A stretch of 58,239 nt of DNA from the IMG/VR virus record IMGVR_UViG_3300014208_000048, positions 1 to 58,239 of that record; one strand, written 5' to 3'. This DNA is from a virus. Its lineage: Duplodnaviria; Caudoviricetes. Below are positions 1 through 58,239 of the stretch, in pieces. A program made the translations under genes and the position numbers. The notes under the pieces were generated by a model. The model did no database searches. It was not told the origin of the DNA and saw nothing but the letters and a program-made list of their open reading frames with translations. The first letter of the stretch is position 1. The number at the start of each line of letters is the position of its first letter.

Positions 1-49
1 AAACAATTTTGAAAATCTTTTAAGCTTTTGTATATTGTATGATATTTAT

Positions 50-122
50 GCACCCATGGCTCAATTGGTAGAGCAACTGACTCTTAATCAGTGGGTTCCA
101 GGTTCGAGTCCTGGTGGGTGCA
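50..122 (+). tRNA. tRNA-Lys (anticodon CTT); integration target, CCA not encoded
   Basis: Cloverleaf: acceptor GCACCCA/TGGGTGC, D arm GCTC/GAGC, anticodon arm ACTGA-CTCTTAA-TCAGT, T arm CCAGG-TTCGAGT-CCTGG. Confidence 0.97.
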
Positions 123-123
123 C
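78..123 (+). repeat. attL core (46 bp)
   Basis: TGACTCTTAATCAGTGGGTTCCAGGTTCGAGTCCTGGTGGGTGCAC, identical to 58117..58162. Confidence 0.95.
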
Positions 124-153
124 AAAAAAGCCCCGCGAATGCAGGGCTTTTTT
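124..153. terminator. Bidirectional intrinsic terminator between tRNA and integrase
   Basis: AAAAAAGCCC...GGGCTTTTTT hairpin between convergent genes. Confidence 0.8.
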
Positions 154-178
154 AATGTCCTCTAACTCACCGCAATTT

Positions 179-207
179 TTACTGTCTAAAAACTGTCTTT
201 TTTTCCA
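179..207 (+). repeat. Candidate integrase arm-type sites, copy 1
   Basis: TTACTGTCTAAAAACTGTCTTTTTTTCCA, identical to 58029..58057; contains tandem ACTGTCT. Confidence 0.75.
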
Positions 208-1222
208 GAGAATTTCCAAGATCGATTTTTTTGCGAATTGAATCTACATCGAACCATGCGTAGAACTTTAGCGTAGTGGCCGGGTTTGTGTGGTGTGATA
301 AAAAGTGGACTTCAGAAAGCGAGAGCTCTTTATTCTTTATTAGCGACGAGACATACGTTGCCTTCAAGCTGTGAATAACAAGTCCGTCTCTGAGTTTTAA
401 TTTGTCTTTCGCGTCAAGCATGAGTTTATCCATAGAGTGCTTGCTTCTGTAGTGAAAGACATAATCACCACGTTTCGATTTCTGCAATCTAGTAAGAAGC
501 TCATGCAGCCGTTCGTCTATCGGGTAATTCGACCAGCGACTTTTTTTCTGGTTGTAGTGTTTTATCACCCGACGATCGATATCAACTCTATCCCAAGTCA
601 AGTCGCAAGACTCCACGAGCCGAAACCCGGTGAAGAGGAGGAACTTTACTTGGTCGACAAAGTTGATATTCGGATAGCTGAATAACTTCTTAATATCTTC
701 TTCGTGAAATATTTCTACCGGCTCCTCGGGGGACTTGGACACGGCTTCGCTGGTATAGCGATACTGCTGAACATATCCCCTGTTTGCGGCCCACTTAAAA
801 AGTGCACGTAGATGCCTGGTAAAAAAACCGGAGTTCGATTTTCCGTATTTGAGCTCCAAGCTCTTCCGGAGCATGATTAGATCGTCCGTAGAGATGGAGT
901 CGATGATGGTTGACCCTAGAAACTCCTCAAGCTTGCCTACGGAGAGCTTGTAGAGGTATCTGGTGCTCTTTGATCTCATAGAGCCTTCCTTCTCCAGGAA
1001 CTCATCCAGGACCTGTCTTACGGTTCGGTTGTTCTTTACGTGCTGCGAGAATGTAAACGGATCTTCTTTCAGTCTAGACTGGACGCCATCTCTTATTGCG
1101 CGGGCTTTTGACCAGGCAGACTTATCTTTAGAGTTTAGCTTTAAGCTCTGACGGATACGGCCTTTAGCCGGATCGTAATAACTGAGGAAGATCTTGCCAT
1201 TATCCTCGTAGAGACTTGCCAT
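179..1222 (-). CDS. int: Tyrosine integrase
   Basis: FTGFRLVE (catalytic R), HSLK (HxxR variant), HHTNPATTLKFY (H...Y); adjacent to attL. Confidence 0.92.
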   Translation of the reverse strand: MASLYEDNGKIFLSYYDPAKGRIRQSLKLNSKDKSAWSKARAIRDGVQSRLKEDPFTFSQHVKNNRTVRQVLDEFLEKEGSMRSKSTRYLYKLSVGKLEEFLGSTIIDSISTDDLIMLRKSLELKYGKSNSGFFTRHLRALFKWAANRGYVQQYRYTSEAVSKSPEEPVEIFHEEDIKKLFSYPNINFVDQVKFLLFTGFRLVESCDLTWDRVDIDRRVIKHYNQKKSRWSNYPIDERLHELLTRLQKSKRGDYVFHYRSKHSMDKLMLDAKDKLKLRDGLVIHSLKATYVSSLIKNKELSLSEVHFLSHHTNPATTLKFYAWFDVDSIRKKIDLGNSLEKKTVFRQ

Positions 1223-1625
1223 AGTTTCTCCTATCGTTCCAGTATTCCTCCATTACAGAGGGGTCTAGTTCGAAAAAGTTGTAGAGTAGCTCAAATTTTA
1301 CCCGTAACCGGTCCTCGGTGAGCTTTACACCAGGCAGCGCCCTGACACAGAGTCTTTCGAGCACCCACCATAATTTTTGAGATACGGTGTCGAATTTGGG
1401 CGCATTGTCGTCTTCGTCGGAGAACAGCTCTGCGATCGGAACATTCAGGGCGTTGGCGATTAAGACTATGTTTTTGAGGGCTACATTTCGATCAGGTTGA
1501 TTTATGATCTCGTTAATGGTGACGTAATGGAGTTTTGTCGCCTTAGAGAGATCTACTTGGGTGGCTCCCTTATTTCTGAGGAGCCTGCGGATGTTTTCGG
1601 AAAGCAGTTGTTTTTCGCGTTTCAT
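1200..1625 (-). CDS. Xre/Cro-C1 HTH repressor
   Basis: NIRRLLRNKGATQVDLSKAT...IANALNVPIAELF HTH pattern; divergent from early operon. Confidence 0.88.
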   Translation of the reverse strand: MKREKQLLSENIRRLLRNKGATQVDLSKATKLHYVTINEIINQPDRNVALKNIVLIANALNVPIAELFSDEDDNAPKFDTVSQKLWWVLERLCVRALPGVKLTEDRLRVKFELLYNFFELDPSVMEEYWNDRRNYGKSLRG

Positions 1626-1822
1626 ACGACCTCCTTTATAGTAAGTAATTAATGAGTAATCTACTTCGTTAATTATTTTTTCTAAGGGGAAGATTTTACT
1701 TGCTTTTTTATAGTATATGTATTATATTATTAGCACTTGAACTAAGATACACACGCATACTCAAAAGAAGTGACACAATATATAATACAAACGTTAAGAA
1801 AGCAAGGAAAATATTAATAATA

Positions 1823-2038
1823 ATGCACGAAGGTGATGTTTTTTTATTAACAATCGAAGGCGCTGCAAAGGTAGTCGGAATTTCACCGCAATACATCAGG
1901 TCGGCGCTAGATACCGGCGAGCTGAAGTTTATGCCGATCGGAGCAAAGGGTAGGAAGATACCTACGTGGGCTCTACTGGAGTGGCAAAAGGGTGTAACTG
2001 AGGACGTGCAGCGTAGAATAAAAGGAGTTTTGCGTTGA
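1823..2038 (+). CDS. Excisionase-like HTH protein (start moved to ATG 1823)
   Basis: LLTIEGAAKVVGISPQYIRSALDTGELK...GRKIPTWALLEW pattern; first rightward gene. Confidence 0.75.
   Translation: MHEGDVFLLTIEGAAKVVGISPQYIRSALDTGELKFMPIGAKGRKIPTWALLEWQKGVTEDVQRRIKGVLR
1950..1965. promoter_or_regulatory. GTAGG-N6-CCTAC palindrome copy inside the excisionase-like gene
   Basis: GTAGGAAGATACCTAC. Confidence 0.5.
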
Positions 2039-2301
2039 GAAATACAAGAGCAAAAGAGCTTCGTCGGGCCGCTAAGGCTGTAACAAAGACGGTAAAACCG
2101 TCGCTTTATTTACAAGTCAGAAATCGCGTAATGAGATACATTTCCGGGAAAGATCAGGCCGGAGAGTCGATCGTGAAGTCGATGAAGATCGGCGGGACGA
2201 TCGTTCTAGCTAAAGGCAGCACGAGGAAGGTTTACCAGGAACTTAAAAAAGCATACCGAGTCTTCAAAAAGACCGGAGCATTCAAACCAGTGGGAGCATA
2301 A
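2035..2301 (+). CDS. Hypothetical basic protein
   Basis: AGGAG RBS, coupled to neighbours. Confidence 0.65.
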   Translation: MRNTRAKELRRAAKAVTKTVKPSLYLQVRNRVMRYISGKDQAGESIVKSMKIGGTIVLAKGSTRKVYQELKKAYRVFKKTGAFKPVGA

Positions 2302-2627
2302 TGAGCATTGAACAGTCTGTATACAGAAAAATTGTAGGCCTCAAGGAAGAGATGGAGGCGATTACTGCGGGGATTAAGTCTAGCGATATAATCCTGGACG
2401 TCGACGCAAAAATATCGGCGATTCGAATCTATGTCGGCGGACGCATTGTCGGGACGGACACCTCCGGCGAATCAAGCAGCATCTCGGGCGAGTTACACGA
2501 GGCCCTTGTTCTAGCTATCCGCGAGACTACCGCGAAACACAAGAGGCGGTTAATGAAGCGCTTGATGGCGACAGTCTCAAACGCACACATCCAAATTAGA
2601 GAAGCAATGAAGGAATCGAATGGCTAG
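2301..2627 (+). CDS. Hypothetical protein
   Basis: TAATG coupling, GGAG RBS. Confidence 0.7.
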   Translation: MSIEQSVYRKIVGLKEEMEAITAGIKSSDIILDVDAKISAIRIYVGGRIVGTDTSGESSSISGELHEALVLAIRETTAKHKRRLMKRLMATVSNAHIQIREAMKESNG

Positions 2628-3744
2628 AAAAAAAGAAGTTGTGACAATCCCGACGTGGTGGCAGAATAAAGATACGCTGCTCGGGGTAGTGATGTTTGCC
2701 GCGGATACACTGCAGAAGGGCGCGAAAGAGATCAGCGATATCGCCCTGAATCCGCATAAATATGAATCGATTTACAGGGAATACGTCGAGACGAACAATG
2801 AATTCATCATGCCGAAAGAGCATACGAAATTCGAGTTTCTCGATAGTCGGTTTTACAATATAGGCGGGACGTGGGTTCCGTCGGCAACGACAATCTTGTG
2901 GGCGTATCCATCCCCAGGTTTAACGGCGTTCATCGGTAGCGTCGGAACCGAGCAGGCAGAACTGAGAAAGATCATTGGCGGTGAACGCGGATCTAAGGTC
3001 CACGATGCGCTGCAGAACAACAAGAAGATCAGCCGACACATGTTCACCGACGAGGAATGGCTTCTTCTCATTCGTGCGAAATTATTTCTCGCGGCATACA
3101 ATCCAAAGACGATTCTCAACGAAGAGCCTGTATGGGATATTGAGACGGGATACGCCTGCCGATTGGACCGTGTCGTCAGAATGACGAGTAAAAACACGCT
3201 TATCGACTGGAAGACTGGTCATGTTGGCAGGGAGGCGTGGCTTCAGCTCGCCGCGAATAAAAATGCGATCGAAAAAACAAAACCTGGCTTGAAAATTGAA
3301 TCTTACGGAATCGTGGCCCTCAATGCTAGTGTTGACGCCGGGTGGAAATATTATCCCGCCGAGGAGACGAAGATGGCGAAAGATCTCATCAAGGGTGGGA
3401 TGACGCCGGAAGAAGCATTCAACGCCGTATACCTGAACGACTTCGAGGTGTTTAAGCACACACTGGCTGTTTGGCACGACGCATTCCGAAACGTGAAACC
3501 AAGGTCATACCCGGTTCCGCCTCCGGACGAACTCGATTTATTCGCACCATTATACGATCCGTCGGCAGATGCTACGCTTGTCGTCGAGGTCAAGGCTGAG
3601 CCGGCCATCGTTGCCGAGCCAGCGGAAGTAAAAGAAAACGCCCAAGCAACGCCGGCGGAGCAACCAGCAACTCAGCTTTTGGGCACTGAGACAACGGCTC
3701 CGATACCGGCAAAACGAACAAGAAAAAAGAAAGAGGTAGTCTAA
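2620..3744 (+). CDS. PD-(D/E)XK exonuclease-like recombination protein
   Basis: PSATTIL, RGSKVH, GYACRLD, LIDWKTG and LQLAAN motifs; low-complexity C-terminus. Confidence 0.8.
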   Translation: MARKKEVVTIPTWWQNKDTLLGVVMFAADTLQKGAKEISDIALNPHKYESIYREYVETNNEFIMPKEHTKFEFLDSRFYNIGGTWVPSATTILWAYPSPGLTAFIGSVGTEQAELRKIIGGERGSKVHDALQNNKKISRHMFTDEEWLLLIRAKLFLAAYNPKTILNEEPVWDIETGYACRLDRVVRMTSKNTLIDWKTGHVGREAWLQLAANKNAIEKTKPGLKIESYGIVALNASVDAGWKYYPAEETKMAKDLIKGGMTPEEAFNAVYLNDFEVFKHTLAVWHDAFRNVKPRSYPVPPPDELDLFAPLYDPSADATLVVEVKAEPAIVAEPAEVKENAQATPAEQPATQLLGTETTAPIPAKRTRKKKEVV

Positions 3745-4344
3745 ATGGGATTCGGAAGTCACGGAGAAGGAGCCACCTTTTTGACGGTCACGAAAGGCAA
3801 GATTGTCAACAAGAAGAAGAATATCAAGGCAGACTGGGTCGAGGGACTCATCACAAAGATTGAATTGAAAGATGGAACTTTTGAGAATCAAAAGACGCTC
3901 AAAGGGGAAGTCACGATCCTCGACATGAAGTCGAAAGAACAATTCAAACTTCAATTCTCGGCTGCGGGCTGGTATTCGCAGGGCTTCTTTGCTCGAACGC
4001 CGAACTTGAATTTTTCGCTTCCAACATTCATCGGCGCATTCGGACCGAAGGACGATGATAAAAAGGGAACCGAAGATGCAAGCAAGGTTTCATTCTGTTA
4101 CATGAAACAGAACGGCGCAAAGATCGAAAAGATCGTCGGAACACCGCAACCGGAGAAGGTGACATTCAATCGGCAAGAACAAACCAGTTGGGATAAATTC
4201 CTGGCTTTCGCCGAAGTGGAAGTCGCAAGAATCAACGCTAAGCTGAAGGAGCTCGGAGTATTCTCAGCCGAAGCTGCGGAAACCAACACGGGAGAAGAAG
4301 GCCATGCAGTCAGCAATGCTAAGGAAGATGATCTCCCATTCTAG
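3745..4344 (+). CDS. Single-stranded DNA-binding protein-like
   Basis: Acidic C-terminal tip EDDLPF; follows the exonuclease. Confidence 0.65.
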   Translation: MGFGSHGEGATFLTVTKGKIVNKKKNIKADWVEGLITKIELKDGTFENQKTLKGEVTILDMKSKEQFKLQFSAAGWYSQGFFARTPNLNFSLPTFIGAFGPKDDDKKGTEDASKVSFCYMKQNGAKIEKIVGTPQPEKVTFNRQEQTSWDKFLAFAEVEVARINAKLKELGVFSAEAAETNTGEEGHAVSNAKEDDLPF

Positions 4345-4542
4345 TGAAGCAGACAGGAGAGAAGTTTTAAGTGAATTATCATCAGACGTCATAGCGTGGG
4401 GAATCCAGTGGTATCTAAACTCGGCGGGCTCATTATCTGAGCTCGCCGATGTTTGGCGCAACCACGAGCTTGATCTGAAATTTCTAAACAAATATGATGC
4501 GAGACGCATTGTAGACCTAAAGAATAAAAGGAAGCTTGAATT

Positions 4543-4827
4543 ATGCTAGAACCAAAGACGATAATATTGTCTCCATCGAAAAACACTCTTACAATACACT
4601 CCAACGACACTGACGTTGAGGTTCCATGTGCTGACTCCGGAATGCTTATCCTGTCAACCGGACACGCTGTTCAGTATCACTTTAATAATGCTGAGTCGAA
4701 AATGATCTTTAATCTTGCCTCCGGAGTAGCAGCGGGAATAGAAATCATCAAAGGTATCGAAGAGACTATCCATCTAACGGAAAGCGCGGCGTTCGTCGCA
4801 GATGTGTTGAGCTACTACAAGTTTTAA
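4543..4827 (+). CDS. Hypothetical protein
   Basis: ATG ORF in operon orientation. Confidence 0.55.
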   Translation: MLEPKTIILSPSKNTLTIHSNDTDVEVPCADSGMLILSTGHAVQYHFNNAESKMIFNLASGVAAGIEIIKGIEETIHLTESAAFVADVLSYYKF

Positions 4828-5265
4828 CCCGGCGACAATAGATTAATATTAATTAAAATTACTTTTGACGGCGCATTCGTGTGCCCTGGAGGATATAGTG
4901 GTAACGCTAAGAGTTTATGTTTTATTTATCGTGACCGCGGTGATGTATTTTGTATGCGGTCCATTCCTCGTTGTTTTGAATCTCCTCGGTGTAAAAGATC
5001 CATACTCGGCGTTTGAAAAAATGGTGAAGTCTTATGACTACGATAAAAAGTGATGCGAAAACAAGGATTAGGAACGAATGGGTTGATCGAGATAAGTGCT
5101 GCGAATGTAGGTCGGCGGCATGGGTGTCTTCCGGAGATGATGGTCACAGGTATTGCATCCACTGCAAAGGCGAAATGGTTCGGCGCGGCCTAGCCGAGAT
5201 TGGTAGCGGTTTTACGACGAAACATCACCACTGCAGCAAAAAGAAAATATTAAAAGGAGAATCCA

Positions 5266-6825
5266 ATGATCGGGATAATCGATCTCGTGAGGAAGGACCT
5301 AACGATAGAGTTCGAGTATCGAGAGGATCTAGTGAATGTAGTCCGACAGTCGTTCCCGGTGAAGAGGTTCGACAAGGAGAAGCGTGTGTGGGTGATACCG
5401 AAGTCGTACGGCCGGCTTGTGAAGAAATTCTTTGAAGAGAATCCCGAGTTCCATTTAACCGACGAGGCTAAAAAGTGCGTGATGATGTCTAGAGAAAACG
5501 ACATTCATCTTGAGCCAAATCTTGAGTTCGGGGCAAAGAAACCATACCAACATCAAATCGACGGCGTCAAAATTCTCGTGAAGAACAATCGCATGATCCT
5601 CGGGGACGAAATGGGGCTCGGCAAGACTCTACAGTCTCTCGTTGCCGCAAAAGCGTATTCTAATGCGGGATTTAGGGCTGTAGTATTAAGCCCAGCCTCA
5701 CTCGAAGACAACTGGATGATCGAAGCGGCAGATGTCGGTATAGAAGTAAGCGTCTACAGTTGGAACAATATTCCAAACGAAGACGATGTCGGTGGCAAAT
5801 TTATTCTTGTCGCAGACGAAGCGCATTACGCGCAGTCCGGCGGAAGATCAAAGCGTGGGTCTGAATTTTTAGCGCTGGCAAAGAGTGATCTCTGTGTTGC
5901 TTGCTATTGCTTAACGGGAACGCCGATGAAGAATGGTCGACCAATAAACTTATTTCCGCTACTGGTCGCCGTCAGGCATCCGCTTGGAGAACAAAAAGAA
6001 TTTTACGAACGCAGATATTGCGACGCGAAGAAGACTAGATTCAGCCGGTGGGATACGAACGGGTCAAAGAATCTAGACGAGTTGCACGATATGATTAAAG
6101 ACGTCCTTCTCATTAGATACAAAAAGGACTGCTTGGACCTGCCCGAGAAGATGAGGTCAAAAGTATTTATCAAGCTGTCAGCGAAGGCCCGGACGTGGTA
6201 TAATGAAAAAATGAAGGAGTTGAAGGGTGTCTACGAACAGCGTCTTGCTTCCGGAGAAATTCAAGAGGGGGGCGAGGCGGTAGTCATGCTTAACAATGTC
6301 AGGCAGTCGGCATCGATAGCAAAATGTGAATACGCGATCGAGAAGGCAAAGGAAATCTTGGACCAGGGCGAATCAGTCGTGATCTTCACCTACTACCAAG
6401 CGTCCGCAAAAATACTGGCGGCGCAGCTCGACGGTATACTGTTGACGGGCGATACTCCACAGAAGGATCGACAAGGTCTAGTTGAAGCTTTCCAGTCAGG
6501 AAAGAAGAAGGTGTTCGTCTACACGATGGCGGGCGGAGTGGGTATAACTCTCGTCAAGTCTCATTACGGGATAGCCGTAGACAGGCCGATGACGCCGGGC
6601 GACGCAGTTCAAATAGAAGACCGTATCCATCGCATCGGGCAAGGATCGCCGGTTACGTGGTATTGGCTGCAGTGTAACGTTGTGGACCAGGCAATCGATG
6701 AGCTGATTGAGTCAAAGCAGGACAATATAGATCTGGTCCTGAAGGGAAAGAGAAAAACAATCTCCAGAGGAATGTCGCAACGAACGCTTGCGCTGGAGCT
6801 TCTCGAACTAGCATACGAGGTATAG
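5266..6825 (+). CDS. SNF2-family (HARP/SMARCAL1-like) helicase
   Basis: DEMGLGKT, DEAH, LTGTP, QIEDRIHRIGQ motifs. Confidence 0.93.
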   Translation: MIGIIDLVRKDLTIEFEYREDLVNVVRQSFPVKRFDKEKRVWVIPKSYGRLVKKFFEENPEFHLTDEAKKCVMMSRENDIHLEPNLEFGAKKPYQHQIDGVKILVKNNRMILGDEMGLGKTLQSLVAAKAYSNAGFRAVVLSPASLEDNWMIEAADVGIEVSVYSWNNIPNEDDVGGKFILVADEAHYAQSGGRSKRGSEFLALAKSDLCVACYCLTGTPMKNGRPINLFPLLVAVRHPLGEQKEFYERRYCDAKKTRFSRWDTNGSKNLDELHDMIKDVLLIRYKKDCLDLPEKMRSKVFIKLSAKARTWYNEKMKELKGVYEQRLASGEIQEGGEAVVMLNNVRQSASIAKCEYAIEKAKEILDQGESVVIFTYYQASAKILAAQLDGILLTGDTPQKDRQGLVEAFQSGKKKVFVYTMAGGVGITLVKSHYGIAVDRPMTPGDAVQIEDRIHRIGQGSPVTWYWLQCNVVDQAIDELIESKQDNIDLVLKGKRKTISRGMSQRTLALELLELAYEV

Positions 6826-6826
6826 A

Positions 6827-7075
6827 ATGGCAAGAACTTATATCGTTATTTCTGGCGGCGGGCTGATCGTGAACGATCCAAGCAATCTTCGAATTGGATC
6901 AAAGCAATCGCCGATTTTTTCACTATACGAGGGTGGAGCAATGCCGCAGAAGTTCCTGGGTCACTTCACGAGCAACGAAGACGTAAAGAGATTCATTCAA
7001 ACGAGAGAAAATATCGGTGCGGCCAAGAATGCAACAACAGAAACGAAGAATTCTTCGGAGGCTCATGGCTTATAG
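6827..7075 (+). CDS. Hypothetical protein
   Basis: GAGG RBS, starts directly after the helicase. Confidence 0.55.
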   Translation: MARTYIVISGGGLIVNDPSNLRIGSKQSPIFSLYEGGAMPQKFLGHFTSNEDVKRFIQTRENIGAAKNATTETKNSSEAHGL

Positions 7076-7253
7076 GGTTGTAAAGTTAACCGGCACGTAT
7101 TATGCGCTAGAAGGAGATCTGAATGAAATTATCGAGGATGCAAAGGTGTTGGTTTCAGAAGGCACACCGGTGATAATTGTCGACGAGCTCGAAGATCTCG
7201 AAGCATTATGTATTTTCGACCTGCCGATCATGGCTGGCGCGGATTTAATATAA
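7065..7253 (+). CDS. Hypothetical acidic protein
   Basis: GGAGG RBS before ATG 7065. Confidence 0.55.
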   Translation: MAYRVVKLTGTYYALEGDLNEIIEDAKVLVSEGTPVIIVDELEDLEALCIFDLPIMAGADLI

Positions 7254-7288
7254 AACGTTTTTACTAAAGGAGTGCGGATATAAAAGTT

Positions 7289-7585
7289 ATGATAAAAATT
7301 CCAGGAGTTAATTATTTTCACACACACCCACGGATGGAGACAAAGCTTGGCGTAGACGTGAACCACGTGATCGTAGACGAGAAGGACTACCGCGAAGTGC
7401 TGCTAGCTTTGAATGGTGATAAAATCACTATCAGTGAGGCGACGTTTAATAAAAATACCGCCGACATGCTTCTCGAATACTCGAAGTGGTTAAGCGGAAG
7501 CGGGTCCATTACTTCAACAATTTGTATACCAGATCTTGTGCCAGCATTCTTTAGATCAAAGGGAAAGGAATCAAACCATGTCTAA
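7289..7585 (+). CDS. Hypothetical protein
   Basis: ATG ORF in operon. Confidence 0.6.
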   Translation: MIKIPGVNYFHTHPRMETKLGVDVNHVIVDEKDYREVLLALNGDKITISEATFNKNTADMLLEYSKWLSGSGSITSTICIPDLVPAFFRSKGKESNHV

Positions 7586-7745
7586 CGCACGAAAGGCCGC
7601 AGAAAGCATTCGTGGATACGCATGTATAATTACAAAAAAGCTGTCAGACAGGGAATACCTGGAGGCGATAGAGAGTGTTGTAGAAGACCTAAATGATCTT
7701 GCCGCGGCAAAGCGGCTTGAGTTGGAAAGCAAGGAGAAGTTTTAA
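7578..7745 (+). CDS. Hypothetical protein
   Basis: AAGGA RBS before ATG 7578. Confidence 0.55.
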   Translation: MSNARKAAESIRGYACIITKKLSDREYLEAIESVVEDLNDLAAAKRLELESKEKF

Positions 7746-7749
7746 CCGT

Positions 7750-9081
7750 ATGAGTAGCGTAACAATCGAAGGAACTCGGGCAGTTTTGAGCTGTCTCGAA
7801 GAACAAGAGATCAACGAATATTTCTTTAAGGTGAGCGACGATGAGCTCTACAAGAAATTGAAAAATGTCATTGGCATCGGCGTCGCGGTGTTAAATAGGG
7901 TTGAAGTTTCCAGAGATGTCGAATTCGTTAAGAAGCAGGTCGACGGAATGATCGAGTCGTTCAAGCACACCGTATCAATGCTGGAGAAGGATACGGCGGC
8001 ACAGATGACGAGTTATCTTGAGGCGTCGTTCTCAGCAACAGGCGACAAGTCGTATCTGAAGAAGACGGCGGACTTTATCCGTGACAAATTGGCATCGGTG
8101 AATTCAGAAGTGAAATTAATTATTGATAATGCGTCAAAGGTTTCAAGTGACAAGCTAGTCTCCATCGAAGCTGGTATCAAAAGCGCGGAGACAAATTTCG
8201 ATCCAAACCTTGAGTCCTCATACCTCGGTAAAGTTAAGCAAACGTTGAATAGTGCGGTTGACCGCATTGACTCGCTGCTCGATGAACGAAATAAAGACTC
8301 CTTCGCATCAAAACTCAACGACCAAACAGATAAATTATTCGGGGTAGATTCTCCCGTCATTACTGTCATTAGGACAGTCATGGAAAACTACGTTTCCGAG
8401 TTCAATAAAGAAATAATTTCCCTCCGAGAAGAGATCGCCCGCAAAGAAGGTGAACGCGAAATGCTGCAGCAGACAGCAGTAGTTAAGGGTGCAATATTCG
8501 AAGAAGAACTGTTCGGAAAACTTGAAGAGATCGCTCAAAAATACGGCGATATTGTTGAACGAACAGGAACAGAGGTGAACGCATCATCCTCTAAAAAGGG
8601 TGACTACGTGTATTCGTTTTCAGGTGGGAAAAAGATCGTCATCGAAGCAAAGGACGAAGCGATCGGTGTGAAACCGATGCAAAAATATCTCGACGAGGCT
8701 ATGAATAATCGCGAGGTAGATTTTTCGATACTTGTGACAAAAAGCCAGGACCAACTGCAGAAGCAAGTTGGCATGTTAAACCTGTATGACGGAAATAAAT
8801 TATTCGTCAGCGCAGATTTTGTGGAGTTCGCTCTTCGATTCGCACGCCTCTATGTGACGGCAGTGAAAACCGAAACAGCCGAAGGAATTGACAAAGGAAA
8901 ATTTACACAGGTGTTGGCTACGATAAATTCGCAGTTTACAAATTTCAAATCGATTAAGCAAAAATTAACATCAATGCAAACATCCGTCACGACATCCGTA
9001 ACGGCTGTCGGAGAGTTGCTTGACGGCGTAAAAACTCAGGTCGAAGCTCAAATCGAGGAGCTAGAAAGTATGGTCGATTGA
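7750..9081 (+). CDS. Coiled-coil protein with restriction-endonuclease-like PD-(D/E)XK domain (RmuC/DUF2130-like)
   Basis: Long heptad regions flanking KGAIFEE...KKGDYVY...IVIEAKD. Confidence 0.65.
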   Translation: MSSVTIEGTRAVLSCLEEQEINEYFFKVSDDELYKKLKNVIGIGVAVLNRVEVSRDVEFVKKQVDGMIESFKHTVSMLEKDTAAQMTSYLEASFSATGDKSYLKKTADFIRDKLASVNSEVKLIIDNASKVSSDKLVSIEAGIKSAETNFDPNLESSYLGKVKQTLNSAVDRIDSLLDERNKDSFASKLNDQTDKLFGVDSPVITVIRTVMENYVSEFNKEIISLREEIARKEGEREMLQQTAVVKGAIFEEELFGKLEEIAQKYGDIVERTGTEVNASSSKKGDYVYSFSGGKKIVIEAKDEAIGVKPMQKYLDEAMNNREVDFSILVTKSQDQLQKQVGMLNLYDGNKLFVSADFVEFALRFARLYVTAVKTETAEGIDKGKFTQVLATINSQFTNFKSIKQKLTSMQTSVTTSVTAVGELLDGVKTQVEAQIEELESMVD

Positions 9082-9935
9082 TGGATGGGTGGGTAAAGGT
9101 TCACAGGAAAATCCTGGAGAGTCCTGTCTTTGAAAATCCAAACCTTTTTGCGGTTTGGATTTACTGTTTAATGAGGGCTACATACAAATCGCGGAAGGTC
9201 CTCTCGAAGAAGAAAGAGATGACGCTTTTGCCTGGACAATTTCTCACTGGGAGGGCGGCTGGAGCCCGTGATTGTAAGATGGCTCCGTCGACTTTTTGGG
9301 ACGCAATTCAGACGTTAAAGTCCTTAGAAATGGCCGACATCCGGTCCGACAGCCTTGGATCTCTTATTACTATTGTCAACTGGGAGCGATATCAAGGTTC
9401 TGACGATGAGCCCGACAGCGATTTCGACAGCCAACCGACAGCGCTCCGACAGCGCTCCGACACTAACAAGAAAGATAAGAAAGAAAAGAATGTTATTAAG
9501 GGACGAAAAACTGATCTGGTGGAAAGACCGAAAGACTCGGTTGGTGAGGAATACAAAAGCAGGTGGAATAGGTTTGTGGAAATATGCAATGCTCGGTTCC
9601 ACTCAAACCTCCGCCCCGTCATCGAGATTGGCCCGACTCGTCTTCGGCAGATGAGGCCCGTCGTAAGCAGGGAGTCCTTCAACTTTAATTCGATAGCAAA
9701 AGAGATCATGCGATCGAAGTGGTTACTTGGATTGAAGGACGGCAGCTCGGGCATCGAGTTCGACTGGATCTTTTGCGATCCAAATAATTACGTGAAGATC
9801 TTGGAGGGGAAATACAGCGACTCCAAGAAGGTTGGCCGGAGGGGGAGAACTCCGACAAGCATTTTAGCTGGAATATCGACCCCGGGAGCCGTGCCCGACA
9901 TCAAGAAAATATATCGAGATATAAAAAATTTGTAA
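9081..9935 (+). CDS. Phage replication initiator
   Basis: N-terminal GWVKVHRKILES, ITIVNWERYQ, C-terminal FDWIF..NNYVKILEGKY; upstream of DnaB. Confidence 0.85.
   Translation: MDGWVKVHRKILESPVFENPNLFAVWIYCLMRATYKSRKVLSKKKEMTLLPGQFLTGRAAGARDCKMAPSTFWDAIQTLKSLEMADIRSDSLGSLITIVNWERYQGSDDEPDSDFDSQPTALRQRSDTNKKDKKEKNVIKGRKTDLVERPKDSVGEEYKSRWNRFVEICNARFHSNLRPVIEIGPTRLRQMRPVVSRESFNFNSIAKEIMRSKWLLGLKDGSSGIEFDWIFCDPNNYVKILEGKYSDSKKVGRRGRTPTSILAGISTPGAVPDIKKIYRDIKNL
9334..9463 (+). repeat. Iteron-like repeats, probable replication origin
   Basis: CCGACAGC-like units at 9334, 9346, 9412, 9424, 9435, 9446, 9457, followed by an A-rich tract. Confidence 0.75.
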
Positions 9936-10058
9936 AACAGTGTATAGCATACATGCTAAGATCAACGCTATAGACCGGAATCGGGCCTACGTTGAGCGCA
10001 AACGCCCCGGGTCGAGGGATGATACGTCATTTTCGTCCTGGGGCAAATTTGGAAGATT

Positions 10059-11375
10059 ATGAACATAGACGCAGAGCGCAAATTGATGGGGTCATTGCTT
10101 CACTCGGCGGAGGACTTCGACGCGGTCGACAAATTGACGTCCGGCGGAGAATATCTCTGCGATAAAACAATGATCCTTATTTACAAAAAAATATCCGAGA
10201 TGGTTAAGGCCAACAAGACTGTTGATACCGTTTCGGTCGCCATAGAATTAAAATCCAAGGTTGACCCGGTTTTAATTTCGGAGTTGACCATCGGAATGAC
10301 GAGCGGTGTTCACTCGATCCTGTATGCGAAGACGATACGTGAAGACGCAATGAGGCTGAGCGTCACATACGCAGCGAAGGCTGCTGTCGACAAGGCCGTC
10401 GCCGGCGACGACATATTTGACGTTGTCGACGAACTTAAATTCGGACTTGAGGGCATAACGTCCGGGCTTGACGGAGACACGACCGTGGATATGAAAACTG
10501 CGGTCAGCCGCGCAGCATCAATGTTGGAAGACATCATGTCTGGGAAAATCGTCGGGCTGAAGACTGGCTTTCGGGATATCGACGCCATCATCGGGGCGAT
10601 ACTCAACGGCAATCTTATCATCATTGGCGGCAAGAGGAAGAGCGGCAAAACGACACTGGCACTTCAGTCGATACTTAATATCGCAAAATCTGGATCCATA
10701 TCGATCGGCGTGTTTAGCCGTGAGATGTCGATCGAAGAGTTGTTGATGCGTGGAGCGCTAATCCTGGCTCGCATAAATTACACGGACCTCATTTCTGGGT
10801 CTCTCGACAGTGAGCAGGTGGACAGGTTGCGGAGGGCGCTGAAAAAGATGGAAAGCTTAAATATTTATTTCAATGAGCTTATTCCAGATGTCGACGGAAT
10901 GGTAACGGAGATGAAGCGATTAAGGCGGCAGCACGGAGTATCGCTATTCCTTGTCGACTACATTCAGATAACGGATCCGCCGCGAGACACGCTCAAGAAT
11001 AATCGCGAGAATCAGATCGCGACAATCTCCCGGACGCTAAAGAAGGCGGCGAAGTCTATGGGCGTTCCGATTATCGCGCTATCGCAGTTGAATGAAGAGA
11101 ACAAGTCGAGAGAAAGTAAGGCGATCGAGAATGATTGCGATAAGTTTATTTATATCGACGCGAAGGAGGACGATGAGGACGTCGTCGAGACGGATCACGG
11201 AAAGGTAATGGACATAAAGATTGTTCAACGCTTCGGTATGTCGCGAAGATTTGGCGACGTTAAACTTTTTTACAATCTGAGATATGGTTCATTCCATGAC
11301 GTAGACTACACCCAACACGCCGTAGAAAATAATGCTGCGGCGACACCAAATAATCAAGAGGACCTGGTTTTTTAA
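10059..11375 (+). CDS. dnaB: Replicative DNA helicase, DnaB family
   Basis: Walker A GGKRKSGKTT, FSREMS, LVDYIQ, ALSQLN, AIENDCD. Confidence 0.93.
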   Translation: MNIDAERKLMGSLLHSAEDFDAVDKLTSGGEYLCDKTMILIYKKISEMVKANKTVDTVSVAIELKSKVDPVLISELTIGMTSGVHSILYAKTIREDAMRLSVTYAAKAAVDKAVAGDDIFDVVDELKFGLEGITSGLDGDTTVDMKTAVSRAASMLEDIMSGKIVGLKTGFRDIDAIIGAILNGNLIIIGGKRKSGKTTLALQSILNIAKSGSISIGVFSREMSIEELLMRGALILARINYTDLISGSLDSEQVDRLRRALKKMESLNIYFNELIPDVDGMVTEMKRLRRQHGVSLFLVDYIQITDPPRDTLKNNRENQIATISRTLKKAAKSMGVPIIALSQLNEENKSRESKAIENDCDKFIYIDAKEDDEDVVETDHGKVMDIKIVQRFGMSRRFGDVKLFYNLRYGSFHDVDYTQHAVENNAAATPNNQEDLVF

Positions 11376-11377
11376 TT

Positions 11378-12163
11378 ATGGAAAAAATGCCAGTTGTATA
11401 TATCTCCGGACCGTATTCTTCGGACTCGGAAAGCGTTATTAATGAAAATATTCGCCACGCAACGATTGCTGCAGCAGAGGCCTGGAGAAATGGTCTCGCC
11501 GCTATTTGCCCACACAAAAACACGGAGCGCTTTGAAAAGATCGTTCCGGAAGTCACATATCAAACATACATCGACGGCGACGTAGAGATGGTAAAGCGTT
11601 GCGATGCGATTGTTATGTTGCCGCCCTGGGAAAAAAGTAAGGGATCCGTCATCGAACGTAAGGCGGCGCAGGATTCAGCTAAACTCATTTTTTACTACCC
11701 ATATATCTGCGAAACGAAGAGTGAGATCGATGAGTTTTGGCTCGGAGTCAAGGCTGATATCCTGGAATACAAGGAGGCGATAAGACGGTTGTCGAGTGAA
11801 AACAATATATTCCCGATAGTCCCGGGAAAACTTGAAGTAGCTCTCAGTTCCGAAAACGAATCCGAGCAGGTTCCCCGGGAAGGCCAGGTTCCCGAGGAAA
11901 ACATTCTTCAGGAAGCTCAAAGGATCGTTCACGGAGCCCGCGGCGCTCACTATGGGACGCCGCTAGCAAATCATCAGCGGACAGCGGATCTCTGGGCTGT
12001 ATTATTTAACACTACTATAACTGCCGAACAGGTGTGCGATGCGAACATCTTACAGAAGGTCGCAAGATCGATGGAGGTCGATAAACGCGACAATGCGGTA
12101 GATATCTGCGGATACGCGCACAACAAGGAATTAATTAAAAAGGAACGCAATGAAAAATGGTGA
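11378..12163 (+). CDS. Fusion of nucleoside deoxyribosyltransferase-like (DUF4406/DUF1937-type) and DUF6378-like domains
   Basis: VYISGPYS...CDAIVMLPPWEKSKGSVIE; ILQEAQRIVHGARGAHYG...KVAR...DNAVDICGYA. Confidence 0.7.
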   Translation: MEKMPVVYISGPYSSDSESVINENIRHATIAAAEAWRNGLAAICPHKNTERFEKIVPEVTYQTYIDGDVEMVKRCDAIVMLPPWEKSKGSVIERKAAQDSAKLIFYYPYICETKSEIDEFWLGVKADILEYKEAIRRLSSENNIFPIVPGKLEVALSSENESEQVPREGQVPEENILQEAQRIVHGARGAHYGTPLANHQRTADLWAVLFNTTITAEQVCDANILQKVARSMEVDKRDNAVDICGYAHNKELIKKERNEKW

Positions 12164-12428
12164 AGTTAGAATTACTCTTCCGAAAGATGTGCTTCGGCGG
12201 ATAGTCGTGCAGAACAGACTTCGTAAAGCTTCTTTGAATATAGGCCGTATGGCCGACATGGTTTTCGATTCTCGGATTAACGGTGAAGCAAACATACTTC
12301 AGTTTGAATATTACGAAAAATTATTCAAAGAGGATGTCGCGAAGTGCGTTGAGGCCGGTATGCGGTTCGAGTTTGTTCCGAGGATCCGCGTCTCGCGGCT
12401 CGAAAGATTTCTGCGGTGGCTCTTATGA
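12150..12428 (+). CDS. Hypothetical protein
   Basis: AAGGA RBS, overlapping operon arrangement. Confidence 0.55.
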   Translation: MKNGEVRITLPKDVLRRIVVQNRLRKASLNIGRMADMVFDSRINGEANILQFEYYEKLFKEDVAKCVEAGMRFEFVPRIRVSRLERFLRWLL

Positions 12429-12895
12429 GAGTGTTTGCGATTGATCCGGGGCCGGAGTTGTCGGCCTACTTTTTTATGGACTCAAAGATTGGTCCCAGGA
12501 CGTCATCGTTCGGCGTCGTTCCAACGGAAACGATCTTCAGATTGATGTCTGAGCATCGTCACACGATCGATGTTGTAGCAATCGAAATGATAGCTTCATA
12601 CGGAATGTCTGTCGGTCAAGAAGTATTCGAGACGTGCGTAAACATAGGTATGTTCCTACGAGAGGCGTATGCTTGTGACTTAAAAGCTCACAGAGTGACA
12701 AGGAAGCAGATAGTTACGCATATCTGCAACAACCCAAGAGGCAATGACTCCACGGTTCGGACCGCGCTGATCGACAAATACGGACAACCTGGAACGAAAA
12801 ATAATCAAGGCCCAACATACGGGATATCGAAAGACTGTTGGTCGGCGCTAGCAGTTGCAACGCAATACATCGAAACTCACGAAAGAAAAGAATGA
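12425..12895 (+). CDS. RuvC-like Holliday junction resolvase
   Basis: VFAIDPG, VVAIEM, DCWSALAVA acidic RNase H-fold motifs. Confidence 0.8.
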   Translation: MRVFAIDPGPELSAYFFMDSKIGPRTSSFGVVPTETIFRLMSEHRHTIDVVAIEMIASYGMSVGQEVFETCVNIGMFLREAYACDLKAHRVTRKQIVTHICNNPRGNDSTVRTALIDKYGQPGTKNNQGPTYGISKDCWSALAVATQYIETHERKE

Positions 12896-13329
12896 GCATA
12901 GCAAATGAAAAAAAGAATGAACTGAAGCTTGCACTGCATAATGTTATTGCAAAGTATTCGACGACAAAAAAAGTCGACCTGAAAATGGCTTATGAGTTCT
13001 GTGAACCATGGGCCCGGAAGGTGTTCGGGGAAGCGTGGATCTTCAAAAACTACCAGGCATTCAAGGATTTCCGGTCTAAATCTACCCGTAAATCTACCAC
13101 TTTCGATGAAATTGAAGAGATTTTCAAGAAACATCAAATTTCTCACCCTATAGATATAGGGGGTCTCCGAATCTTCACAGATGTTGGAGATCACGATCGC
13201 GTAGTCTCAGAGGAATCAAAGCGATTCTTGAGCGCATGTGTTAAGGTTATTCGCAAACACGTCCCGGGCTACGACATCGATCAACTCAAAAAAGAAATTG
13301 GTGAACAAAGTGCAAACAAAAAATCCTAA
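12892..13329 (+). CDS. Hypothetical protein
   Basis: ATGA overlap with previous gene. Confidence 0.6.
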   Translation: MSIANEKKNELKLALHNVIAKYSTTKKVDLKMAYEFCEPWARKVFGEAWIFKNYQAFKDFRSKSTRKSTTFDEIEEIFKKHQISHPIDIGGLRIFTDVGDHDRVVSEESKRFLSACVKVIRKHVPGYDIDQLKKEIGEQSANKKS

Positions 13330-14023
13330 AGGCTCAAGAGCATTAAATGAAAAGCATCGGCGCTTCGTCGGTGCTTGTTTTGCGAACGGTTATACGGCGA
13401 GCGATGCTCACCGAATGATGAAAAAAGAATACGGGGTTCAGGCTACCGTTGGAACAACGATCAACCACTATATGCACCTGAAAGAATACAGTGCTGCCGT
13501 CTTGGCAGAAGTTGGAGAGGATCGCAATCCAAGTATCGAAGCTGTTGCGAACGCTTTGGCGAAGAACAAAAAAACTCTTGTTCATCTCGCCGGTATGTTT
13601 CAGTCCTTCGTTGAAGAGCATTGGAAGGTTGTTGACGATCCTTCATACGGAATCGTTTACGCTGATCGGCGTAAGCGGGCAATGAAGTTGTCGCAGAACA
13701 TTGATGAGCTCGACGAGAAAAAAACCTTTGCAGTTGGATCTTATCCGGTATCAAGAAACGCGGACGGATCAATGGAATACAAGGAATTCAAAATTAAGAA
13801 CAAAGATCATGGCGAGCAGCGAAAGACGATCGAGTCTCTTGGTCAGATGGTTGACGGGCTGGTTTCGGGTGACGTTGTTATTCAGATCATCGACAATTCT
13901 CCGAAAGAGGATCTCACTCCCCTGGAGCAGAAGGCTGATAAGTCGATGGCTGCCGTCAAGAAAAATCGCAACGCCGGTCTCCCGGTAACGCATGAGCCGA
14001 AAGAGGATCAGAGTGGGGAATGA
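13301..14023 (+). CDS. Probable terminase small subunit (start uncertain)
   Basis: Directly upstream of terL; LNEKHRRFV N-terminal pattern. Confidence 0.55.
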   Translation: MNKVQTKNPKGSRALNEKHRRFVGACFANGYTASDAHRMMKKEYGVQATVGTTINHYMHLKEYSAAVLAEVGEDRNPSIEAVANALAKNKKTLVHLAGMFQSFVEEHWKVVDDPSYGIVYADRRKRAMKLSQNIDELDEKKTFAVGSYPVSRNADGSMEYKEFKIKNKDHGEQRKTIESLGQMVDGLVSGDVVIQIIDNSPKEDLTPLEQKADKSMAAVKKNRNAGLPVTHEPKEDQSGE

Positions 14024-15360
14024 AAATACCAATATTCGGCGACTACTATCCGCACCCTGGACAGGTTCGGATAGATCAATGCAATGCCAGATTTATCAAC
14101 GTTGTAGCGGGTCGTAGGTTTGGAAAGGATTTTGGTTGCGCCAGGAAGTTTGTCAAGCGAATCTTTCTACAGGATTATCCAAAGATCGCCCATATCAAAC
14201 TTCCTACGCAACGATTTATCAAGTTCGCAAAGCCTCTGCTTCACTATTGGGCAATAGCTCCGGACTTCAATATCGGAAAAATTCAGCAAAGAGAAATCTT
14301 CTCAATTTTCCCTCCTGACTTTCAAGCTTCACCGTCGCACTTTTCTTATGACGACAACAAGAAGGAATTAATACTGCTCGGCGGCAAGATACTGATCGAG
14401 TTCAAGTCTGCAGACAGACCGGAGTCACTGGTCGGCGTCGGTTTGAACGGCGTCTACTGCACAGAGTTTGCGAGGTTCAAGGAGACAGCGTGGTCCGCCA
14501 ACATCAGGCCGACTTTGACTGATAAGCAGGGCTGGGGATTGTTTGCGACCACGCCTCTGCCTCGCAAATGGTTTATGGATATTGTTGCACTCGGAAATCC
14601 GGAGTCGGACACATATTCAGCATCTCACGCAAATATTTTTGGATTAACAATCGAAAACACTCGGCTTCCGAATATTGTCGAGGAGGTTGCGGTCGCAAAG
14701 GCAACATTGCCGCCGAGGTATTTTAAGCGTGAGTATGAAGCTTCATTAGAGACATTCGAGGGACAGGTCTACGAAGAGTGGGATCAGCAGGTCCACGCTC
14801 CTCTAGATCTCGTCCTTCCAAAATTCGACATCGTCGTCGCCGGGGTTGATTGGGGATTTGGGGATCCCGGTGTTATTATCGTTGCCGGGATAAAGTTCCG
14901 CAAAGGCACTCCGGTCTTTTACTTGATACATGAAGAGTATGAGTCCGGCGTTCTTGTGGATGGCGACGACGATACGTGGGTGCGTAGGGCAAAGAGGCTG
15001 AGAGATAAATACGGGATCAAGATCTTTTATTGTGACAGTGCCGAGCCCGGCAACATTAGGGCGTTCAGGAATGCCGGCCTCAATGCTGTAAAGGCCGACA
15101 AGAAGGAAATCAACGACGGGATTCAGTCTGTCGCTATGGCGCTGCATGTGAACGATATGACCGGGCTACCTTCGCTTTACATCGTTCGAGAGAAATGCCC
15201 CAACACAATGAGGGAGCATCTCCAGTATTATTACGAGAAACCAGAGGTTCCCGTTGACGAAGAAAACCATACGTGCGACACTGTCCGATATATAGTTCAC
15301 ACATTTCTAAAGACCGGCGGAATGACTGGATATGAGGTTGAAGGGCTGCCTCAAGATTAA
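14020..15360 (+). CDS. terL: Terminase large subunit
   Basis: AGRRFGKD Walker A, SADRPESLVGVGL, ATTP, GVDWGFGDP, NHTCDTVRY. Confidence 0.93.
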   Translation: MKIPIFGDYYPHPGQVRIDQCNARFINVVAGRRFGKDFGCARKFVKRIFLQDYPKIAHIKLPTQRFIKFAKPLLHYWAIAPDFNIGKIQQREIFSIFPPDFQASPSHFSYDDNKKELILLGGKILIEFKSADRPESLVGVGLNGVYCTEFARFKETAWSANIRPTLTDKQGWGLFATTPLPRKWFMDIVALGNPESDTYSASHANIFGLTIENTRLPNIVEEVAVAKATLPPRYFKREYEASLETFEGQVYEEWDQQVHAPLDLVLPKFDIVVAGVDWGFGDPGVIIVAGIKFRKGTPVFYLIHEEYESGVLVDGDDDTWVRRAKRLRDKYGIKIFYCDSAEPGNIRAFRNAGLNAVKADKKEINDGIQSVAMALHVNDMTGLPSLYIVREKCPNTMREHLQYYYEKPEVPVDEENHTCDTVRYIVHTFLKTGGMTGYEVEGLPQD

Positions 15361-15375
15361 TCAAAGAAAGGTTGT

Positions 15376-16872
15376 ATGCCAAAACAAAACTTAACAAATC
15401 AGACGATAGACATCTATCCTTTCCTGAATCTTAAACCGAACACTACCAATTTGTTTAATCGAATTGCAGTCTCATTCAGTTGGATCCCGGAAGAGTTTCA
15501 GCGGCGGATAAAAGCTTACACGATACTTTCGGCCTACGAGGCCAACCTGTCGAACATCGTAAGAGTCACGCCGGAAGACGATCAGAAGGAATACGGCGAC
15601 GCAAAATTTATTTGCACGCAGTTATCTAACTCTCTGATCGGAGACGATCTCAAGATTGTGTCGATCGGAAACGAAGAGGTTGAAAAATTTTATTCACAGT
15701 GGGCCGAGGACGAGCTGTTCTTCGCGAAACTCGTTGCGAACGAATACAAGGCGTCAAACATCGGCGACGAAGTATTTAAGCTTGAGTATTCAGAAAAGCT
15801 TGGCAGAACAAGGGTGTCGACAGTCGATCCCGGTTTCTGGTTCCCATTCAATTTAGGAGAAAGAAATGAGCGACACGTCTTTGCTTGGGAGGAAGAAAGA
15901 AACGGCGAAACCCAAATCTACAAAGAAGAATATCGAAAAGGTTCTGATCGACCTGGCGGATCCAAATCAGAGAATGTGTTTGTCGATGCTGGTTACTACC
16001 AAAAATCAGCAGGAAAAGACATTTCGTCAGCCGACCTTAAGTTCGTTGAGTATGCCAAGGATGAAAATGGCCGGGACATTAATGCAAGAGATCTCGGGGT
16101 CCAGTTCTTCCCTATTATCTACATCCCAAACATCTACAGAGAGGGATCAGACTTCGGAGAATCAGATCTAACCGGCATCATTCGAATCATCGACGAGCTC
16201 ACGAACACGTATACGGACGAAAGTAAGAACGCAAGGTTCATGGGTCTCCATCAGTTATGGGCGGACGCGGAAACGTTCGACATGCTGCCGGTGGATGCGA
16301 ATGGAAAGAAGATCTTGAAGCTTGGCGCAAACAGTATCATACCCGGTCAGGCTGGCATCGTTGACAATTCGGCGCTGAATAAGTCTCTGATGGAGTATGA
16401 AAACAGTCTTCTTGAGAAGGCTTACAAGAATTCAAATCTTGGGCAGCTCGGAAGCGGCAAAGGGCAGACTTCATCCGCAGATAGAACGACTGACATCGTT
16501 GAAATGAAGGGATCTATACTTGAGCGGTTCATCAAAGTGAAGCGTCTCACGAGGATCCCTAAATACAATAAGCTATTGAAGTATGTGGCGGGATTCGAAA
16601 TGGTGAAGGGGAGTCCGGAGAACAAAAAGCTGTTCAGGAAAGGTCGCAGCCAGGAGGTTGACAAATCGAAGATTGGAAAAATACAGTTCGGGAATATTCT
16701 CCCGGTCGATCAAACGAAACTGATAACCAATCTTTCGATGGTGAAGGATCAGATGGCGAACCCGGACGTAGCGGCAAACATTAAGCGGTCTGGATTGATT
16801 GTTAATAACGATCTAAAGGATGCGGCTACAGATCCGGCTCAAGCACCGGCGGCAAAGCCAGCGCAGAAGTAA
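15376..16872 (+). CDS. Portal protein
   Basis: 498 aa after terL; PIIYIPN...FGESDLTGIIRIIDEL SPP1-type portal pattern. Confidence 0.85.
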   Translation: MPKQNLTNQTIDIYPFLNLKPNTTNLFNRIAVSFSWIPEEFQRRIKAYTILSAYEANLSNIVRVTPEDDQKEYGDAKFICTQLSNSLIGDDLKIVSIGNEEVEKFYSQWAEDELFFAKLVANEYKASNIGDEVFKLEYSEKLGRTRVSTVDPGFWFPFNLGERNERHVFAWEEERNGETQIYKEEYRKGSDRPGGSKSENVFVDAGYYQKSAGKDISSADLKFVEYAKDENGRDINARDLGVQFFPIIYIPNIYREGSDFGESDLTGIIRIIDELTNTYTDESKNARFMGLHQLWADAETFDMLPVDANGKKILKLGANSIIPGQAGIVDNSALNKSLMEYENSLLEKAYKNSNLGQLGSGKGQTSSADRTTDIVEMKGSILERFIKVKRLTRIPKYNKLLKYVAGFEMVKGSPENKKLFRKGRSQEVDKSKIGKIQFGNILPVDQTKLITNLSMVKDQMANPDVAANIKRSGLIVNNDLKDAATDPAQAPAAKPAQK

Positions 16873-16908
16873 GTATCAAAAACAACAATCGAAAGGTAGC
16901 AATCAGGT

Positions 16909-17475
16909 ATGGCAAAAACATTAGAAGAGCTTGAAAAGGATAACGACGAGCTCCTCAAAAAAATGAACGCAATTATCGAGGCGCAGCAAGCCAAGGACGC
17001 CGCGGCACAGAAGGCTGTCGACGACGCGAAGAAGGCCGCGGACGAAGCACGGCGCAAAGCTGACGAGCAAAATGTCGCTAGCCGCGCAGACTTGGATGCT
17101 ATTCGTCTGGAGTTCTCCGAGAAAGACAAAACGCGAGACGCAGCATTCAAAAAGGCGCGACTTGAAATGGGTGTCAAACTCGAAGCTTCAAAGAATGGGA
17201 TCAAAAAGGAGTCTTACACGTCTCTTTTCGACGGATCAAAGATCGCTTTCGACGAAAGCGGTGAACCCGTCGGCGTCGCAGAAGCATTCAAAGTTTTCAA
17301 AGATGCAAACCCGGAGCTGTTTGGGTCAGTTGAACCCGAGCCGTCTTTTGGTGGGACCGGACATCGTCCTCCGAAGCAAGGTTCCGCAGAAGCAAAAACG
17401 TTTGTCGACGAGCAGGTGGCTCGCGCTGAAACTAAAAGGGCATCAGCGCTTCCTACCGGTTTCCCGGCAAAATAA
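16909..17475 (+). CDS. Capsid scaffolding protein
   Basis: Charged coiled coil, GVAEAFKVFKDANPELF motif, between portal and capsid. Confidence 0.75.
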   Translation: MAKTLEELEKDNDELLKKMNAIIEAQQAKDAAAQKAVDDAKKAADEARRKADEQNVASRADLDAIRLEFSEKDKTRDAAFKKARLEMGVKLEASKNGIKKESYTSLFDGSKIAFDESGEPVGVAEAFKVFKDANPELFGSVEPEPSFGGTGHRPPKQGSAEAKTFVDEQVARAETKRASALPTGFPAK

Positions 17476-17505
17476 ACCATAAACGATAAACCAGGAGAAG
17501 TAACA

Positions 17506-17877
17506 ATGGGACTTACCCCCAAAGAGACAGTATACGGCACAAGCAAAAACATTCTCGCGAATGACCATTTCAAAGTGTTGCCGGAAGGTCGAACAATCGA
17601 CTCATCGCTCATCGTCGCAGATGCTGACGGAGTAAAGACGGCGGTTGCCGGGCTTGTGGTTGGACAAATCGCCGCGACAAAAAAAATCGGACCGTATGAC
17701 GCCGCAGCCGTTGATGGCCGCGAAGTTGCACTCGGGATTTTGATCGACGACACAATCGTCACAGATGGTGATGACGGAGCTTCGGTTCTGATCCACGGAT
17801 TTGTCCGAGAGCAGATGTTGACGGGCTTGGATGCTGCTGCAAAGACAGCATTGAAACTGATTTACTTCCTCCCATAA
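17506..17877 (+). CDS. Head decoration protein
   Basis: AGLVVGQI...YDAAAVDGREVALGIL...HG pattern; precedes capsid. Confidence 0.8.
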   Translation: MGLTPKETVYGTSKNILANDHFKVLPEGRTIDSSLIVADADGVKTAVAGLVVGQIAATKKIGPYDAAAVDGREVALGILIDDTIVTDGDDGASVLIHGFVREQMLTGLDAAAKTALKLIYFLP

Positions 17878-17948
17878 TAGGAAAAAATTTTCACAACTGG
17901 CATATAGCATATATGCTACATTATTAACTCAATACAAGGACATCAATA

Positions 17949-18980
17949 ATGCACAGCATTCTTGAATTTGTTGACAATAAACAGGTGTTGGACTACGCAC
18001 GTCGTCTCACGCCGAACATCTGGCTTGGTTTGAATCTTTTCAAAGTTCAAACGACCGACGAAATCACTTACGAATACATCAAAGGCGCTGGTGGAATTTC
18101 TTCGGTTAAGATGGCCGAAGTCGTTGCGTGGGAATCAGAAGCTCCGACCGCACCGCGTGAATCCGTGACGACTGTTCAGGGTGAACTTCCCCCGATCAAA
18201 CAGAAATCGCGCATCAAAGAGAAAGAGCTGATTAAGATTTTCAGTCCTCGCGGAACTTCTGAGCGACAGCTCGCAATCAACAAACTGTTCGACGATGTGA
18301 AAGATCGCGTCGACGGTATCTACGCACGAGCCAACGACATCATAATGAAGTCACTGGCCAACGGCTCGGTGGTGTTCACATCCGAAGGGATGAAGTTGAC
18401 GGTTGATTGGGGTGTGCCGGCGAATCATAAAGTTGTGCTGGCTGGCGTGAATAAATGGAGCGACACAGTGAACTCCAATCCTGTCCAGGATATGCTCGAC
18501 CTTCAGGCCCAGATCAAAATGGACGGCGGAGTAACACCGAACGAAGCGATCACTTCGACGAAGGTTGTCGGATATCTGCTTCAGAACCAAAAGATCAAAC
18601 TGCAAATCCTCGGAGACGCAACCTCCAGTCGCATTCTTTCCCTCACCGGTTTGAATCTCTGGCTGACGTCAATGGGTTTGCCCACGATCTACGCATACGA
18701 CGAAACGTCGCGGATCATCAACCCGAGCACGCACGCTCTGACCGAACAACGATTCTTCCCGGAAGAGAAGTTCGTAATGTTTAATCGGACGGCACTTGGA
18801 GACACTCTCGTCGGACCGACGTCCGAAGCAATCGTTGGCGCTGGCTACGAAGCAGCTCCCGGCGTTTGGGCTGAAGTGTTTGAAACCCGCGATCCCGTGA
18901 ACGTGTGGACATACGCAGTTGCGACAATGTTCCCGACGTTCCCCGGCGCAGGCAATGTCGGACAAATCACCTGCTACTAA
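17949..18980 (+). CDS. Major capsid protein (lambda gpE-like family)
   Basis: MAEVVAWESEAP, VDWGVPANHK, KWSD..SNPVQD, RFFPEEKFVM, DPVNVWT. Confidence 0.9.
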   Translation: MHSILEFVDNKQVLDYARRLTPNIWLGLNLFKVQTTDEITYEYIKGAGGISSVKMAEVVAWESEAPTAPRESVTTVQGELPPIKQKSRIKEKELIKIFSPRGTSERQLAINKLFDDVKDRVDGIYARANDIIMKSLANGSVVFTSEGMKLTVDWGVPANHKVVLAGVNKWSDTVNSNPVQDMLDLQAQIKMDGGVTPNEAITSTKVVGYLLQNQKIKLQILGDATSSRILSLTGLNLWLTSMGLPTIYAYDETSRIINPSTHALTEQRFFPEEKFVMFNRTALGDTLVGPTSEAIVGAGYEAAPGVWAEVFETRDPVNVWTYAVATMFPTFPGAGNVGQITCY

Positions 18981-18991
18981 GGAGAATCTGA

Positions 18992-19321
18992 ATGACGGTC
19001 GATGATGTAAAAAAGTATTGCATCTCGGGGAGAGTGAAAGCTCTCTCCGACGACCAGATTCAGTCCACCCTCTCTATTTGCGAAGGGCTAGTAAGAGGTC
19101 TAGGGCTGAATTATGGTGCAGCAAATTTCACGTCGATCTTCGATCTAGCTGTCAGAACGACAATCGACTGGTATGTTGCAAACCCAAATTCGCTTTCTCA
19201 ATCCGGGTATGGCAGCGCGAAGGAAACTTATCAAACGAAACTTCCTGCGACAATCAGAATGATTGCAAAATCAATTCTCAATAGTCCGCTCGGAGAACTG
19301 CAGCGAGAAGGAGGGTATTAA
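18992..19321 (+). CDS. Head-tail connector
   Basis: Position and size; MTVDDVKKY start. Confidence 0.6.
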   Translation: MTVDDVKKYCISGRVKALSDDQIQSTLSICEGLVRGLGLNYGAANFTSIFDLAVRTTIDWYVANPNSLSQSGYGSAKETYQTKLPATIRMIAKSILNSPLGELQREGGY

Positions 19322-19662
19322 TGCTCCTCAATCTCTCATGCAGGCGCAAGACTAGATCCCAAGACAGTTCAACCGGATTGATCGACGAATCTGTGTCCAC
19401 GGAATTATGGCGCAGACATCTTGATCTGATACCAGAAGACAGACTTACGAGCACCGGGCAAACCGACTTCTCAACACAGTCGAAAGAAGTGGTTAAGAAG
19501 AAGTATTCAGTATTCATGTTTGAAAACAATTTGGACATAGCGGAAGACGATGTCCTCTTTGAGATAAAAGATAATGCTGAGTCCGGTGTCTTTTACGATG
19601 TCGTTGGTGTCAACGATCAATATAATCACAAACATATTCTCGTGGAAAGGGTGGTGAGGTAA
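19321..19662 (+). CDS. Head closure protein
   Basis: Position; DIAEDDVL...YDVVGV...H.H beta pattern. Confidence 0.55.
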   Translation: MLLNLSCRRKTRSQDSSTGLIDESVSTELWRRHLDLIPEDRLTSTGQTDFSTQSKEVVKKKYSVFMFENNLDIAEDDVLFEIKDNAESGVFYDVVGVNDQYNHKHILVERVVR

Positions 19663-20078
19663 TGCAGCTAGGATATAAGATCTCATCCCTGATCTATCAA
19701 GCCCTCAATGGGAATGCGCCGCTGAAAGCTATTGTGAGTGGAATATATCCCACGACACAAAAGCCTATCCGGGCTGCAAACCCATGTATTACATTATTTA
19801 TTCCAACAGAAATCGAGAGTGTTAAGGTGGGCGTTCTATCGGACGCAATACTCACCGTCGTGGCAAGAAGTAATTATGCGGATGGCGATGGCAGTGAGTT
19901 GCAGAGGATCTACGATGCTGTCGATGTAATTCTGAAAGATAATCATTTCCAGTCTACGGAGGTCAGTGGGACATTGAGGGCCTCCGGACAAAGCGTCTCA
20001 TACGGACTCTGGGACGAAGAGTCGCGAGACTTTTTCAAGATGTGGAAATATCGAGTCAAATTGAAAAAACGATCATAA
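19662..20078 (+). CDS. Tail terminator/completion protein
   Basis: IYQALNGNAPLKAIVSGIYP...PCIT pattern; precedes tail tube. Confidence 0.65.
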   Translation: MQLGYKISSLIYQALNGNAPLKAIVSGIYPTTQKPIRAANPCITLFIPTEIESVKVGVLSDAILTVVARSNYADGDGSELQRIYDAVDVILKDNHFQSTEVSGTLRASGQSVSYGLWDEESRDFFKMWKYRVKLKKRS

Positions 20079-20093
20079 ACGAAGGAGTTCTAC

Positions 20094-20684
20094 ATGGCTT
20101 CAGAAGATTTTGGAGTGGGGACCAAACCGGAAGACGATATTGTAATGGCTGGTGGCGAGCTTGAGTTCTGCGAATCTCAGGTTGCTGGCGATGTCACAGC
20201 ATACGTCTTTACCGGCGTCGGCTACACGGCGAAAGATGCCGGCGGAGTGCTTTCAGATAAGCAGCCGACATATAAGGATGTAAAAGTGACAGGGATGGCT
20301 GATCCCGTCAAACGTCGGGCAGTCGATCGCGAAGTTACGTTCAAAGCGACCTTGCTGCAGGTGACGCTTGAGAATTTCCGGCTGGCTACCGGTTCAAAGG
20401 CCGCGGACGTTGTCGGCGGTGTGTTTCTCGGCGGCAAGGCCCAGGAAGCAGAGAAACAGTGCTGGCGGTATACCGTGAAGAATGAAGACGATGCAGCAAA
20501 AAGCTTGCAGATCTACATTCCTCGCGGACAGGTCATCGAAGCTGTTGAGGTTCCCTTTGCAGACGAAAAGGAAACCGGCGTTCAGGTAACAATCAAAGGA
20601 TTCGAAGTGAAAGTGGCTCAGTTGCTTGGGGCTCAATCCTTGGTTGGATATCGATACGCAATCAAACAGGGCGCGATCGCCTAA
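20094..20684 (+). CDS. Major tail tube protein
   Basis: GVGYT..GG, VTFKATLLQVTLENFRLA; strong RBS; followed by terminator. Confidence 0.8.
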   Translation: MASEDFGVGTKPEDDIVMAGGELEFCESQVAGDVTAYVFTGVGYTAKDAGGVLSDKQPTYKDVKVTGMADPVKRRAVDREVTFKATLLQVTLENFRLATGSKAADVVGGVFLGGKAQEAEKQCWRYTVKNEDDAAKSLQIYIPRGQVIEAVEVPFADEKETGVQVTIKGFEVKVAQLLGAQSLVGYRYAIKQGAIA

Positions 20685-20708
20685 TAAGTATCAATCAAAT
20701 CTCTATCG

Positions 20709-20739
20709 ATAGTGCGGGCAACCGCACTATTGCTTTTTT
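20709..20739 (+). terminator. Intrinsic terminator
   Basis: ATAGTGCGG-GCAA-CCGCACTAT followed by T run. Confidence 0.8.
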
Positions 20740-20764
20740 ATTCTTTAACTCAGGGAAAAGAATC

Positions 20765-21340
20765 ATGTCGGAAACCACACCAATCCTCAGCATTAAAAAA
20801 TACAAATTCGAAGACAAAAATTTTTACCAACAGCGAATGGTCGCTGGACAAAAGATGGCGGTAGTGAACGTTCTCGCCGACATCATTGGAAAGAATCCTC
20901 TTGGATTCAAAGCGATATTCGAAGGCGGAGCTAGCGGCATTAACATCACCGACACTCTGGATTCGATCATTAAGACGCTTTCAAGCGCGGAAATGCACCG
21001 ACTCGTCGGAATCATCATCCTCCACGATGGTGAGAAGGCCTCGGAACTTGCAGACGTCGTGGATTTTGAACAGCGCGGCAAAGATATTCTGTTCTCAGTA
21101 AACGAAGGGTTCGAGTATGAGGTGCTCGCCGATTTTTTCGAATTGAACAGGGACACGAGGGATCCGATAGTGTCTACGGTGATAAAAGTCGGGCTGGCGC
21201 TGCAAAGTCAAATCGGAAGCTTAACAGAAGGACTGCACGAGAGTTTGACCGCAGCGTTAAACTCATTGCAGAGTTCTTCGGCCACCGTTGGGGAAAATCA
21301 CCCAAAGACGTTATCTGGGCCTACTCCGTCGGAGAGCTAG
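20765..21340 (+). CDS. Tail assembly chaperone (gpG-like)
   Basis: Follows tail tube; contains T-TTT-TTC slippery heptamer at 21133..21139. Confidence 0.7.
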   Translation: MSETTPILSIKKYKFEDKNFYQQRMVAGQKMAVVNVLADIIGKNPLGFKAIFEGGASGINITDTLDSIIKTLSSAEMHRLVGIIILHDGEKASELADVVDFEQRGKDILFSVNEGFEYEVLADFFELNRDTRDPIVSTVIKVGLALQSQIGSLTEGLHESLTAALNSLQSSSATVGENHPKTLSGPTPSES

Positions 21341-21495
21341 AGGAATACGCAGAGATAATTTCTTCCAATAACGGCGGATCGAAGGGCGACAGAAAACAGA
21401 TTAGCGCCACAGAATTACTAAACAATAAGGATTTCTTTCTAGCATAATATGAGCACAATCGACAAATCAAATATTGCCGCCGGAAATCCAATTAG
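21121..21495 (+). CDS. -1 frame extension of the chaperone (gpT-like; no start codon)
   Basis: Stop-free -1 frame from 21121 to TAG 21495; reads ...LIAEFFGHRWGKSPKDVIWAYSVGELEEY... Confidence 0.55.
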
Positions 21496-21949
21496 AGCGG
21501 CAGATCTCCTTGGGATAATAAATGCGCTTGATGGATCGAAGGCCGTAGACGTAGTTCTGAAAGACGGGTCGACGTTAAAGCTGATGAATCTCAATGGGTT
21601 GGTTCAGGTGGCGGGGGGAGTTATATCAGAGCTTCCGGTTGGCGGACCAAATCAAATACTTGGAGTAAATGGAGCGGGTAACGGTTTCGAATACAAGGGG
21701 TCCATCGTAACGCTCGCGGCAATATTCGATGTGTGCAAGCTTATACTGGATGGATCGTATGATGCGAATAACGCCTCGATCGACATTGACTCGCAGCTAC
21801 TAACCGCAGACATAGATCTTAATCAGCGCTACGCAAAAGACGATATCGTAAAACTGCTTATGAGTGGGGATTACGATGCCGACAACGCATCGTTTGATAT
21901 AGATGTGAACGAGATTGCGATAGATATCGACCTCAGACAAATAAATTAA
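21449..21949 (+). CDS. Hypothetical virion protein with internal repeat
   Basis: Repeated KLxxxGxYDAxNASxDID segment; GPNQILGVNGAGNGFEY fibre-like motif. Confidence 0.6.
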   Translation: MSTIDKSNIAAGNPIRAADLLGIINALDGSKAVDVVLKDGSTLKLMNLNGLVQVAGGVISELPVGGPNQILGVNGAGNGFEYKGSIVTLAAIFDVCKLILDGSYDANNASIDIDSQLLTADIDLNQRYAKDDIVKLLMSGDYDADNASFDIDVNEIAIDIDLRQIN

Positions 21950-21958
21950 GAAGGCATT

Positions 21959-23932
21959 ATGGCAAAATTCCAAATTCAACGCGGCAGTTCTCTGCCGGCA
22001 TTCAGCGCTGTGACATATCCGTCCGGCTGCATGTTTTTCGTAACGGCGACGAGCTATCTATATATAAGCAATGGGACGGACTGGGCTCTTGTTGGCTCAG
22101 GCGGAGGCGGATCGGTGCTAACTCCCGACGAGCTTGATGCAATTAATTGGGCAAATTCACCGTCGATTTCAAACGTATTCTCAACAGATAGTAGCGTTGC
22201 TGCGGCTGTCTCGGCGGAGGCGTCGACGAGGGCTGCGGCCGTCTCGGCTGAAGCTAGTGCGAGGTCGGCTGCAGACGTAGCTCTCCAGGGGCAAATAGAT
22301 TCATTCGTCGCACCGTCCGATCAGATGCAGGACTTTCTATCGCTATTTCTGGCGAAGAGATCCTCGACACAGGTTCCAGTTGCGTCTGTGGCCGCACCAT
22401 TTAATAACCTCGGGGACCCGTTGATGTTAAAGATAGGTCCAAAGCTTTATGTGTATTACTCGAAATTTGAGACGACCGGGAATGGGCATGTTTGTCGGAG
22501 GATTATTCGCGGCAATCTTGGCGATCCGTCCTCCTATGGGGCAGAGGAGATTATGCTTGCGCCGGCCGGCGGGACTGCATGGGATAAAGATTTTGTTCGT
22601 CTCGGCAATATCGTTAAAGATGGCACTACCTATTATATGTATTACGTTGGATTGAATAATAGTGTCGGCGCATACAAGATTGGCTTGGCGACATCTATCG
22701 ATGGTGGAACGACATGGACGCGGTATAACGGCGGATCATCGCCTATTGTTGATGCTCATGGAACCTATACGAACGTCGAAGATCCGGCAGTGTTGAAGGA
22801 AGGTGCGAATTGGTATATGTATTATTCCTATCGGACTGCAAGCGCGACGTTGCCAGGTAAAATTGTTGCAACCTCAGTCGACGGTGTTACGTGGACGGAT
22901 GTTGGACAAGTCCTCACGGCTGGTGCTGCATATGATCTGACCTATATTGAGCATCACCAAATCCTGAAGTATGGCGACTTATATCTGCTGATTTACGATG
23001 GATATAATGGGGCGGACTGGTCTATCAATATAGCTTATAGTGAAACGCCGACGGGGGTGTTCACAAAATTCGCAGGGAATCCGGTATTCACAAAATCCGG
23101 AATAGCAGGGACGTTTGATGAATACCACGTAGCTACGCAGTTTACCTTTAACTTAAACGGTCAATGGTATATGTTTTATCAGGGTGGCGACACTGCGGCG
23201 TATATCTCGTCGACATGGAAGCTGTCGATTGTAAGGCTAGATCAATTCGAAATGATGGCTGGATCAACTGCCCCTCCGGCTGTCACAACGAAATTATTGC
23301 TGCATATGAATGGGGCGGATGGATCCGGATCGTTTATGGATGAGACCGGCAAGGTGGTCACTAATTATGGCGCGATAATCTCCAACGCCACGCCTAATTT
23401 GGGGGGCGCTTGTGGTAGCTTCTTGACGTCGTCGAGTAATTATCTTAGTATACCCGACAGTGCGGATTTCAATTTCGGCAGCGGAGACTTTACGATAGAC
23501 TTCCGAGTAAGCTCAACGCTTGCTAATGATGGCGGGGTAATTTCAAAGCGCGAAAGCGGCACGGGCGTTGGATGGATCATTGAAATTAGGGCGACAGGTG
23601 CTGTTTGGCTCCGCGCAAAAGTTGGCGGCGTTTATTCGGACACATTCCTGGCCACGGCAGCCGGAGCGGTGGTAGCAAATACTGTGACGCACGTAGCGGT
23701 AGTCCGCAACGGATCATCGTGGTATATTTTTGTAAACGGCGTTCAGGCTGCGACCACGAGCAATGCGGGCATCCTGGATAACTATGCTAGCCCGGTTATT
23801 ATTGGCAGTTCGCGAATAGCTGGCGGTATAGAGGACAATCTTCCTGGTATACTGGACGAGGTTCGCGTCTCTAATATCGCTCGATGGACGGCAGCATTTA
23901 CACCCCCGACAGTCGAATACACTGTCGATTAA
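21959..23932 (+). CDS. Tail fibre/receptor-binding protein with glycoside-hydrolase-like beta-propeller and C-terminal LamG domain
   Basis: AEASxR coil; blade repeats YYMYYVG..IGLATSIDGGTTWT, EDPAVLKEG..WYMYY; TKLLLHMNG...FNFGSGDFTIDF...HVAVVRNG...GILDEVRVS. Confidence 0.8.
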   Translation: MAKFQIQRGSSLPAFSAVTYPSGCMFFVTATSYLYISNGTDWALVGSGGGGSVLTPDELDAINWANSPSISNVFSTDSSVAAAVSAEASTRAAAVSAEASARSAADVALQGQIDSFVAPSDQMQDFLSLFLAKRSSTQVPVASVAAPFNNLGDPLMLKIGPKLYVYYSKFETTGNGHVCRRIIRGNLGDPSSYGAEEIMLAPAGGTAWDKDFVRLGNIVKDGTTYYMYYVGLNNSVGAYKIGLATSIDGGTTWTRYNGGSSPIVDAHGTYTNVEDPAVLKEGANWYMYYSYRTASATLPGKIVATSVDGVTWTDVGQVLTAGAAYDLTYIEHHQILKYGDLYLLIYDGYNGADWSINIAYSETPTGVFTKFAGNPVFTKSGIAGTFDEYHVATQFTFNLNGQWYMFYQGGDTAAYISSTWKLSIVRLDQFEMMAGSTAPPAVTTKLLLHMNGADGSGSFMDETGKVVTNYGAIISNATPNLGGACGSFLTSSSNYLSIPDSADFNFGSGDFTIDFRVSSTLANDGGVISKRESGTGVGWIIEIRATGAVWLRAKVGGVYSDTFLATAAGAVVANTVTHVAVVRNGSSWYIFVNGVQAATTSNAGILDNYASPVIIGSSRIAGGIEDNLPGILDEVRVSNIARWTAAFTPPTVEYTVD

Positions 23933-23964
23933 TTTACCAACAACATTGATTGGAATATTATTCG

Positions 23965-24387
23965 ATGCAAATCAGTTATGTAATTAGCGTGTCAAATATT
24001 CTAGAGATAGTCGCGGTCGTAATAGGAATGTTTGCCATCTACACGAGGCTATCAAGATACGTAAGGTCTTTTGATAGCGCGATTCCTGATATCAATGCGC
24101 TAAAGAAGAGCTTAAACGAAGATGTTGCGTCGATCAAAGCGTCGATGGATGCGTTTCAGAACTCCATCACTACTCAGATGTCGATGATAACCACAAGCTA
24201 TTCCAACATTGACGCAAAGGTGTCTAGACTCGACGACAAGTATGTTCGAAAGGATGTGCATGACGCGAAGATGGAGCTCATAAATGAGCGCTTAAAACCA
24301 CTAGCAACGTTCGAGAAGATTGTGGCGCAGCACTTGGCTCCGTTCGAAGACTTTTCGGCGACAAAGAAACGAGGAAGAAAAACGTGA
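23965..24387 (+). CDS. Membrane-anchored coiled-coil protein of the lysis region (holin/antiholin-like)
   Basis: One N-terminal TM segment then coiled coil; upstream of endolysin. Confidence 0.5.
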   Translation: MQISYVISVSNILEIVAVVIGMFAIYTRLSRYVRSFDSAIPDINALKKSLNEDVASIKASMDAFQNSITTQMSMITTSYSNIDAKVSRLDDKYVRKDVHDAKMELINERLKPLATFEKIVAQHLAPFEDFSATKKRGRKT

Positions 24388-24674
24388 AGTTAGTCCATAA
24401 AATAGCAGCGAGACTTTCGAGATTTGGAGATTACAGCATATACTTGATTTTCATGCTGCTTGGCGTCGGCGGGATTATTCTCGCCGGCGAAAATACCTTC
24501 GGGCAGTATTTATCGCTGTTCGTATTTAAGCCTGCAATAAAATTATTGATGGCGTTTCAAGTCATGGAATTATCATTCAGAAAGATAAATTTTCAACATG
24601 AAATCAAAGAGCGCAATATGGCGGCTGGTCTTGTTTTCGTTGGTGTTTGCATCATCCTCGGATGGGTTGTTTAG
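24384..24674 (+). CDS. Putative holin
   Basis: Three hydrophobic segments, EIKERNMAAGLVF motif; overlaps endolysin. Confidence 0.6.
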   Translation: MKLVHKIAARLSRFGDYSIYLIFMLLGVGGIILAGENTFGQYLSLFVFKPAIKLLMAFQVMELSFRKINFQHEIKERNMAAGLVFVGVCIILGWVV

Positions 24675-25158
24675 CAATGACCGATACGACAGGCTGATTA
24701 GAAGCGCCTCTGAAAGATATTTCGGGATGGAATCCGACTGGCGATGGCACAAAGCTAGAATCTACGTTGAAAGTAGGTTTAACGTTAAGGCTGTGAGCCC
24801 AGTCGGAGCCGCGGGGATTGCTCAGTTTATGTCTGAGACGGCCATGGACTATGGGGCAAGATCTCCAGCAGACAGATTTGATCCGGAGTGGTCGATAAAT
24901 GCGATGGTCCATTACATTAAAGATATTTGGACACTGCTTGAGTCGGCCCGGCCGGACGGGACGAACGTAGCGGCAATAGATCGAGAGAGGCTAGCGGATG
25001 CAAGCTATAATGCTGGTCAGGGGCGAATATTGAAGGCGCTTAAAAAATACGGATACTCGTGGAAGACGATCAAGCCTCACATTCCAAGCGAGACTCAGTC
25101 ATACTCCGAGAGGATACAGTCGCAAAAACAAATCTATATGGGAATTAAAAATGAATGA
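24598..25158 (+). CDS. Endolysin, SLT lytic transglycosylase with N-terminal signal/anchor
   Basis: VESRFNVKAVSPVGAAGIAQFM, ASYNAGQG, PSETQSY. Confidence 0.92.
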   Translation: MKSKSAIWRLVLFSLVFASSSDGLFSNDRYDRLIRSASERYFGMESDWRWHKARIYVESRFNVKAVSPVGAAGIAQFMSETAMDYGARSPADRFDPEWSINAMVHYIKDIWTLLESARPDGTNVAAIDRERLADASYNAGQGRILKALKKYGYSWKTIKPHIPSETQSYSERIQSQKQIYMGIKNE

Positions 25159-25945
25159 TTTCGTATTGAATTTAGCCGACATACATATCGGCGGCGGCAA
25201 CTTGAGGGTTGACCTGCAGGATGCCGGTGGAGTTAAGGTAAACATGACCGGAGCCACGGCGGCTCTGCAATGCGTAGTCTCATGCCCAGGGAACACGCTT
25301 TCCATCGGTGACGTGGTTATACCGGAGAATACTATTGGCATGACCCAGTTGAACAACAATGAGTATACAGTTGTCGGCAGAACTACGTCGGCAGTAACTC
25401 TCAATGTCGACTCTAGGGGATTCACACCGTATTCGTCCGGTGGAACGCTGAGGAAAAGCACCTTCGCATATCTTGGTGCTACAGACAAGTCGGCGGGTGC
25501 AACGCTTATCGTCGGGGAAAAGCAGCTCAAAGACGTGTTCGGCGAAAACGATCTGGACGAACCAAAGGCTCAGATCTTTATGAAGCAAGATATTACATTC
25601 GAAACTGTATTGTCTGAGTTGTCTCTTCGGAATATAGCGCTTGCCATAGGAGATAATTCCGGTGAGTTCCCCAGTGTGGGGGCGGCAAACCCGTATACCT
25701 ACATCCAGGGATACATCTCCGGACTGCCTAAGTCTCACGCTTTCGTCTACGAGGTTCCGCAGGAAGCTAACCCGGAGAAGAAGATATTTATCGTGATGCC
25801 GAGAGCGCAGATCGTAGGCGTTGCAGAAATCAAATTCACCGACGAAGATGTGACGAGTTTGAAGCTCGTTCTTAGGCTAAGAAAAGTGATCGACCCTAAT
25901 AGCCCGCTACACGGACGAAAGTTCGAAATTCGCAGGGAGGTCTAA
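25151..25945 (+). CDS. Second tail-tube paralog with inserted E1-FCCH-like domain
   Basis: Aligns by eye with 20094..20684; insert LSIGDVV...GMTQLNNNEYTV...VDSRGFTPYSSGG. Confidence 0.7.
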   Translation: MNDFVLNLADIHIGGGNLRVDLQDAGGVKVNMTGATAALQCVVSCPGNTLSIGDVVIPENTIGMTQLNNNEYTVVGRTTSAVTLNVDSRGFTPYSSGGTLRKSTFAYLGATDKSAGATLIVGEKQLKDVFGENDLDEPKAQIFMKQDITFETVLSELSLRNIALAIGDNSGEFPSVGAANPYTYIQGYISGLPKSHAFVYEVPQEANPEKKIFIVMPRAQIVGVAEIKFTDEDVTSLKLVLRLRKVIDPNSPLHGRKFEIRREV

Positions 25946-26500
25946 GTGGCTGTAATTAAGGTGATAAATCTGCCGCATACATCGCCAGTGTCGAAGATTA
26001 CATTCGTTTCTCACGCAGACGAGATCTTGCAGCGCATCGAGAATGCCTCGAAGCGAGCAATCGCGAAGATCGGGCAGCATATCGTCGATAGGGCTAGGGC
26101 CGAGGGGAGTTACGAGAACAGGACCGGGAATCTCCGGAGGATGATTACGGCAAACCCGGATCACGCCGGAGACACTCCGGAGACTGATTATCAGTCCACG
26201 GAAATAACAGTTACCGGGGCCAATGGGCAAGAGCAGAAGAGGAAGCAATACACGCCTCCCTCAACATTCGACAATCCGAACGTTGCCGAAAAAAAGACAT
26301 CGCTCGGATTCGAATACAGTATTGTTGTAGCAGCTCTAATGAGATACGCTCAGGCGGTCGAAGCGAAGAACAAGGCCGTTCTGTCGCACGTAATAAATGA
26401 GATCGAGATCAATGCAGACAAATACGTTCAAGAAATAATGTTTGAAATAGAGGCGGAGTTATCTTCCGGACTATCCACAACAAACTTGAACGACAAATAA
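25946..26500 (+). CDS. HK97 gp10-like neck protein
   Basis: YENRTGNLRRMI and MRYAQAVE motifs. Confidence 0.7.
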   Translation: MAVIKVINLPHTSPVSKITFVSHADEILQRIENASKRAIAKIGQHIVDRARAEGSYENRTGNLRRMITANPDHAGDTPETDYQSTEITVTGANGQEQKRKQYTPPSTFDNPNVAEKKTSLGFEYSIVVAALMRYAQAVEAKNKAVLSHVINEIEINADKYVQEIMFEIEAELSSGLSTTNLNDK

Positions 26501-26537
26501 AAAATTTTATCCACGCACGTATAATATAAAGACTAAG

Positions 26538-29500
26538 ATGGGAATAGCAGGTAGCGGAATTAATGCCGGAAAAATCCTTTTCGAGTTGGCGATTGTAGAT
26601 CGTGGCCGGTGGAAGGGTGCGATGAAGGACGCTGAGTCTCAGATAGACTCCTTTAATAATAGGATCTCTCGCATCGACTCTCAGCAGCTCAAGACGCTCG
26701 AAGACAGACTGTCGCGCGTCGGCACTCAGATTGATACCGGCAGCAGGGCGGTGAAGAATTTTCAGGCGCGTATCGATGAGGCTATGCTTAAAAGCCAGTC
26801 GTCGATCGACAGAGGTCTTGGACAGCTTCCGGTCAGACTATCGTCAGCCGAGGCTGCTGCTGCGAAGTTTACAAAGCAGCTCGTCGAGATGAAGAATCTG
26901 ATGAACCTGAAGTTGAAGGTTGACCAGGGCAGTCTTGGCGTCTTGCAGGCTCAGTTGAAAAAATGGGAAGAGCAGAGGGCTGCGGCAAGAAAAGACAAAA
27001 ACCCTATCGACGAGAACCTCTACGCAGCAAGAATTGAAAAAGGAAACGCTCGCCTCAAAGAGATGAGCGCATTGATGGCCTCGGCGGCGTCTAGGGCCGG
27101 GCTTGAAATATCGATGAAGGAAGTCCAGCTTGGCAGCGCCCTCAAAAAGGTTGAAACAATCAAAGCGGAAATAGCGACGATACAGAGTGCGAAAGCAACC
27201 GCACCGCTGGCGTTGACGCAACAGCTTGACGAAGCGAGAGTAAAAGTCGAAGTCCTAAGGAAAGAACAGGCGGCACTACAGGCATCGATGACGGCGATAA
27301 CTTCAAAATACGGCGGGGCGATATCGCCGATGAATGCGTTTCGAGCTTCTGCGGCAGAATTTCAGAAGTTCGGAATACAGATGCAGAAGATCGCGAAGGA
27401 TATGACTCTGCAGTGGTCGCTTGCGTTCGGACTGTTGACCGGTCTATCTATCAAAGGCGCTGTCGACTTCGATCGATCGATGAGGGACGTTCAAGGAACC
27501 GCTGGTTTGACTGAACAAGAATTTCACAAGCTTAGCGATACACTGAAAGATGTTTCGAGAAACCTTCCGACGAAGAATGCGGCTCAAGGGCTGGCAGAAA
27601 TTGCGGCGGTTGCCGGACAGGCCGGCATCTCGGGTGTAGAGAATCTCACAAAATTCTCGACTTCGGTCACGAAGCTCGTTACAGTGTTTGAGGGGTTGGA
27701 TGCAAAAGACACCGCAAAGAAACTTATTCAGATCGCAAGGTCGTATGGATTTCCGATTGAGAACATCGAAAAATTCGGAGCCGTTGTAGCCCGCGTATCG
27801 AAGGACTCGGTGGGAACGGCGGAAGAAATTATCGCATTCAATCAAGCGATCGGCGGAGCAGCAAAAAATCTTGGAATATCATTCGACAAAGTAAACGCAC
27901 TGGCCGGAACTTTGATTGATATGGGTATCTCTGCAAATGTCGCGGGGACAGCGATTACGAATTTGTTTACGAAGATGGCGCTGAGTCCCAATAAGTTCTC
28001 GCAGGAAATGGGAGTGACTGTCGGGAAATTCAAAAAGATGGTTGGAGAGGATGCCACGCAGGCTCTACTTGTATGGCTGAATGCAATTAAGTCGATGGAT
28101 ATGAGTGATGCCACGGAAGCTATTGCGGAGCTTGGGATTCGCGGGTATCGAGCTACAAACGTTATCCAGAAGCTGCGAACGGAGGGCATCAAGCCGTTCA
28201 TAGAGGAAATGAAGCGAACCGCCGAGGAAATGCGAACCGGGCAGTCGTTGAATGATCGCTATGAAATCGTGTTGAAGGCCGTATCGTCGCAGCTTGAGAT
28301 GATAAAAAACAAATTTCAAGCGTTGTCGATAACGATGGGGCAGCACTTCTTTCCGATACTGTTAAAAATTATGGGCGTGTTCGAGAAGGTTGTTGGATTC
28401 ATCGAGGCACTGCCGGGACCGATTAAAGACTTCGCTTTCAATCTTATGTTCGTGACGGCGGTAGCTGGACCGTTGATTTTAGTGCTCGGCAATTTGATTA
28501 ATATGCTTGGCGGACTAGCAATGACTATCGGGCTTAGCTCCGGCGGACTAGGGATGGGGCTGGCGGCCGTAATTGGCGGACTCGCGTTGCTGATGACGAC
28601 TCTTTCCGGAAATACGGATAACGCAGCAGCTTCGACTGAGGCGCTCAATACGCGACTAAGGGATACACTGAGCTTGAGGGGGCAGGTCGACAAAAAGCAT
28701 CTCGACGTAGCATACGGCGATGCGCTTATGTCTGGACGAAGTCAGGTTGGAAGTCTCGTGAAAGATAAGATTATAGGCTTCGGGTCTAATGGTAGCGCTG
28801 AGAATTTAACTGACGAGGCGATGTATAGACACCTCGATAAGGCTGAGTCAGTAGTGAAACGACAGATAAGCGAAAAAACCACAAGAGAACGGAACAAGGA
28901 TTGGGATTCGCAGGACTCGTCGGCGCAGGGCGGAATCGATGCCCTTGAGGAGAAGCGCAGCAGGATAGCAAGCGCAAAATCGGCGTATAAATCCGCGATC
29001 GAGGCAAAGCAATTAATGAATAGCCTGGATCTTTCCGTGAATGCTGATGGGAGTCAGCCGGACAGCTCTTCGCATAATCCGAAGACGGAGCTTGAGCTTA
29101 GAATAGACATGCTGCAGAACGACATGACGAAATTTGAGCATGACGCGCAAGTGTATAAACTCAAACTGAAGAGCAAGGGGTTAAAGGTTGACGAAGTAAA
29201 TAGTCTGATGAATAAATACTTCGAAGATCGTCGGTCTAAAATTAATTCTCTCGTCGGTAGACGAGACGTTCTTATCTCCGACGTCAGGGCCGCAATGGTG
29301 AAGCTTGACGACAGAGACGCTAAGACTGGTCTCCCGAAAAACAGGGAGGCATACAAAGATATGGGTCCACTGCTCGGTCAAGAGGGCTCCTTGCTTGGAA
29401 TGAATCCGGAAGACAGCCTTATCCCGAAGTCAGTCAATCACGACGGTGATCCCAGGGCAAAAGAGATCCTTGAGGATGTGAGGCTTGGACAGGAGGCCCT

Positions 29501-30341
29501 AAATGCTTCGATCACTCAATATGAGGCAATGAAAGCTCAAGCTAAAAAGAGTGGAAGACAGGCGCTCAGTCAATTCATCACCGGCCCCGGGAAAGAAATG
29601 GTTGCGGAGATAAACGGCACAAGAAGGAGTCTCATCACAGCAATCCAGAGGTATGCAAAAGAGGTATCGGAAAGCGTTGAGGTTGTAAACTTTTTCAAGT
29701 CGGCCGACAGTGGTAATTACACTAGAAACGGATACGATAAATTTAAGAAGAATGTCGACGGCCTATCGAAGGACAAACAGAAAACCGTGAGACAGTTGCT
29801 CGGAAGTCAGACTACGGCAAAGGCTGCTGCGCCGAATCAGGATCAGAAAAGGTCGGTCAAGGAAAGGTTTACGGACTCTATATCCGAAAATGCTGACAGT
29901 GAAGTGCTGAAGTATAAAGCTGCCGACGCGGCAATTCAAAGTTTGACGACAGGCTTCGGATCCGCATTCAAGACAATGATGACCAGCGGCAAGAACTTTG
30001 GTCAAGTGATGTCGAAAATCTTTACGGACCTGATTGCAGATATAGCGGCTATGATTATTCAGATGCTCGCAATGCAGGCTATCGCGGCTTTGTTTGGAAT
30101 ACCGGTCGGAGGAGCTGCAGCCGGCGGCGCAGCTAGCGTCGTTGGAAATCTAACCAAGACCGCAGTCAACCCGGGATCGCCGTCCGGATCCTCTACGCCG
30201 TCGAGCGCAAACAATAGTTATGGCCCAGCGCAGGCAGTGTATCAGCCTATAATTATACAGAGCGCGATGGAGGGGCAGACATTTTTCAGGAAAACTGAGC
30301 CAGCGTATTCGCGAAACAAGGCCACTCGAAAGGGGTTGTAA
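26538..30341 (+). CDS. Tail tape measure protein
   Basis: 1267 aa helical; FDRSMRDV...LAEIAAVAGQAG...AGTAIT TP901-type core; hydrophobic segments. Confidence 0.93.
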   Translation: MGIAGSGINAGKILFELAIVDRGRWKGAMKDAESQIDSFNNRISRIDSQQLKTLEDRLSRVGTQIDTGSRAVKNFQARIDEAMLKSQSSIDRGLGQLPVRLSSAEAAAAKFTKQLVEMKNLMNLKLKVDQGSLGVLQAQLKKWEEQRAAARKDKNPIDENLYAARIEKGNARLKEMSALMASAASRAGLEISMKEVQLGSALKKVETIKAEIATIQSAKATAPLALTQQLDEARVKVEVLRKEQAALQASMTAITSKYGGAISPMNAFRASAAEFQKFGIQMQKIAKDMTLQWSLAFGLLTGLSIKGAVDFDRSMRDVQGTAGLTEQEFHKLSDTLKDVSRNLPTKNAAQGLAEIAAVAGQAGISGVENLTKFSTSVTKLVTVFEGLDAKDTAKKLIQIARSYGFPIENIEKFGAVVARVSKDSVGTAEEIIAFNQAIGGAAKNLGISFDKVNALAGTLIDMGISANVAGTAITNLFTKMALSPNKFSQEMGVTVGKFKKMVGEDATQALLVWLNAIKSMDMSDATEAIAELGIRGYRATNVIQKLRTEGIKPFIEEMKRTAEEMRTGQSLNDRYEIVLKAVSSQLEMIKNKFQALSITMGQHFFPILLKIMGVFEKVVGFIEALPGPIKDFAFNLMFVTAVAGPLILVLGNLINMLGGLAMTIGLSSGGLGMGLAAVIGGLALLMTTLSGNTDNAAASTEALNTRLRDTLSLRGQVDKKHLDVAYGDALMSGRSQVGSLVKDKIIGFGSNGSAENLTDEAMYRHLDKAESVVKRQISEKTTRERNKDWDSQDSSAQGGIDALEEKRSRIASAKSAYKSAIEAKQLMNSLDLSVNADGSQPDSSSHNPKTELELRIDMLQNDMTKFEHDAQVYKLKLKSKGLKVDEVNSLMNKYFEDRRSKINSLVGRRDVLISDVRAAMVKLDDRDAKTGLPKNREAYKDMGPLLGQEGSLLGMNPEDSLIPKSVNHDGDPRAKEILEDVRLGQEALNASITQYEAMKAQAKKSGRQALSQFITGPGKEMVAEINGTRRSLITAIQRYAKEVSESVEVVNFFKSADSGNYTRNGYDKFKKNVDGLSKDKQKTVRQLLGSQTTAKAAAPNQDQKRSVKERFTDSISENADSEVLKYKAADAAIQSLTTGFGSAFKTMMTSGKNFGQVMSKIFTDLIADIAAMIIQMLAMQAIAALFGIPVGGAAAGGAASVVGNLTKTAVNPGSPSGSSTPSSANNSYGPAQAVYQPIIIQSAMEGQTFFRKTEPAYSRNKATRKGL

Positions 30342-32024
30342 ATGATAAGCATAACAATCGATGGTAAAGATTATTCAGACCTGCTCTTTCGCCACGGTGG
30401 CGTTTCAAATCACGCGTTTGGGAGTGACGACCCAAACGTGTTTATTTCAAAGCAGTCCATCGACATTAAGCTGTCCGATATAGGCGGGAGAATAGCCGCC
30501 GATCTGGGTCTGCCGGACTCACTTGATCTTCAGAGGACAAGCACTGGTAGGCTTGTTGAAGTGATAGTATCGTCGTCTGAAGACTCGTATATGTTTTACG
30601 GTTCAGTTGATACGCGGGACATTCAAAGATCTATGATCTCCGCCGGCGACCCAAACGCTGAAGAGATTATTACATTCACGGCCTACGATTATCTCTACTA
30701 CTTTAGCCGCAAATTCAAGAATACGGCAATAAGGGTTCCCGTGAAGTCTAGGTATATGAGATTCGAATGGGATACGTTTGACGGATACCCTCCAATCGGA
30801 TTGGCTGACGCCATTCGATTCTTATCGAAGGTATACGATTTAAGCAATACGTCGTCACTGTATAAGGTTAGGGTTGATGACAAATACGACTCTGTAGAGC
30901 TTTACTCGGACAGAGATGGTAAAGAGTTGATCTTCTGGAGCCCGCTGGTCTTGCCGGTAGATGGTGGTCACGACGAAATATTTATAGTCGTCGCTGTCCC
31001 GGTCAATGCACAGGAAGGTTTTAAGTTCTTTTTTAGCGAAGAGTATAAGTCAATAAAAGTAGAGCCAACCTTCTTTGGTAGCATGAATATTTACGACGAT
31101 CAGCGAAAGTATCTTTTCTACCACAATCGACCAGGGGTTGCGCCGGGGTATGTCAGAGAGGAGGATCACTCGCAAATCGTAGGAAAGGCTACTGTTGACG
31201 GCAAGATCGTAGACGTGCTTGGCAGCGTGTTTGAGGGATCGCTCTCCGTGACAGAGCTTTACGAGTTTATTTGCAGATTATTCGCGATTGATATGTTTTG
31301 TGTTGATCGTAACGTTCTCGCTTTTATGCCCAGAGTGAATCCTGACTTATCATCGCTCAAGCGAGTCGTAATTCAGCCAGACCAAGTCAAAGTTTTAAGT
31401 TTTAAGGGGATACAGGCGGCCAACTTTCTTCGTGCACCGGGATTAGCAATCAATACGGCGGCGTCATACTCCGAAGATCAGGCTAAAGAGATAAGCGGCA
31501 GCGGATTCCCGCAGTCACTGAGGACTACGTATCGTGATCCAGAGGTTGTCCCGATTTATCAGCCAATGGATGATCTTGGGACCGACGTATTTCAAACGGA
31601 GTCCGAGTATAGAGCTAGACCGGAGTCCGTGGTAATAGATGCGTGTCCGCAGTTGGCCCTCAACGACTCGTTTGTTCGATTTATTCATAACCCTGGGACG
31701 TGGCCGTCGGATGCCGGGTGGGGTCAACAGCGCAAGCGTTGGCAGGACACGATGCACGACCTGCTTTCCGGAGCGCTCCGCGGTATGGGCGACTCAGAAT
31801 ACAGTAGGCGAATTGGCTTGAGCAGGCATTTATGGAAGTCCGACCTTACAGTGCTCTTGGCGGATGCTTTATCTGAACCTAAGAATAGATTCAGCGCGAC
31901 ACTTGTGACGACCGAGTTGTTCCAGGATAAAGTCGCAGTAATAAATGGAACCGAGCTTAGGGTTCTAAGTGGGGTAATAAATCACGAAGAAGGAACATCT
32001 GAAGTAATACTGGAGACAATATAA
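30342..32024 (+). CDS. Minor tail/tail-tip protein
   Basis: 560 aa directly after tape measure. Confidence 0.55.
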   Translation: MISITIDGKDYSDLLFRHGGVSNHAFGSDDPNVFISKQSIDIKLSDIGGRIAADLGLPDSLDLQRTSTGRLVEVIVSSSEDSYMFYGSVDTRDIQRSMISAGDPNAEEIITFTAYDYLYYFSRKFKNTAIRVPVKSRYMRFEWDTFDGYPPIGLADAIRFLSKVYDLSNTSSLYKVRVDDKYDSVELYSDRDGKELIFWSPLVLPVDGGHDEIFIVVAVPVNAQEGFKFFFSEEYKSIKVEPTFFGSMNIYDDQRKYLFYHNRPGVAPGYVREEDHSQIVGKATVDGKIVDVLGSVFEGSLSVTELYEFICRLFAIDMFCVDRNVLAFMPRVNPDLSSLKRVVIQPDQVKVLSFKGIQAANFLRAPGLAINTAASYSEDQAKEISGSGFPQSLRTTYRDPEVVPIYQPMDDLGTDVFQTESEYRARPESVVIDACPQLALNDSFVRFIHNPGTWPSDAGWGQQRKRWQDTMHDLLSGALRGMGDSEYSRRIGLSRHLWKSDLTVLLADALSEPKNRFSATLVTTELFQDKVAVINGTELRVLSGVINHEEGTSEVILETI

Positions 32025-32569
32025 TGTCAACAATTAATGGAACCGGAAATCCGAGGCTCATTCTCATTGATGTGAATACAACGCTAAGCAATCCGCTTCT
32101 GTCGGTAGATCTTCCTTTCTGCGAGTCTCTCATCGAAAGCTTTGATCCGATCGCGGTGGAGCACGAGGTTCAAAGCGGCATCAACGCAAAAGAGAAGGGG
32201 TGGCAATACAGCGCCGTCCTTAATTACGAGGGATACTTTGATGGAGACATACTCTTGGAGATGGCGAAGGTGTTTGAGTTTTCAAAGATCGGCGATGGAG
32301 CGCTTGTCGGGTTGTCTAGAAATTTAATCCTCGTCCCAAAGAAGGACGCATATAGGCTATCGTATCCAGTGATTTTCGCCGGGGCTATCGACATGTCGAT
32401 GCTTCCAGAAAATCAGGGACACGCAGGTATAGCGTTTAAGTTCAAGGGAACAAAAATTCTCGGCGGTATACCGGCAATGCAAACTAACTACGGAACAAAC
32501 TACGGCTGTCAGGGATACGATTTTGATGGAAGCCTCATCGACTTGAATTCTTACGGCGCAAACATATAA
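32024..32569 (+). CDS. Minor tail protein
   Basis: Position; TAATG coupling. Confidence 0.5.
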   Translation: MSTINGTGNPRLILIDVNTTLSNPLLSVDLPFCESLIESFDPIAVEHEVQSGINAKEKGWQYSAVLNYEGYFDGDILLEMAKVFEFSKIGDGALVGLSRNLILVPKKDAYRLSYPVIFAGAIDMSMLPENQGHAGIAFKFKGTKILGGIPAMQTNYGTNYGCQGYDFDGSLIDLNSYGANI

Positions 32570-32578
32570 GGGAGAATT

Positions 32579-33328
32579 ATGATTGGATCTTTTTTTGCGT
32601 GGATTGATAACTGGGCTAGCGGAGACACGCCGGCCGCGGGATCGCAATCCGCCGACTCGCATTCAGTAAACGGACAGTGGTATAAGATTGCGGAAAAGAT
32701 GAACGTATTATTTAGTCTGCCGGCAAATACACTGAGAAGCAGCATTATTGATGCCGCTCAGCTAAAGTCAAGCGTGGCTGACGATACTACAATTACAAAG
32801 GACGCGTCAACCGGAAAGCTTAAAGTAAAGGATGGGGGTATCGATGGATCAAAAACATCGGTGGACATTGCCGATGGAACGACAATAGTAAAGGATGCAA
32901 CCACCGGCAAGTTAAAGGTTGCAGATGCTCTCTCTAGCGCATTGGATGGGGCTAAGTTTTACATAACGTTCGATACGTTTAACCCATACAATCCGAGCGC
33001 ACGGCCTATGTATATAGACAATGGATTTATGTGTCACGGTGGGGTCCTCTGCACTATTAACGAAGGCGTCCCGGTTGTTGATGACTGCGTGGTCGTCGGC
33101 GCGTCTGTATGCACATACGGTGGAAACGTGTCTAATTTTGATTTTAGCGCAGCGCCGATAGCTTTTGCTGCTGGGGCGAAATTGTCCCCGAGAATAAATG
33201 CGAATTTTTCATCTGGAGTTACCGGAATATCAATTTTCTCAAATGGAACAGCGATCTTCGGATTCAGCGCGGGCATCGGGTCGGGGGGGACGCCACTGTT
33301 TCTTACGCTTGCTTTTAAGAACGTATAA
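32579..33328 (+). CDS. Tail fibre-like protein
   Basis: Duplicated ADxTTIxKDAxTGKLKVxD repeat. Confidence 0.6.
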   Translation: MIGSFFAWIDNWASGDTPAAGSQSADSHSVNGQWYKIAEKMNVLFSLPANTLRSSIIDAAQLKSSVADDTTITKDASTGKLKVKDGGIDGSKTSVDIADGTTIVKDATTGKLKVADALSSALDGAKFYITFDTFNPYNPSARPMYIDNGFMCHGGVLCTINEGVPVVDDCVVVGASVCTYGGNVSNFDFSAAPIAFAAGAKLSPRINANFSSGVTGISIFSNGTAIFGFSAGIGSGGTPLFLTLAFKNV

Positions 33329-33339
33329 ATGGAGACCGC

Positions 33340-33516
33340 ATGGTAAATAAACCAGATCCAAACAGTGTTGGAACGAACGAGCTCCGCGACAAAGCTGTAA
33401 CGAACAGTAAGATTAGGAGCATCGACAGTTCAAAGGTCACATATAGAGATACGACTGTCGAGAAAAAATTGACAGAGATAGATGGGGAGATTAAACAAGG
33501 AGCGGTATATCAATGA
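33340..33516 (+). CDS. Small 58-aa protein with fibre-type repeat (not in ORF track)
   Basis: GGAG RBS; MVNKPDPNSVGTNELRDKAVTNSKI...; ATGA overlap with next gene. Confidence 0.5.
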   Translation: MVNKPDPNSVGTNELRDKAVTNSKIRSIDSSKVTYRDTTVEKKLTEIDGEIKQGAVYQ

Positions 33517-34010
33517 GGGCAACCCTGAGTGAGTTTCTCATTATTATCGTTTTCTTCTTTTTCGCCGGATGGTTTTCGCATTCGCAATACAGGCAGGCGA
33601 CAACAAAAGAGACTATAGACACTACTTATACTCAGCAAGTCGTCGACCTGAAACCTGGGTCGACGACTGTGCTGAATTCTAAAGTGGCATCTAAAGCAGT
33701 CTCTCCGGCGGCAAAGAAGAGAGCTCGGGATATAATCGCAAACCGCGATACGGCTGCGGTCGAGGAGCTGTTGTCGAAGCGTAGGATTACGATCGAAAGC
33801 GACATCTCTCGGGTCTCCTTTATTTATGATCCAATGACATCCGAGACGAAAGTCGACTCGGCAATTTACAAGGCTCAAAAAATACAGGTCCCAAATGTTA
33901 CAATTACCAAAACCAACGAAGAAGAAGCGCCGTGGTATAAAACGCCAACAATCTTCCTCTCCGGAGTTGCAGTCGGGGCCATCGGAACAGTCATCCTCAT
34001 CCTTCGATAG
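33513..34010 (+). CDS. Spanin-like membrane protein
   Basis: N-terminal TM, C-terminal PWYK followed by TM; end of tail module. Confidence 0.5.
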   Translation: MRATLSEFLIIIVFFFFAGWFSHSQYRQATTKETIDTTYTQQVVDLKPGSTTVLNSKVASKAVSPAAKKRARDIIANRDTAAVEELLSKRRITIESDISRVSFIYDPMTSETKVDSAIYKAQKIQVPNVTITKTNEEEAPWYKTPTIFLSGVAVGAIGTVILILR

Positions 34011-34296
34011 AGACCGTGTATATATGGACTGGGTTAAGACTTTGCCGTGCATGGTGCGTGGTCGGGACTGTTTTGGTCCAATCGATCCGCATCACACGGC
34101 TAGGGCTTACGGAGGAATTAAGGGAAGCGACTACAGCGTTGTCCCGCTATGCAGGCATCATCACGGAATAGTCCAGGATCATCCCTGGCTATTCAAAAAA
34201 TTATTCAACTTCATACCAGACGAGGAATATGCAAGACGAACTTACCTCAAGCGATACAACGCAAGAGACGATCGGGAAGTCATTAGGGCTTTCTGA
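33895..34296 (+). CDS. DUF968/HNH-like nuclease (start uncertain)
   Basis: YMDWVKTLPC...DPHH...KGSDYSVVPLCRHHH. Confidence 0.75.
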   Translation: MLQLPKPTKKKRRGIKRQQSSSPELQSGPSEQSSSSFDRDRVYMDWVKTLPCMVRGRDCFGPIDPHHTARAYGGIKGSDYSVVPLCRHHHGIVQDHPWLFKKLFNFIPDEEYARRTYLKRYNARDDREVIRAF

Positions 34297-34882
34297 AACG
34301 ATTTTCATGCTGCACAAGAACGCGGAAGTTCTAAGGAATCACTTGCCAGAGCTAGACGACGAGATCCTGAAGACTTTATTTGAATCTCTGAACGAAGCGT
34401 CGAATGTCTCCTGGTTCCTACAGATGGACATCGTCGCAGAGCTGCACGCTAGATCGAGGCATGGATCGAATGCGGTGAAAGAGATCTCAAAATTTCTTGG
34501 TATCCCAGAACGCAGAGTATTTGAATTATCACAGATACATAAAGAGATCATCCTGAAGGATCCGTCGCTGAGAGACGCCCCACTTGACAAGACGCATTTT
34601 GTGAATGCTCTTAGGACGCTAAAGACGGAAGAGTCGCCGGTGGATGTGCTGCACAAGGCGGTGGACGAGGGGATGTCGGCGAACGGGGTCAGGGAATACG
34701 TCGACAAAAAGAAACGAACCGGAGATGTGAATTATTTCATCATCAGCAGATACGATCAGCCGATCGATAATATTGACAGCGCTAAACAGGTGGCGTATTA
34801 CAGCCCAGAAGCGAGACTGATAACTGTCGGCGGCGTCGAGTATCTTGAACTCAGAGGGAAAATCGGTAATGAAATCGCATAA
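34229..34882 (+). CDS. Hypothetical protein, possibly DNA-binding
   Basis: GAGG RBS; KEISKFLGIPERRV HTH-like segment. Confidence 0.6.
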   Translation: MQDELTSSDTTQETIGKSLGLSETIFMLHKNAEVLRNHLPELDDEILKTLFESLNEASNVSWFLQMDIVAELHARSRHGSNAVKEISKFLGIPERRVFELSQIHKEIILKDPSLRDAPLDKTHFVNALRTLKTEESPVDVLHKAVDEGMSANGVREYVDKKKRTGDVNYFIISRYDQPIDNIDSAKQVAYYSPEARLITVGGVEYLELRGKIGNEIA

Positions 34883-35138
34883 AGAGGTTTTAATGCCGAG
34901 CCAGGTCGAGAGAGTCAAGAAGATAATAAAAATCACATCTAAACTTCCGTTCAGGACAATGCTTACATCGAGAGAGATGGCTGCAGCGCTGGGGATAAGC
35001 GTAGCACTCATCGGAACAAGGCTTAACGTCGACGCTCTATGTAATGTCAAGACTACGACGACAATATTCGGGCGCACGAAGCTGGTGTTCGGAAGCAAGA
35101 AAACTATCAAATGGTTAAAGGAGCAAAGTAATGCTTGA
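34869..35138 (+). CDS. Hypothetical basic protein
   Basis: Operon-coupled ORF. Confidence 0.5.
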   Translation: MKSHKEVLMPSQVERVKKIIKITSKLPFRTMLTSREMAAALGISVALIGTRLNVDALCNVKTTTTIFGRTKLVFGSKKTIKWLKEQSNA

Positions 35139-36054
35139 TCTACGCAGTAAGGCGAACACCGGCGTTGTCCGGGTTACGTTTACGTCGAAAGACATTGAGA
35201 AGTTTAAGAACGAGATGATTAAGCAGCTTACGCAGCACTCAAAGCCGCACGCACCGCATCCGAAACCGGACCGCGGTAGCAAGCTTGTGGAGATCGATCT
35301 TTTTGACGTTCATTTTGGAAAGCTTGCGTGGGGGCTTGAGAGCGGAAACAATTATGACGTGAAAGTCGCAGAGCGTCTATATCGATACGCGATCGAGAAG
35401 GCTCTTGAAAGAACGGCGCACTACAAGGTCGATCGGTTTCTGTTCCCGGTTGGGAATGACTTCTTCAATGTAAACGGTATGGCGGCGATGACGTTCAACG
35501 GAACGCCACAACAGGAAGATTTGAGATGGAAGAAGACGTTCAGCCGTGGATGGAAACTTGTGAAGGACAGCATTGAGCGTCTTGCAGAGGTAGCACCGGT
35601 AGACGTGATCGTAATTCCAGGCAACCATGACTTCGAGAGTGCCTTTTATCTCGGGGAAGTATTGTCTGCAGTATTTTCAAAGGATAAGCGGATCAACGTT
35701 GACAATTCGCCGCCGGTCCGGAAATATTATCACTGGGGATCAAACCTCATTGGGTTCACCCATGGAAAGGACGAGAAGATCACAGACCTTCCACTCATTA
35801 TGGCGACAGAGGACAGACGGTTCAGCGCTTCGAGAAATTGCGAATGGCATATCGGACACACGCATCGCAAAAAAGAATACAGCTTCGTCACCGCCGTCGA
35901 CAACAAGAGTGTCCTCGTGAGAATCCTTCGAGCTTTGACTTACACGGATCAATGGCATCATCAGAACGGATACATCACGAGATACAAGGCTGGAGAGGTT
36001 TACGTGTGGGATCGATCCGAGGGGATAATCAACAACGTTTCCGTGGCGGTGTAA
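35131..36054 (+). CDS. Calcineurin-like metallophosphoesterase
   Basis: DVHFG, GNDFF, PGNHD, FTHG, GHTH. Confidence 0.88.
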   Translation: MLDLRSKANTGVVRVTFTSKDIEKFKNEMIKQLTQHSKPHAPHPKPDRGSKLVEIDLFDVHFGKLAWGLESGNNYDVKVAERLYRYAIEKALERTAHYKVDRFLFPVGNDFFNVNGMAAMTFNGTPQQEDLRWKKTFSRGWKLVKDSIERLAEVAPVDVIVIPGNHDFESAFYLGEVLSAVFSKDKRINVDNSPPVRKYYHWGSNLIGFTHGKDEKITDLPLIMATEDRRFSASRNCEWHIGHTHRKKEYSFVTAVDNKSVLVRILRALTYTDQWHHQNGYITRYKAGEVYVWDRSEGIINNVSVAV

Positions 36055-36533
36055 TGAATTGCGAGACCGCCAAGGAAATTGAACTTAGGGTCGCCCACTG
36101 GTTCGGAATAAGGCAGCATTTAATAGTCCCCAACGTGAGTTGGGGGCTGTTGCCTCACGAATGTGACCTTGTGGTTATGCGTAGCAGCGGATACCTAATA
36201 GAGGTTGAGATCAAGATATCGAAGAGCGACCTGATTGCGGACCTCAAAAAGCCGCACATGCACCAAAGCAATATGATAAAGATGCTGTATTTCGCAATGC
36301 CGGAAAAACTGCTGCCAGCCATTGAGCACGTCCCGGAGCGAGCTGGAATTCTAATTGTGAGCAAGACTGGATACGTTCGTCTTTTGAGAGAGGCTGCAGA
36401 AAATCGGAGCGCAACGAAACTCTCAGGCGAAGATATGTTTCAGCTTGCGAGACTTGGGGCCCTCCGTATTTGGAGGCTCGAACAAAAACTACTAGAGGCA
36501 AAACATGATATTGTCAGACTTAAAAATTTATAG
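36054..36533 (+). CDS. MmcB-like PD-(D/E)XK protein
   Basis: HECDLVV...LIEVEIKISKSDLIAD...LYFAMP...AGIL. Confidence 0.75.
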   Translation: MNCETAKEIELRVAHWFGIRQHLIVPNVSWGLLPHECDLVVMRSSGYLIEVEIKISKSDLIADLKKPHMHQSNMIKMLYFAMPEKLLPAIEHVPERAGILIVSKTGYVRLLREAAENRSATKLSGEDMFQLARLGALRIWRLEQKLLEAKHDIVRLKNL

Positions 36534-36786
36534 TGTTGAAGATTTCGAATACTGGATCGGCAGAAATGTGGCCGACGTCGAAGATGCGGTTACGATCGCA
36601 CACGGAGAGATAGATAATCCTGACTTCTGCGTAGGAGACGTCCGGGAATTGACTGACGAAGAGCTCGATAAATTAATTTACGAGGATGTTGGGGTAATGA
36701 GAACATTTGGAGCGCAGCTCTTAGTTGAGATTGCATTGGATAGATACGACGGCATGGCATACATGCTGGCATCAACGGAGTTTTAA
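36505..36786 (+). CDS. Hypothetical acidic protein
   Basis: GAGG RBS, operon-coupled. Confidence 0.6.
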   Translation: MILSDLKIYSVEDFEYWIGRNVADVEDAVTIAHGEIDNPDFCVGDVRELTDEELDKLIYEDVGVMRTFGAQLLVEIALDRYDGMAYMLASTEF

Positions 36787-37041
36787 TGGGAACCTACGTG
36801 AACAATCTAGACGGCGCTTTTGAGTTCATCAAAGAAAACTTCGAAGAGCTCACCTCAAGAATTGGAGACGAAGGATGACGAGATATCGCAGAGCGATGAA
36901 TATCTTGAAGAAAAAGACAAAGAGATTTCCGCGTTAGAGGCAAGGATTGCAGAGCTTGAATCAAGTCTTGAGGACTCGGAACAGACGGTTCGCGAGTTGA
37001 CTGAGCAGCTTGACACATTAAAACGATTTGAGGGAGAATGA
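36786..37041 (+). pseudogene. Coiled-coil gene split by an apparent +1 frameshift near 36855
   Basis: ATG 36786 frame stops at 36878; the +1 frame continues the coiled coil to 37041. Confidence 0.45.
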
Positions 37042-37277
37042 TGAAAACATTAATTGCAGCAATAGCTTTGATCGTCCTTTCCGGATGTTTGTCTGCAAAT
37101 GAAGAGTCTGCGGCGGAATGGATCCGCACGGCAAGAAAGCCGGTCCGGGCATACAATGCGGGAAGCGTATACACCGGGGTTAGGTTTACGCTCATAGACG
37201 CAGACGGAAGAGTATATTCAACCGGGGTTGTCAATATGAGCCTTCCGGACACGATCACAGTTATAGAGGTTCGGTGA
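37038..37277 (+). CDS. Putative lipoprotein
   Basis: MKTLIAAIALIVLSGC lipobox. Confidence 0.7.
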   Translation: MMKTLIAAIALIVLSGCLSANEESAAEWIRTARKPVRAYNAGSVYTGVRFTLIDADGRVYSTGVVNMSLPDTITVIEVR

Positions 37278-37573
37278 TGGATGATCTACAGAAAAAGATT
37301 AGCGACTGGCAGGACGCTACGTTTCCCAGCGCAACGATCGATTCAATGTTTCGACACATGATTTCCGAGCTAAAAGAATTGTCGGAGAAGCTTGACGATC
37401 CACATGCTGCAGCGGAGGAGTTGGCCGACATGCAGCACTTACTTTTTGGCATAGCGTCAAAGATGGGTTTCAGTCTTCACGACATCACAAACAAGAAGTT
37501 CAAGATTAACAAGAAGCGTTCATGGGGGCCGCAGAACGAACAGGGTTTCATCGAACACATGGAGGGAAGATGA
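37274..37573 (+). CDS. MazG-like NTP pyrophosphohydrolase (DUF550-like)
   Basis: WQDATFP, HMISELKEL, EELADM, KFKINKKRSW. Confidence 0.8.
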   Translation: MMDDLQKKISDWQDATFPSATIDSMFRHMISELKELSEKLDDPHAAAEELADMQHLLFGIASKMGFSLHDITNKKFKINKKRSWGPQNEQGFIEHMEGR

Positions 37574-37887
37574 TTATACCTAAAAGCTTTAAGATCTTCG
37601 GACAAACCTGGGCCGTGATATTCGACGAGGACCTGGGAACAAAAGATGATCGGCAGGATGGGTTGTGCAGCTATAAAAATCAGACGATATCCTTATTCCC
37701 GGGTGTCGGCAAGCATCGAAGATCTTTGGCGCAGAATCAACAGACTTATTTTCACGAAATAGTCCATGTCGCCTTAGAAGCGATCGGAAGAGATGCGTTG
37801 AATGATGACGAGGGGTTTGTGGATACGCTAGCGTCCGCGCTGCACCAGATTATCATCACGGGGGAGGCGGAATATGGCGATAATTAA
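37570..37887 (+). CDS. Small zincin-like metallopeptidase
   Basis: IPKSFKIFG...GLC...TYFHEIVH...DEGFVD. Confidence 0.75.
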   Translation: MIIPKSFKIFGQTWAVIFDEDLGTKDDRQDGLCSYKNQTISLFPGVGKHRRSLAQNQQTYFHEIVHVALEAIGRDALNDDEGFVDTLASALHQIIITGEAEYGDN

Positions 37888-38089
37888 GTATACACACCAC
37901 GGCCGCACGGTGAGCGTCGACGAGAGACTGAAAGGGAAGCACATGCAGGCATGTCTATGCTACCGATGTTCACTCTTCCTTCCTAATAGTCCTCGGAACT
38001 GCATGATCGCAAGGGACCTGTTGAAATTCGATAAAGAACACTCGGTCGTCACACCGGTTTGGGAGTGCGAAATATTCAGGGAGATCTGA
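37874..38089 (+). CDS. Cys-rich hypothetical protein
   Basis: CLCYRC...NC...WEC; GGAGG RBS. Confidence 0.6.
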   Translation: MAIIKYTHHGRTVSVDERLKGKHMQACLCYRCSLFLPNSPRNCMIARDLLKFDKEHSVVTPVWECEIFREI

Positions 38090-38228
38090 TGAGTAAATTA
38101 AGAGACATACTTTTTGATCTTTTTCAATTAATTTTAGGCATAATAGCTTTCAGCTTCTTCATGCTATTCGCGTCCTTCGTAGGGCTAGCGTTTGCGGAGC
38201 TATTGAGGCTTATTTCCGGAGCAAGGTA

Positions 38229-38603
38229 ATGGAACAAAACGAATTATTCGAAGGCGTTGGGTGGATCGGGGTAGATCTCGATGGCACTCTCGCAGAGATT
38301 GGCGACTGGCAAGGCCTGCAGTTCATCGGAAAGCCGATAAAACTGATGGTTGATAGAGTTAAAGACTGGATATCCCAGGGATACACCGTGAAGATCTTTA
38401 CGGCAAGAGTTTCACATAAGGATCCGAAGCTCAATGAGCTGGCGGAGTGGCATATTAAGCAGTGGTCGAAGAAAAACATCGGCTCAGCTCTTGAAGTTAC
38501 GTGCAAAAAGGATTTCAATATGACGACACTCTACGATGATCGTTGTGTTACCGTCATTCACAACACAGGCCTATTTGCACACGAGATCACGAGTATAAAC
38601 TAA
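38229..38603 (+). CDS. HAD-superfamily phosphatase (PNK phosphatase-like)
   Basis: WIGVDLDGTLA, IFTAR, LYDDR. Confidence 0.85.
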   Translation: MEQNELFEGVGWIGVDLDGTLAEIGDWQGLQFIGKPIKLMVDRVKDWISQGYTVKIFTARVSHKDPKLNELAEWHIKQWSKKNIGSALEVTCKKDFNMTTLYDDRCVTVIHNTGLFAHEITSIN

Positions 38604-39469
38604 TGGGGCCGGTAATAATTACCGACGATCTCAGCGCGAAGAGACGATACACGGTGAAGATTATCGATGAAGACTTGACAAGAAAGCTTTTGAGGCTCTC
38701 CGACGACTACACATTGGGGACAGCCATAGGCAAATACACGGGACAGTTCCTTCGCGACTACAAGTCAAAGGGTTACATTGACATGATACGTGCAGCGCTG
38801 AAGGTGTTCGATGATATCAAGAAGATGCCGGTGAAAGCTATTACAGGGGCCGAGCTAGAATGGCGGCTGAGGATACGCAGCGGGCGAGTGAGCCCACAGA
38901 CAGATCATCGATACCACCTTGCAATATACTACTTCTTTGAGTATCTACGTAGACGTGAGCTCGTCGTGTATAATTATGTGAGGTTCCCGGGTGTCTTCAA
39001 ACCACTTGTGGCACGAGCCCTTGATCCGGAACAACTTGACATTCTCTTCAAAACTCTCCCAGAGGGCAAACTTCGAGATGCGTGTCTCATCGTTTATCAT
39101 ACTGGGATGAAATTGGAAGAGTTAAACAGCATCGTCAGGTATTCATACGCAACAGAGCAGCTCATACTTCCGCATCGCAGAGTGAAGATCTCAAAACTCA
39201 TGGTAGGAAAGGTTGAGCACTGTCCTAGGTTTAGGTTGACAAGGCTTAGAGATGATCTCCGGGCTGCAGTCAAAGACCTGGACTTCGAGGTTTCCTTCTC
39301 TAGGATACGCTTAGCCTTCGTTAGGAGGGCCGTAGAAGAGGGGATACCCAAAGAGCTGATCCGCAGACAGCTTGGATTGTCATACACTTTCAACGTCACG
39401 CAGCTCATCTACAAAGCAGTAGGCAAAAAGACACTTCTTACGAGTAATTACACAGACTACGCTTCATAA
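38603..39469 (+). CDS. Tyrosine recombinase-fold protein with degenerate active site
   Basis: YFFEYL core-binding domain; YHTGMKLEEL (R to K), FSRIRLAF (no H of HxxR), QLGLSY (no H), TQLIY. Confidence 0.75.
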   Translation: MGPVIITDDLSAKRRYTVKIIDEDLTRKLLRLSDDYTLGTAIGKYTGQFLRDYKSKGYIDMIRAALKVFDDIKKMPVKAITGAELEWRLRIRSGRVSPQTDHRYHLAIYYFFEYLRRRELVVYNYVRFPGVFKPLVARALDPEQLDILFKTLPEGKLRDACLIVYHTGMKLEELNSIVRYSYATEQLILPHRRVKISKLMVGKVEHCPRFRLTRLRDDLRAAVKDLDFEVSFSRIRLAFVRRAVEEGIPKELIRRQLGLSYTFNVTQLIYKAVGKKTLLTSNYTDYAS

Positions 39470-39474
39470 ATTTG

Positions 39475-39513
39475 AAAGCAGGGCCTCTTATTTTTTCAAG
39501 GGGTCCTGCTTTT
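39475..39513 (+). terminator. Intrinsic terminator ending the left-hand operons
   Basis: AAAGCAGGGCCTCTT...AAGGGGTCCTGCTTTT. Confidence 0.75.
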
Positions 39514-39940
39514 GAGTATTATCGGTAATTATTTCCGATTAATTTCCTCTCTCTATAATAATCAAACAAATAAGATCCCCCGAATTTGATTCTGACTTCG
39601 TTTTTTTGCCAGGAATTGAATGGCATACCTCCATCGAAAATAATCCAAAAAACTATATCATCAAGAAGTAAAAATCCCGGTTTAGATCTGACGTATTTTT
39701 ATACAGTAGGGAAGCAGCGGACTTTTCCCTCCTGTTCCCCTTTTGCAATATTGGGAATAAACATGGGCTATTTCCTATTAATGACAAAATAGTATGTTGC
39801 TATAATATAACATTATAGCAATGATGCTATGTATACCGTATAGATGCAGCATTACGAAAACTCGTAAGATTGCATAAAATGTATAGTATATATGTTTTAA
39901 TAACGGCTAGGGGAGAACGGAGTAAAAACAATTACGTTCA

Positions 39941-40016
39941 TACCTACAATATTAAGACATATCTCTACCTACAGCATTAAAGATACATTTTTACCTACAG
40001 CATTAAGATACATTTA
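39941..40016 (+). repeat. Three tandem 25-26 bp repeats
   Basis: TACCTACA(AT/GC)ATTAA(A)GA... at 39941, 39966, 39992. Confidence 0.85.
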
Positions 40017-40139
40017 TACGGTCATACTATTAAACACGATCAAGAAAAAACATTCTGGGAACATACCTACGTTCTCTTTTCTTCTCTCTTTCCCCTATAG
40101 GATAACAACCTTTTTTCTTTTGCGGGCTCAATTAATAGC

Positions 40140-40168
40140 TTGACAATGTATAAATAATTGACTATATT
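40140..40168 (+). promoter_or_regulatory. Sigma70-type promoter
   Basis: TTGACA-N17-TATATT. Confidence 0.7.
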
Positions 40169-40209
40169 TATAGTATCAATTAATCACTAAACAAAAGGAA
40201 AGAAAAATC

Positions 40210-40365
40210 ATGAAGTATACATTCAAAGTATTTTATCCCGTCCTTATCTTTGTTTCTCTGTTTATCTTCTCTATGTATCTTATATCTATCTTTGGCGCTG
40301 TAGTTTTTCCTTTTATGATTTTTTTACTGTATTATATGGACTATTTTTTTAGTCTAATTAATTGA
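40210..40365 (+). CDS. 51-aa hydrophobic membrane protein (not in ORF track)
   Basis: AAGGA RBS; MKYTFKVFYPVLIFVSLFIFSMYLISIFGAVVFPFMIFLLYYMDYFFSLIN. Confidence 0.55.
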   Translation: MKYTFKVFYPVLIFVSLFIFSMYLISIFGAVVFPFMIFLLYYMDYFFSLIN

Positions 40366-40390
40366 CAAACAACAATATATATGTTATATT
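40362..40390 (+). promoter_or_regulatory. Sigma70-type promoter with extended -10
   Basis: TTGACA-N17-TATATT with TG just upstream of -10. Confidence 0.75.
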
Positions 40391-40473
40391 TATACATGCG
40401 ATTAAACAAATAATAACAAGCTGTATTTTCTAAACAAACGTGGGTATATACCCACAAGAAAGGATTAATCATC

Positions 40474-41262
40474 ATGGAATCAAAATATTTCACTTCGGGA
40501 TACGCAGAGCTGGAAAAAAGTATTTCTAAGCTATTCGCTTCTCTCTCTTCTCTCACTGGTAAGAACGATAAAGCACTGGCGGGCTTAGACGCTGAACGTG
40601 ACGCCTTCATTGAAAAGAATGAAGCGAAAAAAACATTGACATTGAAAAACTTTAAAATTTCATCGTCGGAAATTTCCTACTTTATCGGTTCCGCTTTGAA
40701 GGATGCGAGAGAACGGGATAAAACCAAAGATGCTAGCGATTACCGTTTAATGCTGGTAAAGCTGGCAATTTCAGAAGGACAAGCAAAGGAAAAAATCAGA
40801 TTTTTCAACGTATGGCAAGATGAAGTTCTAAATAACGCAAATTTCTTTCGTGAAACAAATATTGATTTTTCGATCATTGAACGATTGGGGAAAGTTAAGG
40901 ACAGTGACCAAAGGAATGCGCTTGTTGATTATGTTTCCGAAAATCCGATCACGGCGGAAACGGCAAGAAAAATAAACCCGGCTATTGACGAATTGAATGA
41001 CAAGGGTATAACGTATACGATCGACGAAATTGTAAGCCTTGCCGGAAATCTTGCGAAAGAGAAACCCGCTCCATCGAAAAAACACACAGACGGAACGGAC
41101 ACCAAAAGGGTCACTGTTGAGAATGCTAAACAATACGAAACATTTTTCCTTTCCTTCTCTGCCGTATACAATGAAATGACGGGAAAGGCACTTGAAGTAA
41201 AAAACTATACCGGTGACGACGTGAAAGCTATCTTGCATTCAATGGAAGTAGTGCCGGCGTAA
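40474..41262 (+). CDS. Helical protein, possibly DNA-binding (DUF3102-like pattern)
   Basis: Own promoter and terminator; YFIGSALKDARE...ISEGQAKEKIRF. Confidence 0.6.
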   Translation: MESKYFTSGYAELEKSISKLFASLSSLTGKNDKALAGLDAERDAFIEKNEAKKTLTLKNFKISSSEISYFIGSALKDARERDKTKDASDYRLMLVKLAISEGQAKEKIRFFNVWQDEVLNNANFFRETNIDFSIIERLGKVKDSDQRNALVDYVSENPITAETARKINPAIDELNDKGITYTIDEIVSLAGNLAKEKPAPSKKHTDGTDTKRVTVENAKQYETFFLSFSAVYNEMTGKALEVKNYTGDDVKAILHSMEVVPA

Positions 41263-41280
41263 TTCGATCAAAATAGGCAG

Positions 41281-41314
41281 AAAAAAGAGGAATCTGGCAA
41301 ATTCCTCTTTTTTT
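41281..41314 (+). terminator. Intrinsic terminator
   Basis: AAAAAAGAGGAAT-loop-ATTCCTCTTTTTTT. Confidence 0.85.
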
Positions 41315-41565
41315 GCGCCCTTTCTATATAGCGTATATACTACTGTATTAGTATGTGCGCGGGCTCAATTACTAATTGGCGATTGATTTTTTCAAAATTT
41401 GCCAGAGAATATTCCGAATTCTGGAAAATGAAATCGTAGGCATGTGCCTACAAAACAGTAGTCTGGTCCGCTTGCCTTGTGAGAGACTTGCGGGCCCAAT
41501 TCAAAACTGCGGTCAACCGCATATTCAAAAATGCAAACGTAGGCATGTGCCCACAAGGAGACGTT

Positions 41566-41847
41566 ATGTGTCACCATCTTAGAATAAATCATCTTTGGAA
41601 GCAGTATCAGGCCGGAGTGATTACGCTGGAGCAGCTCCACAGAGGGATTAAGAAGGAAATTAATCTCATGGGATCAAAGACACTCGGCTTAGCGGTTCCG
41701 GACTGGGGCGCTCATCACATCCGCGTATTCCAGAATCGGAGCGACAAAGAGGGGATCCTTCTCTTCTGCCTTAGAGTCATTTACGGCGTCCGCGAATATT
41801 TTACGAGCTCAATCACAAATCGTAGGCATGTGCCTGCAAGGAGTTAA
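41566..41847 (+). CDS. Hypothetical protein (palindrome-led)
   Basis: Palindrome + AGGAG + ATG 41566. Confidence 0.6.
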   Translation: MCHHLRINHLWKQYQAGVITLEQLHRGIKKEINLMGSKTLGLAVPDWGAHHIRVFQNRSDKEGILLFCLRVIYGVREYFTSSITNRRHVPARS

Positions 41848-41848
41848 G

Positions 41849-42145
41849 GTGTTCAACATCGTGAAAATACACGCGGACCTGTCCAGCGAATTAAGAAATG
41901 TCGATAGCCAGTATAAAAATGGATTCATTACGGCGCACGAGCACGTAGTCAAATCATATAACGCTATCGCATTCGTAGCGTTCCGGAATAAACCTGCCGG
42001 ACTTACGGCGGACGTTATGCCTATCGTAGATCGACTGCACGCTGGAGCGGGCGGGGCGCTTCCTACCGATATGGACGATCTGCGGACTCTCGCCGCAGTA
42101 GAGCTGGTGTATCGCGAGTCATACGTTATGGCGATGCAGGAATAA
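41849..42145 (+). CDS. Hypothetical protein (palindrome-led)
   Basis: Palindrome + AGGAG + GTG 41849. Confidence 0.6.
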   Translation: MFNIVKIHADLSSELRNVDSQYKNGFITAHEHVVKSYNAIAFVAFRNKPAGLTADVMPIVDRLHAGAGGALPTDMDDLRTLAAVELVYRESYVMAMQE

Positions 42146-42231
42146 TCGCGGGATAATATTCAAAAATTTGCCATCGAAAATCACGAATTCTTAAAATTAA
42201 ATGTGGGCATGTGCCTACAGGAGTATTGAAA

Positions 42232-42507
42232 ATGGAAGTCTCTCGATGTATAGCTGTATCGCTCGACGACGTATCGGCGGGCCTCGCCATCGTAGGCGAG
42301 TCAATGGACTCTGAAATATCTGGAGCTGTTGGCTCACGAAACATAGATCAGCGGTGGGTAGTAGTGAAGAAGTGTGGCGCGGGCTACACTGTAACCGGAC
42401 GGACCGGACGACAATTCGAGTTCTTCTACGACATGGAATCAAAACTCGCAATCGCCGTGGTGATAGCGGAGTTCCTTGGAATAGTAAAAATTGCGGAGGC
42501 GGTATGA
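42232..42507 (+). CDS. Hypothetical protein (palindrome-led)
   Basis: Palindrome + AGGAG + ATG 42232. Confidence 0.6.
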   Translation: MEVSRCIAVSLDDVSAGLAIVGESMDSEISGAVGSRNIDQRWVVVKKCGAGYTVTGRTGRQFEFFYDMESKLAIAVVIAEFLGIVKIAEAV

Positions 42508-42791
42508 GTGGCGATAATGCAAAGTCATTCTCTTATATGGACAAAATCTCAAAGCGAACATTCGTCAATAGCTTAGATTGGCTCCTACGCAGGCGGCGGA
42601 AGGTAGACATATCAAGCATTACGGTGCGGCGACTCGCCGGCGGCGGGGGGATGCTGTTGGCAGCGTTCGTAGACGGCGCAGTATTTTACGCGGAGTTTCA
42701 GAGTTACTCCGCTATGACCAAATTCATATCGAGGAGGGTGTTCTTCGGTGTAACGATTCTACACCTTCCACACGAGAATCAAATCACTTGA
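42504..42791 (+). CDS. Hypothetical protein, paralog of 47565..47837
   Basis: GGAGG RBS; shared LxWLxRRxRKV...DGxVFxAxFxSY. Confidence 0.7.
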   Translation: MSGDNAKSFSYMDKISKRTFVNSLDWLLRRRRKVDISSITVRRLAGGGGMLLAAFVDGAVFYAEFQSYSAMTKFISRRVFFGVTILHLPHENQIT

Positions 42792-42868
42792 CAACATTCA
42801 AAATCATTGACGTAAATTCACATTTTCCAAAAAACAAATCGTAGGCATGTGCCTACAAGGAGGTTAAA

Positions 42869-43162
42869 ATGAAATGCTATTCACCAATTCCCGACCATAT
42901 GTATCAAGTCTTTATGAGGCGTCCCGGACAAAAACAGTTCGAGCATTGCGAGTATGTTCGATCAAAACAGGAACTCACCACCGTTATCACCGACTACCGG
43001 TCGGCGTATCCGGAGGTTGAATTCAAATTCAAAGAATTCCCGAAGAAGTATCATCCGACGGAACCCGTGACTCTCTCGGAACAGATTATGTCGGTCCGTC
43101 CACTCAGGATGGATGCAGCACAACGCCGGCCTTCAATGTATCATGTTGCTGTAGCTGCATAG
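42869..43162 (+). CDS. Hypothetical protein (palindrome-led)
   Basis: Palindrome + AGGAGG + ATG. Confidence 0.65.
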   Translation: MKCYSPIPDHMYQVFMRRPGQKQFEHCEYVRSKQELTTVITDYRSAYPEVEFKFKEFPKKYHPTEPVTLSEQIMSVRPLRMDAAQRRPSMYHVAVAA

Positions 43163-43241
43163 GTGTATCGCCCGTGGTTATGGTAGCATAATCGCGGGCT
43201 CAAAGCTTCAAAAATTCACAAAAACAAACAGGAGATCTGAA

Positions 43242-43730
43242 ATGTATTTTCCACTTAGCGCTACAGGCATAAGGCGCGCAGTAGACACGTCTGTCGAAAT
43301 AATTAATAAGCTTGGGATCGAAGACAAATTCGACACTATTGTTGTGAGGGGCGCATCCGGAATTCTGATCGCAGGCGCTCTTGCGGTGGCTACCGATAAG
43401 TGCATAGCTATCGTCAGGAAGGCAAATGATTCCACCCACTCCCGGGGCCCGATAACCAGTAACTCTATAATCGGCAAGTTTATTGTCCTCGACGACTTCG
43501 TAGACACGGGGGCGACCATGAGCGCCATATTCAGCGAGTTAGAACAGGTGGGACATTTTCGGGAGGATTGTGTGGCCGTCATCCTTTACTCTGACGAGAG
43601 CGACATATTCGCAAAGCGCCACACGATATACTACGATCCGGACCGCTATGTTCCAATGTCGAAATTTCACGACGCATTTTCATTTAACATTAACCAGCAG
43701 GCACATGCCTACACAATAGAAAGAGATTAA
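43242..43730 (+). CDS. Type I phosphoribosyltransferase-like protein
   Basis: IVVRGASG, AIVRK, PRPP-binding FIVLDDFVDTGATM. Confidence 0.85.
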   Translation: MYFPLSATGIRRAVDTSVEIINKLGIEDKFDTIVVRGASGILIAGALAVATDKCIAIVRKANDSTHSRGPITSNSIIGKFIVLDDFVDTGATMSAIFSELEQVGHFREDCVAVILYSDESDIFAKRHTIYYDPDRYVPMSKFHDAFSFNINQQAHAYTIERD

Positions 43731-43731
43731 C

Positions 43732-43995
43732 ATGAAAGCAAAGACAGGATTCATCGCATCACTCGCGGGCCTCATGCTCGGATATCGAAACTCTCGGTCG
43801 GTAGACACTCAGAAACCACAGCACGAACCACATGCAAACCGGCTCGTCTCGCTGGCGAAACATCTTCAATACAAGAGTAATGCTCGGCGGTCTCGCATCT
43901 TGGACCGGCTCACCAAGAATCGGGCAGCTCGGCGGAAATTCGAACCAATCGAGGTAAATCGCGTGGACTTATTCAAAAGAGTGAAACTTTATTAA
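43732..43995 (+). CDS. Hypothetical basic protein
   Basis: Palindrome 19 nt upstream. Confidence 0.55.
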   Translation: MKAKTGFIASLAGLMLGYRNSRSVDTQKPQHEPHANRLVSLAKHLQYKSNARRSRILDRLTKNRAARRKFEPIEVNRVDLFKRVKLY

Positions 43996-44016
43996 CCAAA
44001 TCCGAGGATTGAAATC

Positions 44017-44250
44017 ATGGCAAAGAGCAAATATTACGTCCCGAGACTAGAGGTCCACCTCGTCACCATTACAGTTATCGCAGAAAGCGTCGATGAGGCA
44101 ATCGAGCTTGTGAGGGCCGGCGAAGGCGAAGAGCAATCTGCCTGCGAGTTTATGAATAACTTCCACGAATACGGCCCAGACGATATTGTCCGGCATGAGA
44201 AGAATGCCTCAATCCTCATTGATGGGGTCACAAAGGGGGAGGGCGTATGA
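44017..44250 (+). CDS. Hypothetical protein
   Basis: GAGG RBS; VIAESVDEAIELV motif. Confidence 0.6.
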   Translation: MAKSKYYVPRLEVHLVTITVIAESVDEAIELVRAGEGEEQSACEFMNNFHEYGPDDIVRHEKNASILIDGVTKGEGV

Positions 44251-44459
44251 GCGGGACGAAGAGCTTCATGACTCAAGTTGAAGACGTGAAAGTATCCGGC
44301 GGAGAACTATTTTTTGGCTGTGGCGTGAGCATAAACGTCTACGTCACCAGCGACGGGCGGTATGACTTATACGTGTTCGACTTGCTGAAAGTTCGGCACG
44401 CTCAGCTTGGAGTCAGAGAGTCGGTTTTAGCTGATACGATCATTGCACTCGCGACATAG
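44247..44459 (+). CDS. Hypothetical protein
   Basis: GGAGG RBS, ATGA overlap. Confidence 0.55.
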   Translation: MSGTKSFMTQVEDVKVSGGELFFGCGVSINVYVTSDGRYDLYVFDLLKVRHAQLGVRESVLADTIIALAT

Positions 44460-44514
44460 CGCGGGTAGCGCCACACACGACGGAGGTAGCCATGAAAAAC
44501 TACTAAGTAGTATT

Positions 44515-44648
44515 GCCCTCAAGTGCCTTGCGGTGCTTGCGGGCGCAAACCCTGTAGCTTCGTATTAGACGAGCCGCGAGTAAACATAGCGAAAGCGAAT
44601 GTGAAGCGGTGGAGCCGGTGTGAGTCCGGCGAATCGTGGGCTACAGGG
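44515..44648 (+). ncRNA. Candidate structured RNA (hairpin plus three-way junction with T-loop-like hairpin)
   Basis: CCCTGTAGC/GCTACAGGG closing stem; GCCGC/GCGGT arm capped by GC-GAAA-GC; GCCGG-TGTGAGT-CCGGC. Confidence 0.5.
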
Positions 44649-44672
44649 ATAATATTAAAAAAAAGGAGTAGT

Positions 44673-44975
44673 ATGCCGGCATACATGTATTCAATAACTA
44701 TAAACAGAAGCCCAAAAAGTGTTTTCTATCACAGGTCGGTAAAGCTGGAGGACGGCACTCTCAGTCTTAGGGTGTTACGTGAAATCGTCACCGAAGACGA
44801 AGTTTTCTCGGTAGCAGAACGGGATGGCGACTCTCAGTTCGAGGTAGTCTATACGCTGGAAATCGACGGCTGGAGGATGGAAACCGAGGAAGAGGTGTCT
44901 TATCGCGTCGTCATGGAGGAGAGATACATGGAGGAATACCGAAAGAGGCATCCGTTGCGGTTCAAGCGAGATTAA
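44673..44975 (+). CDS. Hypothetical protein
   Basis: AAGGAG RBS before ATG 44673. Confidence 0.6.
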   Translation: MPAYMYSITINRSPKSVFYHRSVKLEDGTLSLRVLREIVTEDEVFSVAERDGDSQFEVVYTLEIDGWRMETEEEVSYRVVMEERYMEEYRKRHPLRFKRD

Positions 44976-45037
44976 AAACTGCGGTCGGCCGCATATTCAA
45001 AAATAAATAGTAGGCATGTGCCTACAAGGAGATCGAA

Positions 45038-45445
45038 ATGAGCGTCGAAGAAAGATTTTTTAATCACACAATGAACAATGGTAACGATAAAGATCTTCTC
45101 GCCTCTATTCTTAAAGGGGAGTTGATGGGGATCGTTGACGAGGAGTGTGGCGGGATTATTGCCTATACGCTTCCATCTGGATCGAAAATTGCCGGCATAC
45201 TACAGGGAATCGTCGAGCTGACCAGCCTCCTTAGAGAGAAGCGATCGGATATTTCCGATGCGCTACATAGACTCCTTGAGAACGGTGAGCTGGACACCAG
45301 CCTCATAGAACATCGGTTCATCTCTGCAAAAATTCCGGACGAGGGGATCACAGTCTACTACGACACGCTGACGACGCTACTGTCTTACGATACTCCGAGC
45401 GGTCAAGTGTTTGAGTGCGAAAATCACGAATACGCCGATAATTAG
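45038..45445 (+). CDS. Hypothetical protein (palindrome-led)
   Basis: Palindrome + AGGAG + ATG. Confidence 0.65.
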   Translation: MSVEERFFNHTMNNGNDKDLLASILKGELMGIVDEECGGIIAYTLPSGSKIAGILQGIVELTSLLREKRSDISDALHRLLENGELDTSLIEHRFISAKIPDEGITVYYDTLTTLLSYDTPSGQVFECENHEYADN

Positions 45446-45498
45446 CCGGAGGACGCAAAATGTCTTCCTTATTAAGAACGTAAACACTGGAGACTGTT

Positions 45499-45687
45499 AT
45501 GTATGTAATCAAATGTGTTGCAAATACTTATAGCCAATACGTCGGATGCTATGTTGCTAAAGCCGTCAGCGGCGGTAGTTACACTAGAAAAATATCTATG
45601 GCTCGAAAATATTCATCAATAGATGAGGCGGAGGGACATAAATGCGAAAATGAAATAGTTGTGTCATTAGAGTCTGAGGTAAACTAG
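45499..45687 (+). CDS. Hypothetical protein
   Basis: GGAG RBS. Confidence 0.55.
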   Translation: MYVIKCVANTYSQYVGCYVAKAVSGGSYTRKISMARKYSSIDEAEGHKCENEIVVSLESEVN

Positions 45688-45717
45688 GAATATTAACACA
45701 AAATAAGGAGGCGTAAA

Positions 45718-46020
45718 GTGAAGTATCCAATAGGTGTCGCCAAAAAATCATTCCACAGTCAGGTGAATCTCGACAACGGGATTACAAACAGCAAGCTCGG
45801 GGACTTCGATTACACGATGGAGCTCTTCCGAAACTTCGACGGATCCATGTTTATCGAATGGGATATTCCAAGGCTGGATCGGACCACCGATATCGGGCTC
45901 ACGTTTAGAGAGCAAAATATCCTCGATGGATACGACGGAGTATTTGAGCTACCATCTCAGGCAATAGAACTGTTGCGCGAAAACGGAATAATAGTATCCG
46001 AAGAATTCATCGAAGAATAA
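45718..46020 (+). CDS. Hypothetical phage protein
   Basis: AGGAGG RBS; IEWDI...IGL...YDGVFELP. Confidence 0.65.
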   Translation: MKYPIGVAKKSFHSQVNLDNGITNSKLGDFDYTMELFRNFDGSMFIEWDIPRLDRTTDIGLTFREQNILDGYDGVFELPSQAIELLRENGIIVSEEFIEE

Positions 46021-46052
46021 ATCGTAGGAACATGCCTACAGGAGAATAGCGA

Positions 46053-46301
46053 ATGAGTAAAAACGACATTATAAATCTAACGGGAACACTTTCTCTCGTC
46101 GAGCGCCGTGACGGGTTTTGGCTGTATGACAAAACGCGCGGTATGAATATAAGCATGAAAGCGAAGACTCAACAGGATGCCTTTGTAGAAGGGCTCGGAT
46201 ACTACCAGAGGCGGCTTACTGAAGTAGAGGCCGCTCACCGCGAACTCTCCGATAAGGTTGAGGCTTTCGTAGGACAATTCAAAGATGAGGACGACATCTA
46301 A
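46053..46301 (+). CDS. Hypothetical protein (palindrome-led)
   Basis: Palindrome + AGGAG + ATG. Confidence 0.65.
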   Translation: MSKNDIINLTGTLSLVERRDGFWLYDKTRGMNISMKAKTQQDAFVEGLGYYQRRLTEVEAAHRELSDKVEAFVGQFKDEDDI

Positions 46302-46342
46302 GGACTGGTATCACAAAAGAATAGAAGGAGATCAAAATAGAA

Positions 46343-46531
46343 ATGAGAACGTATGTCGGATTTTGCGAAACATCGGCTGGGTTTATGGTAAAGTCTTCAC
46401 CTTCCGAACTGTGGAAACGATTGACGCCGGGACAAAAACTTTTGTGGACGCTATACAAACAAGGCAAGATTCAGGCGAGTCAAACGGTGGTCGATTTACT
46501 TAACACCAAAGGAGGTCAAGATGCACATTAA
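46343..46531 (+). CDS. Hypothetical protein
   Basis: AAGGAG RBS. Confidence 0.45.
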   Translation: MRTYVGFCETSAGFMVKSSPSELWKRLTPGQKLLWTLYKQGKIQASQTVVDLLNTKGGQDAH

Positions 46532-46712
46532 TAAATGGATCTACGGATGGAAGTTCTACGTGAACTACGGGGCCGGGTGGGAGTATGAAACCTTCGAGGA
46601 GACCCGAAAGAAGATGATCGAGAATCGAAGGCAATATCGTGAAAACTGCCGCTTTCCACTCAAAATTTCAAGAGGCAGAGAGCTAAATCCGGAATACGAA
46701 AACCAAAATTAA
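46521..46712 (+). CDS. Hypothetical phage protein
   Basis: AGGAGG RBS; NYGAGWEY...YREN. Confidence 0.6.
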   Translation: MHINKWIYGWKFYVNYGAGWEYETFEETRKKMIENRRQYRENCRFPLKISRGRELNPEYENQN

Positions 46713-46717
46713 GGAAA

Positions 46718-47002
46718 TTGAAAATGGCAAAAGTAAAACACAATCCAGCGACAACGATCAAAGTGGGATCCTTCTTTATCGATCAAGCAGATCACCTTGT
46801 CTACATATTAGCTCAGGTTGGCGAGCGTCTCGTGTGTCTGGTTAGCTTGAGCGATGGGAATAGATATCGAGATGGATTTCTGGTGAAAGCCACCGACGCC
46901 ATTGAAATCGAGGAGATGGATATGATCGCCGGCAACGCGTCGATGCAGCCCATCTACTCCGGGCATATAACTATCAGCGTCACGAGTGACGGTGCAATAT
47001 GA
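46718..47002 (+). CDS. Hypothetical protein, paralog of the N-terminus of 46999..47583
   Basis: Shared (Y/F)ILA...CLxxLxxGNRxR. Confidence 0.65.
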   Translation: MKMAKVKHNPATTIKVGSFFIDQADHLVYILAQVGERLVCLVSLSDGNRYRDGFLVKATDAIEIEEMDMIAGNASMQPIYSGHITISVTSDGAI

Positions 47003-47583
47003 AAGCACACGTAAGAGAGATTACCTACAGCGGGGGGCAATACTTTGTATGCGACTCTACGGGCGACATCTTTATCCTTGCGACGCCAACATTCGGTAAT
47101 GAGGCGTGCCTTATCGCGCTCCGCAACGGAAACAGACTCCGCGAGTCAATCGTGGTGGAAGATAGGTTCAGTGTCAGCGCGCCGGAGATAGAAAAAATGT
47201 CCGGGCCGGTGAGCGTCCGCCCGATATCGAATAGCGATGCGAAAAGCTACATCGGGCAACCGGGGAAGCGAGACATCGGAGGCCCAAAACTGTTTCTCGT
47301 CACATACATCGTGACACGCAATGGAGAGGCGTCAAAAACCTTCGAGATCGTTAGGGTTGAATCCGGAAGTCGCCGCGAGCTTCTCGGTATAATAAAGGAC
47401 GGCATGGTAAACTTTTACGATGGGCGCTGGATACGCGAGGGCCTCGTCTTCTCATACCCAGACCTTAGTGCAGCCGTGCGGGTCAGCAGTAGCTTAGAAA
47501 TATCCGAGGAGGACGCCGCAGTCATAAGAAAACTAATCTTATGCACATACCTACAGGAGGACGCATGGCAACATTCTGGATAG
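46999..47583 (+). CDS. Two-domain hypothetical protein
   Basis: ATGA overlap; N-terminal paralogy to the previous gene. Confidence 0.65.
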   Translation: MKAHVREITYSGGQYFVCDSTGDIFILATPTFGNEACLIALRNGNRLRESIVVEDRFSVSAPEIEKMSGPVSVRPISNSDAKSYIGQPGKRDIGGPKLFLVTYIVTRNGEASKTFEIVRVESGSRRELLGIIKDGMVNFYDGRWIREGLVFSYPDLSAAVRVSSSLEISEEDAAVIRKLILCTYLQEDAWQHSG

Positions 47584-47837
47584 GCAAGAACACTCTGCGC
47601 AAGTGCATAGTCAAAGACCTTGGCTGGCTCACACGAAGAATGCGAAAGGTTACGCTCGCGTCGGTTGTAGCATCACTCAAGGACGATGGTAGCGGATATC
47701 TGATCGCTCGCTTCTCGGACGGCGTAGTATTCGTCGCGGACTTCGCCAGCTACGCAGTGCTCGTAAAATACTTTCTCAAAAAGAGAATGTTTAAGGGCGT
47801 GAACATAGAATACGCCAAAAATGAACCAATCACTTAA
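47565..47837 (+). CDS. Hypothetical protein, paralog of 42504..42791
   Basis: Degenerate palindrome + AGGAGG + ATG 47565. Confidence 0.7.
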   Translation: MATFWIGKNTLRKCIVKDLGWLTRRMRKVTLASVVASLKDDGSGYLIARFSDGVVFVADFASYAVLVKYFLKKRMFKGVNIEYAKNEPIT

Positions 47838-47849
47838 TAGGAGATCACT

Positions 47850-48134
47850 ATGAATATCGGGAAAGAAATCAATATCAACGGCGCGACATGCGTAGCCGTA
47901 GAATGCCTCCGCTTGGATATCGACAAATGCCTGAAAAAATTGGCAGGGAAGTATCCGCATGTATACCATCTCCGGCATGGCGATGCTAACTGGAACGAGC
48001 CGGCGACGGTAGAGAATTTTGCTGCAGTAAATTTTTTCGGAATACTCGCGTCGAAAAGTCCAATTAAAATGACGCACGGCGACTATACTCCACTAACCAA
48101 AAAAGAAAGGCAGATGATATGTTCTTCAATTTAG
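47850..48134 (+). CDS. LPD28-like (large polyvalent protein domain) protein
   Basis: YHLRHGDANWNEPATVE...VNFFGIL....PI. Confidence 0.65.
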   Translation: MNIGKEININGATCVAVECLRLDIDKCLKKLAGKYPHVYHLRHGDANWNEPATVENFAAVNFFGILASKSPIKMTHGDYTPLTKKERQMICSSI

Positions 48135-48466
48135 GAAATTTTATGCGTCGAATTAGCTTGCGACCGGGCAGACACTCCTCGGAAGCTCCGCCAACAAACC
48201 CGGTCGAGCAGCTCACGCCATCCGAGAAGAGGCGTCTCGACGAGCTTGGAAGTCTCTTCCATTACTCGCTTTGCGATGGTAGCGGGCGACCGATCAACGT
48301 TCGCATCGATGCCGGCAAACACGTGTGGTCGATACTCGAAAAGGAGCGCAAAAGGGTGCACCTCGGAGTGCCGATTGACCCGCAGAAACTCGATATCGCA
48401 CTGCGAAACGCGCAGGATTTTATCGAATACCAACACTTACTTTTAGGGGGAAAGCATGAACCGTGA
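48119..48466 (+). CDS. Hypothetical protein (start uncertain)
   Basis: ORF filling the operon gap. Confidence 0.5.
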   Translation: MFFNLGNFMRRISLRPGRHSSEAPPTNPVEQLTPSEKRRLDELGSLFHYSLCDGSGRPINVRIDAGKHVWSILEKERKRVHLGVPIDPQKLDIALRNAQDFIEYQHLLLGGKHEP

Positions 48467-48638
48467 ATTGCGAAAAAAACTCAATGGAACGTTTGAGTCG
48501 AAACGACTACAGCGTCGGCACGAACGAAAGCAAATGCTGTCTGACCGCAAGAGGAATTGGATCAACAGGTTTAAGACTCCTCCGCAGCGAGAATCAACAT
48601 TCTTGGAATTCATCTTTGGATTTCTATTCAAAAACTAA
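48456..48638 (+). CDS. Hypothetical basic protein
   Basis: GGGGG RBS; ends just before a palindrome. Confidence 0.45.
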   Translation: MNRELRKKLNGTFESKRLQRRHERKQMLSDRKRNWINRFKTPPQRESTFLEFIFGFLFKN

Positions 48639-48668
48639 CAGTAGGCACATGCCTACAGAAAGAAATAT

Positions 48669-49031
48669 ATGATTAAGTGCCATAAAGACACTCAAGTAAT
48701 CTGGAATCACGCGGACTTTCCGGGACTCAAAGCCGAACAAGCGACAATTCTTCGCATTGCGGCGAAGGGCGAACTTAATAAGCGCCTCGTTTTCGAGCGC
48801 CTCAAGCATCTCGCGGAGAACATCGCCACAAAAGTGATGGAATCAAACCCGGAGTTTGATCGATCGGACGTTATCGACTCAATCTGCCCTACGTGGGTAA
48901 AGGAATTGTTTGCGATCGAGTTCTTGCAGGACATGGGGCTGCACAACGATGAGTATCTCGCTCTTGCGAAAAATTATGTTCGCCGGACGCAGGAGAATGA
49001 TGATTTGGAGCAAATGTCGGAGGCCGCGTAG
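48669..49031 (+). CDS. Hypothetical protein (palindrome-led)
   Basis: GTAGGCACATGCCTAC 12 nt upstream. Confidence 0.65.
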   Translation: MIKCHKDTQVIWNHADFPGLKAEQATILRIAAKGELNKRLVFERLKHLAENIATKVMESNPEFDRSDVIDSICPTWVKELFAIEFLQDMGLHNDEYLALAKNYVRRTQENDDLEQMSEAA

Positions 49032-49032
49032 T

Positions 49033-49431
49033 ATGAGCAGGGACCTCAAGGAATTTGCGAAGGGAAGTAAGTCGCTACAGTTTTTGTTGCTCGGGACGAC
49101 CGAGGCGGAAAAAAAACTATTCTATGCTGGAGCAGAGCTGCAAAAGCAGCTAATGACGCAAGGCAAGGTATACGACACAGAGGTGAACAGATTCACCAAG
49201 ACTGAGGGCATTCGTGGAACGCATCTCGAATTTAATGAGGCGGCGATTCTAAGGCGGATCCTAACAGACAGAATCGAATACTTGAAAATGGTTGTTTCTC
49301 TGAATACGGAAACGAAAGCTATTACTGAATTAAGAGCCACGGTAAATATTTACGAAAAAGTCCTAGGAGATAAATATGGCGAAGTTCAAAGTGAGGCTAG
49401 AGATCGAGACTTCACGCAAAAACCTAGTTGA
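49033..49431 (+). CDS. Hypothetical protein
   Basis: GGAGG RBS before ATG 49033. Confidence 0.6.
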   Translation: MSRDLKEFAKGSKSLQFLLLGTTEAEKKLFYAGAELQKQLMTQGKVYDTEVNRFTKTEGIRGTHLEFNEAAILRRILTDRIEYLKMVVSLNTETKAITELRATVNIYEKVLGDKYGEVQSEARDRDFTQKPS

Positions 49432-49585
49432 CAAATACGGCGAAGGCGAGGTGAAGCAGACCGAAAGTCTCAATAGCGGAGAGCTAAGCATCGGAGATCT
49501 GATGGATTTTATTCACGCTGAACTCGGATGGGCCATCCCGTCGTTCGATGGGATGGAAATTAAATCGTGTAAAGAAATTAAATAA
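49376..49585 (+). CDS. Hypothetical protein
   Basis: AGGAG RBS. Confidence 0.55.
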   Translation: MAKFKVRLEIETSRKNLVDKYGEGEVKQTESLNSGELSIGDLMDFIHAELGWAIPSFDGMEIKSCKEIK

Positions 49586-49631
49586 TATTTTTTTGCGAAA
49601 TGCCATATAACACAAACGCTAAGGAGATAAT

Positions 49632-49988
49632 GTGAAGACAAAAGTTAAGATAACGTCGGTAGACGGAATAAAAATGATCCATCTCGCAGGAGAACGGGGC
49701 GGAATCGGCTCCATCAGCGCTATGAACGTTGACGACGTGAAGGCAATATTTGGACGTGTCTTTCCGCCGTCAGAGGGCTTAGGCCTATTGATCGTGTCTA
49801 AGCGGAGAATGGCTGGATCGATTGAATTTGTAGTGATGCAAAGTCCGAAAAAAGGCATGTATGGATACACCGATAACAAAGACATCATTCTTCCATGCCA
49901 AAAGTATTCTAAAAAAATATTCGGCAAAACTCCCGAGATTTACGATACGTATCACGTGAGATTCGAGAAAATGGAGAAGAAAAAATGA
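49632..49988 (+). CDS. Hypothetical protein, tandem paralog 1 of 3
   Basis: MKTKV...LIVSKRRMAG...PCQKYSKKIFG..P...YHVRFEK. Confidence 0.75.
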   Translation: MKTKVKITSVDGIKMIHLAGERGGIGSISAMNVDDVKAIFGRVFPPSEGLGLLIVSKRRMAGSIEFVVMQSPKKGMYGYTDNKDIILPCQKYSKKIFGKTPEIYDTYHVRFEKMEKKK

Positions 49989-50362
49989 AAACAAAAGTAA
50001 GATTTACGAGCGGCTATCTATTTGGTAGGGTGACGTTAGACCGGAAATACCCTAGACTCGACAGTCATAATTCGTTTCCGATTAACGTTTTCAATAAGAT
50101 CATGGGCGAGTCCTGTGGTGTTGGGGACTCGGGCATCTTAATTGTGTCAAGGAAACAGATGGCTGGCGCTACAATAATACGGATTGTGAGCCCCGGCGAT
50201 GTGCAGAACTTCGGCCGAGCGGACGCCTTGCTGCCGACCGGCAAGAATGTCTACAGCGAGTGGATACCGTGTCCGAAATACCAAAAAATTCTCTTCGGAT
50301 TCGCTCCGCGCATAGGAACAGTTTTGTATGTGAAATTTGAGAAGACGAAGGAGAAAAAATGA
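49985..50362 (+). CDS. Hypothetical protein, tandem paralog 2 of 3
   Basis: MKTKV...LIVSRKQMAG...PCPKYQKILFG..P...LYVKFEK. Confidence 0.75.
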   Translation: MKTKVRFTSGYLFGRVTLDRKYPRLDSHNSFPINVFNKIMGESCGVGDSGILIVSRKQMAGATIIRIVSPGDVQNFGRADALLPTGKNVYSEWIPCPKYQKILFGFAPRIGTVLYVKFEKTKEKK

Positions 50363-50733
50363 AAACAAAAATCAAGATTGTAGCGATGGACGAAATACAC
50401 TGTATGGGGGCCGCATTAGCCCGGTGTCGCGGACCGTTTAACGTCTGGAACACAATGCCGATTGAAGACGTTGATGTGCTATTCCCGAGGTGCTGGCCGT
50501 TCACAATCGGGGAAACGGCGATCGTTACCGTGTCCAAGCGAAAGCTGGTCGACAGTGAACGCATAAATGTCCTTGTTGCGCCGCTAAAAAATTGCCGCGG
50601 ATACGCAGGAAGGAGTGATGGCGCAGTAGCCAGCATACCGTGCTCAAGATATTCAAGAGGGATTTTCGAAGGGGCCCCAAAGAGGGGGTCAACATACTAC
50701 ATCAAATGCAAAGTCTTGAAGGGTAAGAAATGA
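50359..50733 (+). CDS. Hypothetical protein, tandem paralog 3 of 3
   Basis: MKTKI...VTVSKRKL...PCSRYSRGIF...P...YYIKCK. Confidence 0.75.
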   Translation: MKTKIKIVAMDEIHCMGAALARCRGPFNVWNTMPIEDVDVLFPRCWPFTIGETAIVTVSKRKLVDSERINVLVAPLKNCRGYAGRSDGAVASIPCSRYSRGIFEGAPKRGSTYYIKCKVLKGKK

Positions 50734-51104
50734 GCAACGTAGAGAAAATTGTAAAAATCAACTTGCTCGGAGCGGCGGAGCGCTGGCATCGGTATCACCC
50801 GAAAGTGTTCCCTAGCGCCTTAATCACGGATGGCATAGTTTTTCTGCTGAACGAGGCGAGACTTACGGCGGTGATCGACATTATCCTTAGCTCTCAGTCA
50901 CACCCGGAGTTTAAGGGTAAATGGAAACAGCAATGGATTTTCCAGAAAAATGAAGATTCATCATGGTCAATCCTGTGGCAAAACGGCATGACTCAAGCCG
51001 TTATACACACTGGAACATATACGGACATTCCTCTCGACAGAGTAGAGATGATGCTCTTGCGAGGGGCGAACGAACACGTGGTAATGCTTCCCAACGAATT
51101 ATAG
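50730..51104 (+). CDS. DUF6876-like protein, divergent copy
   Basis: FP..LITDG...DII.S.Q...QQW...YTDIPL...VMLPNEL. Confidence 0.7.
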   Translation: MSNVEKIVKINLLGAAERWHRYHPKVFPSALITDGIVFLLNEARLTAVIDIILSSQSHPEFKGKWKQQWIFQKNEDSSWSILWQNGMTQAVIHTGTYTDIPLDRVEMMLLRGANEHVVMLPNEL

Positions 51105-51112
51105 GAGGAGTA

Positions 51113-51493
51113 ATGAACGCCGCCGAACTAAAGAATAGTCTCGCGCAGTTTTCTGGATCGGAAAGATTCACAAAATATTCCCAGGCGCTGTTTCCAAAAA
51201 CAGTTATCACTGAAGGTGTCCTGTATCTCGCGGAGAAAGCTGGCTGCTATTGGCTCTTAGACTTAATTTCAAGCTGGCAGTCGGACTCAAGGGTCTCGGC
51301 GGAATCTTTTCAGGTCTGGAAACTCAGCAAGGATGACGACGGAGAATGGTCCGTGGTGTTTGGAGACGGGAATAATGATAAGGACTTCGTGATTCAAAAT
51401 GGCGAATTCACGGATTTCCCACTCGGATCCATGAAGCTGTTCGCTGTCAACGATGGAGAAACGCTAACGATTCTTTTACCACAAGAATATTAG
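51113..51493 (+). CDS. DUF6876-like protein
   Basis: LAQFSGSE...TEGVLYLAEKAGCYWLLDLI...FQVWKL...DGN...FTDFPL...LLPQEY. Confidence 0.8.
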   Translation: MNAAELKNSLAQFSGSERFTKYSQALFPKTVITEGVLYLAEKAGCYWLLDLISSWQSDSRVSAESFQVWKLSKDDDGEWSVVFGDGNNDKDFVIQNGEFTDFPLGSMKLFAVNDGETLTILLPQEY

Positions 51494-51502
51494 GAGATCA
51501 AT

Positions 51503-52144
51503 ATGGAAGCACTGCATACAGAAGTATACAGAGGTAGCACGATCAATATCTATCCGGACGATGATCCGATGAACCCGGTTGAGAACTGGGACATGCTCGG
51601 AACATTCACGTGTTTTCACAGAAGGTATGATTTGTCGTGCAAGAAAAACAAGATAAAGTCGCCGAATGAATTAAGGGAGACTATAAATAAACGAAACGTG
51701 ATCTCCCTTCCGCTGTATCTTTACGATCACTCTGGGATCACTATCTCGACGACACCATTCTCGTGCCGATGGGATAGCGGGCAACTCGGTAACATCTGGT
51801 GCACTATTGGCGACGCTCGGAAGGAGTTCGGACGAAAGTTAAGTTCGCAGGAGCTGGAGACGAATGTGTATGAAGTATTCGTGAATGAAGTGAAGAGCTT
51901 CGACGACTATTTGCGCGGAAATTGCTATGGGTTCAAAGTCGAAGACGTGTGCACGGACGAAGGTGAACCGAGTGAAGTGGATAGCTGCTGGGGCTACCTT
52001 GGCGACATGGAGTATTGCCTTGACGAGGCCCGAGGGGTAGCGAACCATAGGATTATGCGACGAATTAAATCGATACGAACAGAACGAGCTGTAATGCGGG
52101 CCACTGGAACGTTCGGATACATTCCGCAGGCGGCGATTATATAA
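51503..52144 (+). CDS. Conserved-looking mobile-element hypothetical protein
   Basis: CFHRRYDL, LPLYLYDHSGITIST, WDSGQLG, DSCWGY. Confidence 0.75.
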   Translation: MEALHTEVYRGSTINIYPDDDPMNPVENWDMLGTFTCFHRRYDLSCKKNKIKSPNELRETINKRNVISLPLYLYDHSGITISTTPFSCRWDSGQLGNIWCTIGDARKEFGRKLSSQELETNVYEVFVNEVKSFDDYLRGNCYGFKVEDVCTDEGEPSEVDSCWGYLGDMEYCLDEARGVANHRIMRRIKSIRTERAVMRATGTFGYIPQAAII

Positions 52145-52168
52145 CCGGCAATCCTTATAGGTGACAGT

Positions 52169-52450
52169 ATGAGCTTGAGATTAAGCGGAACTGCTATTAA
52201 GAAGGAACTCGCTGAGTTCAAAGAATTAAAGACGAAGCTCCGAGATAGACATCTTAACCGGCAAGATCAACTGAGATATGGTGAGCTTGCCCTACTATTC
52301 GCCGTCGTTGTGGCGACAAACAATATTTGCGGTCAGCCGCACATTCGTAGGAATATACCTACAGGAGATCAAAATGAAACACGTATTTCCAACATTCGAC
52401 GAAGTTGCACACATATTCAACACCCAGCGACTAGAGCCCGCGCGTTGTAG
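52169..52450 (+). CDS. Hypothetical protein
   Basis: AGGTG RBS; 3' end overlaps palindrome and next gene. Confidence 0.4.
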   Translation: MSLRLSGTAIKKELAEFKELKTKLRDRHLNRQDQLRYGELALLFAVVVATNNICGQPHIRRNIPTGDQNETRISNIRRSCTHIQHPATRARAL

Positions 52451-53375
52451 GAACGGCTTCATTGAAGACGGGATAATCTACAGCTACGGCAGACATTTTC
52501 CGGTAGCAAAGTTTCACAAGAATAAACGCGGTGAGGTTGTGCTTGTTACGGATCGAACATATTCAAACACGACCCGCGATCACATAGGTAGCGTATTGAA
52601 CGCGGTGTCGAACCGGGAGATTATCAGATGCGGTGATGTCGATATCGAAGATAAATATTCGAGAGGGAAACACAAAAAGCAGCTTTCCGCATTCCAAACA
52701 GAAATTAACAATCTAGCCATCTTTACGGCTAGGGCGCGAACGAGCTTCGATTGGAAGCTGGATAGGCTGAATTCTTATGTTGCAAACGCGAATAAGTATT
52801 CAGAACACTTTGGCCTGAAGAAAAAATTCAAATCGTTCGACGAAAGCGAAGTTGCAAAGCTGCTTGAGAAAAATAAAGCGGTAATGGCCAAGGAGCGGGA
52901 GAAAGAGAATAAACTCATCAAAATCGGGAAGCAACTTGCCCCGAAATATCTTGCCCTATGGAGAGCCGACCTCAAGATTCCGGAGGAGCTCGCCGACGAG
53001 TATCGCAAGTATTCAGAATACATCCGGAAAGAGATAGACTCTCTCGGTCAATTACTGAGATTGAGCACGACGAGTCCGGGCACTGTTCAGACGTCGAAGC
53101 ACGCCGACTTCCCACTGTCGCACGGGGTTCTCGCTCTGAAATCTATTTTGGCGAGCAAGGAAAAATCGCAGGAGTGGGTAACGAATGGACACTCTATTCA
53201 TCTCGGCAACTTTGTTATTGATAAGATTGATCCAAACGGCGACGTTCACGCCGGCTGTCACTTCGTAACGTTCAATGAGATAGAATTGTTTTCGAAATCG
53301 ATCGGATTGCTTAACGAAGACGGGACGATCAATCGCAAATTCACTGTTCAAAAACAAGAAGAAGTGGAGGCTTAA
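52374..53375 (+). CDS. Hypothetical phage protein (palindrome-led)
   Basis: Palindrome + AGGAG + ATG 52374; IYSYGRHF, YSNTT..H, VQTS.HA..P, AGCH motifs. Confidence 0.8.
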   Translation: MKHVFPTFDEVAHIFNTQRLEPARCRNGFIEDGIIYSYGRHFPVAKFHKNKRGEVVLVTDRTYSNTTRDHIGSVLNAVSNREIIRCGDVDIEDKYSRGKHKKQLSAFQTEINNLAIFTARARTSFDWKLDRLNSYVANANKYSEHFGLKKKFKSFDESEVAKLLEKNKAVMAKEREKENKLIKIGKQLAPKYLALWRADLKIPEELADEYRKYSEYIRKEIDSLGQLLRLSTTSPGTVQTSKHADFPLSHGVLALKSILASKEKSQEWVTNGHSIHLGNFVIDKIDPNGDVHAGCHFVTFNEIELFSKSIGLLNEDGTINRKFTVQKQEEVEA

Positions 53376-54020
53376 ATGGGAATGAATCTATACCTCAACG
53401 TGTCAGATGCTTGGCATTCAAAACTTTCGGGGAGGAAGATCGAAAAACTGTTTAAGAGTCTCAAGATCGATGAGGACCTCTGCCGGCTGAAGACAAACAT
53501 AGCTTCAGGCATCAATAAGTCGCTAAGGTTTATCGAAATCGAAGTCGCCGATGAAACGGGTTACGGAGGATATCCGATGCTAAAGATTAAGGAGTTCATT
53601 CAGAAGACGATACTCCCAGGAAACAGTGTGGAGCTGCTGTTGACAAGTAGCGCTGACGGCTGGGAGAAATGGGAGATATCGTCTGACGGGGCGCGTGAAT
53701 ACGAGCGCGTAGAGCGTATCGCGCACGGTGACGCAACCGAGGATGAACTTCTCGGGGAAATAGGCGAGCTCTACAAGAAGCTCGACGAAAAGTTCCCGCT
53801 TTCGCGCATCGGAAGAAATTCGTGGGGGAAAACAGATGTGGAGGCCATGCTTCAGCAGGCCGAACTGCCAACAACTCAGAAAAATATGACGCTCGCTGCC
53901 GAGATTCTGCAGGTCTACATGGATTACCGCGACCTAAGTTATGAATTCAATACTGTCGTCGACACGATTACAGCCTCGAAGAATAAGTTCGAGAAGAAGG
54001 GACGCAAAAATGCCAAATAA
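53376..54020 (+). CDS. Hypothetical protein
   Basis: GGAGG RBS. Confidence 0.7.
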   Translation: MGMNLYLNVSDAWHSKLSGRKIEKLFKSLKIDEDLCRLKTNIASGINKSLRFIEIEVADETGYGGYPMLKIKEFIQKTILPGNSVELLLTSSADGWEKWEISSDGAREYERVERIAHGDATEDELLGEIGELYKKLDEKFPLSRIGRNSWGKTDVEAMLQQAELPTTQKNMTLAAEILQVYMDYRDLSYEFNTVVDTITASKNKFEKKGRKNAK

Positions 54021-54696
54021 ATTACATTTCGACCCAACAGAGCTTACGTCTGAAAAGTCGGACATACTGAGGACGGCCTTACGTAGCATGAAAAATGCGC
54101 CGCTGCTCGATGTTGATATTCCTGAGAATTTCGACTCTGAACTCGGCGCGCTAAGAGAGTGCGAAGGCGATGTGCCGGAGGAATATACTGGCAGCGATCA
54201 CCTGGCGACAGTTAAAGCTAAGATCGACACATATGCCGACCTCCTGTCATCATTCGCGAGCATCGCATCCTTCAGGATGCTGGCTTTCAATGCCGTGGTA
54301 TCCCCGAGCGAAGGCATGTCGGAAATGATTTTAAGCGTAGGGGATACGATCATCTATAGATTTCTGTTGTCTGCGCGAGGGCTTGAATTCGCCGGCGTGA
54401 CAGACCTTTACGACAGACTTGTTTCCGATACCGAGAAGCTCATGGAGAATGTTGATAAAAAATCGGCAATATTTGTAGTGAAGATGCTCGGCGGCGTCAG
54501 GCATTCCTCGCTGCACTCGGACATTCTCTCGGCCCTGCAGATGATTTCAGAGCTGTCCGCCCAGGCGACGAGAGTGAATACGCCGATCGAATACGCAACG
54601 TTCGTATCCAGGGTGTCGAGCGGAAATTTCGAGATTGAATCATACGCAACACAAAGCGGAATATTGTCCATCGAACAATTTAAGAGGAAGCTGTGA
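54010..54696 (+). CDS. Hypothetical protein
   Basis: AAGGGA RBS before ATG 54010. Confidence 0.65.
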   Translation: MPNKLHFDPTELTSEKSDILRTALRSMKNAPLLDVDIPENFDSELGALRECEGDVPEEYTGSDHLATVKAKIDTYADLLSSFASIASFRMLAFNAVVSPSEGMSEMILSVGDTIIYRFLLSARGLEFAGVTDLYDRLVSDTEKLMENVDKKSAIFVVKMLGGVRHSSLHSDILSALQMISELSAQATRVNTPIEYATFVSRVSSGNFEIESYATQSGILSIEQFKRKL

Positions 54697-55055
54697 AAAA
54701 TGTCATCGTATTATTCTTGAAATGGACCGCGTTCACGGCAATCGTCGTCCCGTGCGTGTCGATAGTAATATACCTATCAGTTATCGGCCTAGCCTCAATT
54801 CAGAGCGAGGACGAACACGGCGCGATCGGTTACTACACAATGCACGACGAGACGATCGGCGGCAGGAAATATATTATATTCGTCGGCTCTAATGGCGGAG
54901 TATATGCCATGGAAAAACGCGGAAACGTTTCACGAAAACCTAAACCAAAAACACAGGAGACGCATGAAAGCTTCGAAAACAAATCCGATGCTGCCGGAGT
55001 TCTGCTTCGGGCTGCTACCGTCGGACAACAGCGTGATAGCAATCAAACACGGTGA
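54693..55055 (+). CDS. Hypothetical membrane protein
   Basis: N-terminal TM segment, GTGA overlap. Confidence 0.5.
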   Translation: MKNVIVLFLKWTAFTAIVVPCVSIVIYLSVIGLASIQSEDEHGAIGYYTMHDETIGGRKYIIFVGSNGGVYAMEKRGNVSRKPKPKTQETHESFENKSDAAGVLLRAATVGQQRDSNQTR

Positions 55056-55323
55056 GCTCGGATACATCAGAAAAAATAGGCAGGAAATCGAGATGGCGTT
55101 TAAGATTGCCGGAGTCGCCGACAGCCTCGTTAATGACGACCCGAGTGCCGCCGTGGATGCACTCAATCTGGCCATTGGAGTTACAAGGCAAATGCGATCA
55201 GCCATGGAAATTGGCAGCATGTTCGGCTGGGATATACCAGGCGCGAACCCATCTACATACAAAGAAGATGGGTGTCCGATTCCAAGGGATGAGGTCACTT
55301 TTTCCGAGGCTTTTCGATGCTAG
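54964..55323 (+). CDS. Conserved-looking mobile-element hypothetical protein
   Basis: AGGAG RBS; LPEFCF...IKHGELGY...AMEIGSMFGWDIPGANP. Confidence 0.7.
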   Translation: MKASKTNPMLPEFCFGLLPSDNSVIAIKHGELGYIRKNRQEIEMAFKIAGVADSLVNDDPSAAVDALNLAIGVTRQMRSAMEIGSMFGWDIPGANPSTYKEDGCPIPRDEVTFSEAFRC

Positions 55324-55383
55324 GGTTTGACTTGACAAAATGGCGCTTATTGGCTTAATTGATATCATCAAAAAAGGAGCAAT

Positions 55384-55668
55384 ATGACAGCCAATGTGTA
55401 TTTTAATTCAGACGAATTTTTGGCCTCAATTAGGGACGTCAATAATCCGACGTATAAAGACATACTAGAGCAAGCGTATCTGGAGCCCGGAGATGGAGCC
55501 GATAAGGCTTCGGTCCTACGATCATCGATCTACTCGGTTGACGGAGAGAATGCGATAGTGGGCCCAGAGAAAAATGTCGATATCGATTTCCTGATAACCA
55601 AGGAAGGCGGACTAGTGTTTCGCCGGAAGGGGGAGCAGGGCTTCAAAATGTTCCTGGAGTTAAAATGA
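55384..55668 (+). CDS. Hypothetical protein
   Basis: AAGGAG RBS; TTGACA at 55332 upstream. Confidence 0.6.
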   Translation: MTANVYFNSDEFLASIRDVNNPTYKDILEQAYLEPGDGADKASVLRSSIYSVDGENAIVGPEKNVDIDFLITKEGGLVFRRKGEQGFKMFLELK

Positions 55669-56582
55669 ACGAATTAATTGTGCGCGAGGAGTATAGCGCC
55701 ACCATTGTAGAGAGAGATGTTCTCTCAATGTTTCTCGGCCAACTCACGCCAAACACTCGCAAGGCATACGAGAAAGACATACTGCAGTTCTGTGTATTGA
55801 TAGGCTGTCCGAAGGAGAATCTTCACGGGCTCCCCGCCGGCGATCTATTTGAATATGGAACCAGGTTCGCAAGGGATGACAGGTATTCGACTGCCTCCAG
55901 GGCGAGGCGGTTGTCGTCTGTGCGAAGCTATCTGCAGTTCCTATGCAGCATCGGGATCCTCTACAGGAACCCGCTTGAGAACGTCTCCACCGCAAAGGTG
56001 AAGAACAAGAGAAAGGATATTCTATCAGACGAAGATGTGGAAAAAATATTCAAATCTATTAATACCAGCACAAGGGCTGGTGCGAGAGATTTTCTCGCTC
56101 TTCTCCTTCTGGTTGAACAAGGACTGCGAAGAAACGAAATCCTCTCCATCAAATATGGAGATATTACAAAAAATGTGGAGGGACGAACAGTCGCAAAGGT
56201 TACACGCAAAGGAGATAGAGACGATGAAAGACCGCTCTCTCGCAGATCGATCGAAGCGATCGAACGTTGTAAAGAGCTTGACGGCCTAACGGTCGTCAGC
56301 CCAGGGACTCACATCATTAGAAATAAATTCGGTAACAGAATGTCGGGCCAAAGGCTCTTCGAGATTATTAAGGAATACGCCAGAAAATCCGGAATAGAAA
56401 AAGAGATTTCCCCGCATTCGTTCAGGCACTACGCCATCACGGACGCCGCAAAGGTAGAGGATAGTGTCCCAAAATTAATGCAGTTTAGCGGTCATCAGAG
56501 CGCCTCAACACTTGGGCGATACATTCACTTTAAGAATACTGAGGCCATAACGTCAATCCAGGAAAAGAGAGGTATACATTGA
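55665..56582 (+). CDS. XerC/D-like tyrosine recombinase with intact catalytic set
   Basis: NTRKAY..DI, ARRLSSVRSYL, GLRRNEI, RKGD, SPHSFRH, SGHQSASTLGRY. Confidence 0.93.
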   Translation: MNELIVREEYSATIVERDVLSMFLGQLTPNTRKAYEKDILQFCVLIGCPKENLHGLPAGDLFEYGTRFARDDRYSTASRARRLSSVRSYLQFLCSIGILYRNPLENVSTAKVKNKRKDILSDEDVEKIFKSINTSTRAGARDFLALLLLVEQGLRRNEILSIKYGDITKNVEGRTVAKVTRKGDRDDERPLSRRSIEAIERCKELDGLTVVSPGTHIIRNKFGNRMSGQRLFEIIKEYARKSGIEKEISPHSFRHYAITDAAKVEDSVPKLMQFSGHQSASTLGRYIHFKNTEAITSIQEKRGIH

Positions 56583-56995
56583 GCATCCAGGATATTCATA
56601 AGTCGACGAAAACAAATGCGCTGGCCGTCGAGATCGCTCGTCGCTACCAAGCCTACTCAAAAGAATGCGCCGAGATCGGCGTAGGTCCGGGTTGCTTTTC
56701 AAATTGGCTAGTAGAGAGGATTAACCCGGCAAAACGAACAGTGTGCGTCGTATGCGAAGCGCACAGACACTTCAGGAACTTTATTCGGGACAACATTCCA
56801 CCATCCGACATCGAACGTTTGACGGCGGGATCGGTTACACTGTTGAATGGGACAACGTATAGACTGACCCTCATGGAGCCGCACTACCATGGTCTCACGG
56901 TGGACGAAGCAATATACTATGGGCCATCACCCATGAAGGACTCGTGTGCAGTGGTGTTAGATGGACTAAAAAAATACATAAGTGAACGCAAATGA
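56579..56995 (+). CDS. Hypothetical protein
   Basis: GAGG RBS, TTGA overlap. Confidence 0.55.
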   Translation: MSIQDIHKSTKTNALAVEIARRYQAYSKECAEIGVGPGCFSNWLVERINPAKRTVCVVCEAHRHFRNFIRDNIPPSDIERLTAGSVTLLNGTTYRLTLMEPHYHGLTVDEAIYYGPSPMKDSCAVVLDGLKKYISERK

Positions 56996-57225
56996 GTAAA
57001 CTATTTCCCAAGGGTGTGACGATAATTAAAAGCGGCAAATTCAAGGCCACGATCTCGGTGGCCGGAAAGTTAATCCATCTCGGATATTTCGAAAGGATGG
57101 AGGACGCTGCCGAGGAGTTCGGTCGCGCAAAGAGATTTTATCAACAGTCAAGAACAGGGAGAAAGAAAAATGCCGGAACAAAAAGAGTTGACGTCGAAAA
57201 ACATGATGGACACGAGCGGCTTTAA
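56992..57225 (+). CDS. AP2-like DNA-binding domain protein
   Basis: PKGV....GKFKATISVAGKLIHLGYF...EDAA. Confidence 0.75.
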   Translation: MSKLFPKGVTIIKSGKFKATISVAGKLIHLGYFERMEDAAEEFGRAKRFYQQSRTGRKKNAGTKRVDVEKHDGHERL

Positions 57226-57463
57226 GCGTGGCGACAGGGTCAAAATTATGCGTCGCGCCGATCTTGGAGATCACGGCTGGGCCGACGGCTGGGTTCGTGA
57301 CAGAATGGACAAAACTATCGGTAGGACTGGGGTCGTCCACCGTGTGTCTAGTGGTTCGAACGCCGGCGTAATGGTGGATGTTTGCGGCGAAAGATGGAAC
57401 TATCCACCGTTTATACTTAAAAAGGTAAAACGCGCACTCAGAACAAAAAAGGCGGCCATATGA
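57170..57463 (+). CDS. Hypothetical SH3-like beta protein
   Basis: FKRGDRVKI...MDKTIGRTGVV. Confidence 0.6.
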   Translation: MPEQKELTSKNMMDTSGFKRGDRVKIMRRADLGDHGWADGWVRDRMDKTIGRTGVVHRVSSGSNAGVMVDVCGERWNYPPFILKKVKRALRTKKAAI

Positions 57464-57966
57464 CAAAAGACGAGCTGCGCAAAGCTAAGTCGCTAATAAC
57501 TGCGCTGCACGTATCGGTCTGGAGCGAGTCGCTACGCAACATGAGGATGCAACCTAACCTCGGCAGTGGCGAGTGCATACCGGCAACAATGATACTCTCG
57601 CGAGACGAGTATTTATTACTAAGCGCGGCAGACCCAGCGGAAATGCTCGGCAGACAAGTATCTTACTGTGACGGCGAGCTAAGGTTTCTTGGCATCCTCA
57701 CGATAGCCGGCGATCCAAGCCACGGTAGATTTCCAACGAACACGATCAAGAAGCAGACCGCGAAATTTGTGTCACCTATAGACGTTAAGGCATTCTTGAG
57801 GAGCGCGGTCGACAAAGTGTATGAGCAAAGAGAGGAAATTCTGGCCGCGTTTGTGGCGAAGCACGGATTTGATCCAGACAAGGCCGAGCAAGTGGAAGAA
57901 CGATCAGAAAACGGCGTGCGCTGGTTCATCCGAGATCGCAGCGCTGGCTTGCTGACTAAACACTGA
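57460..57966 (+). CDS. Hypothetical protein
   Basis: ATGA overlap; last phage ORF. Confidence 0.6.
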   Translation: MTKDELRKAKSLITALHVSVWSESLRNMRMQPNLGSGECIPATMILSRDEYLLLSAADPAEMLGRQVSYCDGELRFLGILTIAGDPSHGRFPTNTIKKQTAKFVSPIDVKAFLRSAVDKVYEQREEILAAFVAKHGFDPDKAEQVEERSENGVRWFIRDRSAGLLTKH

Positions 57967-58028
57967 CTAAAAATCGTAGGCACATACCTACGTGTTGCGG
58001 CTCATTGCGACGCATTGCCATAAAAATG

Positions 58029-58057
58029 TTACTGTCTAAAAACTGTCTTTTTTTCCA
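58029..58057 (+). repeat. Candidate integrase arm-type sites, copy 2
   Basis: Identical to 179..207. Confidence 0.75.
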
Positions 58058-58116
58058 AAAAGCGTACAAAAGCAGCAGTAAAAATGGCGATTTTAATTAG
58101 CATTCGATACGAAGAA

Positions 58117-58162
58117 TGACTCTTAATCAGTGGGTTCCAGGTTCGAGTCCTGGTGGGTGCAC
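58117..58162 (+). repeat. attR core (3' tRNA-Lys fragment)
   Basis: 46-bp exact repeat of 78..123. Confidence 0.95.
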
Positions 58163-58165
58163 TGC

Positions 58166-58199
58166 AATCCTTGAATCTTGTTTGATTCAAGGATTTTTT
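58166..58199 (+). terminator. Terminator of the original host tRNA locus
   Basis: AATCCTTGAATC-loop-GATTCAAGGATT followed by T run. Confidence 0.8.
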
Positions 58200-58239
58200 A
58201 TTTCTTTCCTATACGTATTTTCATAAATCCACAGATTGC

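Follow-up and report, generated by a model that had tools for sequence, protein, structure and literature searches.

Phage repressors built on a catalytically dead tyrosine-recombinase (YR) fold have so far been characterized experimentally in one group, the SPbeta-like phages, where they are represented by MrpR and SroF. MrpR has the YR fold but has lost recombinase function, and binds a repeated element termed SPBRE, with ten ChAP-seq peaks located inside SPbeta (PMC10516654); according to Table 3 of the same source, it retains the Lys and the Tyr. SroF is described in a recent preprint as a monomer that clamps a 26-bp, A-tract-rich box (bioRxiv 10.1101/2025.11.27.690993). The presence of several YR genes in a single phage is also on record, as three separate genes, with proposed roles in integration and in plasmid or dimer resolution, are described for the Tyroviruses in PMC9703825. 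The stretch of DNA analysed here (58,239 nucleotides, ‘the window’) contains three YR-fold genes, located at 179–1222, 38603–39469 and 55665–56582, each of which is in a different state.

Prophage limits and the att-adjacent integrase

The window is a single complete 58-kb prophage within a tRNA-Lys gene. It is bounded by two copies of a 46-bp exact direct repeat that corresponds to the 3′ half of the tRNA, and no third copy was found inside the prophage. The features that define its ends and its lysogeny functions are as follows.

78–123, plus strand: attL core, the first copy of the 46-bp exact repeat; 3′ half of the tRNA-Lys(CTT) at 50–123
179–1222, minus strand: att-adjacent integrase, 347 aa, with an N-terminal extension (R201, K226, H284, K287, H311, Y321)
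1824–2038, plus strand: excisionase/MerR-type HTH_17 gene (PF12728, 1.1e-6), which opens the rightward early operon
58117–58162, plus strand: attR core, where the 46-bp repeat recurs

An earlier note on this DNA had described the YR genes at 38603 and 55665 as ‘extra’ recombinases, and this description holds, given that a third YR gene on the minus strand adjoins attL. The product of this gene carries Lys at the Arg-II position (K287, in HSLK), which is occupied by Arg in the other 10 sequences of its alignment. A 29-bp repeat with tandem ACTGTCT is found on both sides of the att core, against the end of the gene. The protein is probably an arm-type integrase that most likely performs both integration and excision. 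A CI-type repressor gene is found at 1200–1625 (HTH_3/HTH_26 matches), and the HTH_17 gene is likely to be a candidate Cro or Xis. The region from 41 to 58 kb stands apart as a block of small accessory genes, LPD28 and two copies of DUF6876 among them; no long direct repeat other than att was found to bound it. The capsid of the prophage reaches 35% at best to known phages, a distant relation.

A family of YR-fold proteins with the catalytic residues replaced

38603–39469, plus strand: catalytically dead YR-fold gene, 288 aa (core-binding domain and CAT-like domain), based on the open frame, profiles and AF2
39476–39514, plus strand: terminator-like hairpin followed by a T run, seen by eye in the sequence and absent from the list of the terminator scan; ends the operon of the dead gene

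The dead gene is the last of a long plus-strand operon of late or DNA-metabolism type and lies outside the lysogeny module; its start ATG overlaps the stop codon of the preceding gene (TAATG), and a low-GC moron region adjoins it. The protein is basic (pI 9.8; 53 K+R against 34 D+E) and gave zero matches in Pfam and likewise in NCBIfam, and no pairwise sequence similarity to either of the other two prophage recombinases was found. The PHROG family phrog_1, ‘integrase’, matches residues 44–174 only (1.1e-8), and hhalign against Xer-like recombinases (97.3%, E 2e-11, residues 35–205) places K170 opposite the catalytic Arg and a 5-residue deletion at the place of the beta-hairpin Lys. The Arg-I position is thus K170, within HTGMKLEEL at 166–174, and further along the protein SRIR at 233–236 puts S233 in the His position of HxxR and R236 in the Arg-II position, and LGL at 257–259 puts L259 in the His/Trp-III position, such that only R236 and Y270 remain of the catalytic R-K-H-R-H/W-Y set. 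An AF2 model built from an alignment of 10 sequences has a pLDDT of 84.7, and the best Foldseek matches listed for it are all YRs, namely XerA (5hxy, 1e-6), lambda Int, Tn1549 Int and Cre. Superposition with VIA-align gave Z 14.6 against Tn1549 Int (rmsd 4.5 over 235 residues) and Z 14.2 against the HP1 Int catalytic domain (rmsd 2.3 over 132). The modelled structure confirms a two-domain YR fold, consisting of a helical core-binding domain and an alpha/beta catalytic domain, and both this fold and the motifs bear out the recombinase pattern without the first Arg, the His of HxxR and the His of LGH that had been noticed earlier in the sequence. On its residues, the protein is predicted to be unable to cut DNA.

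Only nine relatives were detected among 1.84 billion representatives (E 1.8e-24 to 2.5e-6, 25–34% identity), and residues were counted in a 10-row alignment made up of these nine and the window's own protein. Arg-I is present in 0/10 members (two have K), His-II in 0/10 and His/Trp-III in 0/10; Arg occupies the Arg-II position in three of the ten, and the catalytic Tyr occurs in a single member, the window's own protein (Y270). The acidic residue of RxxE is retained throughout (10/10). Three columns of the alignment are invariant and 20 near-invariant, including the motif LPxGELRDACLxxYHTG, and there is a conserved C-terminal aromatic tail, N/P-F/Y-x-D-Y/F. PF00589 matches none of the 10 members at E values up to 1, and the core-binding domain PF22022 matches four. 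The earlier note had allowed that homologues might mostly have intact active sites, a sign of recent decay, but the opposite was found, with an intact site in 0/9. The relatives also lack the catalytic residues, and hence the loss is old; as other motifs have been conserved in spite of it, the proteins constitute a small, unnamed family with a dead YR fold. The family would thus have retained a two-domain, DNA-clamping fold and a C-terminal tail long after its catalytic residues had gone.

Repeated elements, candidate targets and the intact recombinase

39933–40019, plus strand: about three tandem copies of a 25–26-bp unit (TACCTACAGCATTAAGA...), with an ACCTACA half-motif in each; candidate binding sites
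41436–52362, plus strand: palindrome array, 11 copies of an element composed of an A-rich tract, GTAGGCAYRTGCCTAC, AGGAG, 5–8 nt and a start codon
55332–55360, plus strand: sigma-70-like promoter TTGACA-17 nt-TTAATT, with TTGACA at 55332–55337, ahead of the intact-recombinase operon
55384–57966, plus strand: six-gene operon, translationally coupled with 4-nt overlaps, containing the intact recombinase
55665–56582, plus strand: intact Xer/Cre-type tyrosine recombinase, 305 aa, without an arm-binding domain (R155 K182 H251 R254 H277 Y286)
57976–57991, no strand assigned: lone palindrome copy GTAGGCACATACCTAC, past the final gene of the intact-recombinase operon; on the minus strand, a hairpin and T run

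The tandem repeats immediately follow the dead gene and precede two near-consensus promoters. The array copies start at 41436, 41539, 41822, 42203, 42841, 43697, 45010, 46024, 47539, 48641 and 52347. The two recombinase genes had been placed at the two ends of the array, which is only roughly right: 1967 bp separate the end of the dead gene from the first copy, and the intact gene is situated between the last array copy (52347) and the isolated one at 57976. The exact form GTAGG-N6-CCTAC was observed 8 times against 0.03 expected, and CCTACA occurs 15 times on the plus strand, with 13 of these between 39943 and 52358, and 3 times in the opposite orientation. AAGGAG or AGGAG follows at offset 0 in 8/11 array copies and GAAAG within 6 nt in two more, and all 10 array copies with at most one mismatch have the start codon of an ORF of at least 40 codons within 60 nt. 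With this fixed register with ribosome-binding sites, control of gene expression is a better fit than recombination. Both strands are predicted to form a 6-bp stem closed by a tetraloop, on the minus strand seven copies were flagged for a hairpin and T run, and two of the four single-mismatch variants keep pairing (through wobble) and two break it; the central dinucleotide flips among copies (CATGTG and CACATG). Taken together with this hairpin potential, the register is fitted equally well by an RNA-level role and by reading by a protein.

It is proposed that the dead protein binds DNA sequence-specifically, as a regulator or an architectural factor similar to MrpR/SroF but of independent origin. 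The likeliest candidate targets would be the 26-bp tandem repeats at 39933–40019 ahead of the two promoters, and the A-tract-plus-palindrome elements ahead of the accessory genes at 41.4–52.4 kb may be a further one; the CCTACA motif is common to both. The more far-reaching claim, that the family is a new and independently evolved class of phage DNA-binding regulator which reads an element of ~30 bp (A-tract plus GTAGGCAYRTGCCTAC) and the three tandem half-site repeats, we consider unlikely; if it were true, a single protein would switch the whole 11-kb accessory array, comprising about a dozen genes with the element at their ribosome-binding sites. The palindrome core is short for a YR-fold clamp, and a symmetric 7-2-7 site is typical of helix-turn-helix dimers, which counts against it as a target of this protein. 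Of the two roles suggested earlier for the degenerate copy, that of a repurposed DNA-binding regulator gains indirect support from the old loss in its relatives and from the MrpR/SroF precedent, whereas that of a directionality factor has become less likely because the HTH_17 excisionase-type gene is already in the prophage. A master-repressor role in the style of SPbeta would likewise be unneeded, as the CI-type repressor is already present.

The intact recombinase has both properties first noticed in it, the complete R-K-H-R-H-Y set and a TTGACA ahead of its operon. It matches PF00589 (1.1e-23), PF02899 (1.9e-9; SAM-like N-terminal domain) and XerD 1a0p (4.5e-12), and R155, E158, K182, H251, R254, H277 and Y286 are invariant columns in an alignment of 14 sequences. 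Its closest relatives are three metagenomic proteins at 41–43% identity, and it missed the NCBIfam equivalog cut-offs for XerD (125.6/329.6 bits), XerC (107/335), XerA (106/220) and XerS (47.9/267). Downstream of the promoter come GGAG and then the ATG at 55384, which opens the gene of a 94-aa unknown; the recombinase is second in the operon, and after it come a 138-aa protein that weakly matches a zinc ribbon, a 77-aa HNH-like protein and unknowns of 97 and 168 aa. A scan for dif/lox-like sites (11–13-bp inverted arms, 6–8-bp spacer) at up to one mismatch, which misses imperfect sites, found none near 55.3–58.1 kb; it returned only terminators and a few intragenic sites. Encoded near attR behind a promoter of its own, the enzyme would be an active recombinase of the simple Xer/Cre type that most likely works on a single simple site rather than on the palindromes, and resolution of multimers of the excised or replicating circle is a plausible role for it. 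Its action at GTAGG-N6-CCTAC, as once suggested, is disfavoured by the 16-bp cores and by the 8/11 array copies that abut an AGGAG-type ribosome-binding site, and also because an active recombinase would be free to delete genes between so many directly ordered sites.

Competing explanations and relation to known systems

The account as a whole, in which a prophage with an att integrase also carries a dead, DNA-binding YR protein and an active simple Xer/Cre-type recombinase that works elsewhere than at the palindromes, is to our mind evenly balanced between right and wrong. The dead protein might instead be a non-catalytic recombination partner: an architectural or regulatory subunit alongside the att integrase or the enzyme at 55665 on DNA, comparable to the inactive protomers within YR tetramers, or else a factor that assists recombination or sets its direction. 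In Cre and lambda Int structures, the C-terminal segment of a YR packs against the adjacent protomer, and the family retains its aromatic tail; two potential partners are at hand, and with Lys in place of Arg-II in the att integrase, helpers might matter. Distances of 17 and 37 kb, however, separate the dead gene from the two, its product resembles neither in pairwise comparison, and the excisionase-type gene is present, which leaves such a partnership improbable. That the gene is what remains of an earlier integrase, without a function of its own, would agree with the missing Pfam and NCBIfam matches, the adjoining moron region and the great rarity of the family, but is very unlikely: the open frame of 288 codons shows translational coupling, AF2 models the protein with confidence, and a relic would not have stayed conserved in length, fold and motifs at 25–34% identity across nine relatives.

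For the palindromes, a strong competitor, to which we give slightly less than an even chance, is that the array is unrelated to either recombinase and consists of RNA-level elements, each an A/U-rich cleavage site and a 5′ protective hairpin ahead of a ribosome-binding site, or of a set of minus-strand terminators. The abutting AAGGAG/AGGAG or nearby GAAAG, the link to start codons in 10/10 copies, the stem on both strands and the seven minus-strand hairpins with T runs all agree with this; the hairpin is nevertheless short, half of the single-mismatch variants break pairing, and at the DNA level the perfect 7-2-7 symmetry is that expected of a site for a dimeric binding protein. Integron-like shuffling or excision of the small genes as cassettes by the intact recombinase is suggested by the highly non-random palindromes, which share one orientation, coincide with gene boundaries and are followed by a YR gene on their downstream side. 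It is nonetheless highly improbable. Integron attC sites are conserved in structure and extend over tens of bp or more, unlike the near-identical 16-bp cores found here; the central dinucleotide flips, the palindromes abut ribosome-binding sites at offset 0, and no palindrome-to-palindrome joint was found in two DNA runs, weak evidence as these were searched as contigs only. Assignment of the protein as an integron integrase was rejected, its score against TIGR02249 being 39.2 bits (cut-off 265) and the repeats being near-identical cores. The intact enzyme could also be a second integrase, serving an alternative phage att site or derived from a once-separate element that became fused. It alone of the three YRs has a complete canonical catalytic set, and its gene, within the distinct 41–58 kb block, points toward attR from a distance of 1.5 kb; but the absence of an internal att copy or of another long direct repeat around that block, the lack of an arm-binding domain, and the fit of the 29-bp att-flanking repeat to the enzyme at 179–1222 make this quite unlikely.

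Should the link between the dead protein and the repeats fail, an unnamed pseudo-enzyme family and an ordinary extra recombinase remain. If the regulator reading is true, conversion of recombinase to repressor would be a recurrent route in phage evolution and not a peculiarity of SPbeta; a second, sequence-unrelated family from a distant groundwater prophage, in which the active site has been lost more fully, would suggest as much, and the ‘integrase’ label on such dead genes would then mislead. As a compact test bed, the locus brings together an integrase in which Lys unusually takes the place of Arg-II, a simple recombinase with its catalytic set intact, a dead paralog-like protein, and repeats of two families as candidate targets.

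Among known systems, the att-adjacent integrase resembles the heterobivalent lambda Int and Tn1549 Int in its adjoining tRNA att site, N-terminal extension and arm-like flanking 29-bp repeat, and is unlike the lambda-type integrases in its K287. The intact enzyme shares its domains, full catalytic set and lack of an arm-binding domain with Xer/Cre-type simple recombinases (XerD 1A0P, archaeal XerA 4A8E/5HXY, XerH and Cre), from which it differs in being phage-borne and, with respect to XerD, below the equivalog cut-off. Three YR genes in one genome are also described for Tyroviruses of Bacillus, Psychrobacillus phage Perkons and Vibrio pVv01 (PMC9703825); as portrayed there, phages of the Tyrovirus type are 160–170 kb with Xer motifs in all three enzymes, whereas this prophage is 58 kb and one of its YRs is dead. 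Membership of the dead protein in the MrpR/SroF family was rejected: a PDB sequence search with it did not match them, and its nearest structures are active integrases (Z 14–15), below which MrpR/SroF rank 22nd to 36th among its structure matches (VIA-align Z 11.4 for SroF 9rd5, 10.7 for YopR 8bj6 and 10.1 for MrpR 8a0a, at 10–13% identity). Because active integrases are the closer structural match, homology does not allow a function to be transferred from MrpR/SroF, and the catalytic loss was probably independent. The dead protein nevertheless shares with MrpR (YopR)/SroF, the master repressor of SPbeta-like Bacillus phages (8A0A, 8BJ6, 9RD5), a phage-encoded, two-domain YR fold in which most catalytic residues have been replaced, and its prophage too has an element repeated between genes that a protein of this kind might recognize, here a candidate. 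It differs from MrpR in the deleted Lys hairpin of the window's protein and the absence of Tyr in 9/10 family members, and its prophage differs from SPbeta in also having a CI-type repressor.

Prophage layout and the att-adjacent integrase

The 58,239-base window is one complete prophage, bounded at its left end by a tRNA-Lys(CTT) gene whose last 46 bases (78-123) match 58117-58162 exactly. No third copy of this 46-base sequence was found inside the window, and the two repeats are attL and attR. The genes next to attL are as follows:

50-123, tRNA-Lys(CTT) gene, the last 46 bases forming the att repeat
179-1222, minus strand, integrase (347 aa)
1200-1625, minus strand, CI-type HTH repressor, adjoining the integrase near attL
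1824-2038, rightward, HTH_17 excisionase-type gene

All genes past the integrase and the CI-type repressor run rightward. They include replication genes, among them those for helicases, a resolvase and proteins resembling DnaD and DnaB, as well as the terminase, capsid and tail genes, which extend to about 34 kb. Genes of DNA metabolism occupy 34-39.5 kb and, beyond a low-GC stretch (39.5-41.4 kb), there are about 17 kb of small genes, mostly of no known function. Where the DnaD-like gene starts there is an inverted repeat (9132-9164; 11-bp arms perfect, 12/13 when extended, 7-bp spacer), which may be an origin of replication or a binding site for a protein.

The major capsid protein shares at most 35% identity with that of any phage on record, megablast of the DNA (38000-58239) returned no match, and tblastn against 50,697 phage records gave none either. 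The DNA was found in two groundwater metagenome runs only, in both cases as contigs only; one of the two may be the source, and no RNA run is listed as containing the sequence. In the second of these (run X2; another study, another year), short contigs at 2-4x depth are 100% identical to the phage within 38300-58239, which means that the phage or its lysogen occurs in more than one sample. A low-depth joint from 40652 to 49968 (side 27) in the DNA runs was rejected as an artefact; neither of its ends falls at a listed copy of the palindrome GTAGG-N6-CCTAC.

The att-adjacent integrase matches PF00589 (8.3e-12) and phrog_1 (1.7e-34). In an 11-sequence alignment R201, K226, H284, H311 and Y321 are all present, whilst the Arg-II position, which is Arg in each of the ten other sequences, is occupied by K287 (‘HSLK’); a literature search for a natural Lys at Arg-II gave no usable match. 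No relatives of this integrase were found in viral contigs, and a further search returned three weak phage matches. An exact 29-bp direct repeat containing a tandem ACTGTCT is found at 179-207, where it takes in the final codons of the integrase, and at 58030-58058, so that the att core has a copy on either side at a distance of 55-59 bp. These repeats are probably the arm-type integrase sites of attP.

The intact recombinase and the palindrome array

A second recombinase gene lies near the right end of the prophage, and the palindromes to which the earlier note had linked it lie upstream:

41436-52362, array of 11 copies of an element of about 40 nt, consisting of an A-rich tract, GTAGGCAYRTGCCTAC, AGGAG and a start codon
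55665-56582, plus strand, Xer/Cre-type recombinase (305 aa)

The 55665 protein has both integrase domains and aligns to XerD (4.5e-12). The complete catalytic set ascribed to it was confirmed as R155, K182, H251, R254, H277 and Y286, all in columns invariant across 14 sequences, and the TTGACA reported upstream of its operon was recovered as TTGACA-17-TTAATT. It has no arm-binding domain and scores far under every Xer equivalog cut-off. It is most closely related to three unnamed proteins (41-43% identity), of which one is encoded on a 60.6-kb contig; no relatives were found in viral contigs, and a 3-sequence alignment searched against genome contigs recovered 14 distant Xer-like loci (22-41% identity over the best segment). 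The gene is the second of six joined by 4-nt overlaps (55384-57966), an operon with no palindrome in front of it. ESM Atlas gave no usable match for the 94-aa protein coupled to 55665, and PADLOC found no defence-system match among 15 proteins around the degenerate and intact recombinase genes.

Exact GTAGG-N6-CCTAC occurs in 8 copies against 0.03 expected, and with one mismatch permitted the count rises to 14, of which 10 belong to the array; a repeat search adds a degenerate copy at 47539. In full the core is a 7-2-7 palindrome, GTAGGCA-YR-TGCCTAC, with an A-rich tract upstream. Of the 11 array copies, eight have AAGGAG or AGGAG at offset 0 after the core, with a start codon beyond it; two further copies have GAAAG within 6 nt of the core, and one has neither ribosome-site motif. 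The core could form a 6-bp hairpin with a tetraloop on both strands, and in seven copies it reads as a hairpin plus T run on the minus strand. The constant register that the elements keep with ribosome-binding sites points to expression control or RNA processing, and the geometry argues for a role as an operator, in processing or stabilising RNA, or in terminating antisense transcripts. It also argues against the palindromes being recombination sites, since an active enzyme could delete genes between a dozen sites that all lie in direct order, and since the central dinucleotide flips between copies. The suggestion that the 55665 enzyme acts at GTAGG-N6-CCTAC is, on these grounds and that of the ribosome-site register, unlikely. 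The exact palindrome is present in 15 viral contigs at one copy apiece, and no second array was found among them.

Several other features were observed in and around the array. A smaller palindrome, TGCGG-N4-CCGCA (41508-41521, 44980-44993 and 52328-52341), sits 5-16 bp upstream of three main palindromes, so that some array elements are bipartite. Far from the array, an exact copy of the main palindrome (1950-1965) lies within the HTH_17 coding sequence, which may reflect chance or a regulatory link. The 365-aa open reading frame at 52278-53375 most likely has its true start at ATG 52374, immediately downstream of a palindrome and AGGAG, and would then encode 333 aa. The accessory block encodes a protein with an LPD28 domain and, side by side, two DUF6876 proteins (47850-48134, 50730-51493). 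Such domains are characteristic of the polyvalent proteins that conjugative elements and phages encode, a hint that the block may be an early one or concerned with host takeover or anti-defence.

As for what 55665 does, the simplest role is a putative one in multimer resolution of circular phage DNA; no lox- or dif-like site was found near the gene. An invertase role is not supported, because no inverted repeats bounding an invertible segment were found. The main alternative to multimer resolution is a second integration function: the sole fully canonical active site in the prophage is that of 55665, not that of 179-1222, and 179-1222 is still taken as the integrase because the flanking 29-bp repeats look like its arm-type sites. 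Phages with three tyrosine recombinases, their roles similarly open, have been described (PMC9703825).

A recombinase fold without an active site

The third recombinase-fold gene precedes the array:

38603-39469, plus strand, recombinase-fold protein without catalytic residues (288 aa)

It is an open 288-codon frame, the ATG of which overlaps the stop of the upstream gene. Pfam and NCBIfam searches with the protein gave no match, and its PHROG ‘integrase’ match is confined to aa 44-174. Among 1.84 billion representatives, searched exhaustively with HMMER, only nine relatives were found (E 1.8e-24 to 2.5e-6, 25-34% identity), all of them metagenomic and either unnamed or ‘hypothetical’; a word-based search found only the protein itself, and a repeat search with the family alignment added no further members. 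The contigs that encode the relatives include one of 59 kb and others of 11-26 kb. Searches for related loci with the protein (viral contigs), the family alignment (viral, metagenome and genome contigs) and two of the relatives (viral contigs for both, metagenome contigs for one) recovered no usable DNA context. PF22022, the integrase core-binding domain, is detected in 4 of the 10 family members and PF00589 in none.

The earlier note had read the protein as a recombinase fold lacking catalytic residues, and this proved correct, as profile and structure comparisons all match tyrosine recombinases. Its profile matches Xer-like recombinases with 97.3% probability over aa 35-205. An AlphaFold model built with the ten-sequence alignment reached pLDDT 84.7 and was used in place of an unusable single-sequence AF2 model (pLDDT 39.1). 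Among the matches that Foldseek lists for it, the best are tyrosine recombinases without exception (XerA, E 1e-6; lambda Int; Tn1549 Int; Cre), VIA-align superposed it on Tn1549 Int (Z 14.6, rmsd 4.5 over 235 residues) and on the HP1 integrase catalytic domain (Z 14.2, rmsd 2.3 over 132 residues), and ESM Atlas gave a TM of about 0.7 to integrase clusters. In the profile comparison K170 lies opposite the catalytic Arg-I and the beta-hairpin Lys region is deleted; the global profile alignment is unreliable for the C-terminal half, where HxxR, His/Trp and Tyr were placed by motif order and model helices.

Table. Catalytic positions in the 10-row alignment of the 38603 family
Position; residues; canonical
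Arg-I; K K S G P L D A S S; 0/10
His of HxxR; none His; 0/10
Arg-II; variable; 3/10
His/Trp-III; none His or Trp; 0/10
Nucleophile Tyr; variable; 1/10 (the window's)

Intact sites in most homologs, a mark of recent decay, were what the earlier note had named as refuting its reading; the outcome is clearly the opposite, with Arg-I, His-II and His/Trp-III canonical in none of the 10 rows. The degenerate protein served as the query, so that the family is by design made up of the sequences that resemble it most; within E 0.001 the search matched no active recombinase. What the family does conserve is an acidic residue after Arg-I (10/10), the motif LPxGELRDACLxxYHTG and a C-terminal aromatic tail; overall, 3 columns are invariant and 20 nearly so. 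The sequences indicate a conserved non-enzyme and not a rotting integrase, because the family is recognisable at 25-34% identity and has a confident fold, with the active site missing throughout.

Probable role of the degenerate protein

The 38603 protein is basic (pI 9.8) and retains both DNA-clamping domains; a homodimer prediction scored 0.00 without controls and counts neither way. As a member of a conserved family of the recombinase fold whose active site was lost long ago, it most likely serves as a DNA-binding factor. Candidate sites for it lie nearby, the first of them in a low-GC (about 39%), moron-like island (39500-41320):

39933-40019, about three tandem 25-26-bp units directly after the 38603 terminator, candidate sites
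40210-40365, gene for a 51-aa hydrophobic peptide, in the low-GC island
40474-41262, gene for a 262-aa protein with no family match, in the low-GC island
41281-41313, strong terminator closing the moron

The tandem units precede near-consensus sigma-70 promoters at 40140 and 40362 (TTGACA-17-TATATT; 11/12 matches each), which are predicted to drive a small moron ending at its own terminator. CCTACA is common to the tandem units and the array elements (41436-52362); the plus strand has 15 copies of it, all but two within 39943-52358, against only three in the opposite orientation. We infer from this a link between the 38603 protein and the candidate CCTACA-bearing repeats. The proposal that the degenerate copy has been repurposed as a DNA-binding protein gains indirect support from the antiquity of the loss, the conservation of the family and the precedent of MrpR and SroF, whilst its link to the palindrome is unproven.

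MrpR (YopR) of SPbeta is described as having a recombinase fold with recombinase activity lost, and as the SPbeta master repressor, binding a repeated element, SPBRE, at ten peaks within the prophage (PMC10516654). Its phi3T counterpart, SroF, is described as a monomer that clamps a 26-bp box rich in A-tracts (bioRxiv 10.1101/2025.11.27.690993). Against the MrpR and SroF structures the 38603 model gives Z of 10.1-11.4 at 10-13% identity, and more than 20 active recombinase or domain entries rank above them. Because these values are so low, 38603 is read as MrpR/SroF-like in its working and as lying outside that family. The remnants of the active site also differ: according to Table 3 of its description MrpR retains the Lys and Tyr (PMC10516654), whereas the 38603 family has lost the Lys hairpin, and 9 of its 10 members lack the Tyr.
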